Shown piece by piece: positions 1 through 64,000 of a stretch of 64,000 bases of DNA; position 1 is the first letter of the stretch; each line of letters begins with the position of its first letter. The translations under genes and the position numbers were made by a program. Location: the IMG/VR virus record IMGVR_UViG_3300025652_000032, positions 32,001-96,000 of that record; one strand, given 5' to 3'. Origin of the DNA: a virus. The notes beneath the pieces are model-generated. The model ran no database searches, was not told the origin of the DNA, and worked only from the letters and a program-made list of their open reading frames with translations.

Positions 1-527
1 GCTCCATCGACACGATGTCCGTTTCCATACACGTTGAAGTAACGAAAGGTGTTTACATTGAGATCGTTGCTGTAATACTCACACAATTGTTCAGCACAAT
101 ATTTTGACAGTGCATAGGGATTCAGTGTTGGTTTTAGATGAGAAGACTCACATTGAATTAGGTGATCACACTCATACACGGCAGAGGTAGAGGAAAAAAC
201 AACGCGATCCACTCCGCATTCTTTTGCCGTTTGTAAAACTCTATTTGTCCCTAGAATATTTTGTCTGGTTGTATGAACCGGATCTTTCAGTGAAACCTGA
301 ATGCTTGCTTCTGCTGCCATGTGAAAGATCGTGTCTACATTGTAGCGATCAATAACTTCGGTGAGTAGAGGAACATTGTTGATAGAACCAACATAATTTT
401 TAGCATCTGGGTGCCAAGTTCCGTGAGCGTTCTTGTCCAAACAAACAACTTCTCTTCCCTCAGAAAGAAGAGTCTGGACTAAGTTGCTACCAATAAATCC
501 GGCACCACCTGTAACTAAGTAACTCAT
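1..527 (-). CDS. NAD-dependent epimerase/dehydratase (SDR), truncated by left window edge
   Basis: Translated by hand (missing from the ORF track): MSYLVTGGAGFIGSNLV (GxxGxxG), HMAA, FSSTSAVY, YALSK (YxxxK), FRYFNVYG. Its ATG overlaps the upstream stop (ATGA, 524-527). Confidence 0.9.
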   Translation of the reverse strand, partial: MSYLVTGGAGFIGSNLVQTLLSEGREVVCLDKNAHGTWHPDAKNYVGSINNVPLLTEVIDRYNVDTIFHMAAEASIQVSLKDPVHTTRQNILGTNRVLQTAKECGVDRVVFSSTSAVYECDHLIQCESSHLKPTLNPYALSKYCAEQLCEYYSNDLNVNTFRYFNVYGNGHRVDG

Positions 528-1207
528 TTCGGGCCCTCACAAACGTATGTCACCTTGTAATCAGAAGAAGTTGCAATCTGATCACTGAAACTCTTGTATA
601 CTTTATAATAGAATCCCACCGAGGAGAGAACTGTTTCCAGTTCTTCATTTGTCCATATCTTATGAGTCACTGTATACGGCGTCTCTCGGAAAATTCCATT
701 CAACTTCATCGTGTTGTTGGTGTAGTCAGTTTCCGGGATTAAGGTTAACTCGGGAGTATATACCTCTCGGGGTTCATCCTCAACAAAAGCGTCATGATTA
801 AAACAATCAAATACAAAAATACCGGAAGACTCTAGTTTGAGTGATACTGACTCCACAAAGGATTTGAGTTCTTTCATGTCACGAATGTGATTAATCACAT
901 TGAATAAACTTACCACAAGAGGAACTCTGACACTAATATCAGACACAGTGCCAATGATCAAATGTGGATTGTATTTCTGTAATTTGTCTCTTGCTATTTC
1001 AATCATAGACGAGGAGGGATCTACTCCATGAACTTCATATCCTCTCTTACAAAATTCTTGCAAGTGACTACCAGTTCCACATCCAATATCCAGAACCTTG
1101 GTTTGAACGGGATCAAGATCGATAACATAATCTACCTCACCAGAGTAATCTTTCTGTGAGTGTAAACTATCGTAAATGGAAACTGATATGTTGTTGTACT
1201 CAGACAT
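524..1207 (-). CDS. Class I SAM-dependent methyltransferase, TylM1/DesVI-like (putative amino-sugar N-methyltransferase)
   Basis: Motif I VLDIGCGTGSHL, VDPSSSMIEIA. N-terminal YDSLHSQKDYSGE resembles the YDLxH..KDY..E of sugar N,N-dimethyltransferases. Likely start MSEYN at 1207 (track ORF starts at 1225). Confidence 0.8.
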   Translation of the reverse strand: MSEYNNISVSIYDSLHSQKDYSGEVDYVIDLDPVQTKVLDIGCGTGSHLQEFCKRGYEVHGVDPSSSMIEIARDKLQKYNPHLIIGTVSDISVRVPLVVSLFNVINHIRDMKELKSFVESVSLKLESSGIFVFDCFNHDAFVEDEPREVYTPELTLIPETDYTNNTMKLNGIFRETPYTVTHKIWTNEELETVLSSVGFYYKVYKSFSDQIATSSDYKVTYVCEGPK

Positions 1208-2126
1208 TAGAATATTGATTATCAAACTTAATTACAGAGATTCCTTGTGCCAGTTCGGAGATACCAGAATCCAGATCGATTGTAGTGTCAAACCCAAGAG
1301 AAGCGATCTTATCGTAAGACACAACATAGTCTCTCTTGTCGGCATCCTCGCCAATATCTGCAAGATGTAGGAAGTATGGAACCACCTCGTTAATCTTTTC
1401 GCATACCTCTTTCTTGCTAAAGTTCATCTTATCACTACCGACATTATACACATTACCAATCATCTTGTCAAGATTTTCAAGGGCAAACATGAAAGATCTT
1501 GCGATATCATAAACATGAATAAATGTCCGCATGAAGTGTGATTCATACACAACAATGTATCTGTCTTTCACTGCCTTCTTTGTAAAATCATTCACAAGAA
1601 GATCTAGTCTAAGTCTCGGTGAAAGACCAAAGGCAGTAGCAAACCTATAAGCAACAGCGTTTGAGTTGTTCATAATATACTGCTCTGCTTCTGTTTTTGT
1701 TGTGCCATAAATACTTAACGGATTGAGTGGACTTTCCTCGGTACAGATGCCGTCCACTCTACCATAATTACTTCCAGTAGATCCAAACAGTATGATCTGA
1801 TCGTCGTTCAGCATGTCAACCAAAGACTTAGTTGCCTCTAAATTCACAGCGGTAGTGATCGCATGATCTTTTTCGCAGGCGGGATACCCGACGATCGCAG
1901 CGAGGTGAATTACAACATCCTTACCCTCGACAACAGATCTCAACTTCTCAGTATCTCTAATGTCTCCCTCGACGAGACTGAAGTTTTTGTTCTTAAAGTG
2001 TGGGAACATACTATTCCCACCGAAAAGTAATGCGTCGTAAACACATACTTCATGTCCTGCGGCCAGTAATTCTGGAACTAAAGTGCTTCCAAGATAACCC
2101 GCACCACCCGTCACTAAAATTTTCAT
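1200..2126 (-). CDS. NAD-dependent epimerase/dehydratase (extended SDR)
   Basis: MKILVTGGAGYLGS, HLAAIVG, YGTTK (YxxxK), YRFATAFGLSPRLRLDLLVN. Confidence 0.9.
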   Translation of the reverse strand: MKILVTGGAGYLGSTLVPELLAAGHEVCVYDALLFGGNSMFPHFKNKNFSLVEGDIRDTEKLRSVVEGKDVVIHLAAIVGYPACEKDHAITTAVNLEATKSLVDMLNDDQIILFGSTGSNYGRVDGICTEESPLNPLSIYGTTKTEAEQYIMNNSNAVAYRFATAFGLSPRLRLDLLVNDFTKKAVKDRYIVVYESHFMRTFIHVYDIARSFMFALENLDKMIGNVYNVGSDKMNFSKKEVCEKINEVVPYFLHLADIGEDADKRDYVVSYDKIASLGFDTTIDLDSGISELAQGISVIKFDNQYSNV

Positions 2127-2332
2127 ATTGTTTGCCTTCCCATTTTTATTTTGTTCCAGATTCTTTCGTAAAAATAGTAAACGAAAAATCCGGTAAGATT
2201 CATTAACAATGCGTTCATTAGTGCCTCACTAGAAACACCAGATAATAAAACCAAGTAACTATTCAGTATCGCAACAATCCTCCAAAGGATAGTTTTTGTT
2301 ATACTTCGAGTTTTGGTTTCCTTGAATGACAT
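2123..2332 (-). CDS. DUF2061-like small membrane protein
   Basis: ETKTRSITKTILWRIVA...FYYFYERIWNKIKMGR pattern with two hydrophobic segments; start MSFKE at 2332 (TGATG overlap). Confidence 0.7.
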   Translation of the reverse strand: MSFKETKTRSITKTILWRIVAILNSYLVLLSGVSSEALMNALLMNLTGFFVYYFYERIWNKIKMGRQTI

Positions 2333-2835
2333 CAGCGTCCTATGACCGACCAATCAATAACATATGGATCAATTCTTAAATCGTCATTCATTGCTTCCTC
2401 GAACCGAAGATTGCTGAGTGATGTAAGAACAGTTCTATCTTCAAGACTAATCCAACCATTAGCATACAACGGAGGGACATACAAGACTGCATGATGTCGA
2501 TCACTCATGATAAAAGTCTGAACACTATCTGGATTGTCTTTGGCATACTGGGCAATCTCTTCTCTATCATTTCGATCAGCAACTTCCTCTGGAAGTTTGA
2601 GTGTCTGGAATTTTGCGGCACCACATGCGATAGTAAAAATCTTGGCCTCTAATTTGTGATAGTGCAGTCCCCGGATAACGCCTTTGCCGTAGTCTCCAAC
2701 AACATAACACCTACGAAAAAGTTCGTGATCAATGTCGTCAGTGATCGGTACTAGATAACCCCGATCATCTGATATCGATGGCACCTTTAGTAAAGTTGGT
2801 TCTGTAACACCAGAGTGAATTTTGTACATTATCAA
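2332..2835 (-). CDS. Cupin-fold nucleotide-sugar isomerase/epimerase (RmlC / FdtA-QdtA 3,4-ketoisomerase superfamily)
   Basis: DDRGYL, GVIRGLHYH, LYVPPLYANGW. Start is ATG 2829 or TTG 2835. Confidence 0.8.
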   Translation of the reverse strand: MIMYKIHSGVTEPTLLKVPSISDDRGYLVPITDDIDHELFRRCYVVGDYGKGVIRGLHYHKLEAKIFTIACGAAKFQTLKLPEEVADRNDREEIAQYAKDNPDSVQTFIMSDRHHAVLYVPPLYANGWISLEDRTVLTSLSNLRFEEAMNDDLRIDPYVIDWSVIGR

Positions 2836-3947
2836 TGTCTCCCATAATATTTTTTGATTGTATCACATACATGCTGAACTTGATCTGGTTCCAGTGCCGC
2901 ATATGATGGTAAACAAACTCCTTTGTTATATGCAGTCACTGTATTATCGAAGGAGTATTTTCTATACCTTCTATGCTTTATGTATCTCTTGAAACATGGT
3001 TGCATGTGTAGTGGGTAGAAAAATGTTCTAGGTTCGATTTCCTGTTCACTCATAAAAGACATGAGTTTTTCTGAGGACTCTTCTTTGACTTGTAACACTA
3101 CTCGGAATGGGATGAACGATGTTATGTTTTCGTTTGGTTGTACTACTTCGACTTCATCAACATCACACAGCATCTCGGTATACATCGCATGAACTTTACG
3201 TTTTAAATCAACAATGCGATCAAACTTATTTAACTGTGAAAGACCTAGTGAGGTTTGAAGATCTGTCATTCTAAAATTATATCCAATCTCCGGGTGAATG
3301 AAAGATCCCCTGTCGAGTCTTCCCTGATTTCTCAGGTACTTAAGACTCTCCGCAAACTTTTCATTGTTCGTTGTAACATAACCACCTTCTGCTGTTGTGA
3401 TTGTCTTGTCTGCGAAAAACGAAAAACAAGATATATCACCAAAACTACCACACGGTTGTCCCTTCCACTCGATGCCAAGTGCCTGTGCTGAATCTTCAAT
3501 GAAGATCAACTTATACTTTTCGGCAAAACTTCGAACCTTATCCATGTCACAACAAAACCCATACAAGTGTGCTGGCATAATCGCCTTGGTTCGTCGGGTG
3601 ATTAGTTTGACACATGAGTCTGGATCTAATTGAAAGGTATCTTTGTCTATGTCCGCAAAAACAGGAGTTGCTCCAGTCATCTCAACGGCGTTTGCTGTAG
3701 CGATGAAAGTAAAATCTGGAACAATGACCTCATCACCCTTACCAATACCTGCTGCACGAAGTGCCAAGTAAAGTGCAAGCGTACCATTAGGTGCGAAGGA
3801 ACCATATGAAGTGTTCGTCATTGATCGGAGTCGTTCATCAAACTCCTTAGACTTTGGACCTTCTGTTATCCAATTCATTTCAAAAGATTGTCTTAGTGCC
3901 TCGTAATCTTCCATGTCCACATAAGGCATAAACTGGGGTACTTTCAT
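2832..3947 (-). CDS. DegT/DnrJ/EryC1/StrS PLP-dependent sugar aminotransferase
   Basis: NGTLALYLAL, GDEVIVPDFTFIATANAV, EDSAQALG, SFFADKTITTAEGG (PLP Lys), GYNFRMTDLQ; likely start MKVPQ at 3947. Confidence 0.95.
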   Translation of the reverse strand: MKVPQFMPYVDMEDYEALRQSFEMNWITEGPKSKEFDERLRSMTNTSYGSFAPNGTLALYLALRAAGIGKGDEVIVPDFTFIATANAVEMTGATPVFADIDKDTFQLDPDSCVKLITRRTKAIMPAHLYGFCCDMDKVRSFAEKYKLIFIEDSAQALGIEWKGQPCGSFGDISCFSFFADKTITTAEGGYVTTNNEKFAESLKYLRNQGRLDRGSFIHPEIGYNFRMTDLQTSLGLSQLNKFDRIVDLKRKVHAMYTEMLCDVDEVEVVQPNENITSFIPFRVVLQVKEESSEKLMSFMSEQEIEPRTFFYPLHMQPCFKRYIKHRRYRKYSFDNTVTAYNKGVCLPSYAALEPDQVQHVCDTIKKYYGRH

Positions 3948-3948
3948 T

Positions 3949-4731
3949 TTAAACTCGTCTCCTGTAGTACGAAGTAAATCCATTATCAATCGGTTTGTGT
4001 GTGTAGATTTTTTCCAACCCGGCGATCTCTGCTAGTTTGTCCATCGTATCAATGCTGAAAAAGTATAAGTGTTCGTTTGGGATTATATGTTTCCACAGCA
4101 CCTTTTCTTTTCTATGCGTGTCGCATTCGATATCGTGTGTTCCAATAACGATGATCCCATCATCTTTCAGTCTTTTAGTTTTTTCCTGTAAAAACTTTAT
4201 AGGATCGGATATGTGTTCTATCACATTAAAACTACAGATGATATCAAAGTCTTCGTTATCGTAATCATGCAAGAGTGATCGAGAAAGATTAACTTCATAT
4301 TTATCAACACCGTAGTCAATATCAAACTGGTTGAGATCTATACCATATGCATCGAACCCTGCCTTTTTTGCTGCGTTGACTAAGAATCCCTGACTACAAC
4401 CGACATCTAGAAATTTACCCGAGTGTCTATTTACATTTTTCTGTATGAAAGAAATTCTTTCGTCAGAAATAAACTCGAAGTCATCAACTCTATCCTGTAT
4501 GTCCAATTCACCTACGCTAGTTTGATAGTCTTGCCAGTAGTTGTTTTCATAAACATCAATCATGGACTCCCTAAGATTTCTTGGGTGACAATAAATCAAC
4601 GAACAACAATCACACTTAACGATATCCCGTCGTTCACCAATTTGCTTGTGTGTCGGTATATCATCAAACGAATAAACAGGAGAGAAGTTCTCCGATCCAC
4701 ATAGTAAACATGTATTACTCTCTTCTATCAT
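3949..4731 (-). CDS. Class I SAM methyltransferase with N-terminal Zn-finger (sugar O/C-methyltransferase-like)
   Basis: CLLCGS...CDCC zinc ligands, FLDVGCSQGFL, NVIEHISDP, PNEHLYFF; likely start MIEES at 4731 (ATGA overlap). Confidence 0.85.
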   Translation of the reverse strand: MIEESNTCLLCGSENFSPVYSFDDIPTHKQIGERRDIVKCDCCSLIYCHPRNLRESMIDVYENNYWQDYQTSVGELDIQDRVDDFEFISDERISFIQKNVNRHSGKFLDVGCSQGFLVNAAKKAGFDAYGIDLNQFDIDYGVDKYEVNLSRSLLHDYDNEDFDIICSFNVIEHISDPIKFLQEKTKRLKDDGIIVIGTHDIECDTHRKEKVLWKHIIPNEHLYFFSIDTMDKLAEIAGLEKIYTHKPIDNGFTSYYRRRV

Positions 4732-5600
4732 AGACTGTCTATTGCTTTTTTTATAGTGGGCCACATATTGTATTCGTTTAAGATTAGTTGCCTTGCTTCG
4801 GAAACCGCATCAAGTCTGTCATCATAGTCACTTGGATCATTCACGATATCCAAAAGTCTGTCTATTTCATTGTAGTCATCAACATCAAATCTGTCAAATG
4901 ATTTCTCTGGAAAATATTCAGAATTACCTCCGCCCCAGAAAAAAGGAACAGACCAACACAACATGGCATCAGTGAATTGAGTACCGAAGAAATTTGTAAT
5001 CGTATTTTGATTATCGTATGTCAAACTGTATTTGTAATCCAACAGACCAGTTCTTTTATCATTGTTTTCTAATGCACCATTTGCAAAAGAAACGCCACCA
5101 TATAAGTCTAACTTGTCTGGGTGTCTTTCAATAAACTCACGGGTAAACTTTTTGCGTTTTACATGACCGTAGTTCATCTCTTTGTCGGATAGAATACAGG
5201 CGAAGTTCTTGGTCTTCGTTGGTGGTTCTTGGTTCATCAGTTCATCATAAGTATACCCAATGCCTCCACTGTGAACGCTAGGGTATCGCCACTTCACCCA
5301 TAAATGACCTGTGTCATTCCAGAAGGAGAAATGTCTACAGTCACTTTCGTGGTATCGATTTATTTCATTCGGAGTTAGGGCCTCCCTCGAAAAGTACAGT
5401 CTTTGTTCGGGTTCAAACTTAGACCATAGAGACATATCACACAAGTCTTGCACGATGAGATAATCGGCACTATTTGAATCAAATGTGTATTCAATGTCTT
5501 CCCACACACCCGACGACTCTGGTGTCTGGTGTCTGTAATCTTCTACCATCTTCTCACTGGAAAGTCCCCAGTTCGGGGCAAAATAAATTTTCTTAGTCAC
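4728..5600 (-). CDS. GT10 (fucosyltransferase-like) glycosyltransferase, divergent
   Basis: C-terminal DKRTGLLDYKYSLTYDN...TDAMLCWSVPFFWG matches the GT10 YKFxLxFEN...DA...PIYWG motif; GTG start in GTGA overlap. Confidence 0.7.
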   Translation of the reverse strand: MTKKIYFAPNWGLSSEKMVEDYRHQTPESSGVWEDIEYTFDSNSADYLIVQDLCDMSLWSKFEPEQRLYFSREALTPNEINRYHESDCRHFSFWNDTGHLWVKWRYPSVHSGGIGYTYDELMNQEPPTKTKNFACILSDKEMNYGHVKRKKFTREFIERHPDKLDLYGGVSFANGALENNDKRTGLLDYKYSLTYDNQNTITNFFGTQFTDAMLCWSVPFFWGGGNSEYFPEKSFDRFDVDDYNEIDRLLDIVNDPSDYDDRLDAVSEARQLILNEYNMWPTIKKAIDSL

Positions 5601-6463
5601 ACCATCTCCTCAATCTCAGGAACACTATACAATTCTACTTCGTTTGAATATGGTCCATCCTCTAGAATCTTTTCGTGTAGGTTCTCGCCCTTCTGAAGTC
5701 CTATCGTTTTGATCTTCAATTCCCCATCTGAAGGAAGATATTTGTTTGCCATTGCCTGTAAGAGATCTTCAATTTTCATCGCTTTCATATCCGGACAATA
5801 CGGAGTTGTGTCTGTTGAATTTTCGAGACAAGAGAAAATTAAATCAATGGCCTGTTCGCGGGTCCAGAAAAACCTAGTAGCAGACGGATCGGTTACAATA
5901 ACCTCTTTGTTTTGTGAAAGAAGATCTCTCCATTTACAAAGAACAGAACCAGTGGAGTACAGAACATTCCCATAACGGACAATTCTATAATTTGTGTTTG
6001 GGTTTATTCTGGCATATTCATGGAACAGTCCCTCCATGAGAAGTTTCGTTGCACCGTACATGCCCACGACTTGTGCTGCTTTGTCTGTGCTGATTCCCAG
6101 TACAAAGTCTAAGGATTTTCCTAGAGTTAAATCAAGTAGGTTCATGCTCCCTACCGTATTACTGGCAATACATTCTCGCGTATGGGTTTCCGCCATACCA
6201 ACATGCTTGAATGCTGCTAAATGAAACACACCAGAAACATCTGCAATCGTCTTGTGTAAACAATGGGGATGTGAAATATCACCGGGAACAATTTCTAACC
6301 ACGGGAACTTTTGCTTGGTTTGTACTAAGTTTCCCTCGTTTCGAGATACAGTTACCACATTAGTACAACCGAAATCTTCTAGTCTAGCAAGAAGTGCCTC
6401 ACCAAGAAATCCAGAAGCACCAGTTACCAAATACTTTTTATCAGGACTAATAACACTCATCAT
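5597..6463 (-). CDS. NDP-sugar 4,6-dehydratase (CapD/PseB, Polysacc_synt_2 family)
   Basis: LVTGASGFLG, HLAAFKHV, STDKA, YGATKLLME, VRYGNVLYSTGSV, GLQKGENLHE; likely start 6463. Confidence 0.9.
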   Translation of the reverse strand: MMSVISPDKKYLVTGASGFLGEALLARLEDFGCTNVVTVSRNEGNLVQTKQKFPWLEIVPGDISHPHCLHKTIADVSGVFHLAAFKHVGMAETHTRECIASNTVGSMNLLDLTLGKSLDFVLGISTDKAAQVVGMYGATKLLMEGLFHEYARINPNTNYRIVRYGNVLYSTGSVLCKWRDLLSQNKEVIVTDPSATRFFWTREQAIDLIFSCLENSTDTTPYCPDMKAMKIEDLLQAMANKYLPSDGELKIKTIGLQKGENLHEKILEDGPYSNEVELYSVPEIEEMV

Positions 6464-7257
6464 CAATCTCCATAAATCAAAGTCAACCAATCACGATCAG
6501 TCCACTCTTGTTTAAAATTACCAATTTCTTCAGGTCTATCACCATAAAGTTCTTTTACTTTATTTATATCTTCTTCTCGCATACCAAGAACATTCAATTT
6601 TCCGCGATATGCATTATCACTAATCAATTCAATCTTCTTAACACACCATCGATCGGCCGATCCTAGAATTTTATATCCATCACCCTCTGCTGATCGGCCT
6701 CCTATTATTTCCCAGTCATGTATTGACCAATCCCGTTGTAGATTTTTTAGAAAATATTTTCTGTTCCATATGGAGATTTGTCCTGTTATCCTATAGATAA
6801 ATGAAGTTACAGATCTTTGTCGAAGTTCTAAAATTTTAAAATCACCAAAGTCTTTGTAAACACTCACATCTTCTGGATTTCTGGCGTGTTGAATTGAAGG
6901 TTGCAAGTCTATTCTCCCAACCTTCTCATCATCAATTTCTTTCAATAGAGTTTCGTACACTTCTCGATCAAAAGGTCTTGCCATGTAGTAATCATCAATA
7001 CCAAAAATGAAATGCTCGTCATCGATCGACTCGAAAAAATCTATGATATAATTAGACCAACCCTTTGATCGACCCACTTGTTCTTCTGCCATAGAGATAA
7101 ATTCAAAATTGGAGGGCAGTTCAAAATCAGGTTCCGAAAATCCCAAAACCTTAACTTCGAAATCCTCGCCCCAATACTTGTTGAAAAAATATGCAAATCC
7201 TTCTATTGCAAATAAATGAGGATCACATGTTGCGATGTATACTTTAAGATTTTTCAT
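6463..7257 (-). CDS. Putative GT-A glycosyltransferase
   Basis: VYIATCD start, FIFGIDDYY acidic motif, island context; no family recognised. Confidence 0.5.
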   Translation of the reverse strand: MKNLKVYIATCDPHLFAIEGFAYFFNKYWGEDFEVKVLGFSEPDFELPSNFEFISMAEEQVGRSKGWSNYIIDFFESIDDEHFIFGIDDYYMARPFDREVYETLLKEIDDEKVGRIDLQPSIQHARNPEDVSVYKDFGDFKILELRQRSVTSFIYRITGQISIWNRKYFLKNLQRDWSIHDWEIIGGRSAEGDGYKILGSADRWCVKKIELISDNAYRGKLNVLGMREEDINKVKELYGDRPEEIGNFKQEWTDRDWLTLIYGD

Positions 7258-8498
7258 ATCACTTCCTCCATCAACTGAATGTCCCGAACATCTTTGGGTT
7301 CGTTTCTTTTTTCCTTTAGTTCTCGTATCACACCAAGAGATGCAACTTTAACACCATCATACCAGAAGTGATTCTTTGGGTTGAACAGTATCTCATCTTT
7401 GCCCATTGTATATTTACTCAACTCTTCGTTGTGACTGTGGATCATATGATGGCCTTGAATATCAAGATCACGGTGTAGATAGTCTAGATCTTCTCCCTCT
7501 CGTAAACCATACAAGGAAAGAACAGAACTGGCAGTAACACAATAGTTCTCTGGATCTAAGTTGTTATCTCGGATGTAGTTTCTGTAATAGTCAAACATAC
7601 ACTGAAAAGAATTGTAATGAACATGCTTTGCATTGTTCATGTGATGAATACTATTTTCGTTATAGTATAGTCTTGCAATTCGCATCGTCTCTTCGTGTGT
7701 GTCGTTGATATGACACGAATGCTTTCCTATACCGAAGATGTTTCGGATAGATTCTTTCAACTGAACCATGTCTACAGACTCATGTGGTACAATCAAGAAA
7801 GAGAGAATGGGTGCAGTTGTGGTAAAACAAAGTTCTGCCTTGCGGGCAAACCCAGCAAAGTTTTGAGTCCATCCCAATCCCCAATCTTCGCCCAGATATA
7901 TCTGTCGGATGAGATTAAGAGGCGCATTGTTTTTCCAACCGAAAGACTTCACATAGACAACATCAGAAGTCTTGTTTAGCAGTTCCCATGCTGATTGAAT
8001 CTTTTCATTGTCGTGTGTCACGGAGGGGAACAAAGTGACAACTAATGTATTCGGAACCAGTCTTACATACTCAGTTGCCATCGCATCAAGATTAAACGTA
8101 GACAAACCCCTAGATGCAAACATACTGCTACTGCAATCTAATTGTCCTTCGTTTTCCGTTGCTTCGTGTGTATCAACTTCTTTGTCGTATAGTATAGATG
8201 CTGCAACTCTATGTGAACCATTTATCAGATAGTTCTCATAAACTGGTAGAGTTCCTTTGGTCGAATCAAACCCATCACTGGAAATTGAATCGAGTATGCC
8301 ATCGAAAGTAGATTTGAAACTCTCGAAAGTATTCTTGTTGGAGTTGTCTAATTCATCGAAACTGTTCCATGCATTTAGGTGTGATGCATATACATCCTCA
8401 CCAAAGGACGTATCATAACCTGCATCTCTATACCTTGCGTATAAGTGCTTTGCTGGAATGTCGAATCGATTATTCTTTAGAAGAGTCAGTGGGTTCAT
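7254..8498 (-). CDS. Multidomain protein: ParB/Srx-like + NDP-kinase-like + nucleotidyltransferase-like
   Basis: LINGSHRVAA; IRNIFGIGKHSCHINDTHEE; SSVLSLYGLREGEDLDYLH...KRNEPKDVRDI. Confidence 0.5.
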   Translation of the reverse strand: MNPLTLLKNNRFDIPAKHLYARYRDAGYDTSFGEDVYASHLNAWNSFDELDNSNKNTFESFKSTFDGILDSISSDGFDSTKGTLPVYENYLINGSHRVAASILYDKEVDTHEATENEGQLDCSSSMFASRGLSTFNLDAMATEYVRLVPNTLVVTLFPSVTHDNEKIQSAWELLNKTSDVVYVKSFGWKNNAPLNLIRQIYLGEDWGLGWTQNFAGFARKAELCFTTTAPILSFLIVPHESVDMVQLKESIRNIFGIGKHSCHINDTHEETMRIARLYYNENSIHHMNNAKHVHYNSFQCMFDYYRNYIRDNNLDPENYCVTASSVLSLYGLREGEDLDYLHRDLDIQGHHMIHSHNEELSKYTMGKDEILFNPKNHFWYDGVKVASLGVIRELKEKRNEPKDVRDIQLMEEVI

Positions 8499-9229
8499 AA
8501 CGAATTTAGTTTTTCATATGGTTGCCGTTCCTTCAGCAACTTTTCAATTCTCAATTGTTCATGTGGTACTTTACGGAAATCCGAATTTTCATTTTGTTCA
8601 TTGTAAACGTAAAGGGGTTCTGGGATGAAAACAAATCTGTCTCCAGACATCTCAAGCATTGGCCACATGAAGGTCAAATCACCAGCGGCCTTAAACCACT
8701 CTCCGTCTATGTCAATGAAGTCATCAGTATTTATGTTCAATACCAACTCCCGACGAAATGTTCTCAAGTGTGTTGCTCTCCAACGATCTTTACGGAATGC
8801 ATTATTGTTTACAATATCATCATGATAACGATCGTGACCCCAAACAGCAGTTCCAGAACTTGTCTTATACATCGAACCATATGACATCCACACATCTTCA
8901 GTGTAGTACCTATCAAGTGTTCCTAGAACATTGTCGTGAGGTAACCAGTCATCAAAGTCCAGAGTTACGATGATAGATCCTTCTCTGGCCATTTCAGATC
9001 CCTCGTATACATTTTGTGTTTGATACTTTCTAGTTTCGTTACGAACCACTTTCAGGTTTTCATATTTGTCTTGCTGCTCAAGAAGATATTCGTGAGTTCC
9101 ATCATCAGTCTGTGCATCGATTGCAATAACATCAAAGTTATCGTGCTTCTGTAGCAAGGCAGATTTTAGGGATTCTTCAATCCACGAACGGGAGTTGTGT
9201 CCCATCATCAAAATAGTGTAGTGATTCAT
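8495..9229 (-). CDS. GT2 family glycosyltransferase
   Basis: WIEESLKSALLQ, IDAQTDDGT, IIVTLDFDDWL, GDLTFMWPMLE, PLYVYN. Confidence 0.85.
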   Translation of the reverse strand: MNHYTILMMGHNSRSWIEESLKSALLQKHDNFDVIAIDAQTDDGTHEYLLEQQDKYENLKVVRNETRKYQTQNVYEGSEMAREGSIIVTLDFDDWLPHDNVLGTLDRYYTEDVWMSYGSMYKTSSGTAVWGHDRYHDDIVNNNAFRKDRWRATHLRTFRRELVLNINTDDFIDIDGEWFKAAGDLTFMWPMLEMSGDRFVFIPEPLYVYNEQNENSDFRKVPHEQLRIEKLLKERQPYEKLNSL

Positions 9230-9963
9230 AGTAACTCCAACAGTTCTTTTATTGCCATGCTGTATACGCTATAGGGGCGGATAGAGTGACAATCAATATA
9301 CTCCCCCGATTGTACCATACTTTTGTCGTATGTCCAGTTAGTTCTATCAATTCTTTTATTTAACGCCATCATAGGCACTGGTTGACAAACGCCTCCTCCG
9401 TTATCACGAAACTCACAGATCTTTCGGGAAGAATGAACTTCATCAATATTCCACTTTGACAGTGGTGCTTCATCAGGCCAATCGTTAGGTCGGTGTTCGA
9501 AGTTCTCGTCAACAGAATCAGAAACCTTACGACAGTAATCGGGAAACGAGTTCTCAATCTCTAGAACATCTGCAAACACTTTACCCTTTGCCATATTGTA
9601 ACAGATGGGGAAGTAGTCGGCGTTGCTGTTTAAATTTGTCCAAACACACTGCGAATATTCTACGATGGCGGCCTGCCAATACTTCTTCGACATGGGGAAC
9701 ATATCAATGTCACTTGTTATCCATGTTGTATTTGGTTCTTTATGTGTGTACCACATTCGAGAGAGTTGTGCCTGAGTATGAATAGGAACTGTTTCGTCTA
9801 CGGGCATGGAATGAACCTGTCCATGTTCGGCGGACGGTTCTTTCTCCCCGACATGAACAAGGACAGGTTCGATTCCCATTTTCTCTTTCCACACCCACGA
9901 CACCAACGGCCAGAAGTCTAGGTAGTATGGGTTATCGTCACACGACATGATCACTTTTGGCAT
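9226..9963 (-). CDS. Putative GT-A glycosyltransferase
   Basis: SCDDNPYYLDFWP, ITSDIDMFP (DxD), YPICY-like segment; island context. Confidence 0.6.
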   Translation of the reverse strand: MPKVIMSCDDNPYYLDFWPLVSWVWKEKMGIEPVLVHVGEKEPSAEHGQVHSMPVDETVPIHTQAQLSRMWYTHKEPNTTWITSDIDMFPMSKKYWQAAIVEYSQCVWTNLNSNADYFPICYNMAKGKVFADVLEIENSFPDYCRKVSDSVDENFEHRPNDWPDEAPLSKWNIDEVHSSRKICEFRDNGGGVCQPVPMMALNKRIDRTNWTYDKSMVQSGEYIDCHSIRPYSVYSMAIKELLELL

Positions 9964-10631
9964 AGTGCTTCCTCCAACACTTCTAGATCATGCTTCCAGT
10001 TGCCTCCCGGTTTGTCATTCTCGTCGAAACATTGTCCAACGAAATCAACACCGTCACTGGGTCGTTCTGTGATAGGGAAGTCTGTGTCTGTAAAGAACGG
10101 ATCGTGTACCATGCAGTTCTTCAGAGATAGAGGATGCACATGCTTCCAAAGGAACCACTGATCCTGACTCTTCTCATCTGTTGCATTGAACTCTTCCATC
10201 ATTCGAATGATGTTTGGAACTGCTCCGCCGCGGCAACCCCACATACCACCGAGCATCGGAACGCCGTGGTATGGGTGATCTCGCATGATATGAAACTGTT
10301 CACCGGAGTCAACCCACTCGTTGATGGCGGCAACTTCTCTCTCACAGAACCGACAGTCAGTATCACGCGAAATCATATGTGTGATACTGGTGTCTTCTGC
10401 CGGTTCGAATCGCCAGAACATACCCAGAGATCCGGGTTCTTCTGTTCTCATTTCAGTTTGTACGTTGGGAAATAACTCAAGACTTCGAACGATGGCAGAG
10501 TCTACAGTATCGGCAATATAGAACCTACATGTCCATTCGGGTAGCATCTCCATCGCCTGTTTTGCATTTTTAATCGCGCCAATCGTGTATACTGGATTGT
10601 CGCCCCATAATGAATAAGTAATCAATTTCAC
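9951..10631 (-). CDS. Putative glycosyltransferase
   Basis: KLITYSLWGDNPVY, FWRF, ISRDTDCR (DxD), FHIMRDHPYH, LGGMWG; likely GTG start at 10631 (GTGA overlap). Confidence 0.65.
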   Translation of the reverse strand: MKLITYSLWGDNPVYTIGAIKNAKQAMEMLPEWTCRFYIADTVDSAIVRSLELFPNVQTEMRTEEPGSLGMFWRFEPAEDTSITHMISRDTDCRFCEREVAAINEWVDSGEQFHIMRDHPYHGVPMLGGMWGCRGGAVPNIIRMMEEFNATDEKSQDQWFLWKHVHPLSLKNCMVHDPFFTDTDFPITERPSDGVDFVGQCFDENDKPGGNWKHDLEVLEEALCQK

Positions 10632-11260
10632 GTTACGATAGACTCCGTTTCCTCTGAGGACCACTGATATACATGAAGGAAGTCATCTAGAGCAACGCTC
10701 TCTTCCACCTTCGGGTACAATCGAGACAACCAATCAATGTCTTCACAGGACTGACCAGTCTGTGGATGATATACACTCCTGAATGGTTCTGATTGTGCAA
10801 GTGTTCTCTTCCACACACAGAAATGATAAGGAGGTCGTAGTGTATCTTTGAATCCCTGTGAATAACCATCAGCAACAGGCACAACTGGTTCGTGTGGATT
10901 GCCCATTTTCAAGAACACCCTAGCATGAACACCGTTGAGGTAGCAGTCTTGATTGAATGAAATGACATCAGCGTTGGGATTTTTCTCTATAGTTTCCGTC
11001 AACCGTTCGATGTAATTGTCTGCTACATCATCGTCGTCATCCAACCATGCGATGTGAGTTCCTCTTGCCATCCGGAGAAGTTCATTCCTCTTCTCCCAGA
11101 TGTGCAGGGACTTATTATCGATAACACAAATGACCTCTACATCTTCTCGATCACCAATCTGACCGAGGAGTTTGTCTTGGAGGACTCTGTACTTGTCAAG
11201 TCTCGACGGGATCGAGAGCATCAGTATACTAAATTTTATATCTTCTTTGTTCTTAGGCAT
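10628..11260 (-). CDS. GT2 family glycosyltransferase
   Basis: FSILMLSIPSR, KRNELLRMARGTHIAWLDDDDD, EDIDW. Confidence 0.85.
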   Translation of the reverse strand: MPKNKEDIKFSILMLSIPSRLDKYRVLQDKLLGQIGDREDVEVICVIDNKSLHIWEKRNELLRMARGTHIAWLDDDDDVADNYIERLTETIEKNPNADVISFNQDCYLNGVHARVFLKMGNPHEPVVPVADGYSQGFKDTLRPPYHFCVWKRTLAQSEPFRSVYHPQTGQSCEDIDWLSRLYPKVEESVALDDFLHVYQWSSEETESIVT

Positions 11261-11966
11261 GATTAAGTCTCTTCGCTACTTCCTGAACATCAAACTGAAG
11301 TTCACTTTTTCTTTTGTTGAAAACGCCGCCGTCCTTCTCGTACATCTCAGGACTTTCTTGCATCGTGTGTAGTTCGTCGGATTCTTCATGACCACCGGGA
11401 ACCCACTCATGTTTGATGATACACGTTTCACACACGGCGAATCGACCAAGCATCATACAGAGTTCTGTCATCTCAGTGTCACAATAAATGCTGGTGTAGT
11501 CTGGATGATACCAATGTCCAATTGCATCGTATAGTTTCTTTCCCATGACAGGCAGTGTGCAAAGAGCATCATTCCGAAGTCCGTCATTGAACTTCACTGC
11601 ACCATCAAATTCAGGGAAGGTTCCCTCGAACACCTGAGCAATGATATCATCATATTCTTTCAGTTGAGGGATCATATCATCCGATGCCAAAAGTCCCACA
11701 TCGAAAGTTTCGCCTTCCATGTTTGCATTACATGCTTCAATTTTGGTTTTAGAGTGACCATAGTATGCAGTTAAGTTTACGCCACTTTCCTGTAGGGACG
11801 CAAACCAGTTTCGGACTTCGGGGTTGTTCATTGTCTCGTCATCTTCGTCGCATGTAATAACAAAACGTACATCGTGCTTACCAGATAGGTAATCGATGTA
11901 CATTTCTAAAACTTGTTTGAATTTGTCAGGACGGGAACGGGTGGGAAACTTAATCAGTAGTCGCAT
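11253..11966 (-). CDS. Putative GT-A glycosyltransferase
   Basis: LIKFPTRSRP, CDEDD, LLASDDMIP, YCDTE; first gene of the island. Confidence 0.7.
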   Translation of the reverse strand: MRLLIKFPTRSRPDKFKQVLEMYIDYLSGKHDVRFVITCDEDDETMNNPEVRNWFASLQESGVNLTAYYGHSKTKIEACNANMEGETFDVGLLASDDMIPQLKEYDDIIAQVFEGTFPEFDGAVKFNDGLRNDALCTLPVMGKKLYDAIGHWYHPDYTSIYCDTEMTELCMMLGRFAVCETCIIKHEWVPGGHEESDELHTMQESPEMYEKDGGVFNKRKSELQFDVQEVAKRLNHA

Positions 11967-11984
11967 AATATAAATCCTTTTATT

Positions 11985-12407
11985 CTATTTAGTCCGACCT
12001 ATATGGTACTTGGGACAAAGTTCCCAATCACCTTTTTCTTTGTAAGGAAGAATCTTTATCTGGCTGATTGGAACTGCTGGTTCCTCTGCTTTGGCAGGTA
12101 AGACTATCTCTAATAGTTCCCATTCTTCCAGCAATTTAGCAATCGTATTTCTTCTTCCGATATCGTTTTCTGCTATGTCAGTTGGCAGGCCGTCCAGTGC
12201 AAAGAGTTCTTTGAAGTGGACGATGTAATACTTACCTCGTTTATGTAAGATATGGCATGACTGATATAACTTCTTTTCTTTTCTGGACGATACACCAATT
12301 CGCGTGAGCGTCTCTTTAATCTTCAAAAAATCATCTGGTTCATATAAGGTGATTTCGAGTAAATCACTTACTTCAATATTCGATTGTCCCATTTGTATAA
12401 ACTCCAT
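11985..12407 (-). CDS. regA: Translational repressor RegA
   Basis: DDFLKIKETLTRIGV, LYQSCHILHKRGKYYIVHFKELFALDG. Confidence 0.97.
   Translation of the reverse strand: MEFIQMGQSNIEVSDLLEITLYEPDDFLKIKETLTRIGVSSRKEKKLYQSCHILHKRGKYYIVHFKELFALDGLPTDIAENDIGRRNTIAKLLEEWELLEIVLPAKAEEPAVPISQIKILPYKEKGDWELCPKYHIGRTK
11986..11992 (-). promoter_or_regulatory. Late-promoter-like element CTAAATA heading the glycan island
   Basis: ACTAAATAG spans the last codons and stop of regA; an identical word lies at 49370-49376 before a tail-fibre gene. Confidence 0.55.
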
Positions 12408-12428
12408 AAAAAGGCACTCTATCCTTCT

Positions 12429-12436
12429 TATGTATG
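12429..12436 (-). promoter_or_regulatory. Late-promoter-like element CATACATA upstream of regA
   Basis: Same word occurs upstream of uvsW and gp13. Confidence 0.4.
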
Positions 12437-12447
12437 TTTTATGGGAT

Positions 12448-12831
12448 CTAACCCTCTCTTTTGGACATCATGTCCACAATTTCAGACACAGTTTCCTTTG
12501 GTAACACGTTCAGTGCTTCTCGGGCCTTCGCTTCAGAATACTCAAAGTAATCCATGACTGCTTGTAGATCATCCGGATTCTCTCTCTTCAACCACTTACT
12601 GAACCGCTTTCTCTTCCTCAACGAATGTAGATAGAAATCAAACTGCATCTTCTTTGATGTATCTGGTCTGATATTCATCTCATTCACATAAAAGATTGTG
12701 TCTGGGAAGTACGATAGACATCGATTCATAACGAAAGGGACGTACCCCTTCTCGATGGATTCATCATCCGTGTCGAGAAGAGGCACCTTGGTGTGGTTTA
12801 CTGCATTTAGATAGTCACCCAACTTCGTCAT
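12448..12831 (-). CDS. gp62: Clamp loader small subunit
   Basis: YVPFVMNRCLSYFPDT, QFDFY, RKRKRFSKW, YSEAKAREAL; position upstream of regA. Confidence 0.92.
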   Translation of the reverse strand: MTKLGDYLNAVNHTKVPLLDTDDESIEKGYVPFVMNRCLSYFPDTIFYVNEMNIRPDTSKKMQFDFYLHSLRKRKRFSKWLKRENPDDLQAVMDYFEYSEAKAREALNVLPKETVSEIVDMMSKREG

Positions 12832-13130
12832 GAAATCTCCGTGTCCTTATCAACAACAGCGATAACTCGATCATGAAGGACTATATCAAATCCACCGAAA
12901 CCTTCCATACCCTGCGAGTAATCATACATCACATAATCACCCACCTTGTATCCGAGTTTCATTTCTTTTCCATTAGACAAAACAGTCGGATTGCCAATAG
13001 AAGAAACTATACCAATCAGATACTTGGGATGTTCCCTTGGAGTGTAAACAACTCCAGCATCCGTGGTTCCCTTTTTTACATTCCTCTTGATCACAACTTT
13101 CCCTCTGACGGGATAAAACTTTTCACTCAT
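12828..13130 (-). CDS. GroES/Cpn10-like co-chaperonin
   Basis: 100 aa; FYPVRGKVVIK, TTDAGVV (mobile-loop-like), GIVSSIG, KVGDYVMY, DRVIAVV. Confidence 0.75.
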   Translation of the reverse strand: MSEKFYPVRGKVVIKRNVKKGTTDAGVVYTPREHPKYLIGIVSSIGNPTVLSNGKEMKLGYKVGDYVMYDYSQGMEGFGGFDIVLHDRVIAVVDKDTEIS

Positions 13131-14068
13131 TTGAATTCACACTCCAACATCAGTTCTGTTAGGCAAGCAGTCAGGTTGATCTCCTGATCCGCGACAAAGG
13201 CAGACTTGTACTGGTAGTCTGCGAGTACCATGACTGCTTGAGGAATACTTTGCGGGGCGAAATGCTCGTACAGTCCATCATAGATTTTCCTGAAGATCAC
13301 GGCAGGATCATTGTCGATACTGTCGATCACCCACTTACGGACATTGGTGAACTCCTTCTTCTTCATGAAGGAGATCAGATCCTTGATCTGCACATCACCA
13401 ATGTTCGCAAGAATACCGACATCAATTGTACCAGAAACCGAGTAGCGTTGCAACTCATTAATGATACGCCGGAAGTCAGGGAAATACTTGGAGATCAGTT
13501 CAGCAAGAACCTTCTCGTCGTATGTTACATCTTCTGCATCAAGAATTTTCTTGATGTTGCCCATCAACTGCATTGCCAAATGAGGACGATCTGCCTTGGC
13601 AATCTTGAAGTCCACGTTTGTGCATCTGGAGTGTAGCGGTTGGATGATTCGATTCTTGAAGTTACAAGTCAGAATGAACCGACAGTTCTTCGAGAACTCT
13701 TCAATAAAACCGCGTAGCGCCGGTTGTGTAGACTGTGCATTAGAATAGTCGAATTCGTCTAGAATAACAACCTTCTTCGCATCACTCAACGAGATCGTAC
13801 TTGCAAAGTTTCGAATCTTGGTACGAAGAGTATCGATGTTTCCATCTTCTGAACAGTTGATCAGAATATACTCAGCACCAAGTTCATTACAAAGGGCCCT
13901 TGCAATACTAGTCTTTCCACAACCGGCGCCACCCGACAGCAACAGGTTCTGTGCTTCTCCTACACGAACCATGTCTTCGAATGTCTCCTTGACATTCTCT
14001 GGCAAAATGCAATCCTTGATTGTCTGGGGGCGATACTTTTCGACCCACAAGAAATCTTTATTGTCCAT
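13127..14068 (-). CDS. gp44: Clamp loader large subunit (AAA+)
   Basis: LWVEKYRPQTI, GGAGCGKTS, ILDEFD, SRC, PDFRR. Confidence 0.97.
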   Translation of the reverse strand: MDNKDFLWVEKYRPQTIKDCILPENVKETFEDMVRVGEAQNLLLSGGAGCGKTSIARALCNELGAEYILINCSEDGNIDTLRTKIRNFASTISLSDAKKVVILDEFDYSNAQSTQPALRGFIEEFSKNCRFILTCNFKNRIIQPLHSRCTNVDFKIAKADRPHLAMQLMGNIKKILDAEDVTYDEKVLAELISKYFPDFRRIINELQRYSVSGTIDVGILANIGDVQIKDLISFMKKKEFTNVRKWVIDSIDNDPAVIFRKIYDGLYEHFAPQSIPQAVMVLADYQYKSAFVADQEINLTACLTELMLECEFK

Positions 14069-14769
14069 CAGTTACCCTTATAGGAAGAATCTGCTTCCAG
14101 TGCGATCCAATAACGAAGATCGTGTGTAGTAGAAACGAATTCACTCACACCACGATCAGTAATGTTTGCGGTGTACTCACCGGGGAGCATCTTGAGGTTC
14201 TCCATCTTGAAGAAGAAACAGAACTCTGCATCTGCTTCGAACGTACCTTCGACTTCAACACTGAAGTCATTAGTGGACTTGTCCTGCTTGTCAAGGACAG
14301 TGAGAAGAACTTCGCCGCCCGCACCCTTGATGGCAAGATCACTGACACCGAGAACAGAAGATGCTCGCTGAAGTTCGTTGAGAATATCAGTGGACATTGT
14401 GATAGACAGAACGCTGTCTGGCATATCAACCTTCTTGTTTACGGTAGAGAGCAACTTGGGTTCGCTGTAGTGGTACGTCACAGATGCACTCGAACTGTCG
14501 TCCGAGATCACCACGGAAGTATCACCGAAGTGAAACCGAGGACTCTTGAAAAGGGAGACAGTGCCAAGGAACTTGTTCAGATCCCAGATACCAATCTCTG
14601 TGTCGAACTCTTCTTCGATCGTACACTCAGACATAATGTTCTTGATCGGTGAAATGGTAGTGAGTACACTGCCAGGTTTGATCAGGATGTTTGAGTTGAT
14701 GGTGGAAAAGTTTTTGAGGATAGTGAGTGTATCAGCACTTACTTTCATTCCCTCAGTTGCCGTGGTCAT
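14068..14769 (-). CDS. gp45: Sliding clamp
   Basis: LKNFSTINSNI, IWDLNKFL, ENLKMLPGEY, YWIALE; likely start 14769 (AAGGAG SD). Confidence 0.95.
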   Translation of the reverse strand: MTTATEGMKVSADTLTILKNFSTINSNILIKPGSVLTTISPIKNIMSECTIEEEFDTEIGIWDLNKFLGTVSLFKSPRFHFGDTSVVISDDSSSASVTYHYSEPKLLSTVNKKVDMPDSVLSITMSTDILNELQRASSVLGVSDLAIKGAGGEVLLTVLDKQDKSTNDFSVEVEGTFEADAEFCFFFKMENLKMLPGEYTANITDRGVSEFVSTTHDLRYWIALEADSSYKGN

Positions 14770-14950
14770 ATCGTTCGTCTCCTTCAAAGTCATAGTCGTC
14801 ATATTCTAAATCACCATGTTGTATGTTACGCATAAGATTCTTTACCTCATGCCGTTTTGCTTTTGCTTTCACAGTCTTGTGAAACTTCTTCTCTGCATTC
14901 TTCATCATGCGTTCGTCGTCACGATGGTTGTCCTTGTTTCCGCGTGGCAT
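14753..14950 (-). CDS. Small charged hypothetical protein
   Basis: 65-aa ORF with GAGG SD, fills the rnh-gp45 gap; basic N-half and acidic C-half. Confidence 0.6.
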   Translation of the reverse strand: MPRGNKDNHRDDERMMKNAEKKFHKTVKAKAKRHEVKNLMRNIQHGDLEYDDYDFEGDERYDHGN

Positions 14951-14960
14951 AGTTAGTTCC

Positions 14961-15797
14961 TCAGAAATCCTGAATGTTTTCCATCAGCATACGCAGTTTA
15001 TTGCTGACAAAATAGTTAAATATATTGCTTCTTGCACCAATAGGAGATTCTTCGAACGCCTCAAGAATTTCCGTGACATATTTTTCCGGGATCCTGTCTA
15101 GATCTACGAGTTGGGAGTTTCTGTCCCAGTTCCTCTCAAATTCTACACCAAGATCTTCCTCTTGTCTATACAATTTTTCCAACTTCTTCTTGGAGATTGG
15201 ACGTTGCCTGATGCTATCAACAAACACATTGTCGGCAGACAATACATTGGGGATTCCGTCTGAGGAATCTCCGTACATAATATGATCAAACAAGAACCTT
15301 TGCGGATCTTCCTCAACAAGAAACTGTTTCTTCCGTAGACAATATTGCTTGATGTTATCATATCGTTGCAATTGCTTGAAGTCCTTGTCCGAAGAGACGA
15401 TCACTACCTTCTCTGTTGGACTGTACTTCTTGGCAAGGACGGCAATGATATCGTCTGCCTCACATCGTTGGATAGAGATGTTCTTGTATGGGAATGTCTC
15501 CCTAATCTCTCGTCGAATTTTTCCAAGGACATCAAAGATCTTGTTCCAATCTTCGGCATCCTTTTGTTGTGTCTTCTTTCTTCCTGCCTTATATTGTGGG
15601 AAGATGTCCTTCCTCCAGCAGTTGGAAGAATCCTGACAGATAATAAGTTCGCCGTACTCGGAATAAAACTTATTTCGAATACTACGGTAGATGTTTAAAG
15701 TAATGTGTCGTACTTGATCCTCGTCCAGATCCTTTTTGCCTCTTGTTTGAGCAAAGATACTCGACAGGATCACTTGGTTGTTGTCGATCAAAATCAT
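14961..15797 (-). CDS. rnh: T4-type RNase H / 5'-3' exonuclease
   Basis: MILIDNNQ, WRKDIFPQYKAGR, EADDIIA, SSDKDFKQL, GDSSDGIPN. Confidence 0.95.
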   Translation of the reverse strand: MILIDNNQVILSSIFAQTRGKKDLDEDQVRHITLNIYRSIRNKFYSEYGELIICQDSSNCWRKDIFPQYKAGRKKTQQKDAEDWNKIFDVLGKIRREIRETFPYKNISIQRCEADDIIAVLAKKYSPTEKVVIVSSDKDFKQLQRYDNIKQYCLRKKQFLVEEDPQRFLFDHIMYGDSSDGIPNVLSADNVFVDSIRQRPISKKKLEKLYRQEEDLGVEFERNWDRNSQLVDLDRIPEKYVTEILEAFEESPIGARSNIFNYFVSNKLRMLMENIQDF

Positions 15798-16333
15798 TTT
15801 CTTTTTGCTGCTTTCTTCCGGCGACTAGATGTCTTCTTTGCGATATTCTTATCGAAGGCATCTTGAGTCGTGATACCGGTCTTCTTTGTTGTTTTCTTAC
15901 GAGTCTTTTTCTTGGGCGTAGATGTCTCGTTCTTCTTGAACTTTGCCTTCGCTTTCTCAACCTGTTGATGGATATACTTCAGGTGGACATTTGCCGCCAT
16001 TCGCATGAAGTTACGGTCTTCCTTGTTGCGGTTTGTCTGTACCCAGAAAGGAATCTCGATCAAGAATTCATATCCAAGATACTTCTTATCAAACCAAATC
16101 TGAACGCGGAGATCTTTGCCCCTAATGAACTGGGGGTAATCTTCTGCCGGTGCAAGTTTGTAGGTCCGAATCTGAAATCTCTTAGAGAAGGTCTCTAGTG
16201 CCGTTTTCATGTAAGATTCATATGACATAGGAGACACCAGATTCAATCCGATTGGATTATCACCGTTGTCCCATGTCTTCTTGGTTGCCTTTTTCACGAT
16301 CTTCTTCTTGGTTTTCTTTTTTCGCTTTGACAT
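15794..16333 (-). CDS. Lys-rich protein with basic N- and C-terminal tails (putative nucleic-acid binding)
   Basis: MSKRKKKTKKKIVKKATKK...KKKTRKKTTKK...RRKKAAKRK; start at 16333 inferred from promoter geometry. Confidence 0.75.
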   Translation of the reverse strand: MSKRKKKTKKKIVKKATKKTWDNGDNPIGLNLVSPMSYESYMKTALETFSKRFQIRTYKLAPAEDYPQFIRGKDLRVQIWFDKKYLGYEFLIEIPFWVQTNRNKEDRNFMRMAANVHLKYIHQQVEKAKAKFKKNETSTPKKKTRKKTTKKTGITTQDAFDKNIAKKTSSRRKKAAKRK

Positions 16334-16339
16334 GCTATT

Positions 16340-16368
16340 ATTATAACCCATGATCGGTGTGTTGTCAA
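16340..16368 (-). promoter_or_regulatory. Perfect consensus sigma70 promoter TTGACA-N17-TATAAT
   Basis: -35 at 16363-16368, -10 at 16340-16345, spacer counted as 17 bp, intergenic. Confidence 0.9.
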
Positions 16369-16373
16369 GTAGT

Positions 16374-17957
16374 TTATTCTGGTTTGTAAAAAACCATAAT
16401 CGGTTCATACTTGAGGAACTTACCGTCTACCTTACAATAGTTCTTACACTTAGGCAATCCGTCCTCGCCTATCCGGTTCTGTCCCGGCATAGATTCCAAT
16501 GCCATCTTCAACCTGTATTTATAGACCAAACCAAACGATTCTAGAATATCTTTTGAGTCTTGTTCGAGTGGTAGGTAATTGCCTTTGATCAACACATCGG
16601 CAATATTCCACAAGAGGTATCTGCCCGGTCGCAGGTATTCGGCACAAGTCTCAAGTGTCGGTGCAAGGAAACCATGCCTCCATGAGTCATACGAACTACC
16701 GTACTTTTTGTATGACTGGTTCTCATCCTCACTATATGCTTCACGATTAAAGTATGGCGGCGAAGTGAAGATCATATCCAACTTGCCTTTATACTTTCTA
16801 AAGTCGGGATGAATATGAACTACTTCAGATCCTTCCGAGAAGATCTCGTAAGTATTCGTCTGAGAAAAGAATGGATTACCTCGGTAAGTTTTGGCATTGT
16901 AAAAATCAGCAATATGTTGATACTTACTAAGACCACTATCGGAAAAAATGTTATCAGGGTTGGGGTCGGTTCCAACATAATGAATATTCCGATCATCACG
17001 CACGGACATAGCGCCAAGGATACGACCACCCCATCCAGAAGAAGGATCGTAAACATTGATCGTCTCTTGATCTTTGATGTGTTCGGTGTATCTTTCATAC
17101 AAATACTTCGCTGTCATCGGCGGGAAGTTGACGGCAGGTTGGATGTACCCAATCCTGAAAGACTTCAGTCCTGCTGGGAAGACACGATTACCCTTCTTGT
17201 AAATACGAATTGCGTACAACTTATCGTCAGGAAGATTCTCGATATCAAACGTCGAGTGGTGACGATACGAAAGTTTGGGGATCCACTTCTCCAACTGCTC
17301 TTTTGTTAATTGGAGGATGTCTGTCTGTTGGATTTGAAAGTAACCACTGTTAAGTCCCTCACGGATCTTCACCTGCTCCAGAAGGAAGTCATATCCCTCG
17401 AACACTTCCGGACTAGTAAAGAACGCTTTCATCCAAGACATGGCATCAGGAACATCAACCACGGAATACTTCGTACTAAACTTGATAGCAGAGAGTGCAT
17501 GATTGTAGAAAGAGTCACGGCGAAGGTGTCGCAACGCACCTTTGTAAATCCTCTCGAACTTTGTGTCGTCGGCAAACAGATCATAAATCGAGTACCCATT
17601 ATCACTATCACTGTAGTTGATTCTGGTCTTCATCATATTAGAGAAGAACTGATCTACCTCGACACCCATGCGTGACTTGTTTACAATCACGTCGTCTTCA
17701 ACATCAGACAGTTCATCTGTCTTTGTAAATGTGTGTACAGGATACTCAGCAAGTTTGTTCCAGTTGTCGATGATGACATCTTCGGTCTTACCCATACGAG
17801 GCGGACTGCCGGTTTCATCCCATGATTTGAGAATAGTTTTCCTCATCTCACCTACCCACACACGGAACTCGTCGGGTGTCATCGACAAAAGATCTTCAAA
17901 CAGAACATTCATTTCTGATTCAACGACTGCTGTATTTTTTTCGTAAAAGGGTTTCAT
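16374..17957 (-). CDS. DNA amino-methyltransferase (N4-C/N6-A type) with long N-terminal region
   Basis: Motif I VYDPSSGWGGR followed by motif IV FTSPPYF; YLRPGRYLLWNIAD; likely start MKPFY at 17957 (ATGA overlap). Confidence 0.8.
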   Translation of the reverse strand: MKPFYEKNTAVVESEMNVLFEDLLSMTPDEFRVWVGEMRKTILKSWDETGSPPRMGKTEDVIIDNWNKLAEYPVHTFTKTDELSDVEDDVIVNKSRMGVEVDQFFSNMMKTRINYSDSDNGYSIYDLFADDTKFERIYKGALRHLRRDSFYNHALSAIKFSTKYSVVDVPDAMSWMKAFFTSPEVFEGYDFLLEQVKIREGLNSGYFQIQQTDILQLTKEQLEKWIPKLSYRHHSTFDIENLPDDKLYAIRIYKKGNRVFPAGLKSFRIGYIQPAVNFPPMTAKYLYERYTEHIKDQETINVYDPSSGWGGRILGAMSVRDDRNIHYVGTDPNPDNIFSDSGLSKYQHIADFYNAKTYRGNPFFSQTNTYEIFSEGSEVVHIHPDFRKYKGKLDMIFTSPPYFNREAYSEDENQSYKKYGSSYDSWRHGFLAPTLETCAEYLRPGRYLLWNIADVLIKGNYLPLEQDSKDILESFGLVYKYRLKMALESMPGQNRIGEDGLPKCKNYCKVDGKFLKYEPIMVFYKPE

Positions 17958-18718
17958 GCTCCAACATTCCAAAAAAGTGCGCCGGGACTAGCATGTTCTT
18001 TGATGAACTGCCATGCCTTAGCGTCATAGGTAATCGCTGATGGAAAAGGTGGTATCACCTTTGCGGGTTTATTAAAAGCAATCTCGCACTTGTACGTCTT
18101 TGCTCTTCCGTAATTTCCTTTGTGTCCAACGGTAACACAATGAAAGTCTGCATCTGGCCAAGCGAGTTGGAGTCCTCGCGTAAGGGTTCCTGATGAACCG
18201 ACTGTCCATACTTCGTTTGGTCGAACATCGCACCGTAAAGCAACCCTAATGATGGAAGCGACAACAGTAGGATGGTCAAAACCAATAGGGAGTAATGCAC
18301 GGCGGTTTCTATCTTCTGCAACATAATCTCTTGCTCTCTTTTCTGTGACACTCAACATCCCGTTGGGTATCCATTTCATTATAGCACCTTCATGTATTGC
18401 TTGCAACTGATAATCATGAAGTTTATCCCATGCCCTTTCGGCCATGAAAACTACTGCCTTTTTACCATATCTGCGGCATAAGGAAGCAAGAGAAATCTGT
18501 GCGTACCCAGTTGCCGGAGAACTCCCATATACCCATTCTTCGATCTCCTCGTTAGATTTAATTAAGTAATCGGCGAATCGCATCTTCGATCCACCACCAA
18601 GTAGGTCATCACGAACAACTTGTATACCTTCGTGTTCCTCAATCACGGGATCGGGCAACGTGTCTTGCCAATCACCAATCAGAGGAAGGTAGTCATCAAT
18701 TGTTTCTTGGAATAACAT
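17954..18718 (-). CDS. PLP-dependent fold-type II enzyme (ACC deaminase / D-Cys desulfhydrase-like)
   Basis: VVRDDLLGGGSKMR (PLP Lys), GYAQISLA, WTVGSSGTL phosphate loop, YDAKAW, LFWNVG. Confidence 0.8.
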   Translation of the reverse strand: MLFQETIDDYLPLIGDWQDTLPDPVIEEHEGIQVVRDDLLGGGSKMRFADYLIKSNEEIEEWVYGSSPATGYAQISLASLCRRYGKKAVVFMAERAWDKLHDYQLQAIHEGAIMKWIPNGMLSVTEKRARDYVAEDRNRRALLPIGFDHPTVVASIIRVALRCDVRPNEVWTVGSSGTLTRGLQLAWPDADFHCVTVGHKGNYGRAKTYKCEIAFNKPAKVIPPFPSAITYDAKAWQFIKEHASPGALFWNVGA

Positions 18719-18719
18719 A

Positions 18720-20435
18720 TCACACCATCTTACTAAAGTTGTTCTTCTTTACAAAGGTCATGGCATCCGGGAACTTGTCCACCAACTGATCAGACTTGTG
18801 ACTGATCACAAAGATGTTGCAGTTCTTGCCTAGTTCATGCAGTAACTTAATGAACTCTTCGGTTCCGCCGGCGTCCAGAGATGAATCAAACACTTCGTCT
18901 AGAATTAGAAGGTTTGTGTTTGCACTGTTCTTCATTCTGGCAACTTCTCTCCACGCCAGAAGAAGTGCAAGATCAATCCGCATCTTTTCGCCCTCACTGA
19001 AACTCATGTAACTGAACTCATCTCTGTGCCGACTCTTGATTGTCTCATTGAAGTTTTCATCTAATGTAAACTTAACAAAGAAGTCCATGGCAGTAAGATA
19101 CTTGTTGATCAGTTTGTTCATGATCGGAAGGTAATACTTAATGATCTTTGCTTTGATTCCCTTGTCCTTCAGGAGATCAAGAACAACAGATAAATTATAC
19201 AACTCTTTAGTTGCCTCATCAATTTGTGTTTTGAAATCTGAAGTCTTTTGTCGCAGTTCTTCTAGACGTTCCCTTTCTTCTACAAGATTACCACGCTCCG
19301 TCATGATCTCGGTAATGTCTTTCTGTAGTTTGCTGGCATACTTCATCAGAGAGTTTTGTGAATGGGTTTCCTGTGACACATCATTCTGTAGTTTACCCAC
19401 TGTCTTCATGATCTGTTGTGTTTCTGAAAGAACTGACTCTTTAGTTTTCAATTGATCAGCAAGTGTAACGATACCCTCAGCAATCTCATCGATCTTTTCT
19501 TTCTTACCAGAGACACATGTTGTCTTGTGTTCTTCGTTTATCTCTTGACCACACGTTGGACAGTTATCGTTATCTGTATAGAAGGTGATTTCCTTTTCAA
19601 GTCTCTTAATATTCTTTTCCATCTGACTAGAAAGATTATCTAGTTTTCGGATTTCTCCTGTCAACGTATCACTGGAATCACAATTCTCTAGGAGTTCATC
19701 TACAGTATCCTGAATACCTTTGACTGCCTCTTGTGACAGTGCTATCTGTGACTGAGTTTCTTTCAGTTCATCTTCGCACTTTTTGATAGATGAGTCTGAT
19801 TTATCCTCGATTGTTTGAATGAACTTTTCTTGTTGAGATATACGATCGGATGTCAAAGTCATTTGATATTTAAGATCTTTTGTCTCGTCTTTATTTGTGG
19901 AGATCTTACCCTTGATCAATGTATTCATTATGGAGAAAATATTAATGTCAAGGATATCCTCAATCACATCACGACGATCGGCCGCAGACAACTGCATAAA
20001 GGGAATGAAAGATGAAGAACCAAGAATCACAACCTGAGTAAATGACTTGTAGTTCATTTTCAAGATCTGTTCTTCAAGCATTCGTTGGTAGTCCTTTGCT
20101 TTTGAGTCTTGATCAAGTAGTTTACCGTCGTGATATATTTCGAATAACTTCGGAGCAATACCGCGACACACTTTATACTCAGACTTACCAATTGTAAATT
20201 GAACCTCGACGTAACAATCCTTCTGGTTAATACTATTGACTAACTGAGGAAGGTTGATCTTTCGAAAAGGTTTTCCAAACAATGCAAAGGTAATAGAATC
20301 AAGCAACGCGAACGATTTACCGTTTCCGTTGTTGCCTGAAACTAATGTAGTTTTCTTATTTTTTAAATCGATGGTGGTAAGATAGTTACCAAACGATCCA
20401 AAGTTTTTGAACCGAACATAATCAAATAAAATCAT
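18720..20435 (-). CDS. gp46: Recombination endonuclease ATPase subunit (SbcC/Rad50-like)
   Basis: GNNGNGKS, CPTCGQ zinc hook, FSEGEKMRIDLAL, LILDEVFDSSLD. Confidence 0.97.
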   Translation of the reverse strand: MILFDYVRFKNFGSFGNYLTTIDLKNKKTTLVSGNNGNGKSFALLDSITFALFGKPFRKINLPQLVNSINQKDCYVEVQFTIGKSEYKVCRGIAPKLFEIYHDGKLLDQDSKAKDYQRMLEEQILKMNYKSFTQVVILGSSSFIPFMQLSAADRRDVIEDILDINIFSIMNTLIKGKISTNKDETKDLKYQMTLTSDRISQQEKFIQTIEDKSDSSIKKCEDELKETQSQIALSQEAVKGIQDTVDELLENCDSSDTLTGEIRKLDNLSSQMEKNIKRLEKEITFYTDNDNCPTCGQEINEEHKTTCVSGKKEKIDEIAEGIVTLADQLKTKESVLSETQQIMKTVGKLQNDVSQETHSQNSLMKYASKLQKDITEIMTERGNLVEERERLEELRQKTSDFKTQIDEATKELYNLSVVLDLLKDKGIKAKIIKYYLPIMNKLINKYLTAMDFFVKFTLDENFNETIKSRHRDEFSYMSFSEGEKMRIDLALLLAWREVARMKNSANTNLLILDEVFDSSLDAGGTEEFIKLLHELGKNCNIFVISHKSDQLVDKFPDAMTFVKKNNFSKMV

Positions 20436-20441
20436 TCCTGA

Positions 20442-20885
20442 TCAACTCTCCGTGGTATCTGGTTGATTCTTTTCTATTGCAGCGAGACGCTCTCGCTCTA
20501 GTCTGGCCGCCTCACACGGCGCACACTTCTTCTCTGGTTCAGATCCATTTCGTGCAGGGGTTCCTTTTGATGCACGGTGTAATCTCTGTTTCATTAATTC
20601 TTCTCGTAGTTTCTTTTGTTCTGGTGTCAAAAGTTCCTCCGTTGCTGCTGCAAAATGTGCCTTGATGGTTTCGTTTTCTCCGGCCTGTTGCTTTGCTTTT
20701 GCCTCTTGCGAGACTTTCATTGCTTCTCGGAACCACTTATATGGAAACTTCTTGTTTAACCATGCCTGTCGTCCTTGGCAACCACATCCCGGTTTCTGCT
20801 TAACTAATCCAAAGGTAGTCACTTCAATTGCCTTTTTTACGGTATCACCCAAACCACGACTTCGCTTTTTTTTATTATCACTCAT
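20442..20885 (-). CDS. Hypothetical protein with GLGDTV...CGC...LNKKFPY phage motif
   Basis: 147-aa ORF coupled to gp47 (ATGA overlap); second Cys pair CAPC near the C-terminus. Confidence 0.7.
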   Translation of the reverse strand: MSDNKKKRSRGLGDTVKKAIEVTTFGLVKQKPGCGCQGRQAWLNKKFPYKWFREAMKVSQEAKAKQQAGENETIKAHFAAATEELLTPEQKKLREELMKQRLHRASKGTPARNGSEPEKKCAPCEAARLERERLAAIEKNQPDTTES

Positions 20886-21937
20886 TGTGAAAGTGCCTCC
20901 ATATACACTGAACGAATTAATTCTTTAATCTTACCTGTGTTGACATTTTCAAGTGTGTCAACTTCATTATATATAAGAGTTATTGTGTCTTTCGTCATGT
21001 CAACAACTTCTTCTTCTTCAATTTCTTCCCCATAGTCTTCGACTATGGTCAAGTTCTGTACTTGTGTATCATAGAACTTATCACACAGTTTGTCAAACGT
21101 ATAAGGTTTAGTTTTATTGATAACAAAAATCTTGACATAGGTATTCTTGAAATCATTAAAGTCCATCTTGTTTATGATCTCGTCATAATCGGTCTTTGAA
21201 TCATCATAGTACAAGAAGTGAAATAGTTTGTTTGGGTTCTCAACAAACTCAATTGCTCTTGTTTCTGTATCGAGAACATGAAACCCCTTCTTCTCTTTGA
21301 GATCCGAGAAGGTAATTTGATACTGTGTACCAAGGTAATGAACATTGTTCTGGCTGTGCTTTCCGTGGAAGTGACCAGAGAGAACCATCTCAAATCTTTT
21401 GAGTGGATCATCATCCATTCCCCCATCAAACTTTACACCACGCATCACTTCATAACCATTCAATTCAAAATGACCACCTACGATAGATGCCTTCGTATTC
21501 TTAAGAAACGACAACACATCTTCTCGATTCCTTTTGTTTATCCAAGGAACAAGGGCAATTAATGTGCCGTCGTAATCCACCTCAACAGGCGATTCGTGAA
21601 GGTGGAAATTGTCATACCTGTCACCAAACAATTCTTTCGGTGAATTTAGATCGTTCGTATTCTTAAAGTAAGTATCATGGTTGCCAATAATACAATTGAC
21701 ATTCAATCCATTCTCTCTCATAGGTTCCATGAAGTTTTTGCGAACCTGAGACAGCGTACTGAAGTTAACAAACTTGCGACGATCCATAAGATCACCCAAG
21801 TGAATTACCTCTGTAATATTGTGTTCTTTGCAATACGGAAAAAATATCTCGTCAAAGAACTTGTTTATGTACTCTGCGAAAGTAGTGGAGTCATTGCGAA
21901 CTCCAAAGTGAGTATCATTAATCAACGCAATTTTCAT
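20882..21937 (-). CDS. gp47: Recombination endonuclease nuclease subunit (SbcD/Mre11-like)
   Basis: INDTHFG, LGDLMDRR, IGNHD, GHFH metallophosphoesterase motifs. Confidence 0.97.
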   Translation of the reverse strand: MKIALINDTHFGVRNDSTTFAEYINKFFDEIFFPYCKEHNITEVIHLGDLMDRRKFVNFSTLSQVRKNFMEPMRENGLNVNCIIGNHDTYFKNTNDLNSPKELFGDRYDNFHLHESPVEVDYDGTLIALVPWINKRNREDVLSFLKNTKASIVGGHFELNGYEVMRGVKFDGGMDDDPLKRFEMVLSGHFHGKHSQNNVHYLGTQYQITFSDLKEKKGFHVLDTETRAIEFVENPNKLFHFLYYDDSKTDYDEIINKMDFNDFKNTYVKIFVINKTKPYTFDKLCDKFYDTQVQNLTIVEDYGEEIEEEEVVDMTKDTITLIYNEVDTLENVNTGKIKELIRSVYMEALSQ

Positions 21938-22455
21938 TCAGACTTTTTCCTTTTAGTCTTCTTCTTTGGTTCGAACTTCACCAAATCATTTTCAGTGATA
22001 TCAAAAATATCCGTATACTTCTTATCTTCATCGAAGTAATTATTCTTGAACCACTTCCTAAACTCGCCGAAGTCATCTGCCTCAATTGTTGCCTTATACT
22101 TGATATAATTCTGCTTCTTCTCTTTCTGAATTCTTCGGAGAAATGCAAAATAGATTATCTGAGTGAAGTATGAGAACGGGTTTGTTGACTTCTCTGGATC
22201 GAAGTTGCTTGCATACATTACACAGTTTTCGATGCCGTCACCAATCATATCATCCTTAAAAGGATAATTGATAAAGTTTGGTTTGTATGAAAGGTGTTCT
22301 GCGATCTTCAAAAAACACTCACCCACATAGTCGGGGATGACTGGTTTCGGTTCGCCAGCATCTTCTGCTGCCTTGATCTCTTCTTTCCATTCACACATCA
22401 CACCGAAAAATTCTTTGTTGTCGATGTAATGGTTTGCTTTTTTCTTCTTTGCCAT
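21934..22455 (-). CDS. gp55: Late-transcription sigma factor
   Basis: HYIDNKEF, YVGECFLKIAEHLSYKPNFINY, NPFSYFTQIIYFAFLRRIQKEKKQ. Confidence 0.97.
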   Translation of the reverse strand: MAKKKKANHYIDNKEFFGVMCEWKEEIKAAEDAGEPKPVIPDYVGECFLKIAEHLSYKPNFINYPFKDDMIGDGIENCVMYASNFDPEKSTNPFSYFTQIIYFAFLRRIQKEKKQNYIKYKATIEADDFGEFRKWFKNNYFDEDKKYTDIFDITENDLVKFEPKKKTKRKKSE

Positions 22456-22480
22456 GATGTACTTCCTTGTCCTTGTTAAT

Positions 22481-22509
22481 ACTATAGTCTATGTTTCTCG
22501 CTTTGTCAA
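22481..22509 (-). promoter_or_regulatory. sigma70 promoter TTGACA-N17-TATAGT for gp55
   Basis: -35 at 22504-22509, -10 at 22481-22486; AAGGA SD downstream. Confidence 0.8.
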
Positions 22510-22529
22510 AGAAATAATTAATTTTTTTC

Positions 22530-22558
22530 TTGACAGGTTTTCAATACCTAGTTACAAT
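22530..22558 (+). promoter_or_regulatory. Divergent sigma70 promoter TTGACA-N17-TACAAT (antisense direction)
   Basis: -35 at 22530-22535, -10 at 22553-22558, 17-bp spacer; no credible plus-strand ORF downstream. Confidence 0.65.
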
Positions 22559-22586
22559 CATCTGTGCCAGGTTTCAGAAAGGTATA

Positions 22587-23174
22587 TTAAAACTTATCTT
22601 CATCTGGCCAATCCTTAAACCTATCGTTGTTGTTGAACCAGTCGTCGTCATCTTCGACCTCTTCGTCGATGTCCTCGGGTTCACCGAGTAGGCCTTGGTT
22701 TAGCATTTGCATGAAAACTTGCGGCGGGATGGCCATATTCATTTGAATGAAATCCTGAAACCGTTGCTGCTCCATCATTTTTTGAGTGAGAGCATCGCGT
22801 ATCATATTTTCTTCGGCAATATTCTTTGGTGGAGTTGCTTGTGGTTTTGATACCTCCGGCAGACCTGCTAGGTTATCGTATGGTGGATCCAAATCGTCTG
22901 CCTCTTTTTGTTTGAGGTATAGATCGACCGTTGGTGTATCTGGGGTTAAAAAGGTTGCAACCCAATCCTCTGGGATTTTGGTGTTGGATTCATTTGTATG
23001 ATCCAACCAATCTCTCAGAATAAGAACATCTCGCCGCATTCCTTCCTGAGTTATTTGTGTTGTCACTTTCATTTGCATAGGGCGTTCGATGAGCAGTTTT
23101 CCTCCTGCTTTGCCTTTGATGCGGGTGATGATATCATCGCCGCTTCTTAATTTTAAAATTCGGTAGGGTGTCAT
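22587..23174 (-). CDS. Conserved T4-like hypothetical protein between uvsW and gp55
   Basis: RILKLRSGDDII N-terminal motif, acidic tail; syntenic position typical of marine T4-like phages. Confidence 0.7.
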   Translation of the reverse strand: MTPYRILKLRSGDDIITRIKGKAGGKLLIERPMQMKVTTQITQEGMRRDVLILRDWLDHTNESNTKIPEDWVATFLTPDTPTVDLYLKQKEADDLDPPYDNLAGLPEVSKPQATPPKNIAEENMIRDALTQKMMEQQRFQDFIQMNMAIPPQVFMQMLNQGLLGEPEDIDEEVEDDDDWFNNNDRFKDWPDEDKF

Positions 23175-23187
23175 TCTATCTCTCCTC

Positions 23188-24681
23188 CTAAATTTTAATA
23201 TTTACTTGTCGAACTTTAAATTGCTCAGACTTGTAAATCTTAATTCGTTCTATAAAGTGCCTTAGAGTATGATTTTTATATGACTTCCAACTTAGATCAT
23301 CTCCAATGTCATATAGGTGTGCCGTTTTCTTATCGTCTGACTTCCTTAACTGCCTTCCTATACTTTGTAAAACTCGAATTCTGCTTTTCGATGGGGATGC
23401 GAAAATGATATTATGTAGTTTGCGAATAGAAATTCCCGTACTAAACGTACCATAAGACGCCACAATTATAGCGTCGTTTTCTTTCTCTGTAATTTTCCGA
23501 ATCTGTTCTCTGGTTTCAACATCTGTGCCTCCATGAACAAAGAAGATTTTACGGTCTGGATTCTTCTTCTCTAATATACTATGTAGGTATTTCCCGTGGT
23601 TATCTACGAATTGAAACAGAACAAGAGTATTTCCCTTGAGTGAAAGTGCCATATCACGAATGAAATTGTTTCGTTTTTCGTTAAACACCAACCATTTCAT
23701 CTCGTCCTGATACTTTAATTTTTTTGCTTCTTTTTTCTCTTCATCTGAGTAAGACAGAAGAATAGAATCAATCTCCAATGATGAAACCAGATCCTTATCC
23801 ATCAATGACTTTGTGGAGATAACATTGTATGTCGGTCCAAACAAACCTTCGATTACTAGTTTGTGTGTTGTCGTACCATCAAGAGTTCCTGTTGTCCCGA
23901 TTCGATATGGACAGTCGGTTAACTTTGTCATAAGAGTAGTGAGTGACTTCGCCTTGAACAAGTGACACTCATCTCCGAACACAGCACCGAACTGATCGAA
24001 GTATTCTTTCGGTTGCTTGTATATGCTTTGCCATGTAGACACAACAACACGCTTGTCTGTGTTCTTGTCTCTGCCAGCAAAGATGGCATGGCAGTTCTTT
24101 TTAGCATTCCATTTATTAATTTTAGAATAATCTGAAAAATCTGACAACATTTGAGAAACCAATGATGTCGTAGGGACAATGATCAGAAGTTTCTTATCTT
24201 CTGGGATGATGTCCATGTAGTAACGAATCAAAGAATAGATAATCAAACTCTTACCAGAGGCAGTAGGAGACAGAAGAAGACACCTATCAGAATTCATTGC
24301 GTGTGTTACCGCATCAACCTGATGATCATGTGCTTCGATTGCCTCGCCATTTGCATGTGGTTTCAGAAAGTCGTTTATATACTTTTTCGTTTCGTCGGAT
24401 GTTTTTCGTTTGCCTTTTTTCTTGGGTATATCCAACGAGTATGAATACTGACGATCTTCTGCGAACTTGACAACATAAGACAACAAACCCTTGTATAGAG
24501 TTTGATCGAAGACGTTATATAATTTGATAGTGCCGTCCCACATCCGGTTACGGTATTGGGGCATGAATTTATAACCCGGAACTTTGAACGTGAAAAAGTC
24601 CGAAAGTTCCTTGGATATACTTCGTTCACATCGAATCTTGATATGAACGGAGTCAACATGTTCAATAAACAAATCACTCAT
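23188..24681 (-). CDS. uvsW: UvsW SF2 DNA helicase
   Basis: SPTASGKS, GDECH, GTTGT, STGISI, QSIGRQLR; likely start MSDLF at 24681. Confidence 0.97.
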   Translation of the reverse strand: MSDLFIEHVDSVHIKIRCERSISKELSDFFTFKVPGYKFMPQYRNRMWDGTIKLYNVFDQTLYKGLLSYVVKFAEDRQYSYSLDIPKKKGKRKTSDETKKYINDFLKPHANGEAIEAHDHQVDAVTHAMNSDRCLLLSPTASGKSLIIYSLIRYYMDIIPEDKKLLIIVPTTSLVSQMLSDFSDYSKINKWNAKKNCHAIFAGRDKNTDKRVVVSTWQSIYKQPKEYFDQFGAVFGDECHLFKAKSLTTLMTKLTDCPYRIGTTGTLDGTTTHKLVIEGLFGPTYNVISTKSLMDKDLVSSLEIDSILLSYSDEEKKEAKKLKYQDEMKWLVFNEKRNNFIRDMALSLKGNTLVLFQFVDNHGKYLHSILEKKNPDRKIFFVHGGTDVETREQIRKITEKENDAIIVASYGTFSTGISIRKLHNIIFASPSKSRIRVLQSIGRQLRKSDDKKTAHLYDIGDDLSWKSYKNHTLRHFIERIKIYKSEQFKVRQVNIKI

Positions 24682-24687
24682 ACCTAC

Positions 24688-24695
24688 TATGTATG
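24688..24695 (-). promoter_or_regulatory. Late-promoter-like element CATACATA upstream of uvsW
   Basis: Just upstream of the SD/ATG; T4 uvsW is late-expressed. Confidence 0.45.
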
Positions 24696-24697
24696 AG

Positions 24698-25192
24698 TTA
24701 AGGGAAGAACGATCTTCCTCTGATTTTGATTTCAATTTCATCATGGGTAAAAACTTTACCTTCATAGTATTCTACATCGACACCAAATCTGTTCAGGAGG
24801 TTAAGACCAACCTGACATGACTTTCTTGATTGTGTTGGTACTTTGTCGAGAGCATTTTTATGATATACGACTTTAACAATACCGGCATCTTTGATGTACT
24901 TGCAAGATCTAGGAGACGATCCCCAAGGAACAAATAGTATCGTACCTTCTGTTGGTAGATTCGCCATTTTAAATTTATTGATTACGTTTACTTCTGCGTG
25001 TTCTGATAAGTAACGAAGATACTGTGGTGCAGACATCCACTCTTGGTAGTTTTGTATTGTATTAGAAGCACCACCAAGAATTTCTCCTTGGTGTTCAAAA
25101 CCGATACCAGCGGCATTTTTATCTATTGGGTTTGTACTATTACAGGCAATTCTATATACTTGCCTAAAGTACAGTCGGTGTGCTTCGTTCAC
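24698..25192 (-). CDS. dCMP/cytidine deaminase-family protein with degenerate Zn site
   Basis: HAE motif and AGIVKVVY present; the expected CxxC reads SPRS; GTG start. Confidence 0.7.
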   Translation of the reverse strand: MNEAHRLYFRQVYRIACNSTNPIDKNAAGIGFEHQGEILGGASNTIQNYQEWMSAPQYLRYLSEHAEVNVINKFKMANLPTEGTILFVPWGSSPRSCKYIKDAGIVKVVYHKNALDKVPTQSRKSCQVGLNLLNRFGVDVEYYEGKVFTHDEIEIKIRGRSFFP

Positions 25193-25629
25193 TATGAAAC
25201 TCCGTTAGTAAACTTCTTCCATTCGATGGCATTACGGATCTTCCAGTGCCTATTGTTCAGTTCTTTGATGAACGACTCGACGTAGTTTAGTTTCTCTTTT
25301 GCAAGAACCATTTTGTCTTGCATAAGACACAGATCATCGTCGGAGTCTAGGTATAGATCAAGATCTTGCTTTAGAATTTTAAGGTCAAAGGGTTCCCACT
25401 CAAGGCGTTCCAGATCTTCTTCTGACATTTTGCCTGTGTAGTATTCCCACTTGATTCTCTTTAGAGATCTATAGTCTCGTTCGACCTTAGATAAATCGAA
25501 CTTACACTCCATGAGAATATTCATGTACTTATTATGCAGTTGTGGAATCTTGAGAGATTCAATATCCAGTGCCGTATCGTCAAGAACAGAATCTCTCTCT
25601 GCCATACGCCGTAGTTCATCAAGTTTCAT
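25192..25629 (-). CDS. uvsY: Recombination mediator UvsY
   Basis: ESLKIPQLHNKY, KWEYYTGK, YLDSD, IRNAIEWKKF; start 25629 with GGAGG SD. Confidence 0.95.
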   Translation of the reverse strand: MKLDELRRMAERDSVLDDTALDIESLKIPQLHNKYMNILMECKFDLSKVERDYRSLKRIKWEYYTGKMSEEDLERLEWEPFDLKILKQDLDLYLDSDDDLCLMQDKMVLAKEKLNYVESFIKELNNRHWKIRNAIEWKKFTNGVS

Positions 25630-25653
25630 AGTATACCTCCTGTGTGATACTAA

Positions 25654-25681
25654 AGTATACCACACTCACATCAAAAGTCAA
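25654..25681 (-). promoter_or_regulatory. sigma70 promoter TTGACT-N16-(TG)TATACT for uvsY
   Basis: Extended -10 (TGn); the -35 overlaps the gp3 stop codon. Confidence 0.7.
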
Positions 25682-26223
25682 GGCAGTATTTCACTCACTT
25701 CATAGTAAGTGTATGCAAATGTTGCCGTTGCTAAGATAGGTCCGGGATCAGTATTGGCACTATCGAATTGAATCTCTGTGAGACTGGTAGGGAACATCCG
25801 AGAAAATTCTATACGACGAATGGCCTGCATCTTATTGTTCATCACTAGAATACTGGCATCAGAAAATTGATCTGCTGGTGCTGCTACTCGATCGAACCTG
25901 TCTGTTGCCTTTGTGCTAATCAACCAGTTATATACTTCCAACCAGTTGTTCATGTTTTCGTCTATGATAAACGAAACGGCCAGTGGTTGGTATGTGAAGT
26001 CTTGTCCGGGTAGAGGTGAGTTGATAAGTGCTGTTGGTTGAAATGCTGCTGCACTATCGACGCCTGGTATCTGAACCGACTGAACGAAGTAGTTTAGTGT
26101 GGGTGTTTTTGGACACGAAAACTGAAACGAGATAGGTTGTAGATAACTCTCGTTCGTAATAGTACGATTGTTTACGTCCAGACTCACACCTGCTGGTGGA
26201 ATATTTGGTAGTGGTTTTGCCAT
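25678..26223 (-). CDS. gp3: Tail tube terminator / tail completion protein
   Basis: YFVQSVQIPG, FIIDENMNNWLEVYNW, FPTSL, ATFAYTYY; position after gp23. Confidence 0.88.
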   Translation of the reverse strand: MAKPLPNIPPAGVSLDVNNRTITNESYLQPISFQFSCPKTPTLNYFVQSVQIPGVDSAAAFQPTALINSPLPGQDFTYQPLAVSFIIDENMNNWLEVYNWLISTKATDRFDRVAAPADQFSDASILVMNNKMQAIRRIEFSRMFPTSLTEIQFDSANTDPGPILATATFAYTYYEVSEILP

Positions 26224-26241
26224 AAGAAATCTCCTCTACAC

Positions 26242-26249
26242 TATTTATA
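26242..26249 (-). promoter_or_regulatory. T4 late promoter TATAAATA
   Basis: Exact T4 consensus upstream of gp3. Confidence 0.85.
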
Positions 26250-26250
26250 C

Positions 26251-26285
26251 AATAAAAAAGGGGAGAGTCACTAGGACTCTCCCCT
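26251..26285 (-). terminator. Rho-independent terminator after gp23
   Basis: 11-bp stem AGGGGAGAGTC/GACTCTCCCCT, 5-nt loop, U-tract on the minus strand. Confidence 0.92.
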
Positions 26286-26306
26286 GATTTACGTTTTACT
26301 TACCGA

Positions 26307-27788
26307 TCAGTCAGCAGCGTATACTGAACCGTCACCAAGGCCATGCAGGTTATCTACACGGAAGATTCGGTAATACTGGTTGATACGAACCGAACTGCTC
26401 GGATCTGCGTTCGAGACGAACGGGTTGTTTACCAGTCCGTAACGAGTCTTAAATCCGATCTTCGGCTGGAAGGAGTTCTCACCAACCGCACGAACCATCT
26501 GGAGTGGAACGTATGGGCAGTAGAACATACCAGCATCGTAAGGTGAAGTACCTCTGTAACCGACTGCAACGAAGTTCTTCGAAACAGAGTCAGTACCTGC
26601 ACCTGCGTATGGATCGACGTAAACCTTCATCTTACCGTTGAGGACACCAGCGAAAGTGCTGGCAGTGTCATCGACGTTAAGGTTGACGTTGAGAGCAGGT
26701 GAGATGTTGAGGAATCCACCCATTGCGAGGGCAGAAGCAACGTCTGCGGAACAGACGATGAAGTTACCCTTACCGCGTCGAGTTTCCTTAGCGATTACGT
26801 TTGCTTCACGTTCGATCTGGAACATGAGTCCACGGAATCTTTCAGCACTCCAACGACCGTCGGAGTCAGCATCTAAGTCGTAGATACCACCGAATGCAGC
26901 GGTCGCACCTGCGTGTCCAACGAGGTTAGCAGCAGTAATACCTACGGTCTTACTACGAAGATCGAGGTGCTGGGCACCAAGTTTCGCCTGACGATAGATG
27001 GTTCGAACGACTTCGCGGTTGATTTCAGCAAGGATTTCCGTGCTGAGAATGTTTGCGAGTTCAGTCTCTGCATCTAAACCGTGAACCGCCTTGAGATCCT
27101 GAGCGAGTTCAGTGGTGTACTCTGCCTTGAGGGCGCGAGTCTTAGCAACAACCGATGTTCTCTCGATAGAGAATGCCATCTCGTTGAATGCTTGTCCACT
27201 TGTACCGAGGTTTTCTGCTTCGGTAGTTGTCATTCCAGTACCAGCGTCAAGACCAGTTGCTGGAACGGTAGTTGCACTGTCACCAACACCATAACCCAGA
27301 AGTGGGTCAGCAGTGATACCACTGGTAACAATACCTGCGTGGCCAGCAGTGAGTCCTGCGAACTTGGTTGCTGGTTCGTTGAAGAGTGCCTCTTCACCGC
27401 TCTGATTGATGTACTTGCTCTTCATTGCAAAGATAAGTCCGGTAGGACCTGTCATTGGTTGCACACCACAGATGTCGTATGCCATCAGGTTGGGCATAGC
27501 ACGACGAACGAGAGAGATAAGAATTGGATCGTATCCCTGCATGTTCGAGTTACTGTTGTTTGCAGCAAGACCAAGACCACCTTGGCTAGCGTTAGCAGGT
27601 GCTTCCGAGATGAACTCTCGTCCCTCGGCATGTGCCTGTTCACGAAGAGCATTCTCTTCGTTCTCAAGAAGAATCGCAGTTACGTTCCTCTTATAGTTGT
27701 CGTCGATCGACGGAAGATCTGAATGTTCAAGAAGTGGTTTCCACTTCGAGGTTAATTCGTCTACATTGAATGTGTTATTCGGGTCCAT
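26307..27788 (-). CDS. gp23: Major capsid protein
   Basis: DPILISLVRRAMPNLMAYDICGVQPMTGPTGLIFAM, LKAEYTTELAQDLKAVHGLDAE, FYCPYVPL. Confidence 0.99.
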   Translation of the reverse strand: MDPNNTFNVDELTSKWKPLLEHSDLPSIDDNYKRNVTAILLENEENALREQAHAEGREFISEAPANASQGGLGLAANNSNSNMQGYDPILISLVRRAMPNLMAYDICGVQPMTGPTGLIFAMKSKYINQSGEEALFNEPATKFAGLTAGHAGIVTSGITADPLLGYGVGDSATTVPATGLDAGTGMTTTEAENLGTSGQAFNEMAFSIERTSVVAKTRALKAEYTTELAQDLKAVHGLDAETELANILSTEILAEINREVVRTIYRQAKLGAQHLDLRSKTVGITAANLVGHAGATAAFGGIYDLDADSDGRWSAERFRGLMFQIEREANVIAKETRRGKGNFIVCSADVASALAMGGFLNISPALNVNLNVDDTASTFAGVLNGKMKVYVDPYAGAGTDSVSKNFVAVGYRGTSPYDAGMFYCPYVPLQMVRAVGENSFQPKIGFKTRYGLVNNPFVSNADPSSSVRINQYYRIFRVDNLHGLGDGSVYAAD

Positions 27789-27824
27789 TGTTGTGTTCTC
27801 CTTGTTTCCTTTTAAACACTTTTT

Positions 27825-27832
27825 TATTTATG
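27825..27832 (-). promoter_or_regulatory. Late promoter CATAAATA upstream of gp23
   Basis: One mismatch to TATAAATA, intergenic. Confidence 0.7.
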
Positions 27833-27843
27833 TTTGAGTAAAT

Positions 27844-29100
27844 TTACGAAACTTTGTTTGGTGATGAAGTTCTACTGATTGCTTGTGAATACAATGACAT
27901 TACAGGATCTGTGATTGGATCTTGCACAGTTTCCTCTGAATCTGTCTGGGGTGCTTCATTGAAGAGTTCGGTCTTCTTTGAAAATGCATGAGTACCAAAG
28001 TAACTTTCTTTAATTACGTTGATCTTCTCCCGGTACTGATCTTCTGTCTCGTACTCAATTCCTTCGACTAACGAACGAAGTTTCTCAACCTCGGTGTCCG
28101 CTAAGTCTCTTGATACCTCAGAGAACACACCATCACAGGTGGACTCTAAGATGTCCTTACGGAGTTCTACATTGTTTGTGATCTGCTCATTGAGCGAATC
28201 TTCGAGATCGCTAACCTTGGTTGCGAGTTCTTCAATCAGATCAGTCTTCTCATCGGGGACATCAATGTATGATTCCTCGAAGAGATTCTTGAGTCCGACC
28301 ATGAAGTCTTCGGCGATTTCGGTTCTAAGACCGTTGGTGATTGCGAGTTCATTATCCTTCATCCACTGTTCTACAACATAACCCAGATAATCATCTACTT
28401 TAGTTGTCAACTCATCAGTGATTGACTCAACTTGCTCTGCGAGTTGAGTGTTGTGGTTCTCAGTTAACTCCTCTTCGATTGCAGTGACTCTTTCGTTTAC
28501 TGCTGCTTCGAAGATGGTAGTTGCCTTTGTACGGAAGTCTTCGGTAAGTTCTTCACCAGTGAAGAGAGCGTCAATATGCTCCTTCATGTTTGGTTTCTCA
28601 ACCTTACCCTTACCCTTTTTACCGGCAGGAACATCAGTTGCTTTCTTACCATCAGTTGCCTGGTTGTCGTCAACGTCAAGAATAGTCTTTGCGACGTTCT
28701 TTGCTTGATCCATGTCGGCAGTTTCTTCGACTTCTTCCTTGTCGTCGTCATCGTCTTCACCCTTTTTCTTCTTCAAGTTCTTTACGAACTGGGGTGGGAC
28801 TTTGCCTTCTTCGACTTCCTTATCTTCATCCTCGTCCTCGTCCTCGTCTTCCTCTTTCTTCATCTTAGAAGCGTTCATTTTACCGTAACCTTCTTCGACC
28901 TTAGCGAGTTCTTCTTGAAGACGTTCTGTGATCTCTTCGGATGAAAGAGTCTTCCAATCAGAAAGTGCTTCTGCGATATCATCGTCAGATGCACCATTGT
29001 TTTTCATAAGGGTATGCATCTTGGCCATCTGAAGACCAAGATCTGAGTCAGACATCGATTCGTCTAACTGAACTTCTTTTTCTGTGTTATTAGTAGCCAT
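27844..29100 (-). CDS. gp22: Prohead core scaffolding protein
   Basis: FTGEELTEDFRTKATTIFEAAV, VDDYLGYVVEQWM, GLRTEIAEDFM. Confidence 0.93.
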   Translation of the reverse strand: MATNNTEKEVQLDESMSDSDLGLQMAKMHTLMKNNGASDDDIAEALSDWKTLSSEEITERLQEELAKVEEGYGKMNASKMKKEEDEDEDEDEDKEVEEGKVPPQFVKNLKKKKGEDDDDDKEEVEETADMDQAKNVAKTILDVDDNQATDGKKATDVPAGKKGKGKVEKPNMKEHIDALFTGEELTEDFRTKATTIFEAAVNERVTAIEEELTENHNTQLAEQVESITDELTTKVDDYLGYVVEQWMKDNELAITNGLRTEIAEDFMVGLKNLFEESYIDVPDEKTDLIEELATKVSDLEDSLNEQITNNVELRKDILESTCDGVFSEVSRDLADTEVEKLRSLVEGIEYETEDQYREKINVIKESYFGTHAFSKKTELFNEAPQTDSEETVQDPITDPVMSLYSQAISRTSSPNKVS

Positions 29101-29131
29101 TTAAAATGCTCCTTTATTTGTTACTACGACC

Positions 29132-29139
29132 TATTTATA
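29132..29139 (-). promoter_or_regulatory. T4 late promoter TATAAATA
   Basis: Exact consensus upstream of gp22. Confidence 0.85.
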
Positions 29140-29150
29140 TATTTGGGGTT

Positions 29151-29792
29151 TTAGAGTCTACTTAAAAAGTCCTTGAATGCGTTTAGTTTTGTTTCATTGA
29201 GTTCGGCAGAAGATGCTGAACTAATCATCTTCTGATAACTGTCGATAACCTGTTCTCTCATGAGTCCGTTATCCCAAACCCATTGCTTACCTTCCATGAT
29301 TCCGTTAACGAAAGCATCTGGTGCAGATGGGTCTGCCACAATGTCTACAGCAGATAACATGAAGTCCTTCTGAACTTCATTAACTCCGCCTCTTTCTTTC
29401 AAGGTTCCCATACCACGAGACGATACACCTAACTTTGCTCCCTCATCCATCAGATTTTTTACGATCTTTCCGTATGGGGTTTCTAGGATTTTCGCCTTAC
29501 CAATGATATTGTCATTTTCTTCACGAAGGTCGTTGATGATGTGGGACACACGTTCCAGATTGACCGTCGGTCCTTCTGGATGCCCTAATTCACCCATTGC
29601 TCGATTCTTCTGTACATACTCTTTATTATATCGCCTTACTTCATCAAGAAGAGTCTTCTTGGGATATACTCTTCCGTTGCGATTTTTCTTTTCTGCCTGC
29701 ATGAAGATGCCTTCAATGAAGTATTGCTTCTCTCCATTTTTCTCTTCAGTCAGAAATCTAACGTCTTCAGTTGTCTCGGTGATAAGAAACAT
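29151..29792 (-). CDS. gp21: Prohead protease
   Basis: GIFMQAEKKNRNGRVYP, GELGHP, GVSSRGMG, DIVADPSAPDAFV. Confidence 0.98.
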   Translation of the reverse strand: MFLITETTEDVRFLTEEKNGEKQYFIEGIFMQAEKKNRNGRVYPKKTLLDEVRRYNKEYVQKNRAMGELGHPEGPTVNLERVSHIINDLREENDNIIGKAKILETPYGKIVKNLMDEGAKLGVSSRGMGTLKERGGVNEVQKDFMLSAVDIVADPSAPDAFVNGIMEGKQWVWDNGLMREQVIDSYQKMISSASSAELNETKLNAFKDFLSRL

Positions 29793-30361
29793 TATTTGTT
29801 ATCTCCTATTGCCTTTTTACGGTCCTCTTTGTCCTGAAGACCCTTGATCTTTTCGTTGCTTCTTGCGATGGATTCTTTCTCTCTGGCAATTTCAGTTTCA
29901 ACACCTTCTTCAACCTTCGATGAATGCTTATCCATGAACTTCATCATTTCAGTATCATTCTTGAAAGTGAATTTATACTTTCCCTTACCGACCTTTTTAC
30001 CGCCAGCAGAAACACCATCGGCATCCTTCTTAAACTTTAAGGTTGTGGTGACTGCTTCGTCTACCTCAACCTCTTCGCTCTTGACTGCCTTCTTAACGGT
30101 CTTTCTTCTGTTGTGTAGATACTCATCGCTGCTATCTACATCACCATCGTTATCGATGTCTTTATCTTCACGATCATCGTGATCACCATCGAGTTCGTCG
30201 TGATCAACTGGATCTAACTTTTTCTTTTCGTCGATCGCTTGTGCCAACTCGAACTTCTTTGCTTCGATAGCATCAGTAATCTTTTCTTGCATGATCTGCT
30301 CAAATGCATCGGATGCTGCTTTGAGGTTGTCGATCATGATTGCTGGTACTAGTTTCTTCAT
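29792..30361 (-). CDS. Prohead core protein-like (gp67/gp68 position) with Asp-rich Ca-binding-like motif
   Basis: DKDIDNDGDVDSSDEYLHNRRK; position between gp20 and gp21. Confidence 0.55.
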   Translation of the reverse strand: MKKLVPAIMIDNLKAASDAFEQIMQEKITDAIEAKKFELAQAIDEKKKLDPVDHDELDGDHDDREDKDIDNDGDVDSSDEYLHNRRKTVKKAVKSEEVEVDEAVTTTLKFKKDADGVSAGGKKVGKGKYKFTFKNDTEMMKFMDKHSSKVEEGVETEIAREKESIARSNEKIKGLQDKEDRKKAIGDNK

Positions 30362-30402
30362 TTGGTGGTCCTTTTCGTGTATTTAATCTACCTAGTATAT
30401 AG

Positions 30403-30591
30403 TTATTCTGATGCCTCAACCTCGGGTTGTGCTTCAACTTCGGGTTGAACATGCATAGAATCCACCGAGATTTCTAGTCGTTTTTGGTGCAGTGCGTTTG
30501 ATGCCCTGTCATTCAGTCCATTTTCTATATGCTGCTTGAATGCATTTGCATTGTTTATCAGTGCAGCATCGATTGCTTTTCTAGAATCCAT
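30403..30591 (-). CDS. Small prohead core protein-like (gp67 position)
   Basis: MDSRKAIDAAL...VEASE with AAGGAG SD; the longer track ORF overlaps gp20. Confidence 0.55.
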   Translation of the reverse strand: MDSRKAIDAALINNANAFKQHIENGLNDRASNALHQKRLEISVDSMHVQPEVEAQPEVEASE

Positions 30592-32143
30592 CATCATCTC
30601 CTTCATCAGAATCAGAATCGATATCACCAGATGCCGTTTCTGATTTGATCTGTGTATCAATAAGTTTAATATCTTCTTCGCTTTGCTTGAGGATGTTCTT
30701 GCGGACATATTCGATCGAGTAATACTTGCCAATGTAATCGTCTACTGTCTGTAAGAGATCAATACGCTCTTTAAGAAGTTCGTTTTCCTTAAGTTCAGTG
30801 AAGTACGAGTCTTTGGTAAAGTCAAAGAAAATCACATCTTCATACTTTGCCCAATCATCCTCGGTAATAATACCTTTACTCATCAACTGAACTTTGAGAA
30901 GTACAGAGAATAATTCACTAAACTTCTTACGAAGTCTCTCGATGAACTTGAAGAACTTAACTTCGTCTCTTGTAATCTCAGAAGAACGACCCATGTTGAA
31001 TCCGTTCTCTGCTTCTAGTCTAGAGATCGGAACATTCAAGGACTTGTATAGTTTCTTCTGGAAGTACATTACGTCTTCCATCTCGCCTAGATTCTGTCCA
31101 CCATCCAGAGTTGTGATTTCGGTTCCCCGACCACCTTCTCTTCGCGGCATCCAGTAATCTTCAAGCATGGACTGGTGCCTATGTTCATCTCGCATTGCAC
31201 CAGTTGATGCATCATAAACCATTTTATTCTTATAGCGGTTCATGACATCACGCAGATATTGTTCTGCTTTGTTCTTTGGTAAGTTACCTACGTCAACGTA
31301 AAAGATTCTACGTTCAGGGGCCCTAGAGATCCTGTAAATAACAACCGCGTCTTCGATCATGCGAAGTTGATTGAGTGGTTTTATTGCCTTCTGTAGATAT
31401 CCAAGAACACGTTTCTTTGATGAATCAAACAATCCAGAATGACAATATGCAATAGAGTCAGGGGATACTTTGATTCCTTGCTCAGACAAAAGTTTATCTG
31501 ATGTGGTCGCCGTGTTAGATGTTACATCGTCGTTGTCGAGGTAGACATAAAATTCTTCTACAGAATCAATCAGGGAGATTCCAGATTTAGGATCAACCTT
31601 CTTGTTTACCTTGCGAATCTTCTTGATCTTAATCGGATCAACAGGACGCAATTCATGAATACCCTTTTTAGTATTAGACGGATCAAGGATAATGTGGAAG
31701 AATAATTTACCATCCACATACCATCTACGAAATATTTCATATCCCTTATTATAGAAATCAGTTGTCTTGAGAATGAAATCAAACTCTTCTCTAATTTTAT
31801 TCTTGATAGTCTCTGGTGCATCCAGATCATCAAGGTAAATTTCTACTGGTTTCTTGAACCCATCAAAGACAATAGACTCGTTGACGATATCGTCAACGGC
31901 CATTTCGACTTCAGCATGTAATGCCATGTCTCTATATTTTTTAATGAGATCTACATCATTCCTAGATGCACCCTCAAAGTCAACATAGTGATTTCCGAAA
32001 AAACCACCTGCTACAGATATAGCACCATCATCTGACTCGGGAGTAATGAAGGATTTTACTGGTTCCTTCTCTACTAGATCCGACTCAGATGAGTTGGTGT
32101 CTATCTTTCCACTTCGGGATATATTAAACCCAAATACTTCCAT
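30581..32143 (-). CDS. gp20: Portal protein
   Basis: FRRWYVDG, QLRMIEDAVVIYRISRAPERRIFYVDVGNLPKNKAEQY, EDYWMPRREGGRGTEITTL. Confidence 0.99.
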   Translation of the reverse strand: MEVFGFNISRSGKIDTNSSESDLVEKEPVKSFITPESDDGAISVAGGFFGNHYVDFEGASRNDVDLIKKYRDMALHAEVEMAVDDIVNESIVFDGFKKPVEIYLDDLDAPETIKNKIREEFDFILKTTDFYNKGYEIFRRWYVDGKLFFHIILDPSNTKKGIHELRPVDPIKIKKIRKVNKKVDPKSGISLIDSVEEFYVYLDNDDVTSNTATTSDKLLSEQGIKVSPDSIAYCHSGLFDSSKKRVLGYLQKAIKPLNQLRMIEDAVVIYRISRAPERRIFYVDVGNLPKNKAEQYLRDVMNRYKNKMVYDASTGAMRDEHRHQSMLEDYWMPRREGGRGTEITTLDGGQNLGEMEDVMYFQKKLYKSLNVPISRLEAENGFNMGRSSEITRDEVKFFKFIERLRKKFSELFSVLLKVQLMSKGIITEDDWAKYEDVIFFDFTKDSYFTELKENELLKERIDLLQTVDDYIGKYYSIEYVRKNILKQSEEDIKLIDTQIKSETASGDIDSDSDEGDDDGF

Positions 32144-32167
32144 TATGTAATATCCTTACTTGAATTA

Positions 32168-32734
32168 TCAGGCAGTGAGTTCGCCAGCGTTGCCATCGGT
32201 TGTTTCCCTTGTAGTCCAATACTGATAAGTAAGTGTGACTGGGAATTCGCCGATACCTGTCGTTGGATCGTTGTTTAGATCAACCGTTCCAATTTCAGAT
32301 GGCCAGCAACCAACAAAGTTATAACCCTTGCGTCGAATACCCTGTCTGTCTAACGAATAGACTTGCCAGTTCTGGTAGATTCCTGCACCACCGATTGGTT
32401 GTACAGTGAATGCACTAGAGTTATCAACATGCTGATTGATGAGACTAGACCATCTCTCGAACGAATCTCGAAGAACGAAGTCTTGATCTAAAAGAACACT
32501 GATTGACCAATCAGCGAACGATCTATCGCCTGGAATCTTTACGTTTCTACCACGGAATGGTACTTCCACGACACCCACTGAGGATGCTGGAAGTTGTGCT
32601 GTTCTAACTAAGAAGTTGAGTTGTTCTAATTCACCGTCTACTGGACCTACATTACCAACAACTTCAAAGAGGTTTGTACGAACACCACCACCCGCAAATT
32701 TTTGGATGAAGTTTTCGATGTTCTGAAATGCCAT
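32168..32734 (-). CDS. gp19: Tail tube protein
   Basis: GGGVRTNLF, VPFRGRNVKIPGDRSF, WPSEIG, FPVTLTYQYW. Confidence 0.95.
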   Translation of the reverse strand: MAFQNIENFIQKFAGGGVRTNLFEVVGNVGPVDGELEQLNFLVRTAQLPASSVGVVEVPFRGRNVKIPGDRSFADWSISVLLDQDFVLRDSFERWSSLINQHVDNSSAFTVQPIGGAGIYQNWQVYSLDRQGIRRKGYNFVGCWPSEIGTVDLNNDPTTGIGEFPVTLTYQYWTTRETTDGNAGELTA

Positions 32735-32774
32735 TTATTGTTTCTCCTGAAAGTGTTTTTATTACTTTATATGT

Positions 32775-32804
32775 AGTAGGGCCCCCGAAGGGGCCCATTC
32801 TACT
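32775..32804 (-). other. C(UUCG)G tetraloop hairpin between gp18 and gp19
   Basis: GGGCCCC-UUCG-GGGGCCC on the mRNA strand, extendable by AGUA/UACU; no U-tract. Confidence 0.8.
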
Positions 32805-32809
32805 TTTTA

Positions 32810-34834
32810 TTATCCTAGACCAACTTCGTCGAAATCGATACCAGATCGAGTTGCAATGAAGTTCAACTGAATGTAGTTGATCGATCTTGCTGGTTTAACG
32901 AAGATGTCTGCAACAAATTCATTTCTATCAATCACTTCGCCAGTGTTGTTTGTTTCGTCACATACAACTCTGAAGTCAGTGATACCTCTTCTACCTTGAA
33001 CTGTTCTGAGGAACGGAACAACCAAGTTTCTGAACTGCGCCCTTGTGAACTCATCGTTGAGTTCGAAGAGTTGGAACTTAGATGCAGAAGCGATTGCTTT
33101 CTCAAGAACAATGAACAATCTACGAACATTGATTCTATCGAAGGCACTTGCCTTAGTCTGCATTGTCTTATCACCAAACAGGACTGTTCCCTGTCCGGGG
33201 AATGACACAACTGGGTTGATGTTATTCTTATACAGTTCATCTCTGTGTGTCTTCGATGGGTTGAACCCGAGTCGGACTACACCACGGAGTTGTCCACGGT
33301 TAAATCCTGCTGGAGAGAACCATGCATCTGCAATCTCTTCTGTTCGTGCTGCAAGTCCGGCAATATCACCGTTTAGCGGAACGTGTCGAAGAACATCGTT
33401 GTAACGGTCAAGCATGACTTTCACGTTACCATCAATTACTGCATAAGAACTGTCCTTGTTGAGAGTGTCTCTCTTGTAGTCAACAACTGATTTAGTTGCT
33501 TCCTCGGCAGTCTTGTTCTTAAGATCTGCAACCGGGGGTGAGATGAATGCAACACAGTCCTTTCTCTTATCACAGAGATCGACGAGAAGTCCGTCTTTGA
33601 CTGCATTACCAGGTCCACCAAGAATGAGAGAAACATCAACTGTTTCTGGATCCTCGAACTGATCGTAACCATCGGTGTATAGTGCAGCAGCAGAAACACC
33701 TGATACCTGTCCTGCACCACCTGAAAGTGCCTTGTAGAACATATTGTCGAAACCTGTTCTAGCATCACCATTGGAGAGGAGAGCGAAATCTGTAGTTAAT
33801 CCTCCAGCACTATCAATACCAGTGAAGTCTGCTTTTCCGTAAACGTAGTCTGATCTATCGTTGACAGCGTTCTTCCAGAAAATTGAGTTTCCGTCTCCGT
33901 CCTTAGCATCTCTTGCCTTAGAAACACCTTCGAACTTCTCAAGGATTGCGCCCTTGACTCCAGTAAACAAACCATCTTCATCGACGATTGCGATGTTTAG
34001 TTCGTCACCAGATCCACCACGGAAATCTACATTAGTAGATGTGGTTGGTGTATTAACAAAGTCCTTTGCATACTTGTTGAAGATCTTGAGCGATGTACCA
34101 CTCGAAGTTGCTTGTGTAATTGCTGCATTAAGTGGTGGGAAAATTTCAATGTGTGAAAGTTCACTAACACCACCTACGGCGGCACCAGATCCTAACGTAG
34201 ATCCAGTAGAACCGTATCGAACAGTAAACTCTTCTGCATCAGCAGCACCACTCACACCAACAACGGTGTGTTCTCTTCTGTCATTAAACTTTAAGATGTC
34301 GCCCTTGTGTAGTTTAATATCACCACAGACACCTGTTACCGCCGCACCACTTGCTTTGAGTACCACAAAGTTTGAGTTGAGTCCAGCAGTCAGTCCGTGA
34401 AGACCGTTCGTAGAACCATCTCCATCAAAAACGTGGACTGCAATCGAGTTACCTCGTATACCGGGATACTTAGCAATGAATTGTGCGCCGGCCTGACCTC
34501 CGCCAGCATCAAACTCTCTGCGGTTTGCAACCTGCACTTGTGAACTTGACTCGGTATCTGCGTTCAACCATGTGCTATCAACTGCTCGAACGATCTGAAG
34601 GTTATTTCCATAACCTAAAAAGTTGGCAGCAGTGAACCAATATTCGTAGTTATCCTCATCTGGATCACCGAAGATCCGACGAAGAGTGTTCTCGCTATCA
34701 ATTAAAATTCTTGTTTTGGCAGGGCCCCATGCGAATGGAGCAGCGAATCCAGCAGCGGTTGTTGAAACTGCTGGTACGATCTGCGAAAGATCTTTTTCTG
34801 TGACGTTAACGCCTGGACTTACTTGGAATCCCAT
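32810..34834 (-). CDS. gp18: Tail sheath protein
   Basis: FQVSPGVNVTEKD, WFSPAGFNRG, GDKT, FDRINVRRLF, RGITDFRVVCDETNN, KPARSINYIQLNF. Confidence 0.99.
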   Translation of the reverse strand: MGFQVSPGVNVTEKDLSQIVPAVSTTAAGFAAPFAWGPAKTRILIDSENTLRRIFGDPDEDNYEYWFTAANFLGYGNNLQIVRAVDSTWLNADTESSSQVQVANRREFDAGGGQAGAQFIAKYPGIRGNSIAVHVFDGDGSTNGLHGLTAGLNSNFVVLKASGAAVTGVCGDIKLHKGDILKFNDRREHTVVGVSGAADAEEFTVRYGSTGSTLGSGAAVGGVSELSHIEIFPPLNAAITQATSSGTSLKIFNKYAKDFVNTPTTSTNVDFRGGSGDELNIAIVDEDGLFTGVKGAILEKFEGVSKARDAKDGDGNSIFWKNAVNDRSDYVYGKADFTGIDSAGGLTTDFALLSNGDARTGFDNMFYKALSGGAGQVSGVSAAALYTDGYDQFEDPETVDVSLILGGPGNAVKDGLLVDLCDKRKDCVAFISPPVADLKNKTAEEATKSVVDYKRDTLNKDSSYAVIDGNVKVMLDRYNDVLRHVPLNGDIAGLAARTEEIADAWFSPAGFNRGQLRGVVRLGFNPSKTHRDELYKNNINPVVSFPGQGTVLFGDKTMQTKASAFDRINVRRLFIVLEKAIASASKFQLFELNDEFTRAQFRNLVVPFLRTVQGRRGITDFRVVCDETNNTGEVIDRNEFVADIFVKPARSINYIQLNFIATRSGIDFDEVGLG

Positions 34835-34873
34835 TGTTTATTCTCCTTTAACGGCTGTTATGCTTAACGATAA

Positions 34874-34932
34874 TATTTATGAAAATACTATTTTCGCACC
34901 ATCACAAAATTACTTCTATACCTCTTATGTAG
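34874..34932 (-). promoter_or_regulatory. Tandem late-promoter-like elements (CTACATA 34926-34932; CATAAATA 34874-34881) upstream of gp18
   Basis: Both lie in the 101-bp intergenic gap. Confidence 0.55.
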
Positions 34933-34935
34933 GGA

Positions 34936-37003
<2,068 letters not shown>

Positions 37004-37018
37004 GATTAATTACTCCAT

Positions 37019-37867
37019 TCAATATGTATTACCTTGCGAGTCGATCGGTGGTCCAGCAGTCGATCCGGTTGCACCGAAGACATAGATGTTGGTTTCTGCT
37101 GTATACCCAGTGACAGTACCTGTTGCACCAGAAAGTCCGACATCAACGCGGGACAACGCACCTGTCGCGCCCTGAGAGGTTGCCCCAGTGGGTCCGTAAA
37201 TCCAATCGTTTAGTCCATCGTTGAAGAATACAGTCTTTGTTTGTCGGATAACCGAAGAGTTCTTCGTTGGACCAAAGCAGAAAGATTTTGCTGTGAAGTC
37301 GAAGTTTATCTGGATGTTTCTTCTCGAATCAAAATCACCCTCGTAGTCCTCGACAATAGACACATTATTGAGAATAATAGGAACATCTAATTTGTCATAT
37401 AAATCTGTGAAGTTGATTGAGACTGTAAACTCTGGAGTAAAGTAAGGCAGAATCTGTTCCATGATCTGCAAACCATCATCCATGTTTCGTGTAAACGCAG
37501 AGACAGCAAAGTTAAAGTTATATGGAACTTCCGCAAACGCATAATCGAGAGTAGATCCGGCACCAGTTTGAGTTGACTGTCTGCTCTTCGATAATGTGTT
37601 TCTTTTCCGTGTTGGATCATATGATACATCAGTGATCTCAAATCCAATTCTTGGTAAAGTGATTTCCGCCTTAGCAGAATCGCTCAAAGAATTGAAGTTG
37701 TTTAGTCGTGTGAGAAATTTTTCCTTTGGTCCGTATGATAAAGGAACCCGGATACGTTCTACTTCTGCACCTGAAGAATCACTCCGTGCAATAACAATGT
37801 CATTGAATAACGATCCGAACGCCACTACGGTTTTTCTTACGGAACTATTATAGAAATGTGTAAACAT
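37019..37867 (-). CDS. gp15: Tail terminator / sheath stabiliser
   Basis: VVAFGSLFNDI, VPLSYGPKEKF, LPRIGFEI, QILPYFTPEF. Confidence 0.95.
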   Translation of the reverse strand: MFTHFYNSSVRKTVVAFGSLFNDIVIARSDSSGAEVERIRVPLSYGPKEKFLTRLNNFNSLSDSAKAEITLPRIGFEITDVSYDPTRKRNTLSKSRQSTQTGAGSTLDYAFAEVPYNFNFAVSAFTRNMDDGLQIMEQILPYFTPEFTVSINFTDLYDKLDVPIILNNVSIVEDYEGDFDSRRNIQINFDFTAKSFCFGPTKNSSVIRQTKTVFFNDGLNDWIYGPTGATSQGATGALSRVDVGLSGATGTVTGYTAETNIYVFGATGSTAGPPIDSQGNTY

Positions 37868-38760
37868 TAATAGTTACCCTCCGAGAACGGATCATTCTCT
37901 GTGAAGTCAAAGATAGAATCCTTATCTAATTCAAATTCTATCGACTCATTATCTCCGTCACTACCACCAGTAACACCTTGTGGAATCACTGTTGTCGTGG
38001 TTTCCTGTGAGTTCATTGTATAATTGGTTCCAGTTGTTCTTCCGATGACATTCTGTGAGTTGGAGAATGTTCCCGAGATACCCACAATAGAAAGCAACTT
38101 CGTGGATAGTGTCCAGTCCGTAACCTTGGCAAGTGCCGTCTCTGATCCAACAGAACCCTGATAAACTTCTTCTCCGATACGATAGTCTTGTCCTGCGTTA
38201 AGAGTACCCATTGTGAGTTCAATCTCAAAGTCCTGTCTATCATCTTCGAGGGCATCAATATCTGAATATCCAGTATCGATTTCTTCGTGACTGTAGACGA
38301 ACAGTTCGCATGAGACTTTATATGTGTGGAGTTTACCTAACTGATAGAATGGATTTTCGTGTTCAACAAACTTAATTTCAAACAAACCCTTCGAGAGTGG
38401 GAAGTAAATTAAATCACCTTCTCGGGGTTTCTGAATTGGTGCCTCGTTTACTGTGACGACTTGTTCAAATCGTTTCTTGGCAAAGACAAGACTTACACTG
38501 TCTCGTATTTCAAGTCCAAACTTAGAAACAAAGTCGCCGTCTCCTTCAAATCCATCTGCACTTTCAATATACATTTCGAGCGAGTACCCATCGTCAAACT
38601 TTGACTGGGTGTCTTCACCGAATAGTTTATCTTCGTTCATCAGAGTTCGGGGTATATACACCATATCCTCACCGTGCATTTTGATTGCCTCCACGGTGAG
38701 ATCTTCAATGAGTCTCTGCTCACTCCCGATGTTTCGTCTGAAATAAGAATTCTTTGCCAT
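37867..38760 (-). CDS. gp14: Neck protein
   Basis: YIPR, LFGED, SKFGLEIRD, PREGDLIYFP, FEIKFVEHE. Confidence 0.95.
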   Translation of the reverse strand: MAKNSYFRRNIGSEQRLIEDLTVEAIKMHGEDMVYIPRTLMNEDKLFGEDTQSKFDDGYSLEMYIESADGFEGDGDFVSKFGLEIRDSVSLVFAKKRFEQVVTVNEAPIQKPREGDLIYFPLSKGLFEIKFVEHENPFYQLGKLHTYKVSCELFVYSHEEIDTGYSDIDALEDDRQDFEIELTMGTLNAGQDYRIGEEVYQGSVGSETALAKVTDWTLSTKLLSIVGISGTFSNSQNVIGRTTGTNYTMNSQETTTTVIPQGVTGGSDGDNESIEFELDKDSIFDFTENDPFSEGNY

Positions 38761-38761
38761 T

Positions 38762-39514
38762 TTATCCTACCATAAAATCTGGTGGTAACTCGTACTTGAG
38801 TTGAACTTCTTCTTCTATCTTTGTAATTTCTTCTTGTCCCTGAGAGTATAACTCTGCACCATTATATGAAAGACCACCGGGAAGTGTGATGTTCTGGAAC
38901 TTGGATAAGTTCATTCCCCACTGTCTTTTGATTAGTGATGTGACATACTCTTTCAGAAGTCTATCATTATAGATTTCTGTGTATGTGTTTGGATCTAGAA
39001 TGGAGTATGCTTCGATTACGACAAAATCACCAACAGAAAAATTCTCAGACCAGTCAGTATCGATCAGTAGTTTATTTGTAACTCTGGAGAATCGAACTGC
39101 CTTTTCTGGATCTAACATCTGCTGAATAAGTGCCAGGTGTCTCTTTGTAATATCATACTGTGCCAGATTTCCCATACCAGTACGCACTCCATAGAAATCG
39201 TTGAGTGCCATTTGATATCGAACATCAAACATGTTTACGCTGTTGTTTCCCTGTTCGAATATTCTTGTTACACTGATAACAGAGGAATCGACTTGATTCA
39301 TATCAATATATTCGTTTGTCATATCGTCTGATGTTAACTGATGCTTATAAAATTGTTTCTGCACACCATCAAAATGGTATTCTGCAAAGAATTGAAGTGC
39401 ATCGTCAAGTCTATCTTCTACCTGTGCGTCATCAACATTGATCTCGATCACAGGATCCCCGAGTCTCCTCAGAGCATAGTCCTTCAGTTGTTGTCTCGTT
39501 GCTGGTTGTGCCAT
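38762..39514 (-). CDS. gp13: Neck protein
   Basis: LKDYALRRLG, INVDDAQVEDR, KRQWGMNLSKF, LPGG, YELPP. Confidence 0.95.
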   Translation of the reverse strand: MAQPATRQQLKDYALRRLGDPVIEINVDDAQVEDRLDDALQFFAEYHFDGVQKQFYKHQLTSDDMTNEYIDMNQVDSSVISVTRIFEQGNNSVNMFDVRYQMALNDFYGVRTGMGNLAQYDITKRHLALIQQMLDPEKAVRFSRVTNKLLIDTDWSENFSVGDFVVIEAYSILDPNTYTEIYNDRLLKEYVTSLIKRQWGMNLSKFQNITLPGGLSYNGAELYSQGQEEITKIEEEVQLKYELPPDFMVG

Positions 39515-39537
39515 CTAAAATGCTCCTCTTCTTTTTA

Positions 39538-39545
39538 TATGTATG
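39538..39545 (-). promoter_or_regulatory. Late-promoter-like element CATACATA upstream of gp13
   Basis: Upstream of an AGGAG SD. Confidence 0.5.
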
Positions 39546-39612
39546 ATTTCTAGTGCATTTTCTAATGGCAGTTCCTTCACCGCCTCTTGGTTTTCTAAAC
39601 TTTTTTGAACAT

Positions 39613-39933
39613 CTATTTTTGTTTACCAAGGAAATTTCGTACCTTTCTGATCCTTTCTGACTCGATCCGGGCCTCGTCGTCATAGATCTTTTTGTAATTT
39701 TTAAACTCGTTCAATCTCGAAATAAAACGATCCCCATCTTCCCAAGGAATAGGAAGGGGGATTATTGTAGAACCATTACTTTGGTAATGCTCTTGGTTCT
39801 GAATATAGACTCTGGTTCTTTGATCTTTTGGTGGATCATAGTCCGGTTCTAGTTTTTTAAAAAGTTGAAAATCTATCGATTCGTTGTTTATTATAATTCT
39901 ATCTTCATCTACATTATGAATAAATCTGTTCAT
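39613..39933 (-). CDS. Hypothetical protein
   Basis: 106-aa ORF in line with the operon. Confidence 0.6.
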   Translation of the reverse strand: MNRFIHNVDEDRIIINNESIDFQLFKKLEPDYDPPKDQRTRVYIQNQEHYQSNGSTIIPLPIPWEDGDRFISRLNEFKNYKKIYDDEARIESERIRKVRNFLGKQK

Positions 39934-39944
39934 CTATTTTTCCG

Positions 39945-42011
39945 TCATTTTGTACTAAATCCATAACCACTACCAGTAGAAGTTGCAGGTATAAGTGATA
40001 CATATGTGCCTTTACTCAGGACTAGTTCTGTTCCGTTTGCAAGGGTAGTTACTCTTGCATCAAGAATTGTTTTGCCGTCTGTAAGTGCTGTTATGATATT
40101 AATTTTGTCTACTCCTGACTTCTCTTCTGATTCGTTCCGTCTTTTATATTCTGTAAGATCTCCCCAGAGACGGATGACTTCTGTTCCTGTAAACTTAACG
40201 GGATCACCTTCTGCATTTTCGATAGAGTATGAACCACAAGATCCACTCGAAGTTCCTGCATTAATCGAAGTAACCAATTCACCCAATGGGCCCATTGCTT
40301 CTGGTCTAGGAACAAACGAGAATGAACCACCACCTGTTGATCCCGTGTGTGTTTCACCGGCGGGACCAAAGTATCCTGTCGTGCCACTAAATCCACCACA
40401 AGAACCATCCCCAAAGAATAATGTACAAAACCCATTATCCGAAGATCCGGTAGGACCTGGGTTGTGTGTCTGTCCATAAATTCTTGCGTATGTAAGATCT
40501 TCTGTATCAGACTCTAGTGTATTTCTAATGATACCTTGGTATGTGCTGATATCCACTATGTCAAGACCACCACTTCCTCCAGCACCAGAGTTTCCTCCTG
40601 TTGATTGTACTGCATAGTGAGCAGCACATGACATTCCCGTAATGAATCCACCGCCGATAGTTGGATAATCATAACCACCAGTTCCGGTTGTGTTTCTCAA
40701 GAACAATCTCTTCTTGGTAGTATTCCAGATAGTAACGATACCTTCATAGAACTCTCTATTGTTCAAATGTGGATTATTACCAGACTGAACATCAAACAAT
40801 GAACACCCAGATGTTCCTCTTGATGGAATGTAATATGCATATCCTGGTCGCCAAATTTCGTCACCAAGGCCTGTTGTCGCTCCCGTAAGAGCAGTACCCT
40901 TTTGGTATGTCGTATTGAGAATCGCAGCACTTGCTCCAGCAGTTAATACTGTTCCGGATGTACAACCAATCACAAATTCATCTATAAATCCACCCCAGTT
41001 GTCACGATGATCGTCTGATCCGTTTGGATCGAACTTACCACCAAACACAAACGGGTGTGGGTTTAACTTGATACCACCACCGTTTGTTGATTGGTTTACA
41101 GTTCGCACTCCGTTGACGTATGCTGTGACGGTTGATCCTGCGGCAGAGTTTCTGTACGCTACTGCAATATGATGCCACTTTTGAAATGGAATGTTCGCAC
41201 CACTTGTTGGTCCTGTTGCATTGTTTGTCACTGTGGTGATTGTTACATTATTCACCAATCCGGTGACTGATGTATCAGCAGCATCAGACCAATGGAATTT
41301 AACGGATGATCCTTCTTGATTGAGCAAGAAACAGTCACCACTACCACCAGTAAAACCTCCAGTTGGTCCTGTTGTTCCGCTTTCTGGTCCAGTGTATCCC
41401 TGAGTGGCCGAGGTATCAAGTTTTGCCAAGATCGTACCATTAGGTAAACTCGGGGATTGGAACCAAACCCACCCACTAAGTAACCAGTTGTCTAGGGTTG
41501 ATCCGTTATGACCACCTCTGGATGGAAGGACTATTTGTCCACCGTTTCCGGAAAAGTAAATACTTTCTTTTGCACAACTAAGTGTAACACCATTCCATTT
41601 GCCCTGCGATCCAGAAGATGGTTGACCATACTCCGGTTTGAATGTTCTTGGCGGAAATTCGAGGACTCTCGATCTGGTGTGGGCCCGAATCTTGTCAAGT
41701 TCTACTCGTTCGTCGTGAGAAAATTCACCACACCCAACTATTGCATTGTAATACCAACCATCGTCACCACAACCACCAGAGGAAGCAGATCGCTGTGCTG
41801 GAATTTTAACTGTTCCTCTGGGATCGAATCCTTGAACTTCCTCGTTGTTTGTGTTTAGTTTGTCGAACAACTCCTTATCCATAGTGAAAATCTCATACGC
41901 TCCTTTGGAACGATAGCGTGATGAATTATCATTTTCTTTTAATATGTCTACGATTCTACCATCTGTAGAATCGATGACTATTTGGATTTTGGTGTTGTTG
42001 GTTATCGACAT
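39945..42011 (-). CDS. Virion protein with LamG/concanavalin-like lectin domain
   Basis: KWHHIAVAY...AYVNG...FVFGG...GFIDEFVI; rich in G-x-T/S/C motifs. Confidence 0.75.
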   Translation of the reverse strand: MSITNNTKIQIVIDSTDGRIVDILKENDNSSRYRSKGAYEIFTMDKELFDKLNTNNEEVQGFDPRGTVKIPAQRSASSGGCGDDGWYYNAIVGCGEFSHDERVELDKIRAHTRSRVLEFPPRTFKPEYGQPSSGSQGKWNGVTLSCAKESIYFSGNGGQIVLPSRGGHNGSTLDNWLLSGWVWFQSPSLPNGTILAKLDTSATQGYTGPESGTTGPTGGFTGGSGDCFLLNQEGSSVKFHWSDAADTSVTGLVNNVTITTVTNNATGPTSGANIPFQKWHHIAVAYRNSAAGSTVTAYVNGVRTVNQSTNGGGIKLNPHPFVFGGKFDPNGSDDHRDNWGGFIDEFVIGCTSGTVLTAGASAAILNTTYQKGTALTGATTGLGDEIWRPGYAYYIPSRGTSGCSLFDVQSGNNPHLNNREFYEGIVTIWNTTKKRLFLRNTTGTGGYDYPTIGGGFITGMSCAAHYAVQSTGGNSGAGGSGGLDIVDISTYQGIIRNTLESDTEDLTYARIYGQTHNPGPTGSSDNGFCTLFFGDGSCGGFSGTTGYFGPAGETHTGSTGGGSFSFVPRPEAMGPLGELVTSINAGTSSGSCGSYSIENAEGDPVKFTGTEVIRLWGDLTEYKRRNESEEKSGVDKINIITALTDGKTILDARVTTLANGTELVLSKGTYVSLIPATSTGSGYGFSTK

Positions 42012-42025
42012 GTATTACCCTTAGT

Positions 42026-45000
42026 TTATGATGCGCCGCTTGTTGTTGGTGGTTCTATATGAGACGTTGAATCGACTGCCCAATCATCAGCATTATTGGG
42101 TGTGACATTACCAACTTCTAACTCAATGATTCCTGTCTTATTTATGAATGAACCCAAGTTAGATTGTCCATGTGCGGTTGACATTCCGGCATAAATTTGG
42201 TTTGCTGTTGTGATGGTTGCAACCGTTGTGCCTGATGAGATTGTTCTTGAGATTGCAGAGGTCGCTTTTTCACAGTTAATGATAGAATCATTTCGTGCGA
42301 TAAAGTTATACTCGGCATTGTCTGTTGCATACGCCATCTGTGCTTGGATATTTGAGTTTTGTCTAGCAGTGTATCCGCCTCGGGTTCTCTGTGCAGAGGA
42401 ATTCCTAGCATTGATACTACTGTTCTCTCTCGAAAGGAAACCTGGTCCTGCACATCCCCTAACAAACGATAGGTTGGCATCGATTAATGAGTTTTCCATT
42501 GCAACGAAACCGCCATTTCTCAGAAGAGAAACATAACATCTTGGAGCATCGATTGATGAGTTGTTATGTGATAAGAAACCAATTCCCATAGGATGATCGA
42601 CTAGTCTATACGTTGTCTCATCTGGTGGTTCTACGTTATTACATGGTCTTGTACAAGTGAATTCATTATCTGTACCGGGAGGACAGATACATTCTCCATC
42701 TGGACAGTTAGTACATTCTTGGAACAGACCTGGGATTCCTTCACACGGCGTTCCAAATCCCGAACATGTATTCTCATCATTCTTACAGAAACACGGTTTA
42801 CCATCTGTATCAGTTGCATCACAACAACATCCACTACCTTGACAGTCGATGGCCTGTGTACAATCTACACCACAACATGTTCCATCCTCTCCTGTACATT
42901 CGCAACCATCTGGATCTGCACAGCATGGGTCGCCTGGATTACAAGTACAGAAACAATCGTCTGGATTACCACACTGAACACACCACGAACAGAAATCGCC
43001 ATCGCCTGGATCCGGCGCACATCCTGATTGACATGGTTCGTCGTCGCATGGATCGTCTACTGGTGGATCGCCGTCGCCGGGATTGTCGGGCGGATCAACA
43101 TCATCCTCATCATCATCACAGTCACCTCCATCACACCCGTTCGCAGGATCACATGCATAATCCGAACAGTTGCTACAACAGAAGTTTTCACATATACCAC
43201 CACTGCTTGCACAACCATTTTCACAATCTGTGCAGTTTACGCAATTTGTACAAAAAAGATCTCCAGGTCCAAAGAATCCTCCATCACCCGTTGAAATGAA
43301 GTCGAATGGATCACCAAAGAATCCCGGAGGGTAACATACTCCACCTGCTAGATCCTCGTCAGCAGAATTACACTCACCATCTGGTTCATATGTACTGGCA
43401 AGACTATTTTCTGGTAAGACACCCTGTCCAACCCCGTAAAGAAATCCACCCGAAGATATAATTCTATTGGGTGAAGATTCGTTTGTTGATACATCTCTGA
43501 AACCTAAACCAACTACTGGCCAGATTGATTGGAGATAAATTTGATTTCCTGTGTTTAATGGGTAGTAATTATACAGATCAAAAACAGGATCTATCATCCT
43601 GTTATATGGATCTTTGAATGAGTTCCAAACACACTTTGTCGTTACTGATACACCATCATCTAGGTTAATCGACAGGTAATCTCCTGACATCAATTCAGAA
43701 GCATCAGAACCGACGTTATCAAGATCAATTGTTAGTGGACTATATCCACCAGATCCGACTGTAGTGTTTGTAGTTCTAATTATAGAATTGTTATTCGCAA
43801 CAATCCCCACAACATCACACCCAGTTATTGTGCCATTTTTACACGATACTGTAGAGTTGTTTTCTGCTACCACTCCGAATGAACAATCCGAAATTGCAAG
43901 TCCGTCCAGATTAATAGTTGAGTTTGTATGTGCTGCTACACCGGCATACCAACCAGATATTCCTATGTTATCACAGACTCCATTTCCTATTGATGAATTT
44001 TTAAATGCAAGAATTGCTTCACCATTAGATGCCGCAGGATCCATCTCATTGAAGTGCTTGAACCTAACATCTCCTTGAAAAACAAGATTGCTAATTCCAT
44101 GAAGACTACTATTTGGTTTAAGAACCAATCCCTTAGTAGCGTGTCTTCTTCCGTGTGCATCAGATCTTTTAAATCTGAAAATACTCTTCATAACTTTAGC
44201 AGAAATTGCATGATCAGAAACTACAGTTCCTATGGAAGTATCGATTCCTGTGGTTGCCAGTGTTCCATATTTTCCGGTAGGATCGCCAGTCTCTGAATTA
44301 TTAAAAGATTTATATCCACCAACATAGATGTCATCGTTTACGGAAATATCACCGCTGTTTGTGATTTGAGACTTTGCTACTTTGTGTAGGAAATTTTTTC
44401 CACGCGATCTAAATGTTACTGTATTATCTGTTGTGTTTACTGCGATAATCTCATAACATCCAAGAACATTTGTTCTAGCATCACCGGGATTTGGTCCAGT
44501 GAGTCCTTCCGAACCTAATGAACCATCTTTACCTGTAGGATAATACCTTTGCGATCCACTCGTCTGATCTCGGAAGAGGATATAATCGCCAACCTCAACA
44601 CCAGCAGTGGTAGGCAAAATGGGAGACGTTGGGGGAGAAGACAGATTTTCTGTGCTTGCTAGTTTTACGGTGATCCTGTTGTCTACAAGAGAACCAACAC
44701 CATATCCGTTACCTTCGATGTTTTCTTGTGCATCGTACTTGTATGAAGTTACTTCTTGTAGTTTGAAACTGACACCGGAAGAACCTTTAATAGAAATCTT
44801 TTTCTTGGTTTGATTATCAATAATTATGGGATACTCATAGTTATAAGTTCCCGAGGCACATTCAATTATTGCGTTTCCTGTTTCGGTAAAGAATAATCTC
44901 TTTAGATCTTCGAGGGCCCTACTTGGGTGGAAATATGGATTTGTAATACTACCATCTCCGGTGGTGTCACTTCCATTCGGAGAGCAGTACAGATACATGG

Positions 45001-45064
45001 TAGTATCCACCAAGTTAATTGGTAGTTGTCCCTGCGGTATTCTAATTGCACTTTGATCAGCCAT
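42026..45064 (-). CDS. Beta-helix (pectin-lyase-like) virion protein with large Cys/Asp/Pro-rich insertion
   Basis: YCSPNGSDTTGDGS...NPY N-terminus, repeated xxAxNNSxI rungs on both sides of a 44-Cys segment. Confidence 0.7.
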   Translation of the reverse strand: MADQSAIRIPQGQLPINLVDTTMYLYCSPNGSDTTGDGSITNPYFHPSRALEDLKRLFFTETGNAIIECASGTYNYEYPIIIDNQTKKKISIKGSSGVSFKLQEVTSYKYDAQENIEGNGYGVGSLVDNRITVKLASTENLSSPPTSPILPTTAGVEVGDYILFRDQTSGSQRYYPTGKDGSLGSEGLTGPNPGDARTNVLGCYEIIAVNTTDNTVTFRSRGKNFLHKVAKSQITNSGDISVNDDIYVGGYKSFNNSETGDPTGKYGTLATTGIDTSIGTVVSDHAISAKVMKSIFRFKRSDAHGRRHATKGLVLKPNSSLHGISNLVFQGDVRFKHFNEMDPAASNGEAILAFKNSSIGNGVCDNIGISGWYAGVAAHTNSTINLDGLAISDCSFGVVAENNSTVSCKNGTITGCDVVGIVANNNSIIRTTNTTVGSGGYSPLTIDLDNVGSDASELMSGDYLSINLDDGVSVTTKCVWNSFKDPYNRMIDPVFDLYNYYPLNTGNQIYLQSIWPVVGLGFRDVSTNESSPNRIISSGGFLYGVGQGVLPENSLASTYEPDGECNSADEDLAGGVCYPPGFFGDPFDFISTGDGGFFGPGDLFCTNCVNCTDCENGCASSGGICENFCCSNCSDYACDPANGCDGGDCDDDEDDVDPPDNPGDGDPPVDDPCDDEPCQSGCAPDPGDGDFCSWCVQCGNPDDCFCTCNPGDPCCADPDGCECTGEDGTCCGVDCTQAIDCQGSGCCCDATDTDGKPCFCKNDENTCSGFGTPCEGIPGLFQECTNCPDGECICPPGTDNEFTCTRPCNNVEPPDETTYRLVDHPMGIGFLSHNNSSIDAPRCYVSLLRNGGFVAMENSLIDANLSFVRGCAGPGFLSRENSSINARNSSAQRTRGGYTARQNSNIQAQMAYATDNAEYNFIARNDSIINCEKATSAISRTISSGTTVATITTANQIYAGMSTAHGQSNLGSFINKTGIIELEVGNVTPNNADDWAVDSTSHIEPPTTSGAS

Positions 45065-45081
45065 TTTGTTTTATTACTCTC

Positions 45082-46299
45082 CTAAAGTTCAGAATCTACT
45101 GTAACCCATACTCTACCTTGAACATGTCCGTTATTTGCATCAGCACCAAGTGCGCCTCCGCCAGGGTTGTGACCACTATTTAGGTTTGCAATAAGGTTGC
45201 CAGTACCACTACTAACAGTTACCTGTAAAACAAAACCATCAATGTCAGCATGTAGCAAATCTACACCTCTGTTCGTGTCTCTATTAGACCAGTCTCCATA
45301 AACATGTTTACTTGCCCAATATTTATTTCTTTTTTCATCCATCTTGATTACGGTTGAACTTGTTTGTGCAGTTCCCTGTGCGCCATCCGAAGTTACGAAC
45401 GATCTAATAGTTTCAAAGTATCGTTTACAATCTCTAATCTCATCACCGATGCTTCTCTGTTCGAAGTCAGTGCTTTGTTCACCTGCTTCGAGTTGCACCT
45501 GTGATAGATCGATTTCTTCGGTTGCTCCTGTGTTCCAACCAAATACTGCCGGTGCGATCGGAAGTCCAGAACCAGTTCCACCAGTTCCTGCTTGGAGATA
45601 AATTCTTGCAGCAAGATAACTCCCTGCTGTATCACCCATACCAGTGGGTGTTGGATTGCCAGCAAACCCAAGTGTTTCTCCTGCAAGATCGGGGATGCTG
45701 AACGTGTGTGAATATTTTGCCCAAGCAGTTCCGAGTGCAAACGTCACTCCTTCTATGACTACATCAGAAGAATGATTTGCGGCACCTGTTCCAAACACCT
45801 GAACCATTGAAGCACCGATTACTCTAGATGATCCACTCACCGTAGAGAACTTTCCTTTGAATGAAAGTGTCGCACTCTTTCCTGCGAGTGTCTTTACGTT
45901 TTCGATTCTTTGTTCTAAATATGCCTCTGTGGTTTCGCCACTTGCAATATTTGTTGGGTTGTATAGGTGAGAAAGAGAAGCACCAGTTCCGCTCGTTTGT
46001 ACGCGAAGGAAGTGATTACTTAAAGGCGTAAATCCAACGGGTCCATCTGATTCGTGTTCTATTCTTTGGACTTTTACCTCTGGTTGGAATCCTTGGGTAG
46101 AACCGATTTGATAATATCGCCATCGATCCAGTGTATAATCGAAAGTAGATCCGAGTGTCACTTCACCGAAACCAAATTCATATGTCACTCCGGTAAACTC
46201 ACCACGCTGACAGATATTGAAATCGCCATTGATGATAGCATTTCTTCTTTCTTGTGGACCTTGATGTCCTCTTAGATTTATTGCACTACTTGCGTACAT
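45082..46299 (-). CDS. Tail fibre-associated protein with CBM-like domain
   Basis: RNAIINGDFNICQRG, DRW, EQRIENV, QVQLEAG...CKRYFE. Confidence 0.7.
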   Translation of the reverse strand: MYASSAINLRGHQGPQERRNAIINGDFNICQRGEFTGVTYEFGFGEVTLGSTFDYTLDRWRYYQIGSTQGFQPEVKVQRIEHESDGPVGFTPLSNHFLRVQTSGTGASLSHLYNPTNIASGETTEAYLEQRIENVKTLAGKSATLSFKGKFSTVSGSSRVIGASMVQVFGTGAANHSSDVVIEGVTFALGTAWAKYSHTFSIPDLAGETLGFAGNPTPTGMGDTAGSYLAARIYLQAGTGGTGSGLPIAPAVFGWNTGATEEIDLSQVQLEAGEQSTDFEQRSIGDEIRDCKRYFETIRSFVTSDGAQGTAQTSSTVIKMDEKRNKYWASKHVYGDWSNRDTNRGVDLLHADIDGFVLQVTVSSGTGNLIANLNSGHNPGGGALGADANNGHVQGRVWVTVDSEL

Positions 46300-46319
46300 T
46301 TAGTTTGATTCCTTTTCTA

Positions 46320-49300
46320 TCAGAAAGTCGAAAGTGCTACTCGTTTCCATGTGTCGCCTTCTACACAAACATAGAGATGTGTTGTACTCCATGCAATGTC
46401 TCCCGTATTACCCGAAGCAGAGGAAGAAGCAGGAACAAGAGGTCCGGTTCCACCGGATCCTTCATCAGAACCCAAACGGAATCGTCCGAGATTATCTATA
46501 CTTGCTCTTTCAATACCATCTGTGGTGAAAGACATTTTGTTTGTGCTATGTTCGTATTTAATCTGTCCTTCGTCTACGTCACCCGCAGAGTTATGGAATC
46601 GAACAGCACCAGTCTTGTTACCGAGTGATCTAATTTCAACAACAGGATCACCCGTACCATGACATACGATCTTAGTATCCGAACCATAAACGTAGAGGTT
46701 CGAGGCAACAGATGCATCCGTGTCCATACAACCAGAACCGATTGCAAGTCTACCTTCGAACGAACCCGTGCCACCGAAACTAATTCCGGTTGAGGTTGCT
46801 GTGATTCCGTGTGACTTCAGTGAACCTGAAACATCAAGTGATGCTCCGGGTGCTGCGATACCGATACCAACATCACCGTCCATGTATGCGATATCTGGTG
46901 CAGATGTTTGCCATTGGGAGAATGTCACACCGTGGAATGTTGTACCAGATGCACTATCATTTACCAGTGCTACCGTTGCAGTCGTTCCTGCAACTGGTCT
47001 ACCAGCGGGAAGTGTGTATCCATTTGTTCCGTTGTTTGTTACTTCTACAGAAACACTCTTGAAAGATCCCCGGACATCAAGAGAAGCACCGGGTGCCGTT
47101 GTACCAATGCCGACCATGTGATCAGCAGATGCACCCATCGAGGTTCCAACTGTAAGAACGGGCAGGTTATCATTACCAGTAAAGACAAATCCTTCACCGG
47201 AAACTCCCTTAATTCTCATGAAGTTTTGTGTTGTGGTATCTTCGTAAATTCTAACTTGTGCTGTGATCCCGTCGAGGCGAATACCTTCCGAATCACCACC
47301 AGCAGTTCCGCCGATGTGTAATCTGGACTGGGGATCTGCGTTATTGATTCCGAGGTGTCCACCAGTACCGAGACGCATTCTTTCTGTTCCGGTTACGTCC
47401 AACGTACTCTGGGAAGCAGCAAAGATAAGATCTTCACCGCTATTTGGTCTGAGATCTCGAATCAGTGGTTTGTAATCGTAGTATCCATCGTCGGAGTCTG
47501 TGTCGTAGATGAGAATATCACCATCAGAAACTCCAGTGTCGTACACGTTTGTAAGTTCACCGGCAGTCAGTGCTACATCAAGTCCATTGATGAGCGATGC
47601 TTTTGCTGCTGATGTGAGTTTGATGATGTAGTTCACAACACCGTATGGTTGCATGTTGTTGTGACTGATACTCTCTCCTGTGTTATCCAATCCAAGATTA
47701 TCGAAGGATGATGTGATTGATCCTTCGATTGGAATACTGCCAGTTCCGTCTTCAGTTTGAAGATTCAGAGATCCTGCACTGAATGATGCATTACCGATGA
47801 TATCGAGTTCACCTATATCTGAATTCAGTGGGGTCTCGTTACCATTACTGAAAAGATCCTGAATGGGCGCGTTCGGGATTGGGACACTGGAAGTAAATCT
47901 ATATCCACTTCGATCTTCTCCAGAGAAACGAGTTCTCGCCATATTCCGTTGATTACCGCTACCACATTCACCACACACGACATAGTTATCGATCACGCCG
48001 CTGGGGGTATTGGGTCTACCAACAAAGATACCATCTGTCTGTCCGTATTGTGGAGTGAAAAATTGACTATCATCATTACTAGACGAAAGCGAATGTCCAA
48101 CAACGTGAATGTGCTGCGGAACTCTCAGTCCGGTTGAGTTTACTTGCCCAGTTCCTGCAATCAAAATATCTCCAATATTCATTGCAAGATTTGCTTCGAT
48201 GTTTAATGAAGATGTGTCTGAAATTGCATGGGTGTGAACTGGAAGTTCTTGTACAGTAAGTTGGTGAATCTCTTCTCCACCTTCCTGTCCCAAGTTATAG
48301 TCGTAAAGTGTATTTGTAGAACCGGCCCTCGTTCCGATGATGGTCCTACCACGAAGATCTGGTTTGTTAAACTCTGTTACTTCTTGACTAGCAGCATAGA
48401 AAACTGTGCTGATATCAGAACCAATGTTTATGTTGTTTGCTGAAATGATAGAGAGACTTGCGTGTTCAACACCTGTGCTATCTGTATCTTCTAGTGCTGG
48501 AAATCTAAGAACTGGTTCGTGAGGAATCAATACCGTTCCACCAGCACCTTGAATCTGTTTAGTAAGATGATCAACTTCTACTGTTAGAATATTTTGTGAA
48601 TCGTCCCAGGCCCTAATCGTTCCAGTAACTGTAACCGATTCCCCAAGATCACCACCGATGGAGTCGTAGATAAACGATGAAGATACTCTACCACCCACTA
48701 CTGAGTAGGCAGATAAATCTACACCAATTCCATCTCTTCTACCAATTCGAATTCTTTGTACGAATCCGTATCGTTGTCCTATTCGGGAAAATAGTTCTGG
48801 ATATGATGATGTGACTAATGAATCACCATCACACAAACTCCACCCATCTGGAACATCACTCTGTGTTCCTGCGTATGGTGCAATCACACCGGCCGGTTGA
48901 ATACCTTCGAGACTTACTGTTGCTTCACCACCAATAAGTGTACCGATATAATTTGTTACCAATCCTTTACCCTGCTCAGTTCTTGTGAGCATCGGTTTGA
49001 TGACCGTACCACCGGCGGTTGGTGGTGATTCGATCAATTCACCGGCAGTCGTATCCGAAAGGAAGTAGACTACCTTCGACTCATCATCCATATTCGCCAT
49101 ACTTGATAGATCAATTTCACCCTGATATACAAGAGTAAACTGACTCGTACTGATTACCTTTTCTACAACACCAGATACTTCTGCGTTGACAGCAGAATTT
49201 GCTTGTGCGCCTGTAAACCCAGAGGTGGCAGTATCCCAACGAACAACACTACCTGCAACAAATCCGTGTGTTGCTTGGGTTATATTGTTCCGGATGGACT

Positions 49301-49346
49301 TTCCATCTGCGGATGCTGTTTGTAATTTGAATGCACTATATGCCAC
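46320..49346 (-). CDS. Tail fibre protein with tail-collar domain
   Basis: PAGVIAPYAG...PDGWSLCDG, PDLRGR, GGEEIHQLTVQELPVHTH, HNNMQPYGVVNYIIK, GIGxxAPGASLDV repeats. Confidence 0.85.
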   Translation of the reverse strand: MAYSAFKLQTASADGKSIRNNITQATHGFVAGSVVRWDTATSGFTGAQANSAVNAEVSGVVEKVISTSQFTLVYQGEIDLSSMANMDDESKVVYFLSDTTAGELIESPPTAGGTVIKPMLTRTEQGKGLVTNYIGTLIGGEATVSLEGIQPAGVIAPYAGTQSDVPDGWSLCDGDSLVTSSYPELFSRIGQRYGFVQRIRIGRRDGIGVDLSAYSVVGGRVSSSFIYDSIGGDLGESVTVTGTIRAWDDSQNILTVEVDHLTKQIQGAGGTVLIPHEPVLRFPALEDTDSTGVEHASLSIISANNINIGSDISTVFYAASQEVTEFNKPDLRGRTIIGTRAGSTNTLYDYNLGQEGGEEIHQLTVQELPVHTHAISDTSSLNIEANLAMNIGDILIAGTGQVNSTGLRVPQHIHVVGHSLSSSNDDSQFFTPQYGQTDGIFVGRPNTPSGVIDNYVVCGECGSGNQRNMARTRFSGEDRSGYRFTSSVPIPNAPIQDLFSNGNETPLNSDIGELDIIGNASFSAGSLNLQTEDGTGSIPIEGSITSSFDNLGLDNTGESISHNNMQPYGVVNYIIKLTSAAKASLINGLDVALTAGELTNVYDTGVSDGDILIYDTDSDDGYYDYKPLIRDLRPNSGEDLIFAASQSTLDVTGTERMRLGTGGHLGINNADPQSRLHIGGTAGGDSEGIRLDGITAQVRIYEDTTTQNFMRIKGVSGEGFVFTGNDNLPVLTVGTSMGASADHMVGIGTTAPGASLDVRGSFKSVSVEVTNNGTNGYTLPAGRPVAGTTATVALVNDSASGTTFHGVTFSQWQTSAPDIAYMDGDVGIGIAAPGASLDVSGSLKSHGITATSTGISFGGTGSFEGRLAIGSGCMDTDASVASNLYVYGSDTKIVCHGTGDPVVEIRSLGNKTGAVRFHNSAGDVDEGQIKYEHSTNKMSFTTDGIERASIDNLGRFRLGSDEGSGGTGPLVPASSSASGNTGDIAWSTTHLYVCVEGDTWKRVALSTF

Positions 49347-49368
49347 TTGGTATTATCTCCGTGTTATA

Positions 49369-52300
49369 CTATTTAGTAATATCATTCTTGAGTTCTGCAT
49401 CGAATTCGTATTCAGCAAGGTATGCTCGATCTCCAATACCATTCGAGATAGTTCCACTGAATTGTCTAGAAGGCATAAAACCCCTCTTTGTCAGGACTTG
49501 AGTACCACCATAGGCGAATGTCATGTCATCAACACTGGCGGAACCGAATCCGTTATCCTCGCCGCCGAACAGGATTTCGGTTGCTTTGACACAAGTTGGG
49601 TTGATTCTCATTGGAACAGGGAAACTTGTATATGTTCCGTATGTACCGGCAGCAGATCCATTGGAATTGAATTCGGAACCGATCGCTCCATTCCATCCAC
49701 CCTGTGCAATCTGATAATACTTCTGACATGCTTCGAGATCGATTTCAGAAATTGGTGTCTGGAAGTTGGTTGCTTGCTGTCCGTGTTCTACCTGAACCTG
49801 TGCGAGTGATAAGATACCATCATATGTCAGTCCGGTGGCAAATCCTGCGAGCGTTGCTCCATTTGAATCTGTAAACGATGCATTATTGTCATTCGAGAAC
49901 GTAGTCCATCGAACATCAAGGAAGGATGAATCACCCAACGTGGTTCCTTGTGGGAATGCTGGAAGTGAAACAGTATGAACATACTTGTTCCAATCCGTAC
50001 TCACCGAAATATCATCCACATGAATCGTGTGTGCGTCTGCACTGTTTCCGAGTGCTTGATAATCCTGCGAAACCGACAGTCGGACTGTATCCCCGACCGT
50101 TCCCTTAGCAAAGTAACTAATGGTTATATCTTTGTTTGCAAATCTACGGACGTTTTCAATTCTTTGTCCAACGGAAACAGTAGACTTGTTTGAATTTCCG
50201 TAGTTTGCATCTATCTTTCCTTGGAAGTTTAGATAGTGTTTTGGATATCCCGGAACTGTGGTTTGTGAGTGATTAAATGTTCCTTGAGACATTCCACCAA
50301 TAATATTAGAAGAAGATCCCGATGATGTTAAATCTGGAATTACTTCTGCATTAAATCTATCTGCATGGAATGTATCATACTTAGATCCGTCAGATAAGAA
50401 GTCCGTGCTTAAAGTTGTTGGAGCAGTACCTCTCTGCCAGTGATCGAAGTTACTGTTGATGATGAGGTTTCTTCCCTGTCGTCCAACAACAGGAGGAAGA
50501 ACTTGACCTGGATCATCGATGAAGTATCCGAGGACTTCGACTTGCAAACTAATCACTGAAGTATATGATGGTACACCATTGTCAGTATTATGTGGGTTTC
50601 CGAAGGAGACCGCCAATTGTCCGTTTGGATTTGAATTTTCAATTGGGATAATCTTTGTAAAGGTTTGTCCTTCTACATTAAAATCGGCCATACCCGCATC
50701 ACGAACTGACATGGTTGATACGTTATCAGTCGTTTCAAAATTGTTTGGGAAGTTTGCGTTGGGTACACCACAATAAATTTCTTCTTGACGACCAGCACCT
50801 CTGTGCTTGGCATTAACTTTCACCATCATGTGCGTAGCATTTGTCGGTGGTGTTATCTTTGTGAAGTAGTCGCTGATGCTTGTCCATGCGGCCGTATTGT
50901 TTGTGTATGAGTATGCAACTCGGTTCGCTTCCGCTGCGTTATCGCTAGATTCTGTTGATTGACTGAAGAACAATCTGAATTTTTCATATCCCGTGATATT
51001 TGAATCATACGGAGATGGATTTGTTCCTGATGCTCGGAATGGCAGAGGAGCAGTTTGTGTTGCCTGTTTAATCATCACCTTAGTGGTTCTTTGTCCCTCG
51101 GTTGGGAAGAACGTCTTACCAGTTAAGACTGCGGGTTCGACCCCATCATCGTTACTACCTCCACCAGTTGGAGGTGCAACATTTTCGGTAATTCGTCTAC
51201 CGACATAACTGAGAACCAAACCCTTTGAAGGACTGGTGGCAATGAACATCGGTTTCTTAACCATGTTAATTGTTCTTGGATATTCAAGTCCCAGACTACT
51301 GTTTGAACTTCCAGCAGTATTTGGTGTCAGGAAGTAAACCCGTCCAGTTTCGAAGGGGGTTCGATCAACCGAAGTCATATCAATGTCAATCCAACCGGAG
51401 TTCGTTATGTAGAATGCATCAGATGAACCAGATGCGGGTGTAACAACCTCGCTGATAATTCCCTGAGTTTCTGCACTTACTTCAGTGTTTGCCTGTGCTT
51501 TTTGATAAGTACCAAATGGTTGTGCTGAGTTTGTTGTTCCAGCATCAAACCTCACGACATCACCAATAGTTAATCCGTGATTCTCTTGGTTGACTAGGAG
51601 TCTGTTTCCTTGTGCAACCACACCAGTCTCAATCGACTCTGCGATCTCACCACCGATGTAACTCACAACGAATCCTGTGTCACCAGTGATACCAATCATC
51701 ATTGGTTTTCTTACGAAACCAACCTGAGAATCTACTGGTGCATTTTGTGAAAGCATACCCGTGCTACCAGATGATAGGAAGTATGCTTTACCAATTTCTA
51801 AGGTAAACCCAGCAGTAACATTATCAATAATGTTGCTGAAGTCTCCTTTGACTTCACCTTGGAAAGTAATATCGAATGTTGTGTCGTTAATAACCTCAGA
51901 AACAATACCAACTGCTTCTGCTTGTTCTTTATTTGCGGCGAATGCAGCAGTAAACCCATTTGCAGTAGGTCTTACCGGCATACCAAAAGAAAGGCCGTGT
52001 GCGGATGATGTAACTACTCTCTTCTTGTTTATTCCGTGATGGAAGTTGGCAAAACCATCTTCTGAAATTTCTGCAACTTCGACTGGTGTTGACAATGTTG
52101 TATTGTCGTAACGAAGAGTTACGCTTCTGTGGTCTCTTGTTACACCACCTGCGGTAGTGTATCCGGGATTGGCAGTGAATCCCATAAGTAACGATTCGCA
52201 AGATGATCCGCCAGCAAAGTGAATATTACCGGCGGTTCCTGTTACAAGACCCCATCCATCACCGAACTGAATGTTCGCGTTTGTTGTCCATGCTCCAGTC

Positions 52301-52749
52301 TTACCACAGACACCAATCTGTTGTGGTTTCCACAACCAACCAGCACTCGGTCCATCTGTTCTAGCAATTACAATACCACCACCACCAGATGCCAAGATTC
52401 CGCTGTCTCCACAGACACCGTTCAATCCATCTTCGTTTGTTCCACCCAGAATTAAGTTATAGTCTGCAACCGTTACGTTTGTTGAATGTAAGGTTGTCAT
52501 TTGACCTAAGACAGTTACATCAGAACCAAACGTAACACCCTTAAGAACATGACCAGAGTGTTCAATTTGAAATTCACCGGCAGTGTTAACACCGACAGAA
52601 ATACCATCACCAGAGATTCCGGTGTATAGTTTTAGTCTGTTGAGTTTATCGATGATATCTTCATTGGTGATTCGTCTCCACTCTTGGAAGGTATCACCCA
52701 GAGAAACATCTGCAATTTCGTATGTATTAAACTGTGGTCCGGTAGACAT
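49369..52749 (-). CDS. Tail fibre / baseplate-attached structural protein
   Basis: gp9/10-like N-terminus (DTFQEWRRITN), two HGLxxG...AxAN...A.G repeats, C-terminal RNLIINSNF..WQRG domain. Confidence 0.75.
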   Translation of the reverse strand: MSTGPQFNTYEIADVSLGDTFQEWRRITNEDIIDKLNRLKLYTGISGDGISVGVNTAGEFQIEHSGHVLKGVTFGSDVTVLGQMTTLHSTNVTVADYNLILGGTNEDGLNGVCGDSGILASGGGGIVIARTDGPSAGWLWKPQQIGVCGKTGAWTTNANIQFGDGWGLVTGTAGNIHFAGGSSCESLLMGFTANPGYTTAGGVTRDHRSVTLRYDNTTLSTPVEVAEISEDGFANFHHGINKKRVVTSSAHGLSFGMPVRPTANGFTAAFAANKEQAEAVGIVSEVINDTTFDITFQGEVKGDFSNIIDNVTAGFTLEIGKAYFLSSGSTGMLSQNAPVDSQVGFVRKPMMIGITGDTGFVVSYIGGEIAESIETGVVAQGNRLLVNQENHGLTIGDVVRFDAGTTNSAQPFGTYQKAQANTEVSAETQGIISEVVTPASGSSDAFYITNSGWIDIDMTSVDRTPFETGRVYFLTPNTAGSSNSSLGLEYPRTINMVKKPMFIATSPSKGLVLSYVGRRITENVAPPTGGGSNDDGVEPAVLTGKTFFPTEGQRTTKVMIKQATQTAPLPFRASGTNPSPYDSNITGYEKFRLFFSQSTESSDNAAEANRVAYSYTNNTAAWTSISDYFTKITPPTNATHMMVKVNAKHRGAGRQEEIYCGVPNANFPNNFETTDNVSTMSVRDAGMADFNVEGQTFTKIIPIENSNPNGQLAVSFGNPHNTDNGVPSYTSVISLQVEVLGYFIDDPGQVLPPVVGRQGRNLIINSNFDHWQRGTAPTTLSTDFLSDGSKYDTFHADRFNAEVIPDLTSSGSSSNIIGGMSQGTFNHSQTTVPGYPKHYLNFQGKIDANYGNSNKSTVSVGQRIENVRRFANKDITISYFAKGTVGDTVRLSVSQDYQALGNSADAHTIHVDDISVSTDWNKYVHTVSLPAFPQGTTLGDSSFLDVRWTTFSNDNNASFTDSNGATLAGFATGLTYDGILSLAQVQVEHGQQATNFQTPISEIDLEACQKYYQIAQGGWNGAIGSEFNSNGSAAGTYGTYTSFPVPMRINPTCVKATEILFGGEDNGFGSASVDDMTFAYGGTQVLTKRGFMPSRQFSGTISNGIGDRAYLAEYEFDAELKNDITK
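49370..49376 (-). promoter_or_regulatory. Late-promoter-like element CTAAATA
   Basis: ACTAAATAG across the last codons and stop of the upstream gene. Confidence 0.55.
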
Positions 52750-52752
52750 CTA

Positions 52753-52941
52753 TTATTTTTCCTCTTTGATTAAATCGCAGATCATTGTCTTAAGATTTTC
52801 TATCTCTTGCCTTAGATTATGTATGTCATTTATCTGATCTCTTTTTTTGAGATCGTCTTTTAATTTTTTCTTGTTGACCAAGATCAAAGCACCAGTTTCC
52901 AAATCTCTCTCATAATTTTTGTTATCCGTTTTTGCCCTCAT
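52753..52941 (-). CDS. Small conserved T4-like hypothetical protein
   Basis: RDLETGALILVN plus coiled-coil; typically follows DUF4815 genes. Confidence 0.65.
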   Translation of the reverse strand: MRAKTDNKNYERDLETGALILVNKKKLKDDLKKRDQINDIHNLRQEIENLKTMICDLIKEEK

Positions 52942-55900
52942 ATCATTGCCACCACTCGAAGATCCTTGATCTGTGGGACAAGACTGCTGTCGGCAGAGAA
53001 CATCAATACCTTAACTTGTAAAGTGGTGAACGACTCTGGAGTTCTTCCTAATTTGAAACTGGTTTCTGCGAACTCAAACGGATTGTCTGTTTCTAATACA
53101 GGTTCTACTTGCTCAAGTCTATAGAATGGTTCTTCTTCGATTTCTTTATATGTCGAGGGAGGAAGAGTCCTACAGTAAACTTCAATTGATGTTCCAGTAG
53201 GTCGGTTCATATCCAACAACACACGAATATCGTCACCAAACTCTTGGAGTTTGATTGATCGAGTTAGATACCTAGCAACCGCACCATCTGTTCTAATTGG
53301 ATCATTATAGTCTGGGGTAGGAGATCCCGCGTTGTTAACTACATTCTCTACCGTGACAACGGAAAGATTCTTCGTGTCAATAACTGGAGTGATCGTTGTA
53401 GAAGATGGATTTGTAAATTCTACAGTGTGTGTCGTCTTCTCTTGTTCTGATGGTGTTGCAGAAATAACTTGGTTTGTTGAGAAGGTATAGTTTTGGTTTT
53501 GTGGTAACTGGAATATCGTTTGAGAAGTTCCGAAGTTTAATTTGTGAACAATTGATGTGCTTGGTAAAATTAATTCGTTAGAAAGAATCTTGGCAAGGTT
53601 TACATTTGTAGTAACTCCCGGATCTGTAATATTAACTTGTAGATTTCCGGGTGCAGTGGTAAACAAACACCTTTTAATATCACACATAAAGACAGTACCC
53701 GAATCTTCCTCTGCGACATTCGTATTCTGTGGTAAAAAGATACTACCCACGTTTGGATGCTTAGTAATTACATTGCCAGTAAGTGAATCTTCTAATCCAA
53801 CATTACCCGTGTATAATTTGTAGTCATCTGTATTAGAAATTACACTTAATGAGTAGTTACCCGGTTGAAGATATACTGGTGATGTAAACTTAAAATTAGT
53901 TGCTGTAGGAAGGTCTGTATTTGCAGTGACTTCACTTGGGTATAAGGTAACTTCCGAGAACGGTATGATCGAAGATGCAGATGGATAACCACTCACCGTC
54001 GGCCGAATCTGAATTGTTACAGGAAGAGTTTCAGACTTTTGTGCAAAGTAAAGATCAATATCATTCAAGAATACGCCGTTAGCATGTGTATTGGATGACA
54101 CCGAAAAGATTTGCGATAGAGGATCTACCCATTGAGTTTCAAGTGAAAGATTCAATGAGTCCTCTCTAGTGTATACGTCCCGAACAATTTTCTCGCTTGT
54201 TACCGTTTGTCGTCGAAGTACGAGAGGACGAGTAGAACTGAATGTAGTATCATTCGTATTCTGGACACCTTGTGCATAGAAGATTCCTTCTGCTGAAGTT
54301 TCTGCATCGGCGGCAGTATTTGTTGATGAGTCTGTTAGTCTAAAGACCTTCTCACCAGTCAGATACTTTTTCGCTGGAATAGAAAATTTCAGGTTAGAGA
54401 TTCGACCAAAAGAATCTGTTTGGATCACATCACCCAGAGAACCACCATCGGGTGTACAGAATTGACCAACATCATCTCCATCAAAGAATGGTACTACGAT
54501 AGTGTTTGGTTTTAAGTTTTCTGATTTGATAGTCACAGTTTGTGATCTGATGAATGGAACAACACTCACATCAATGACCTTATCATTGACTCTCTTCTTT
54601 AGAGTATCGGGAACATTACCTAGTCTAATGTTCAGTCTAGATTTTCTCTGATCAATTGTGTTTGCAACATTTGATACAGAAGATACATTTTTCTCGATTC
54701 GTGATGCAATAAAGATGTCGGAGTTCTGGACTCTTGCTTGTTCGAGGAATCTTTCACCAACGACATTCTGAAGATTATCTTCGATGTTTTCGATTCCGGA
54801 CCAAATACTAGACCATTCGTTCCATTGGGTTCCGAACCCTCTGTTATCATTGAAGTTGTTTACCTTCCAGTTGTCATTAGAACCAAGATCATTGATCTTG
54901 ACTACAGGACGAACCGAAGTAGCAAACCACTGATCTGACGGGGGATCTAATTCTAATCGACCAATCCAGTTTATCAAATCAAACGGGTTGACGGAAACTG
55001 AACCGTTACTAAGAGGTTGTGAAACCAAAGACTGAGTTCCGGTGATCTTTGAGTGAATGAGTCCATCCGATGATGCTTCTAGGTTATCACCAATCACAAG
55101 TGTAGTTGTATCTAATGCGTGACTTGTTTCATTAAACGGAGGCCTAAGTGTTGAGTTTTCATAATCGATAGAACATGCATAGTTAGAGTTTGATACATCA
55201 CCCAATCCGTGTCCTGCAAAAGTATCAACAACGATTCCGACTTTACTTCCGACACCACCACCGTTACTCTTTTCAATGTCCATCGCTTCAATTTCATTTT
55301 CAATAAGAGATAGTTTGGTGTACAGTTCAAGATCATCGACTCTCTTTTCGACCCTACCAATGTCTGACATTGTGTATCGATTGTTTTCGATGTACTTAAC
55401 TGCAACATCAGATGCATTGTGTGTGTATGGTGGTAGAGCAACAGTATACAGAGTCATAGAATCTGGTCTATCTGCCGGTGCTACTGGTTTGAGATCAGGA
55501 ACACCTTCGATAACCTCAAAATTGATGTCATCACCAAATGATTGTCTTGCTACGATCTTATCAATTCTAGATTCGTAGTATGTGTGTGATTGTTCGATAC
55601 TGATAATATTGTCAGATGGAATTACATGTCCACGAATTTCTTCGCCAACAGGTCCACTGTGTCTGAAGTCGATACAACTTGCTAGTGAAGTTGTTTTACC
55701 TAAACTTGAACTTGCAAACAATGGGATGTTGTCATATGTAATTCCTGCGTATGACTCGACTGTAAATGGTCCAATTGATCCGCTATGTTCGAAGTAATCA
55801 TATGTCACCCCGAATGGAGTATCTAATGTTGATGAACCCGTTTCTGGATCTGTTGTGACATATTTACTAAACTTCTCTGGTTTGATATATAATCTTCCGT

Positions 55901-58160
55901 TGAGGTATCGCGTATCTCGTTGCCCATCATCGAACAAGAAGTCACCCGGTTCACCACCACTAATTTCTGTCATCTGATAAGCATCAAACTTATCAAGATT
56001 GAAGTACCAGACAGGTTCTTGATCTGGTCGACCGTCGTTTTCGTTTAAAAGATTTGTTGTAGTAAATTCCTGATGGTTTTTTGTCAGGGTTTTACTTCTG
56101 ATTGTGGGTGCAGTGATGACTGCATCCGATGCTCCCTTATCTTGTGCAACAATTGGGGCAACTAGAATATATTCGTTTCCTTCTTCCGCGCCTGGTATAG
56201 TAACTGTCAAAGTTTTGCCATCAGGTGATCGTGTATATACTGGTGCTTGAGAATTGTTGTTATAGTAAGTATCCACTACCTGTAGTGATGCCTCACCTTC
56301 CGGAATTGCGAATAGAACATAATCATTCTCGTTTGTAATAATTTCATCACCAGACTCATTGAAGAATTGGTGAACTCCAGTAGGATCTGTTGCGACACTA
56401 AGATTCCAAATTGCGACACCAGAACTATCGACAACAATCTTGTTAAATCTTTTGTACACATATCGAAGTTGATCTATTGACTTGACAATTTTTCCTTGGG
56501 GAACTTCAAATACGAGACCAGAGTTTGGAATATCCCGCAGTGTTTGATTTGCATTGCTTGTATTACTAAGATCCGGAATCAATCGAAGAACAGGATTATC
56601 ATCTGTTCCAATATTGTCGCTACTTTGAACAGAAAGCGGTGTCATGTAAGTTGCAGTTCCAATGTTACCCAGTCCCTCGAAAGAATCGACGTATAATCTA
56701 TAAATGTAATTTGGATCTACAGATCCACCTCGATTATTTTGTGGTAGGTTAATAGAGTTAAGGATCTCTGGATCATGCTCTCTTTCAAAATTATGAATCG
56801 TGGCGGTTCCAAGTGGAGCGCCATTGTTATCCCAGAGTCGAACCGAAACTGCGCCAGTTATGATGTTGTTTCCTGCTTCACTAATCAGACTGTTAAAGAA
56901 TCCTCTATCACCCGACCAATCATTAGAACCTGTGTCTGGTGAGGGTGATGCACCATTCTCATCAATTTCAACACCAACATAGAAGTTTCCAACTTTTGCA
57001 CCCGGCAGTTTTGTTAAAGTTGAACTTGCAGTTGTTCGTGCTTTATTAATGTTAATGAACTGAGGTGATTGGGTTTCGTATTCGTATCCGTAGAGATATG
57101 CCTTGCCTGGTTGTAATACAGAAACAAGTTTGGTGGAGTCACCACCTCGATCTGATGTGTATACACCACGGTTAGTTCCGCTATTCAGGTGTTCTCGTAA
57201 ATCAATCTCAAATGGTCGTACAGTATATGATCCAGACTCATCGTATGTTCGTCTTGCGAGAGTCTTCTCCAACTCTGCATAGTCTGTATATAAAGTCTTG
57301 AAGATTACACTACCTTCATCGAAACGAACAAGTTCGATAAAGTTCTTTGTAGTTGCAATGTTAGACACGAAACCGAGATTCAAATCAATCTTGTATCGAT
57401 CTGCACCCGGAGCGTTGTAGTTGTATGATCCAGAAGCAGGATCTCTTAATGTGGCATCATCCCCTTCTGTTGCAACACTTCTACGAACACTGAATCCAAC
57501 ACTTCCGCTTGGTTGATCGAAGAATCTAACTCCATCACCAGTGAAACCATAAATGGAGGATGATTGCTTGTCTGTCTTCACAAAGAAACCATCAGTGTAG
57601 AAAATACCGGGACTCGTTGTGATTACCTTAGATCTTCCCTGAACACCATTAACCACAGTCGCGTCGGTCGATTCGGTAGCAAGAGATGCAATTTCTCCTG
57701 CTGCTGTTCCTCCTGTATATGAAGAAGCAAACGTACCACCGGGTTGGAAGGTATTTCCTTGGAGGAAGTTGACATACAGAAGATCGTAGTTATCAACTGT
57801 GGATGTCGCAGTCCGTTCAAAGTGAACTACTCTGGCACTAACATTTTCTGTTGTACCACCGTCAGTCTTGATCTGACTGATATCATATCCACCAATTTGA
57901 TCTAGACTGGCACCCTTAACGACTCGGATATAAGAGCAGTTCTGTACGGACTGATCACCACCGATGATCTTTGCTCCATCTTCGAAGATGTGATCACCCA
58001 TTCTAGAAACTTGGTTCTGGAGGATGCTCTGGAGTTGGGTTAGTTCTCTTGCTTGAACTGCATATCCAGGTCTAAAGAGGACTCTAAGAAACTTCTTGTC
58101 TTCGTCGTAGTCGTCATAGTATGGATCTATGTTCAGTAATGTCGGATCGTATGATGCCAT
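52938..58160 (-). CDS. DUF4815-family large virion structural protein
   Basis: DPYYDDYDEDKKFLRVLFRPGYAVQARELTQLQSILQNQ, APGADRYKI, RRTYDESGSY, GIVVDTF, DPLSQIF. Confidence 0.9.
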   Translation of the reverse strand: MASYDPTLLNIDPYYDDYDEDKKFLRVLFRPGYAVQARELTQLQSILQNQVSRMGDHIFEDGAKIIGGDQSVQNCSYIRVVKGASLDQIGGYDISQIKTDGGTTENVSARVVHFERTATSTVDNYDLLYVNFLQGNTFQPGGTFASSYTGGTAAGEIASLATESTDATVVNGVQGRSKVITTSPGIFYTDGFFVKTDKQSSSIYGFTGDGVRFFDQPSGSVGFSVRRSVATEGDDATLRDPASGSYNYNAPGADRYKIDLNLGFVSNIATTKNFIELVRFDEGSVIFKTLYTDYAELEKTLARRTYDESGSYTVRPFEIDLREHLNSGTNRGVYTSDRGGDSTKLVSVLQPGKAYLYGYEYETQSPQFININKARTTASSTLTKLPGAKVGNFYVGVEIDENGASPSPDTGSNDWSGDRGFFNSLISEAGNNIITGAVSVRLWDNNGAPLGTATIHNFEREHDPEILNSINLPQNNRGGSVDPNYIYRLYVDSFEGLGNIGTATYMTPLSVQSSDNIGTDDNPVLRLIPDLSNTSNANQTLRDIPNSGLVFEVPQGKIVKSIDQLRYVYKRFNKIVVDSSGVAIWNLSVATDPTGVHQFFNESGDEIITNENDYVLFAIPEGEASLQVVDTYYNNNSQAPVYTRSPDGKTLTVTIPGAEEGNEYILVAPIVAQDKGASDAVITAPTIRSKTLTKNHQEFTTTNLLNENDGRPDQEPVWYFNLDKFDAYQMTEISGGEPGDFLFDDGQRDTRYLNGRLYIKPEKFSKYVTTDPETGSSTLDTPFGVTYDYFEHSGSIGPFTVESYAGITYDNIPLFASSSLGKTTSLASCIDFRHSGPVGEEIRGHVIPSDNIISIEQSHTYYESRIDKIVARQSFGDDINFEVIEGVPDLKPVAPADRPDSMTLYTVALPPYTHNASDVAVKYIENNRYTMSDIGRVEKRVDDLELYTKLSLIENEIEAMDIEKSNGGGVGSKVGIVVDTFAGHGLGDVSNSNYACSIDYENSTLRPPFNETSHALDTTTLVIGDNLEASSDGLIHSKITGTQSLVSQPLSNGSVSVNPFDLINWIGRLELDPPSDQWFATSVRPVVKINDLGSNDNWKVNNFNDNRGFGTQWNEWSSIWSGIENIEDNLQNVVGERFLEQARVQNSDIFIASRIEKNVSSVSNVANTIDQRKSRLNIRLGNVPDTLKKRVNDKVIDVSVVPFIRSQTVTIKSENLKPNTIVVPFFDGDDVGQFCTPDGGSLGDVIQTDSFGRISNLKFSIPAKKYLTGEKVFRLTDSSTNTAADAETSAEGIFYAQGVQNTNDTTFSSTRPLVLRRQTVTSEKIVRDVYTREDSLNLSLETQWVDPLSQIFSVSSNTHANGVFLNDIDLYFAQKSETLPVTIQIRPTVSGYPSASSIIPFSEVTLYPSEVTANTDLPTATNFKFTSPVYLQPGNYSLSVISNTDDYKLYTGNVGLEDSLTGNVITKHPNVGSIFLPQNTNVAEEDSGTVFMCDIKRCLFTTAPGNLQVNITDPGVTTNVNLAKILSNELILPSTSIVHKLNFGTSQTIFQLPQNQNYTFSTNQVISATPSEQEKTTHTVEFTNPSSTTITPVIDTKNLSVVTVENVVNNAGSPTPDYNDPIRTDGAVARYLTRSIKLQEFGDDIRVLLDMNRPTGTSIEVYCRTLPPSTYKEIEEEPFYRLEQVEPVLETDNPFEFAETSFKLGRTPESFTTLQVKVLMFSADSSLVPQIKDLRVVAMI

Positions 58161-58173
58161 TTATTTGTCCACC

Positions 58174-60522
58174 TTAAAAACCAAGAATAATCTTGAAGTC
58201 TTCTGCTTGTTCGATATTGCGATCAATTTGTTTTATATTCTCTATGTATAATACATCACCAGATGATAGTTTCAATTCTGGTTCGGATACACTAGTAATC
58301 CACTTATTACTTGGAGCATTGGGGGTTCCACCAGATAGTCCAAAACTGTCTGTGCCTTCTCCGCCTCTAAATGTTCCAATCACATTAGTCAGGATCAATT
58401 CACCTGTCGCACCGGATTCATACTTCCATTCCACAACACTACCCTGTGCATAATTTGAAGTCTCTTTTGCTCCCTGCACTACTACATCATCTGAGGAGAA
58501 TGCATTTTCTGTTAACTTAAATCCAGTGGCAGATGTTGCGTCTGCTCTACCCTGAACAATGACGTTGGTCGTAGTTCTGTATAGTTTGTTAAGAACAGTG
58601 GTTGATGTCTTATCATCAACCGAAACTATTCTGGCAATATCTTGCTCACCTGAAATTGTCTGGAACGAGATAGTATCTGTAGTTGTACCTTGCACAAACG
58701 TCTTTATCAGTTCCCCGCCCTTTGCTTCTACTCTCGAAATGTTTGGGTAGAATGCATCACTGCTGGTGCCACGAACTTCTGCTGCGAGAGTTGATCCAGA
58801 AAAAGATCCAATGATGGGATCTACCAAAAGTTCTTGTCGAACATTATCCCAATCGACTACCGTACCTTCAGCAGTTCCTGTTCCAATTCCTGTATATTGA
58901 GTTACTCGTTCTCCCAAATCAAATTCATCTACATTGTCACTTGTAACACCAAACACAATTCGTTTAGTGTTATTATTTAAATCTTGCGTCTTAAACACAC
59001 CATTCGGATCTTCTACTAGAATATCAACGTATTCCGAATTTCTAGAATGGAATGATTCAATTTTGGCAGTTGCTTTACTCTCAACACCCATGATATACTT
59101 ACCATCGAGAAACGTACCAGATCCAAATGTATAATCATAATTACCATTAATAAATACTGGTTTTCGTAAAACAAGTTGGGTCAATTGAGCGAGTTCGCTA
59201 CCTGCAATTCTTTCTGTTCCATCATTCAGCAATGGATTTTTTATGATACCAAACTGTCTGAAATCATTCTTAGTAGAAATCGATTCGTTTTCATCACGAC
59301 TAATTTTTATATTGATCATCGTCCTCGATGCTTCTAGATCTTCTACAATATGACCAGCATGTCCCTTCTTTGGACTGATGATCGGTCGCCATGAATCGGC
59401 AGTTCCTGATGTTGGTATCGTAAGAATATCAACAAGTGCTGTGCTGTAGTCTTTGCCCTGTGTAATCGGAACAATGTCAGAAACCCTGTTCGATGTATTA
59501 AGTTTAGTTCTTACTGTACATTCAGAACCATTGCCCGTTACAACTGCGTGTGGTATAATGATGTATGATGATGGTTTCTTTTCTGAGTCCAGATTACCTA
59601 ATGTTTCGTCTGGATACAGTTCAAAGTCGAACGGTTGATCAACGACAACATATGGATCAGAGTTAAATTTAGCATTATTGTCACCATCTTGGTATACATA
59701 ATTCGATATTCGTCTATACTGCCCGACTTCTGGACCTCTACCATCTACAATGTAGATCGCATAACCAGAGTAGTATGAACTGATTTCATTCGGAGAAGAG
59801 TCTCTGTCTAGATATACACGATTCAAGTCTCCAGTATTTCCATGCTGACAAGATCGCCGTGTTCCCTCAGAGAACCCAGCGGAGTAAACGGCACTACCTG
59901 TGATATCTCTCTTGAAGTATTCGATTGCCCCCGGTACTGCTTTTTGCTGTGCTTCATATTGGTGGATACTATTCGTATTAGTTATGTCTGTGACTACACG
60001 AACCGGCATATAATCATCAGTCATGAACGGTCTGATGTCCTCGGTTACTTTACCCAAGAACTTCCACTTATATCCATCATCACCAACTAGTGTAACATCA
60101 GTCCCAGTAAATTCTGGTTTAATTGTGGATGCACCACCATTATTGTTGTCAATGACTTTGTAGATTTTAGATTCATCGACGAGTGCGTAGAAACTATTTC
60201 CAACTACACCAGTTGATGGCAGATCGAATAAAGACAACGTATCGTCGTATACATCAAATGTCGTTCCCGACACCCAATTTTTTCTGGGTACAATATGAAT
60301 AGCGTTATTCTTATCAATACGTTTTGCTGCAATTGCAGTTCTGAACGCATCGTTTTGTGCATCGGCCGAACTAGTAACGCCTGGCGCCACTGACTCATTC
60401 GGCCATTCATCCACATTACCAATGAACAAGTAATACTGATCTTCGCTAGACTTAGCAAAGTCATTGATCAATGAAGTCGCAAAATGACGACCAAAAGGTT
60501 TTTGAAAGTTTTCTGTTGCCAT
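58174..60522 (-). CDS. gp8: Baseplate wedge subunit (gp8-like, extended)
   Basis: YKVIDNNNG, DGYKWKFL, NDFRQFGII, SGDVLYIEN...FKIILGF; likely start 60522. Confidence 0.85.
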   Translation of the reverse strand: MATENFQKPFGRHFATSLINDFAKSSEDQYYLFIGNVDEWPNESVAPGVTSSADAQNDAFRTAIAAKRIDKNNAIHIVPRKNWVSGTTFDVYDDTLSLFDLPSTGVVGNSFYALVDESKIYKVIDNNNGGASTIKPEFTGTDVTLVGDDGYKWKFLGKVTEDIRPFMTDDYMPVRVVTDITNTNSIHQYEAQQKAVPGAIEYFKRDITGSAVYSAGFSEGTRRSCQHGNTGDLNRVYLDRDSSPNEISSYYSGYAIYIVDGRGPEVGQYRRISNYVYQDGDNNAKFNSDPYVVVDQPFDFELYPDETLGNLDSEKKPSSYIIIPHAVVTGNGSECTVRTKLNTSNRVSDIVPITQGKDYSTALVDILTIPTSGTADSWRPIISPKKGHAGHIVEDLEASRTMINIKISRDENESISTKNDFRQFGIIKNPLLNDGTERIAGSELAQLTQLVLRKPVFINGNYDYTFGSGTFLDGKYIMGVESKATAKIESFHSRNSEYVDILVEDPNGVFKTQDLNNNTKRIVFGVTSDNVDEFDLGERVTQYTGIGTGTAEGTVVDWDNVRQELLVDPIIGSFSGSTLAAEVRGTSSDAFYPNISRVEAKGGELIKTFVQGTTTDTISFQTISGEQDIARIVSVDDKTSTTVLNKLYRTTTNVIVQGRADATSATGFKLTENAFSSDDVVVQGAKETSNYAQGSVVEWKYESGATGELILTNVIGTFRGGEGTDSFGLSGGTPNAPSNKWITSVSEPELKLSSGDVLYIENIKQIDRNIEQAEDFKIILGF

Positions 60523-60523
60523 A

Positions 60524-62383
60524 CTAGTATATATCTCCGCCGGTCGGTCCAACATTGTTGACATCGAGTAGCATAAAGTTATGCAGTGTTATTCCATCGA
60601 ATGAAATACCAGCAGGTATTGTGGTTATACCACGCACATTCGGATGGAAGTAGATCGAGAAATATGTAATACCCAAATACTTGGCAGCAGTATATCCACC
60701 ATCAATCGGAGTTCCATATCCGTGAGTTGCTCCACTGCTACCAAGAGGTCGCTCTAGAGGATCGTGACTTGTAATTCCACCCTCTGGCATGGTTACAAAA
60801 GTAATTCCATGCACTCCCGGATTAAATACACTCCCATCCGGTCCTGTTGCTGCGAAGGGATTATATCCAAGCGGATACACATCTCCAGTGGCACCTCGGG
60901 TTGATTTATAAACAACCCCATTGTTTCTTAAGTTCAATGTCGTGCCAGGAGTGTATGGTGTGTAATGTCCAATGATTGGATACTCTTGGATCTTGCTTAT
61001 GTTAAGATCTTGAGATTCGTTTCTTTGAAGAACACGGGTGAGAGCAATTTCACCAAACACTTTCATGCCTGCTGGGTGAATAAGTTTCTTGATGGTTTCT
61101 TTAAATTTGCTTAGTGTGACTTCTGATCTTAACACATATGAATGCACCTGATAATAATCATTATCCTGCATCACTTTATTAGAACTGACTTTACCTTTGT
61201 TCCCATCATAGTAACCCGGTTTTCGATTGACTGCCTTTGGGATAAGAGATCCGTATGCAGAACCATCTCCGGTTTTACTTCTCACGGTAAATGGAACTGG
61301 TTCGCTGTAAAAAATACCACCATCCGTAATGTGTATCTCTAAGATCTCGCCCTGTAATCCAACCTGAGAAACATATCCTGCCGCACCGGCGCCGGGTGTT
61401 CCCCAAATTTCACCGATGGGAATAGATGGGTCTTGTTCGTAAATACCGAATGAACAACAAGGCGCACAACCGAAATCGATCTGTGGATATACCAAGACAT
61501 CATCACTTCCTGTTCTATACCGATTCAGTACAATTGGATCGCCGATTCGGTAGTTGAATCCGGGACTGGTGATACGAACTTCGGATAAAATACCATATGT
61601 GTTTTCATAAACTTCGCCAGTCGTACCACCGACATCGCAAAATGCAGGTCGGCCGGGGACAAATGTTCCATTGATTTCTTTGAGAGAAAACTCTGCTATA
61701 GAAGCACCACGAACACTGTATTGTATTGCAGAATCTACTGTGGCGTATGCCGTGATTGTCTTGTTATATGGATCTTTCTGTCTCAGTTTCTTATTAACAA
61801 AATTGAATATATCATTACCACAAAATGCTGATGTTTTAATTACATCTGGACTATTCCACCTACCATCAGATAGACGAAGCATGTCTTCTTCTGGATAATA
61901 GAATTCAAGAACACTGTTATAAATTATTCGGAACAAAAACTCAAACGCCTTTTCAGTTCCTTTGAGTTTGTAAAATTCTTTTATATTTTTTATTACGGAT
62001 TGTACATTCAGTGGAGTTACACCGTCGTCTGCTATTGCTAGTTCTGTTGGGAAATTCAGAAGATATGTGTTTCTAAATTGCGACACAAAACTGTCGATCG
62101 TTGTATCTACATCCGACACACTAGTCAGTCTACTGACAGCACCGACAGAATTATCATTCTGTTCCACCCATTCATAATATGCTTCGAGAAACGAAACAAA
62201 CATAGGGTAGTCAGAACGAACAAAATCTGGTAATTGGGATTCAATGAAGGGCGAGATACGAAAAAGAATCGACTCTTGTTCGGGAGTCAATTCAGCAAGA
62301 ACCTGAGAGATATCCGATGGTTGAATATCAATGAAGGACTTTAACTTGAATAATAGGGGTAAACTATTATAGTCGTTAGACAT
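60524..62383 (-). CDS. gp7: Baseplate wedge initiator (gp7-like)
   Basis: LPDFVRSDYPMFVSFLEAYYEW, FYKLKGT, YQVHSYVL, IHPAGMKVFGE. Confidence 0.8.
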   Translation of the reverse strand: MSNDYNSLPLLFKLKSFIDIQPSDISQVLAELTPEQESILFRISPFIESQLPDFVRSDYPMFVSFLEAYYEWVEQNDNSVGAVSRLTSVSDVDTTIDSFVSQFRNTYLLNFPTELAIADDGVTPLNVQSVIKNIKEFYKLKGTEKAFEFLFRIIYNSVLEFYYPEEDMLRLSDGRWNSPDVIKTSAFCGNDIFNFVNKKLRQKDPYNKTITAYATVDSAIQYSVRGASIAEFSLKEINGTFVPGRPAFCDVGGTTGEVYENTYGILSEVRITSPGFNYRIGDPIVLNRYRTGSDDVLVYPQIDFGCAPCCSFGIYEQDPSIPIGEIWGTPGAGAAGYVSQVGLQGEILEIHITDGGIFYSEPVPFTVRSKTGDGSAYGSLIPKAVNRKPGYYDGNKGKVSSNKVMQDNDYYQVHSYVLRSEVTLSKFKETIKKLIHPAGMKVFGEIALTRVLQRNESQDLNISKIQEYPIIGHYTPYTPGTTLNLRNNGVVYKSTRGATGDVYPLGYNPFAATGPDGSVFNPGVHGITFVTMPEGGITSHDPLERPLGSSGATHGYGTPIDGGYTAAKYLGITYFSIYFHPNVRGITTIPAGISFDGITLHNFMLLDVNNVGPTGGDIY

Positions 62384-63999
62384 TAATACCCTCCACCCGG
62401 CACATCAATCGGATTACCACCACCACCACCACTGCCACTACCTGAATCATTTTGTCCACCACCGCCTGCACCGCCACCGCCTCCACCGCTACCGGGTGGA
62501 TCTGAGTCTGGACCATCGGTTCCGCCTCCGCCGCCTCCGTCACCACCTCCACCGCTACCGGGTGGATCAGTTGGTGGTTCTACTGGATCGGAAATTACAG
62601 TTCCTTCTACAACATCTTCTCCGCCTTGACCACTATCTGCGTTCGAACTACTACCATCACCACTAACGAATACAGATGACGGTAATGTGTTTACTATTGT
62701 GCTGTCTGCACCAGTCGGTACTTGATACCCATCTAATCCAACCGCGAGAGAAGACGGAACACGATCAAAGCGTTCCTTGCGGAGTGCCTTTGTCGTTATA
62801 TTGACTTTGATTGCGTCAGTATCATCTTCGTCGTAAGTTAAAATGAGATTGTTGGTTGAAAGAATATCCTGATCATCTGGAATTGCTGTAAAGCGAATGA
62901 CTTCACTTTCATCATCAATCGACACAGGAACAAAGTTGGATGATAGAGTTATTCTACCTTTACCGTAGTTTACCGTACCGACATTCGAGTTAAGGATCTT
63001 CTTGGTTCCCTTCTCAAAGTAAAGGAGACGAATGAACCCGCGACCATCATCCTCTGCAAATGCAGTCTGCATCTTACCATTTAGATCTACATGCTGAAAG
63101 AAAGTAGAAGTGATTACTGGCATATGTCCATCATGTGGATGGAAGAGTGGATTCTTGAAGTTGATTGTGTATCCTGTAGAGGCACCCAGTGTTGGATATA
63201 GCCATTTTTGAATTCGTATGGTTGTCTGGTTTCCTAGAATAGAATCTTCTGTGTTGTCAATTCTTTCTAGCAATTTAGAGAACACCATGTCCTGTTCGAA
63301 TTTTTCTAGATTGGTGTCGATGTATGAAATGATATTCGACTTTGCGAGAATGTTTAGTGCTTGTGGAGACAGTAAAGTTTTATCTGGATTGTAAAGAAGT
63401 TCTGTGTCAATCAACAGATAAAGATATTCTGGATCAATAACTTCTGGTATTATACTAACTAGATTTTTACTCTTAATGATGTCACGAACAATAGTTCTCT
63501 TGGCACTTGCATTCAGATACTTACCACTTTCTGGTTTTATAGAAATGAATACTTTGCCATATTGGGGCGGAGTTTCTTGCTCACCACCATATACATTAAT
63601 AGTTTCAACATCCGCATATTCTTTTGCAACAAGAGTTTCATAGTCGTTTGCAGTGACTGCTCGATCCTGTGCTTGATATGTTCGAGGCGCAAAATATTTG
63701 ATATCTTTAATTGTTTCTGGATCTGAACCACCAGAAGAAAAGTCTACTGTTTCAATATAGGCATTACCTGAGATAGAAAACCCTCGATTTGAGGTGGACT
63801 CATTTCTTCCGATTCCATTTGCAGCAGATCCTGAAGTAGAAAGATATGTAACAGTAATTAAATTGCCATCTGTAAGTTCTTGTCCGACAATTCCATCACC
63901 AAAATATATTTCAAAAAAGTTGTCTTTTGATTCCTGTAAAAACCATACTTTATCTGTTGACTTGTAGTCTGTGAAGTTTGTTCCCTCTGACCATACATC
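62383..63999 (-). CDS. gp6: Baseplate wedge subunit, N-terminus beyond right edge
   Basis: Open in frame to the edge (hand-translated): FEIYFGDGIVG, APRTYQAQDRAVTANDYE; Gly/Pro-rich C-terminal tail. Confidence 0.93.
   Translation of the reverse strand, partial: DVWSEGTNFTDYKSTDKVWFLQESKDNFFEIYFGDGIVGQELTDGNLITVTYLSTSGSAANGIGRNESTSNRGFSISGNAYIETVDFSSGGSDPETIKDIKYFAPRTYQAQDRAVTANDYETLVAKEYADVETINVYGGEQETPPQYGKVFISIKPESGKYLNASAKRTIVRDIIKSKNLVSIIPEVIDPEYLYLLIDTELLYNPDKTLLSPQALNILAKSNIISYIDTNLEKFEQDMVFSKLLERIDNTEDSILGNQTTIRIQKWLYPTLGASTGYTINFKNPLFHPHDGHMPVITSTFFQHVDLNGKMQTAFAEDDGRGFIRLLYFEKGTKKILNSNVGTVNYGKGRITLSSNFVPVSIDDESEVIRFTAIPDDQDILSTNNLILTYDEDDTDAIKVNITTKALRKERFDRVPSSLAVGLDGYQVPTGADSTIVNTLPSSVFVSGDGSSSNADSGQGGEDVVEGTVISDPVEPPTDPPGSGGGGDGGGGGGTDGPDSDPPGSGGGGGGAGGGGQNDSGSGSGGGGGNPIDVPGGGY
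62480..62568. repeat. 23-bp direct repeat (62480-62502, 62546-62568) within the Gly-rich tail of gp6
   Basis: cctccaccgctaccgggtggatc occurs twice, encoding DPPGSGG. Confidence 0.9.
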
Positions 64000-64000
64000 A

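Follow-up and report, generated by a model that had tools for sequence, protein, structure and literature searches.

What does an uncultured marine T4-like myovirus glycosylate with a long run of sugar genes lodged in its replication module? The question is raised by a 64,000-nucleotide stretch, here called the window (positions 32,001 to 96,000 of IMG/VR record IMGVR_UViG_3300025652_000032, a 128-kb record that is 71% complete), in which 16 overlapping, co-directional ORFs on the minus strand fill positions 3–11966. On the basis of sequence, structure models and gene neighbourhood, we consider it probable that this island serves to O-glycosylate, in the cytoplasm, a collagen-like fibre of the virion.

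The layout given in a preliminary description of the window, 16 co-directional genes that overlap or abut, is confirmed by the ORF positions. With the longest ORFs used, every internal junction of the island is an overlap of 4–41 nt, eight of them being 4-nt ATGA, GTGA or TTGA overlaps, and the sole gap in the gene run is one of 18 nt at the island's head, after the gene for the regA translational repressor (11985–12407, minus strand; PF01818, E 3e-44; 95% identity in the relative G011). Past the window's left edge come the remainder of an SDR gene, a GT2+TPR gene, dut, DUF1599 and the gp43 DNA polymerase gene, in that order. As dut, DUF1599 and the polymerase gene come after the GT2+TPR gene, the island lies between regA and gp43; it totals 17 genes, the 17th of which sits outside the window, and ends 1.6 kb left of the edge.

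All genes described below are on the minus strand, and those nearest regA form a conserved 5′ block of four. The first (11253–11966, 237 aa) encodes a glycosyltransferase-like protein (phrog_14945 "glycosyltransferase", E 8.8e-15; 94% identity in G011), homologues of which also come after regA in three other loci (L009, L014 and L059), and the second (10628–11260, 210 aa) a GT2 glycosyltransferase (PF00535, E 4e-8; phrog_8858, E 7e-28; 95% in G011). The third product (9951–10664, 237 aa; 96% in G011) has an invariant RDxD motif and is a possible GT-A transferase; it has no match in Pfam, and the only match of its profile to the PDB, a lead at best, is a weak one to the PBCV-1 A64R glycosyltransferase (E 0.15). 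For the fourth (9226–9963, 245 aa; 89% in G011), which has no match in the PDB or Pfam, an Atlas feature search gave 0.94 to GT8/Nucleotid_trans clusters with few features in common, so that a GT8 or nucleotide-diphospho-sugar transferase is likewise a lead only.

A variable cassette follows, beginning with a second GT2 glycosyltransferase (8495–9229, 244 aa; PF00535, E 5e-17), a counterpart of which is absent from G011, and its 414-aa partner (7254–8498). The AF2 model of the latter (pLDDT 94.7) aligns to NDK over residues 123–281 (VIA-align Z 10–12) and to MenT/LnuA/ANT(2'') over residues 293–414 (Z 7–9); a role as a glycosyltransferase is rejected in favour of an NDK-like plus nucleotidyltransferase fold. 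Relatives of this protein of ~670 aa bear GT2 Pfam domains and cover 98–100% of the query, and their GT2 part therefore lies outside the region that matches the 414-aa protein. Next are a 264-aa protein (6463–7257) with no match in Pfam, NCBIfam or PHROG and with homologues in the loci L018 (83%) and L023, a PseB/CapD-type UDP-HexNAc 4,6-dehydratase (5597–6490, 297 aa; PF02719, E 6e-58; TIGR03589 PseB, E 1e-46, under the curated cut-off) and a GT10-like, that is alpha-1,3-fucosyltransferase-like, protein (4728–5600, 290 aa), whose profile matches H. pylori FucT (5zoi/2nzw, E 5.6e-15) and FUT9 (E 9e-10) in the PDB. These are followed by a SAM methyltransferase (3949–4764, 271 aa; PF13489, E 3e-21), a DegT/PseC/LegC-type sugar aminotransferase (2832–3989, 385 aa; PF01041, E 6e-110; TIGR04181, E 2e-83, and TIGR03588, E 3e-80, both under cut-off), a weakly matching RmlC/FdtA-like cupin (2332–2835, 167 aa; PF00908, E 3e-7; PF05523, E 7e-6), a small DUF2061 protein with one predicted membrane segment (2123–2353; PF09834, E 1e-7), a GalE-like SDR epimerase/reductase (1200–2126, 308 aa; PF01370, E 1e-34) and a further SAM methyltransferase (524–1225, 233 aa; PF13649, E 2e-13). 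The conserved 3′ block consists of a GalE-like SDR, the first 175 of whose 293 aa are encoded in the window (1–527, ORF 3–527) before it runs past the left edge (90–92% identity in loci L006–L008), and the GT2-TPR enzyme (L003:14390–15649, outside the window; 419 aa, Pfam GT2 and TPR, 91–93% identity in the same three loci). The count of about seven glycosyltransferases given earlier is thus borne out only in part within the window, by two from Pfam GT2, one from PHROG and one GT10-like, with 9951–10664 and 9226–9963 as leads and 7254–8498 struck off, while the two SDRs, 4,6-dehydratase, cupin, aminotransferase and two methyltransferases are all backed by HMMs or structure, the cupin weakly.

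Machinery for moving a glycan across a membrane is missing from this inventory. The 17-gene island encodes no flippase, polymerase or ligase, and the absence of these functions first described for the visible part accordingly extends to the whole; where a flippase or ligase beyond the left edge had been set in advance as evidence against the virion reading, the continuation holds the SDR, GT2+TPR, dut, DUF1599 and gp43. Among the island proteins only DUF2061 and one methyltransferase have even a single hydrophobic segment, and in 42 T4-like loci not one of 295 cassette ORFs exceeds that number; sugar-nucleotide enzymes and methyltransferases are the most frequent Pfam families among 149 of these ORFs. 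The proposal of a soluble, cytoplasmic pathway is supported by these predictions for the island and for the cassettes of its relatives.

One enzyme that points to a target is GT2-TPR, here called the anchor. Its best non-designed PDB matches by phmmer are GmaR, ThuS and SunS, and the six top Foldseek matches of its AF2 model (pLDDT 91.5) are all ThuS/SunS (E ~5e-14 over roughly 400 columns), compared with an E of only 1e-5 for the wall-polymer GT2 enzymes TarS and RmlT. With the glycocin S/O-glycosyltransferases SunS and ThuS (PDB 7msn, 7msp and 7msk) it shares a GT-A domain followed by a TPR-like helical domain (TM 0.54–0.65), although identity is only 16–19% and the NCBIfam SunS model TIGR04195 scores 36 bits, far under its 350-bit cut-off. 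In the DADD motif, D101, A102 and D103 are invariant and D104 is 90% conserved, and H151–E152 are also invariant; the enzyme has an extra C-terminal helix, and the phage proteins finish in a Lys/Arg-rich tail. The modelled whole-length GT-A + TPR architecture supports a protein-directed enzyme of the SunS/ThuS type. Those enzymes act on a small peptide; the phage gene has neither a glycocin precursor nor an exporter close by, and the acceptor of its product is likely a large fibre protein.

That acceptor is suggested by gene neighbourhood. In 56 of 85 viral loci the GT2-TPR homologue has a collagen-like ORF (150 aa or longer) nearby, on the same strand in every case, downstream in 53 of the 56 and at a median gap of 198 bp from the glycosyltransferase gene; the same pairing occurs in 47 of 80 bacterial loci (median gap 510 bp). 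In five bacterial genomes, collagen matches occur at only 1–3 places, one of which always adjoins the glycosyltransferase gene. The neighbours are often Gly-x-Thr rich; among them are a giant collagen+RTX protein of Acinetobacter and a collagen protein of Flagellimonas. In the isolate phage Tunturi_5, 3.7 kb separate the homologue from a gene annotated as a tail fibre, whose product bears GPT repeats. Thr occupies at least 30% of Y positions in 41 of the 47 bacterial neighbours; the acceptor residue is uncertain, because Thr is all but missing from the Y positions of the neighbouring collagen in 24 of the 56 viral loci. No collagen gene was found in the flanks of about a third of homologue loci.

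In the phage studied here, a (GNT)n collagen fibre gene (876-aa product) is located 10.6 kb downstream of the island rather than adjacent to it, with dut, gp43, uvsX, gp41 and thyX in between. In relatives, GT2-TPR is followed by a pair of genes whose orthologues here encode this fibre and a 154-aa G/T-rich protein; CATAAATA-N19-ATG stands ahead of the pair in this phage. Outside its collagen portion, the fibre matches gp54 of Roseobacter phage CRP-207, a protein encoded between coat and tail genes. The likely acceptor is thus the collagen-like (GNT)n fibre, perhaps together with its 154-aa partner, rather than virion proteins in general.

The island shows features that would suit late expression and others that would suit early expression. 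The late-promoter-like CTAAATA noted previously at the island's head and before another gene was found at both positions: at 11986–11992 (minus strand), where it shares bases with the stop codon of regA and stands 19 nt ahead of the island's first ATG, and 23 nt ahead of a gene that starts at 49346. The sequence at the G011 head is one base off CTAAATA. The motif is not over-represented overall; three of its five coding-strand copies in the 128-kb record fall 19–38 nt before start codons. The similarly placed motifs TATAAATA and CATAAATA precede gp23 and other structural genes, and some relatives have CTAAATA in place of TATAAATA before the fibre operon. No terminator-like site is found on the coding strand between regA and the island. 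A perfect sigma-70-type promoter lies inside the island, which comes immediately after regA within the replication module, and because of this location and promoter the island may be made early.

GT2-TPR homologues number 2971 and occur in at least 574 IMG/VR stretches, with none detectable among the cultured cyanophages and pelagiphages of the phage collection. Throughout a large clade of marine T4-like phages the gene is kept between regA and dut/DUF1599/gp43; some members have it right after regA, while others carry 1.5 to >17 kb of variable sugar genes in between (28 bp to 9.5 kb from regA to GT2-TPR among the fetched loci), and at nine loci it stands without any sugar genes. Exchange is evident from G011, whose regA and gp43 polymerase are 95% and 97% identical to those of this phage. 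DNA similarity is confined to window positions 12453–9222 and from 527 leftwards, so that the four 5′ transferase-like genes, the 3′ SDR and GT2-TPR are retained around an unrelated, exchanged 8.7-kb middle; the G011 cassette encodes a GDP-mannose dehydratase, a C-methyltransferase, a sulfotransferase and a DHQS-like enzyme.

Marine T4-like hypervariable regions are known to hold clusters of glycosyltransferases and nucleotide-sugar enzymes, and in pelagimyophages and cyanomyoviruses the usual reading of such "LPS genes" is remodelling of the host surface (PMC7029224, PMC12801897): the sugars and transferases would alter the host LPS O-chain or capsule by way of the host's lipid carrier, flippase and ligase, with a superinfection block or changed grazer recognition as the consequence. 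The O-antigen-like content of the island (PseB-like dehydratase, DegT, SDRs, GT2 and GT10-like enzymes), the strain-level cassette swapping typical of O-antigen and capsule loci, and the island's place among early/middle genes with a sigma-70-type promoter all suit this reading, and soluble transferases could equally work on host undecaprenyl-linked intermediates with host export machinery. We nevertheless regard it as unlikely here, since neither the island nor the 295 cassette ORFs of relatives provide an initiating phosphoglycosyl transferase, flippase, polymerase, ligase or ABC exporter, and since the anchor has a peptide-glycosyltransferase architecture, belongs to a family neighbourhood-linked to collagen-like proteins and persists alone at the nine loci lacking sugar genes. 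The "LPS / cell-wall" clusters of P-SSM2, S-SCSM1, S-SCSM2R and pelagimyophages share the clustering of glycosyltransferase and nucleotide-sugar genes, but are mostly described from within the tail-fibre "host recognition cluster" or close to it, whereas this island is GT2-TPR-anchored and occupies the regA–gp43 interval.

If the anchor is protein-directed, its substrate might also be a small secreted peptide, as for glycocins, or a host protein such as flagellin, pilin or an adhesin. SunS and ThuS, the nearest solved structures, are glycocin enzymes, the best natural PDB sequence match is the flagellin O-GlcNAc transferase GmaR, and one bacterial homologue adjoins a YadA-type trimeric autotransporter; yet neither the island nor the minimal loci showed a gene for a small Cys-rich peptide, for an ABC exporter or for a thiol-disulfide partner, and the recurring phage neighbour is a fibre operon preceded by a late promoter, which makes a non-virion target highly improbable. 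Sugars placed on a modified DNA base against restriction, as with glucosyl-hmC in T4 and arabinosyl-5hoC in RB69, are an even fainter prospect. DNA glycosylation is on record for T4-like phages (PMC13326640), the island lies in a nucleotide/replication module beside dut, thyX and DUF1599 ("nucleotide modification associated domain 1", matched only weakly at E 7e-4), T4 beta-glucosyltransferase is a weak match to the GT10-like profile (E 0.01), and the basic tail of the phage GT2-TPR proteins would also fit. A ThyA-family hydroxymethylase or hydroxylase (PF00303) is, however, absent from the 128-kb record, although at 71% completeness a hydroxylase gene could lie in the missing part, and the fold and neighbourhood of the anchor favour proteins; a Tet/JBP search of the record gave no match, but neither did its control, so that this result carries no weight. 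Moreover, AGCT is absent (0 observed against 125 expected), which points to restriction selecting on unprotected DNA.

Fibre glycosylation has its closest precedent in Clostridioides difficile, where the GT-A + TPR enzyme SgtA, the product of a gene next to bclA3, attaches beta-O-GlcNAc in vitro to the Thr residues of GPT repeats (PMC7157674). Compared by description rather than by sequence, SgtA/BclA3 shares with the phage system a soluble GT-A + TPR enzyme genetically paired with a Gly-x-Thr-rich collagen-like protein, a pairing that homologues of the phage enzyme repeat in Bacillus marasmi and many other bacteria. The phage system differs in being viral and set in a T4-like genome, in the enzyme's extra C-terminal helix and Lys-rich tail, in its coupling to a large recombination-swapped sugar cassette, and in an acceptor gene 10.6 kb off rather than adjacent. 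The methylated 4-amino-4,6-dideoxy sugar predicted for the cassette may also recall anthrose in the O-glycans of B. anthracis BclA (PMC9614988). Among viruses, mycobacteriophages, chloroviruses and mimiviruses likewise glycosylate structural proteins in the cytoplasm with enzymes of their own. Mycobacteriophage glycans are reportedly located on capsid and tail-tube proteins, and we know of no report of a swappable cassette between conserved blocks in any of the three systems. On virion glycosylation PMC12801897 cites Freeman et al. 2023. Besides collagen-like proteins, mimivirus encodes L230, a glucosyltransferase that modifies collagen (PMC9614988) and acts on hydroxylysine. In all three systems the enzyme families and the acceptors are unlike those of the phage island.

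The virion glycosylation proposed in the preliminary description is therefore partly supported, by the soluble pathway, the SunS/ThuS-type fold, the collagen neighbourhood and the SgtA/BclA3 precedent, with its likely acceptor narrowed to a collagen-like fibre. GT2-TPR would prime Thr of the (GNT)n fibre, and perhaps of the 154-aa partner, as SgtA does BclA3, and the conserved transferases would then lengthen a core glycan. It is through adjacency alone that we infer a link between GT2-TPR and the variable cassette, which would provide the outer, strain-specific part from a toolkit of PseB-like dehydratase, aminotransferase, cupin, SDR, two methyltransferases, GT2 with its NDK/NTase partner and GT10-like transferase. 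Judged from the cassette's genes, a methylated 4-amino-4,6-dideoxy-hexose and a fucose-like sugar are probable components of this outer part. Because relatives of GT2-TPR mostly lie beside collagen-like fibre genes, the island most likely coats the phage fibre with a strain-variable glycan, the end product of which would be a serotype-like coat on the virion fibre.

The co-directional, overlapping run of sugar genes reported in the preliminary description was borne out, with 16 minus-strand ORFs spanning window positions 3-11966. When the longest ORFs are taken, each junction overlaps by 4-41 nt, and the sole gap is one of 18 nt between the regA stop codon and the first ATG. In L003, a stretch of the same phage that reaches left of the window, the truncated SDR was found to complete at 293 aa and to be followed by a 419-aa gene with GT2 and TPR domains (GT2-TPR; L003:14390-15649, minus strand), giving an island of 17 genes and ~13.6 kb inserted between regA and dut/gp43. 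Past GT2-TPR, the gene order is dUTPase, DUF1599, DNA polymerase, a glutamine-synthetase-like gene, UvsX, helicase, ThyX, a 154-aa ORF, and an 876-aa collagen-like protein. The whole record (G000) is linear, 128,029 bp long, and an estimated 71% complete; its minus strand carries all long genes, and the sequences of its markers (regA, the gp62/gp44 clamp loader, a family-B DNA polymerase, UvsX, a gp41-like helicase, and ThyX) identify it as a T4-like myovirus. Cyanomyoviruses are the nearest cultured relatives, with a polymerase identity of only 53-55% and a DNA identity of ~66% over regA-gp44, and the island gave no megablast match among 50,697 phage records. The glutamine-synthetase-like gene (L003:9963-11069, minus strand; Gln-synt_C, E 3e-19), which lies between the DNA polymerase and uvsX, is kept in both close and distant relatives.

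HMM searches back two GalE-like SDRs, a PseB/CapD-type 4,6-dehydratase, a DegT/PseC/LegC-type aminotransferase, two SAM methyltransferases, and a DUF2061 protein in the island, together with a weak match for the cupin (RmlC/FdtA). Two Pfam GT2 proteins and one PHROG glycosyltransferase were also recognized, and a further protein (4728-5600, minus strand) is GT10-like, with a profile built from its relatives matching the α-1,3-fucosyltransferase of H. pylori (E 6e-15). The initial count of about seven glycosyltransferases was reduced in the process: four are supported and two are possible as leads only, with one left without a family and a 414-aa ORF showing another fold. Four ORFs (6463-7257, 7254-8498, 9226-9963, and 9951-10664) had no PHROGs, Pfam, or NCBIfam match even at E 10; profiles of 9226-9963 and 11253-11966 had none in the PDB, and profile-profile comparison of the small unplaced proteins and the GT2-TPR family, using shallow profiles, detected no kinship. 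Among the island proteins, a single hydrophobic segment occurs only in the DUF2061 protein and one methyltransferase, and a Wzy or flippase hidden among the unplaced ORFs was ruled out by hydrophobicity. The earlier remark that no flippase, polymerase, or ligase was visible also holds in the left continuation, where none was found up to dut/gp43.

The 414-aa protein (window 7254-8498, minus strand) was set aside as a glycosyltransferase, as its model (pLDDT 94.7) contains an NDK-like domain (Z 10-12) with an invariant H263..D266 and a pol-beta-type nucleotidyltransferase domain (Z 7-9) with the motif G331..D337xD339. Its family has no Pfam model, phmmer against the PDB returned only noise, and an Atlas search retrieved only unnamed viral clusters. 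Many relatives of ~670 aa also bear a GT2 domain, which in this phage is a separate gene directly upstream, and it is conceivable that the protein regenerates or makes a nucleotide-sugar donor beside its transferase.

The last gene of the island, GT2-TPR, encodes an N-terminal GT-A domain matching PF00535 (GT2) and C-terminal TPR Pfam matches, and in the family alignment its DxD motif is invariant at D101, A102, and D103 and 90% conserved at D104. The best natural PDB matches by sequence are GmaR (the Listeria flagellin O-GlcNAc transferase), ThuS, and SunS. An AlphaFold (AF2) model built on 22 homologues (pLDDT 91.5) had ThuS/SunS as its top six Foldseek matches (E ~5e-14 over ~400 columns), against only E 1e-5 for wall-polymer GT2 enzymes. 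With a score of 36.4 bits on the SunS equivalog model TIGR04195, which is below the 350 cut-off, the modelled enzyme is best described as a distant structural relative of SunS/ThuS and no equivalog.

Homologues of GT2-TPR are abundant in marine data, where 2971 were found (E below 1e-147 for the best 120), and one or more is present in at least 574 IMG/VR stretches. Among phage records, no cultured cyanophage or pelagiphage has a homologue, and the matches are limited to Tunturiibacter phage Tunturi_5, four huge uncultured phages, and a handful of short records that lack annotation (Listeria, Enterococcus, and faecal phages). Two giant-virus MAG contigs (L082 and L089) also bear homologues, and two viral contigs without T4 markers (L012:10001-17808 and L013) possess three tandem paralogues with 33-37% identity to the query. 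In the phage proteins, the C-terminal 50 residues hold a predicted long helix and a tail rich in Lys/Arg (…KKGYKKRKK), and tblastn matches of bacterial homologues mostly stop short of this tail, near query residue 372-380. Possible roles for the tail include nucleic-acid or capsid binding, or dimerisation.

In 42 T4-like loci, GT2-TPR lies between regA and dut/DUF1599/gp43. It follows regA by 28-49 bp in nine of these, while the others hold 1.5-9.5 kb of genes in between (within fetched flanks); the interval is ~13.6 kb in this phage and ~17.5 kb in G011, a near-identical relative. Two or more hydrophobic segments were found in none of the 295 cassette ORFs of the 42 loci. The commonest families, from 149 of the 295, are SDR epimerases/dehydratases, DegT aminotransferases, methyltransferases, GT47-like and DXD transferases, UDP-glucose dehydrogenase, and NeuB; the 25 commonest Pfam families of these 149 ORFs include none for an initiating polyprenyl-phosphate transferase, flippase, polymerase, ligase, or ABC exporter. 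The regA and polymerase of the two phages are 95% and 97% identical, respectively, and DNA alignment across the island is confined to both flanks, from window position 12453 to 9222 (89.5%) and from 527 leftwards (90.3%), so the first four and last two island genes are conserved. Between them, 8.7 kb in this phage corresponds to 12.6 kb of unrelated genes in G011, including a GDP-mannose 4,6-dehydratase, a C-methyltransferase, a sulfotransferase, a DHQ-synthase-like enzyme, and an SDR. Serotype loci for O-antigen or capsule show this pattern of conserved flanks and an exchanged middle.

A candidate acceptor emerged from the genes around GT2-TPR homologues, whose flanks were scanned for (G-x-y) runs of at least 8 in ORFs of at least 150 aa. 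Collagen-like ORFs were found in 56 of 85 viral loci, at a median gap of 198 bp, with 53 of the 56 downstream of the glycosyltransferase gene and all 56 on the same strand. Bacterial loci gave a similar picture (47 of 80; median gap 510 bp), and in 41 of these 47 at least 30% of Y positions are Thr. Five bacterial genomes (3.6-10.3 Mb) contain collagen matches at just 1-3 places each, and in every case one of those places adjoins the glycosyltransferase gene, which makes chance adjacency very unlikely. Bacterial examples include Acinetobacter bohemicus, where a 1806-aa collagen+RTX+Big protein adjoins a TolC-like gene, and Flagellimonas, with a collagen protein of 1905 aa; in Testudinibacter, the neighbour of the homologue is a YadA-type adhesin.

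Downstream of GT2-TPR in phage relatives comes a short intergenic region, which in several loci holds TATAAATA or CTAAATA, then a 143-154-aa protein starting M-[PA]-A-G-x-[YF]-[DN]-I, and then a collagen-like fibre. The corresponding genes of this phage lie ~10.6 kb downstream of the island, where a 154-aa G/T-rich protein (L003:3753-4217, minus strand) precedes an 876-aa (GNT)n collagen-like fibre (L003:1126-3756, minus strand), with CATAAATA-N19-ATG in front of the pair. The 154-aa ORF has 41% full-length identity to the relatives' small protein, and the 876-aa protein, which combines (GNT)n repeats with four to five copies of a ‘EASADVTDATNV…SIADVKALDQSVV’ module, has collagen and non-collagen segments in common with their GT-adjacent fibres. 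Judged from these sequences, the pair is orthologous to the one that directly follows GT2-TPR in relatives. The non-collagen part of the fibre has a match in gp54 of Roseobacter phage CRP-207, encoded between coat and tail genes, and in Tunturi_5 the GT2-TPR homologue, gp35, is 3.7 kb from gp29, a protein with GPT repeats annotated as a ‘tail fiber protein’. The motif G-x-[TSC]-G is enriched in the fibre and its 154-aa partner, as well as in a 688-aa LamG-type protein (window 39945-42011; 15 vs. 3.4 expected after shuffling) and two smaller structural proteins of 282 aa (window 37019-37867; 5 vs. 0.4) and 311 aa (G000 120314-121249; 6 vs. 0.3), and is absent from non-structural proteins. This enrichment could reflect Gly/Thr-rich repeats without any modification, or further acceptor sites.

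The timing of island expression is less clear-cut than the late programme originally proposed from a CTAAATA element at its head. Late-type [TC]ATAAATA motifs precede gp23 and other structural genes. CTAAATA itself occurs 4 times in the window, against 7.7 expected, and was kept as a candidate despite this low count because its copies tend to lie directly upstream of starts: three of five coding-strand copies in the record sit 19-38 nt before a start, a zone making up ~3% of the sequence, as do TATAAATA (4 of 7) and CATAAATA (3 of 5). The island-head copy (11986-11992) overlaps the regA stop codon and could be present by chance; the surrounding sequence differs at one base in G011, and in two other loci (L037 and L042) the CTAAATA before GT2-TPR forms the regA codons Pro-Lys-Tyr. 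No terminator-like site was found on the coding strand between regA and the island. Perfect sigma-70 consensus promoters (TTGACA-17-TATAAT) occur on the minus strand at 1471-1443, inside an island SDR gene and upstream of a methyltransferase, the 293-aa SDR, and GT2-TPR, and at 16368-16340 in the clamp-gene region. As read from the sequence, the missing terminator, the internal sigma-70 promoter, and the CTAAATA overlapping the regA stop stand against a purely late programme.

Virion glycosylation is already known in mycobacteriophages, chloroviruses, and mimiviruses. The closest parallel for the pairing seen here is SgtA of C. difficile, a 358-aa enzyme of GT-A plus TPR architecture whose gene directly precedes bclA3; it adds β-O-GlcNAc to Thr of GPT collagen repeats in vitro, and its loss abolishes BclA3 glycosylation (PMC7157674). 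Compared by its published domain description, SgtA resembles the family of the phage enzyme in joining GT-A plus TPR to a neighbouring collagen-like gene, although the (GNT)n fibre gene of this phage is 10.6 kb downstream rather than adjacent. The enzyme-substrate logic is already known from SgtA/BclA3, and a literature search found no tailed phage for which a GT2-TPR/collagen-fibre glycosylation module is described. Taken together, the GT2-TPR fold and its collagen neighbourhood lend partial support to the virion glycosylation first suggested and sharpen it to one structure. Although it rests entirely on computation, the reading we favour is that the island probably glycosylates the collagen-like virion fibre, in which the SgtA/SunS-like GT2-TPR would prime the fibre and the cassette would supply a strain-variable outer glycan.

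Other targets were weighed against the fibre. The sugar clusters of marine T4-like phages have long been catalogued and are usually read, untested, as modifiers of host LPS (PMC7029224, PMC12801897). Such a role, placing the island's sugars on the host surface, is rather unlikely here: soluble transferases could use host carriers, but host remodelling leaves the protein-type anchor enzyme and its collagen neighbourhood without explanation. The island does share nucleotide-sugar genes, several glycosyltransferases, and strain variability with Wzx/Wzy or ABC O-antigen and capsule loci, yet it lacks an initiating polyprenyl-phosphate transferase, flippase, polymerase, ligase, and ABC exporter, and, unlike the GtrABC serotype-conversion system of membrane GtrA, GtrB, and type-specific Gtr, it is without multi-spanning proteins.

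A glycocin-like peptide as the target would suit the whole-length structural match to SunS/ThuS, which share the GT-A domain with DxD and the TPR-like helical domain, but it is highly improbable given that neither a glycocin precursor nor export/processing genes were found within the island, on its flanks, or at the minimal regA-GT-dut loci. Glycosylation of DNA by the island is likewise unlikely, with no ThyA-type hydroxymethylase/hydroxylase (PF00303) in the 71%-complete record and with AGCT absent from all of G000 (0 vs. 125 expected from trinucleotides), which suggests DNA that is exposed to restriction. The missing AGCT also points to an AluI-type restriction system of the host as a strong selective force; GTAC, GCGC, and ACGT are mildly depleted.

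The island offers a testable pair, the GT2-TPR enzyme and a candidate acceptor in the G-x-T collagen fibre, and the Tunturi_5 isolate has the same pair. Were the fibre glycosylated, the swapping of cassettes between strains would imply diversifying selection on the phage's own surface, with consequences for adsorption, host range, the stickiness of particles, and oceanic grazing. It is quite possible that a large uncultured clade of marine T4-like phages displays ‘glycotypes’, in which a conserved SgtA/SunS-like primer and core transferases act on collagen-like fibres and rare-sugar cassettes (for amino-dideoxyhexoses, C-methyl and sulfated sugars, and nonulosonic acids) are swapped by recombination between conserved flanks. 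Should this be true, these fibres would be antigenically and adhesively diverse, much as O-antigens make bacteria, and many ‘LPS genes’ of marine phages would have to be reread as virion-directed. The GT2-TPR/collagen pairing would then be a module for glycosylating surface fibres that is widespread in bacteria and giant viruses but has largely escaped notice. From the GT2-TPR/collagen neighbourhood, collagen-like surface fibres are also predicted to be glycosylated in many bacteria, among them Streptomyces, Chlamydiae, Acinetobacter, and Bacillus.

Follow-up and report, generated by a model that had tools for sequence, protein, structure and literature searches.

Do the outer virion proteins of this phage carry acceptor sites for a glycosyltransferase of its own? 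The genome belongs to an uncultured marine T4-like phage (IMG/VR IMGVR_UViG_3300025652_000032), and the window analysed here is the 64,000-nucleotide stretch at record positions 32,001-96,000. A sequence-only reading had noticed that G-x-[TSC] tripeptides crowd the loops and tails of outer virion proteins and proposed them as a glycosylation sequon. We give a probability of roughly 45% to a plausible narrower version, in which G-x-Thr-[Gly/Ala] is a candidate sequon and would mark the sites at which a cytoplasmic protein O-glycosyltransferase encoded by the phage attaches sugar.

A threonine-centred motif and its distribution among phages

The earlier hand counts were accurate: the LamG-domain protein has exactly 34 G-x-[TSC], gp46 has 4, gp22, gp21 and gp19 have 1, 2 and 0, and every quoted tetrapeptide was located in the sequence. 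Expected counts were obtained from composition-preserving shuffles (global, in 30-aa blocks or in 12-aa blocks). Virion proteins hold 242 G-x-[TSC] against 197-206 expected (1.2x, z about 3) and non-virion proteins 67 against 54. Since this ratio is equal in both classes, the contrast in density between virion and internal proteins is, for the loose motif, mostly a matter of Gly, Thr and Ser composition (Gly makes up 9.8% of virion and about 5% of non-virion proteins). The four-residue form G-x-[TSC]-[GA], however, occurs 80 times in virion proteins against 34-41 expected (about 2x; z 6.4-7.6 by shuffles), while in non-virion proteins it is at chance (5 vs 5.2), and here the proposed contrast does hold. 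The enriched motif is thus narrower than first thought, essentially G-x-Thr-Gly/Ala. No fixed DNA word lies behind the sites, and paralogy among the motif-bearing proteins is limited.

A motif picked by eye among many possible ones may owe its excess to chance or selective reading. An unbiased scan of all patterns in this phage placed G.TG second (z 5.4) and G.TA fourth, and in each comparison phage the same blind scan also returned some unrelated pattern, at z 4.8-6.6; the loose tripeptide at a mere 1.2x also favours chance. The enrichment in one genome alone is therefore of moderate weight, and the signal becomes convincing because it is replicated in relatives. In one uniform test, G.T[GA] was enriched 2.0-3.6x (z 4.4-9.9) in each of six group phages (this one and five distant relatives), giving 305 sites against 120 expected when pooled (2.55x, z 16.5), whereas seven outgroup T4-like phages showed no enrichment (0.47-1.40x). 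The gp23 proteins are 59-64% identical within the group and 55-57% identical to those of the marine outgroup phages, with T4 more distant, and the virion proteins of the five relatives are mostly unalignable to those of our phage. This replication of a pre-specified motif in five further genomes, and its failure in seven others, largely refutes chance, which we rank as the least probable explanation of all; the alignments also argue against shared conserved sites as the source. Motif density correlates with the presence of the glycosyltransferase genes across these genomes, although the correlation may reflect a single evolutionary origin. The sequences of two relatives (G004 and G005) stop short of the glycosyltransferase region, and we found neither a group phage without the candidate enzyme described below (GT2-TPR) nor an outgroup phage with it.

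The motif is a joint pattern that depends on residue order: in pooled controls [^G].T[GA] occurs at 0.91x, G..T[GA] at 1.02x, G[TSC].[GA] at 1.00x and the reversed order at 0.6-1.0x. It is also hydroxyl-specific and centred on Thr, with Ser as a minor alternative; Val and Ile (0.8x each) and Asn (0.74x) are depleted at the Thr position. Cys variants, which the sequence-only reading took as interchangeable with Thr and Ser, are in excess in this phage (G.C[GA], 7 vs 1.7-1.9 expected), but when pooled they are as enriched in the outgroup (2.26x) as in the group (2.1x). Cys is hence not part of the group-specific signal nor specific to phages that carry the enzyme, and that part of the claim is not supported.

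A real possibility, though one we hold more tentatively than glycosylation, is that structure or evolution has biased this lineage towards the motif without any modification. Variable loops, tails and fibres might be built from short collagen-like Gly-x-Thr fragments, by slippage or recombination with the phage's own collagen-like genes. They might also contain tight turns capped by Thr (G-phi-T-[GA]-[AS]-phi), as part of a fibre fold rich in beta structure. The enzyme would then have another target, or would glycosylate the collagen-like fibre alone. In-register runs are indeed over-represented (G.TG..G 4.3x, G.TG.TG 13.5x), yet triplet runs account for only about a quarter of the motif excess. 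Isolated sites tend to be flanked by hydrophobic residues at -2, +1 and +5 and by Ala or Ser at +4, a context that looks more like a strand-turn-strand element than a free loop. Val and Ile are the usual structural stand-ins for Thr in strands, but here they are depleted rather than tolerated. One shared fold is also hard to reconcile with the same excess in sequences that are unrelated and cannot be aligned, namely gp18 outer domains, a gp53-like protein and the gp15 tails from three phages.

Location of the sites in virion proteins

Most sites fall in segments that are variable or specific to the lineage: the gp15 C-terminal tail, the gp18 outer domains, the gp23 loops and the linkers of fibre and LamG proteins. 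The proposed location in loops and tails is therefore correct for the Thr-centred motif, but individual sites do not keep their positions from one relative to the next (gp23, 80 homologues), as a structural bias would also predict. The clearest case is gp15, the tail sheath stabiliser, where seven G-x-[TS]-[GA] sites (0.6 expected) fall within the 58 residues of the C-terminal tail (residues 225-282; 37022..37195, minus strand). All seven lie C-terminal of the Pfam domain T4-gp15_tss (residues 4-217), and the tail has no alignable counterpart in T4, HTVC008M, Melnitz or S-PM2. The gp15 tails of two relatives (G001 and G002) are likewise unalignable, yet rich in G-x-[ST]-G. Pooled over the family, gp15 has 17 sites against 3.4 expected in the group and 0 against 0.8 in the outgroup.

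The tail sheath protein gp18 (32810..34834, minus strand) has six sites (1.9 expected), all in its variable region (residues 147-382), and its family shows the same division (17 vs 8.9 in the group, 7 vs 10.2 in the outgroup).

The major capsid protein gp23 (26307..27788, minus strand) has 7 sites against 1.4 expected. Four of these (GLTA145, GITA157, GDSA169 and GTSG195) lie in residues 128-200 (27189..27407, minus strand), a segment that is hypervariable across 80 homologues. By phmmer, gp23 residues 11-127 and 185-469 align to T4 gp23 8-132 and 227-496, and the gap between them faces T4 133-226; residues 128-184 thus stand in for the T4 insertion domain and its linkers. In T4, this I-domain protrudes from the surface of the capsid (PMC9546572). 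Two further sites (GITA283 and GATA294) lie in an insertion at residues 270-297 (26898..26981, minus strand) that is missing from T4, HTVC008M, Melnitz and S-PM2 but present, with varying length and sequence, in many nearer IMG/VR homologues; its pLDDT stays under 50, and the model itself is poor. The remaining site, GPTG114, is conserved in the family and structural. However, the 80 homologues carry 1-7 motifs each (median 3), and family enrichment is similar in both sets (12/5.7 in the group, 14/6.9 in the outgroup). Without GPTG, gp23 is no more enriched than in phages lacking the enzyme, and the modest family excess of gp14 is likewise equalled in such phages.

The 688-aa LamG-domain protein (39945..42011, minus strand; Pfam Laminin_G_3 at residues 236-348) has its 34 G-x-[TSC] against 22.5 expected and 16 G-x-[TSC]-[GA] against 4.6, clustered in Gly/Thr-rich linkers at residues 205-225 and 519-560. 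The gp7-like baseplate wedge protein (60524..62383, minus strand) has 5 sites against 1.2 and 13 G-x-T against 4.1. A tail-collar-domain fibre protein of 1008 aa (46320..49346, minus strand) has 12 sites against 5.2, including a run of G-[I/T/G/A/V]-[TS]-[AG] at residues 679-858. Its sites recur every 10-60 residues, and this rung-like spacing again fits a structural origin. A fibre or baseplate protein of 1126 aa (49369..52749, minus strand), a weak paralogue of the 1008-aa protein and of a 405-aa protein, has 12 sites against 4.5, two of them GVCG.

The list of outer proteins given by the sequence-only reading therefore stands for gp15, gp18, gp7 and the LamG protein, but not for gp8 or the large baseplate and fibre proteins. 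Shuffle counts per protein revealed no enrichment in gp8, gp14, gp6, a 1740-aa DUF4815 protein or a 1012-aa protein, nor in large, presumably exposed proteins of 1653, 1371 and 987 aa, and the portal, tube, gp3 and gp6 proteins have no sites. That big exposed proteins lack enrichment is a further point in favour of structural bias.

The sugar island, its terminal enzyme and a collagen-like partner

By Pfam annotation, positions 3..11966 (minus strand) hold a sugar-nucleotide and glycosyltransferase island with epimerases/dehydratases, an FdtA-like isomerase, a DegT aminotransferase, three methyltransferases, a Polysacc_synt_2 protein, two GT2 glycosyltransferases and six unknowns. It lies between regA and the dCTP deaminase/DNA polymerase genes and continues for 1.6 kb upstream of the window (13.6 kb in all), ending in the GT2-TPR gene. 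The 244-aa GT2 (8495..9229, minus strand) is a full-length GT-A domain (Pfam Glycos_transf_2, 5.3e-17) with weak PDB matches to heparosan synthase. The 210-aa GT2 (10628..11260, minus strand) is homologous to gp108 of mycobacteriophage Che8, with 31.5% identity to the N-terminal domain (residues 1-183, E 2.6e-19), and a tblastn search of 50,697 catalogued phages found its homologues in 61 records, exclusively actinobacteriophages (Mycobacterium and Gordonia phages). T4, HTVC008M, Melnitz and S-PM2 have no GT2 above the Pfam cut-off.

GT2-TPR (419 aa; genome 30390-31649 = L087:18390-19649, minus strand, outside the window) combines a GT-A domain with TPRs, and all 64 homologues compared retain its DxD motif; no catalogued T4-like phage has a homologue. 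Its predicted model (pLDDT 92.6) has ThuS/SunS entries as all six best PDB matches (E about 1e-14 to 5e-13), aligned over 404-411 of 419 columns to full-length entries and about 300 to truncated SunS, and sequence matches include GmaR, ThuS and SunS. By predicted fold, it belongs with protein and peptide glycosyltransferases rather than polysaccharide synthases. In 53 of 75 GT2-TPR loci, a same-strand collagen-like ORF begins within 1.5 kb downstream, compared with 0 of 80 control loci centred on gp23; in G001 and G003 the gene order is epimerase, GT2-TPR, collagen. In our phage the two genes are not adjacent but 10.6 kb apart. The collagen-like fibre protein here (876 aa) consists of (G-x-T)n; in its first run, 13 of the 15 Y positions are Thr, and the protein holds 42 motifs against 9.2 expected.

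Glycosylation of the virion would then work as follows. GT2-TPR would be the candidate transferase for G-x-Thr-[Gly/Ala] sites, with the 876-aa protein and its Gly-x-Thr triplets as primary substrate. A modified deoxy-amino sugar that varies between strains would be synthesised and attached by the other island enzymes (dehydratases, ketoisomerase, aminotransferase, methyltransferases and both GT2s). Where other virion proteins are flexible and exposed (the gp15 tail, gp18 outer domains, gp23 surface loops and fibre/LamG linkers), short G-x-T-[GA] stretches could be modified as well, and selection for a glycan coat would maintain these scattered sites. However, the Y position of partner collagens is mostly Gln, Lys, Arg, Asp or Pro, with Thr at 14% pooled, so G-x-T cannot be the universal acceptor of this enzyme family. 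The scarcity of Thr at Y in most partners also favours a structural bias over modification.

The island may instead act on the host surface, with the motif unrelated. LPS-type and glycosyltransferase genes of pelagimyophages have been proposed to modify the host O-chain against superinfection (PMC7029224), and 4,6-dehydratases, FdtA-like, DegT and Polysacc_synt_2 proteins are typical of O-antigen and capsule pathways. We nonetheless consider this unlikely, as the conserved terminal enzyme folds like a protein or peptide glycosyltransferase and is paired with a collagen-like gene. Glycosylation of the phage DNA, again with an unrelated motif, seems very improbable. Phage glycosyltransferases that hypermodify DNA are known, GT2-TPR adjoins dCTP deaminase/dUTPase and DNA polymerase genes, and in the jumbo phage Tunturi_5 its homologue is surrounded by genes for nucleotide metabolism. 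Against this stand the SunS/ThuS fold class, the TPR substrate-binding domain and the collagen pairing, and a Pfam scan of the window and ten upstream genes found ThyX but no hydroxymethylase or TET-type enzyme.

Comparison with known glycosylation systems

The idea that an island enzyme modifies these acceptors draws support from systems whose enzymes act on Ser, Thr or Cys. Clostridioides difficile SgtA, with an N-terminal GT-A domain and C-terminal TPRs, is encoded immediately upstream of bclA3 and puts beta-O-GlcNAc on Thr of the BclA3 Gly-Pro-Thr repeats; Ser is accepted, and short linear peptides suffice (PMC7157674). GT2-TPR has the same architecture (the likeness to SgtA rests on its published description), the gene order recurs in the 53 phage loci, and Gly-Pro-Thr fits G-x-T-G. 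As SgtA is active on short peptides, short G-x-T-[GA] stretches elsewhere on the virion could be modified too. SgtA, however, serves a bacterial spore coat, its gene adjoins that of its substrate, most phage partner collagens have Gln, Lys or Arg at Y instead of Thr, and the phage adds a 13.6-kb island, presumably for a modified deoxy-amino sugar. We know of no SgtA acceptor sites outside the collagen-like protein.

SunS is itself prophage-encoded. SunS and ThuS (PDB 7MSN, 7MSP, 7MSK) are the best structural matches to the GT2-TPR model, at E about 1e-14 for full-length entries; both sides have GT-A plus a TPR-like helical domain, with sequence matches of 4.9e-6 to 8e-4. Identity nevertheless reaches only 15-19%, and a difference in the angle between domains brings the full-length TM down to 0.54. 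Members of this glycocin family are described as modifying Cys, Ser or Thr of polypeptides (PMC12457901, PMC8620827, PMC6405829). The substrates of glycocin transferases are small, disulfide-rich antimicrobial peptides whose genes neighbour that of the enzyme, whereas for GT2-TPR we saw no such peptide gene and the partner is a collagen-like protein, and the Cys form of the motif is not specific to enzyme-bearing phages.

GmaR of Listeria is a flagellin O-GlcNAc transferase, a cytoplasmic enzyme acting on Ser/Thr of a protein of a surface filament ahead of its export, and doubles as anti-repressor and thermosensor. It matches the glycosyltransferase domain of GT2-TPR in sequence (22ao, E 5.6e-8), although only over residues 3-58, and we know of no G-x-T consensus at flagellin sites.

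Che8, the source of the 210-aa GT2 homologue, is described as decorating its own capsid and tail proteins with its own glycosyltransferases (Freeman et al. 2023, as cited in PMC11256854 and PMC12619734), with glycans reported at the C-termini of capsid and tail-tube subunits. It is, however, a siphovirus of actinobacteria with no collagen-like partner and no comparably large sugar-nucleotide island, and its capsid and tail-tube C-tails (…NKTGS, …YSDGS) lack G-x-T-[GA], which counts against the sequon reading.

Bacillus anthracis BclA, although a bacterial spore protein, is a glycosylated collagen-like surface filament. Its Gly-x-Thr repeats are described as carrying rhamnose-anthrose oligosaccharides that end in a methylated 4-amino-4,6-dideoxy sugar (PMC6222408), and the dehydratase, aminotransferase and methyltransferase set of the island could make a sugar of this kind.

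Gene content and the Gly-x-Thr motif

The long open reading frames of the window (bases 32001-96000 of the 128,029-bp record) all lie on the minus strand, and their Pfam gene content is that of a T4-like myovirus. A sugar island (3-11966) holds epimerases/dehydratases, an FdtA-like isomerase, a DegT aminotransferase, three methyltransferases, a Polysacc_synt_2 protein and two GT2 glycosyltransferases. Pfam also identifies a replication/recombination block (UvsY, UvsW, gp46/47, gp44/62/45 and RegA) and the genes for gp23 (26307-27788), gp22, gp21, gp20, gp19, gp18 (32810-34834), gp17, gp16, gp15 (37019-37867) and gp14. These are accompanied by a 688-aa LamG protein (39945-42011) and several large fibre/baseplate proteins, then gp8, gp7 and gp6. 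Judged by gp23, the closest catalogued phages are Synechococcus phages S-SCSM1 and S-SKS1, Methylophilales phage Melnitz and Pelagibacter phages HTVC008M and Mosig (at most 57% identity; at most 64% to the closest IMG/VR contigs).

The sequence-only reading proposed G-x-[TSC] as a glycosylation sequon of the outer virion proteins. The counts it quoted are exact (34 in the LamG protein, 4 in gp46, and 1, 2 and 0 in gp22, gp21 and gp19), but this loose motif is close to chance. Against composition-preserving shuffles, it occurs 242 times in virion proteins (197-206 expected, only 1.2x) and 67 times in non-virion proteins (54 expected, 1.25x). The contrast in density between the two classes is mostly compositional, because virion proteins have about twice the glycine. 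The narrower four-residue form, G-x-[TSC]-[GA], is instead clearly enriched in virion proteins (80 vs 34-41 expected, z 6.4-7.6 over global, 30- and 12-residue-block shuffles) and not in non-virion proteins (5 vs 5.2). Block shuffles of 12, 20 and 30 residues replaced global-only ones as a control for local Gly/Thr richness, and the signal holds under all three; control patterns of equal composition but altered order or third residue gave ratios of about 1.

The enrichment is unevenly shared between proteins. A gp53-like baseplate wedge protein (311 aa, locus L090:5314-6249, genome 120314-121249) ranks among the most enriched in the genome, with 7 sites vs 1.1 expected. Taken singly, gp8, gp14, gp6, the 1740-aa DUF4815 protein and a Cys-rich 1012-aa protein are unremarkable, and the upstream 1653-aa, 1371-aa and 987-aa proteins and gp6 show no excess. 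The 1012-aa virion protein (42026-45064) is itself unusual, with 5.4% Cys vs 0-1.5% in other virion proteins.

When every three-residue pattern, gapped or not, was scanned blind, G.TG came second and G.TA fourth in this phage. The same scan returned unrelated patterns at z 4.8-6.6 in each of T4, Melnitz and S-PM2, so the single-genome statistic is only moderate. We rejected a DNA-level cause, as the codons at the sites vary; the mild preference for ACT there equals that of Thr before Gly/Ala in general, and it fits a total avoidance of AGCT, which occurs 0 times in the whole 128-kb genome vs about 474 expected. AGCC and GGCT are also almost missing genome-wide (7 each) and GGCC is kept (146), a pattern that suggests avoidance of an AGCY-type restriction target. 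Paralogous repeats were likewise rejected as the main cause, with just three weak domain matches (26-35% identity) among the fibres.

Distribution among relatives and within virion proteins

To compare phages, we held all of them to one criterion, taking proteins of 7.5% Gly or more and leaving out collagen runs. The group comprises six phages, the window phage and five long relatives (G001-G005) used at full length. G.T[GA] is enriched in all six (2.0-3.6x, z 4.4-9.9) vs 0.47-1.40x in seven outgroup T4-likes, three of them SAG-derived marine viruses. The virion proteins of T4, HTVC008M, Melnitz and S-PM2 gave 0.86-1.10x in the same test. The motif as a generic property of T4-like virions can therefore be rejected, since the seven outgroup phages lack the excess.

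Pooled over the group, the signal depends on residue order: G.T[GA] occurs 305 times vs 120 expected (2.55x), while [^G].T[GA], G..T[GA] and G[TSC].[GA] stand at 0.91x, 1.02x and 1.00x. It also depends on the residue at the Thr position, where Ser reaches 1.39x, Val/Ile 0.8x and Asn 0.74x. G.C[GA] is as frequent inside the group (2.10x) as in the outgroup (2.26x), which places the Cys variant outside the group-specific signal. The observation is partly confirmed, and the motif is better stated as G-x-Thr-[Gly/Ala], in which Ser is a weaker alternative and Cys lacks group specificity.

Short in-register runs of triplets far exceed expectation (13.5x for G.TG.TG) but explain only about a quarter of the motif excess. 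Around isolated sites, positions -2, +1 and +5 are preferentially hydrophobic and +4 is preferentially Ala or Ser. The context of the sites looks partly structural, and several exposed proteins lack the motif; both points favour a purely structural or evolutionary bias involving no modification, an explanation that we regard as a serious possibility, albeit one with odds well short of even. Among conserved-core proteins only, the enrichment is 2.21x in the group vs 1.17x in the outgroup. This gap is due to gp15 (17 vs 3.4 expected in the group, 0 vs 0.8 in the outgroup) and gp18 (17 vs 8.9, and 7 vs 10.2). Enrichment in gp23 and gp14 is alike in both sets, and the portal, tube, gp3 and gp6 show an excess in neither.

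We mapped the sites by alignment to T4, HTVC008M, Melnitz and S-PM2. Their proposed placement in loops and tails of outer virion proteins holds for the gp15 tail, gp18, gp23 and the LamG protein. All seven gp15 sites (7/7) fall within a lineage-specific C-terminal tail (residues 225-282), all six gp18 sites lie within the variable region, and those of the LamG protein are bunched in Gly/Thr-rich linkers. In one relative (G003, contig 41718-45788, L103), the gp15 homologue appears to open an ORF of roughly 1,350 aa, giving it an unusually long C-terminal extension; fusion or faulty ORF calling could account for this.

One gp23 site, GPTG114, is kept in the marine comparators and reads SPTG in T4; this conservation marks it as structural. 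The remaining six fall in two places. Residues 128-184, between blocks aligned to T4 8-132 and 227-496, replace the T4 insertion domain, which forms protrusions on the capsid surface (PMC9546572); the other place is a 28-residue insertion missing from all four comparators. The AF2 model of gp23 is too poor for judging exposure (pLDDT 55), and the T4 alignment and literature were used instead. Across 80 gp23 homologues, G-x-[TSC]-[GA] sites range from 1 to 7 per protein, placing the 7 of the window in the top 4%. The Thr positions are not conserved across these homologues, and the site-bearing loops are hypervariable.

The GT2-TPR glycosyltransferase and its collagen-like partner

The sugar island runs 1.6 kb past the window start into the gene for a 419-aa glycosyltransferase, GT2-TPR (genome 30390-31649; locus L087:18390-19649, minus strand), beyond which lie genes for dCTP deaminase and DNA polymerase. 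Pfam assigns it Glycos_transf_2 and TPR_16 domains, and residues 193-251, the TPR stretch, match consensus TPR proteins. Its confident AF2 model (pLDDT 92.6) mixes strands and helices up to residue ~176, beyond which it is an all-helical repeat. With designed TPR proteins, the TPR-only TTC37/SKI3 and TPR-fusion constructs set aside, the PDB sequence matches are GmaR, ThuS (7MSK) and SunS. Foldseek against the PDB ranks ThuS/SunS entries first to sixth (E ~1e-14 to 5e-13); the next matches trail by seven orders of magnitude, and the full-length entries (ranks 1-4) align over 404-411 of the 419 columns. Like SunS/ThuS, the enzyme folds into two domains, GT-A and a TPR-like helical one, and has a DxD motif (D101-A-D103-D104) that is invariant in 64 homologues. 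Glycocin enzymes of this fold are described as modifying Cys, Ser or Thr (PMC12457901, PMC8620827, PMC6405829). The gene neighbours differ from those of SunS/ThuS, which adjoin a glycocin precursor (a small, Cys-rich, helix-loop-helix peptide) with transporter and immunity genes. Here they encode an epimerase, a collagen-like protein, dCTP deaminase and a protein of some 150 aa; no such precursor was seen beside the gene among ORFs above 60-80 aa.

The family is very large in marine metagenomes (2,846 proteins at E <=1e-10). Among catalogued phages, homologues occur only in one jumbo phage and four huge uncultured phages. The sole cultured-phage homologue (34% identity) is that of the 309-kb jumbo Tunturiibacter phage Tunturi_5 (PP885688, L106), where it sits amid nucleotide-metabolism genes and adjoins a nucleotidyltransferase, with no adjacent collagen-like gene annotated.

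Of 80 viral GT2-TPR loci, 75 had room for a downstream neighbour, and 53 of these have a same-strand collagen-like ORF whose start lies less than 1.5 kb downstream, an arrangement seen at 0 of 80 control loci centred on gp23. The order is collagen - 148 aa - GT2-TPR - epimerase in G001, and epimerase - GT2-TPR - collagen in G003. In this genome and its three closest relatives (L107-L109), the collagen-like gene is 10.6 kb away from GT2-TPR or falls beyond the flank. Here, it encodes an 876-aa protein outside the window (genome 17126-19756; L087:5126-7756, minus strand) that matches Pfam Collagen at 3.8e-17 and contains GNT, GPT, GAT, GST and GPQ triplets. Thr occupies 13 of the 15 third (Y) positions in its first run and 49 of about 75 in the G001 orthologue; over all partner collagens, Y is mostly Gln, Lys, Asp, Arg or Pro, and Thr accounts for 14%. 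After the 876-aa gene comes one (genome 19753-20217) for a Gly-rich protein of 154 aa; this protein has no Pfam match, and its orthologues remain close to GT2-TPR in G001-G003.

The closest known system is SgtA-BclA3 of C. difficile. SgtA combines a GT-A domain with TPRs, is encoded directly upstream of the collagen-like bclA3, and puts beta-O-GlcNAc on Thr of Gly-Pro-Thr repeats; it also takes Ser and works on short peptides (PMC7157674). GT2-TPR likewise has an N-terminal GT-A (GT2-like) domain and C-terminal TPR repeats. The SgtA acceptor corresponds to G-x-T-G, and the collagen-like protein of the phage carries Gly-x-Thr triplets. An SgtA-like gene order occurs in 53 of the 75 family loci and in G001 and G003, and not in this genome (10.6 kb between the two genes) or its three closest relatives.

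A second comparison concerns the 210-aa GT2 of the sugar island (10628..11260, minus strand), whose homologues among catalogued phages occur only in Mycobacterium and Gordonia phages. It matches residues 1-183 of Che8 gp108 (31.5% identity, E 2.6e-19) and neither Che8 gp109 nor gp110; its PDB matches to RecA fusion chains were taken as spurious. Che8 virions are reported, per secondary citations, to be glycosylated (PMC11256854, PMC12619734). The reported Che8 acceptors are the extreme C-termini of capsid and tail-tube subunits, whereas the sites described here lie in internal loops, the gp15 tail and fibres. In the sequence of Che8 itself, those tails (…NKTGS, …YSDGS) lack G-x-T-[GA], and gp19, the tube protein of the present phage, has 0 sites. 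The gp23 of this phage does carry a C-terminal extension of about 10 residues (26307-26345; …HGLGDGSVYAAD) past the …NLHG end of its close homologues, itself two residues beyond the stop in T4, HTVC008M, Melnitz and S-PM2. The reported Che8 sites are C-terminal tails ending in GS, and the likeness may be coincidence.

GT2-TPR and the motif enrichment occur together in all four group members that cover the region (4/4) and are both missing from the seven outgroup phages (7/7); G004 and G005 showed no GT2, but their contigs end before that region, which makes them uninformative. We found no independent gain or loss of the enzyme among the six group and seven outgroup phages, and its co-occurrence with the motif is compatible with a single evolutionary origin.

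As expected of a sequon, a short motif exceeds composition- and order-controlled nulls in proteins accessible to the enzyme. A glycosylation reading is partly supported, by a suitable type of enzyme, a primary substrate of the right type and a precedent, and by a motif that is order-dependent, Thr-specific, clade-wide and placed in variable outer regions. It is weakened by the possible single origin, by several motif-free exposed proteins and by the partly structural context. We put the probability that G-x-Thr-[Gly/Ala] is a glycosylation sequon at roughly 45%. Genes of this type in pelagimyophages have been read as modifying the host O-chain (PMC7029224); such a host-surface role, a role of the island in DNA glycosylation, and chance together make up the remainder beside virion glycosylation and structural bias.

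We only tentatively suggest that uncultured marine T4-like phages of this kind, a large and abundant group, O-glycosylate much of their virion exterior via this motif. On this reading, an SgtA/SunS-type cytoplasmic glycosyltransferase would attach a strain-variable O-glycan at G-x-Thr-[Gly/Ala], built from a modified deoxy-amino sugar that the hypervariable island makes. The coat would cover the fibres, both collagen-like and tail, as well as the neck (gp15), the sheath (gp18) and loops of the capsid. Neither such a virion glycosylation system nor its sequon would then have a precedent among phages of Gram-negative marine bacteria. To our knowledge, actinobacteriophages are the only phages in which phage-encoded enzymes have been shown to glycosylate virions, a modification that protects the particles from antibodies. 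The "LPS genes" of pelagic myoviruses, now taken as host-surface modifiers, would need re-reading as virion-coat genes. With such a coat, adsorption, host range, sticking to marine particles, decay and recognition by grazers or hosts could change, and the motif could serve to predict glycosylated virion proteins from metagenomes. Should structural bias instead be the cause, the motif would still offer a clean case of phage surface proteins that carry a deep, lineage-specific signature in their sequences.

Other features of the genome

A late-promoter scan was uninformative (TATAAATA, 4 occurrences vs 2.1 expected, one within the island). Between gp44 and gp62 lies a Cpn10/GroES-like co-chaperonin (12828-13130; Pfam Cpn10, 7.6e-10), which fills the role of T4 gp31 but is a member of the cellular family. 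The one match of a 532-aa protein (16374-17972), itself 66% identical to a G001 protein, is weak and C-terminal, to an N6_N4 DNA methylase; its large N-terminal part has no assignment. Upstream of the window, between UvsX and DNA polymerase, is a glutamine-synthetase-like gene (L087:13963-15069, genome 25963-27069), a possible auxiliary metabolic gene.
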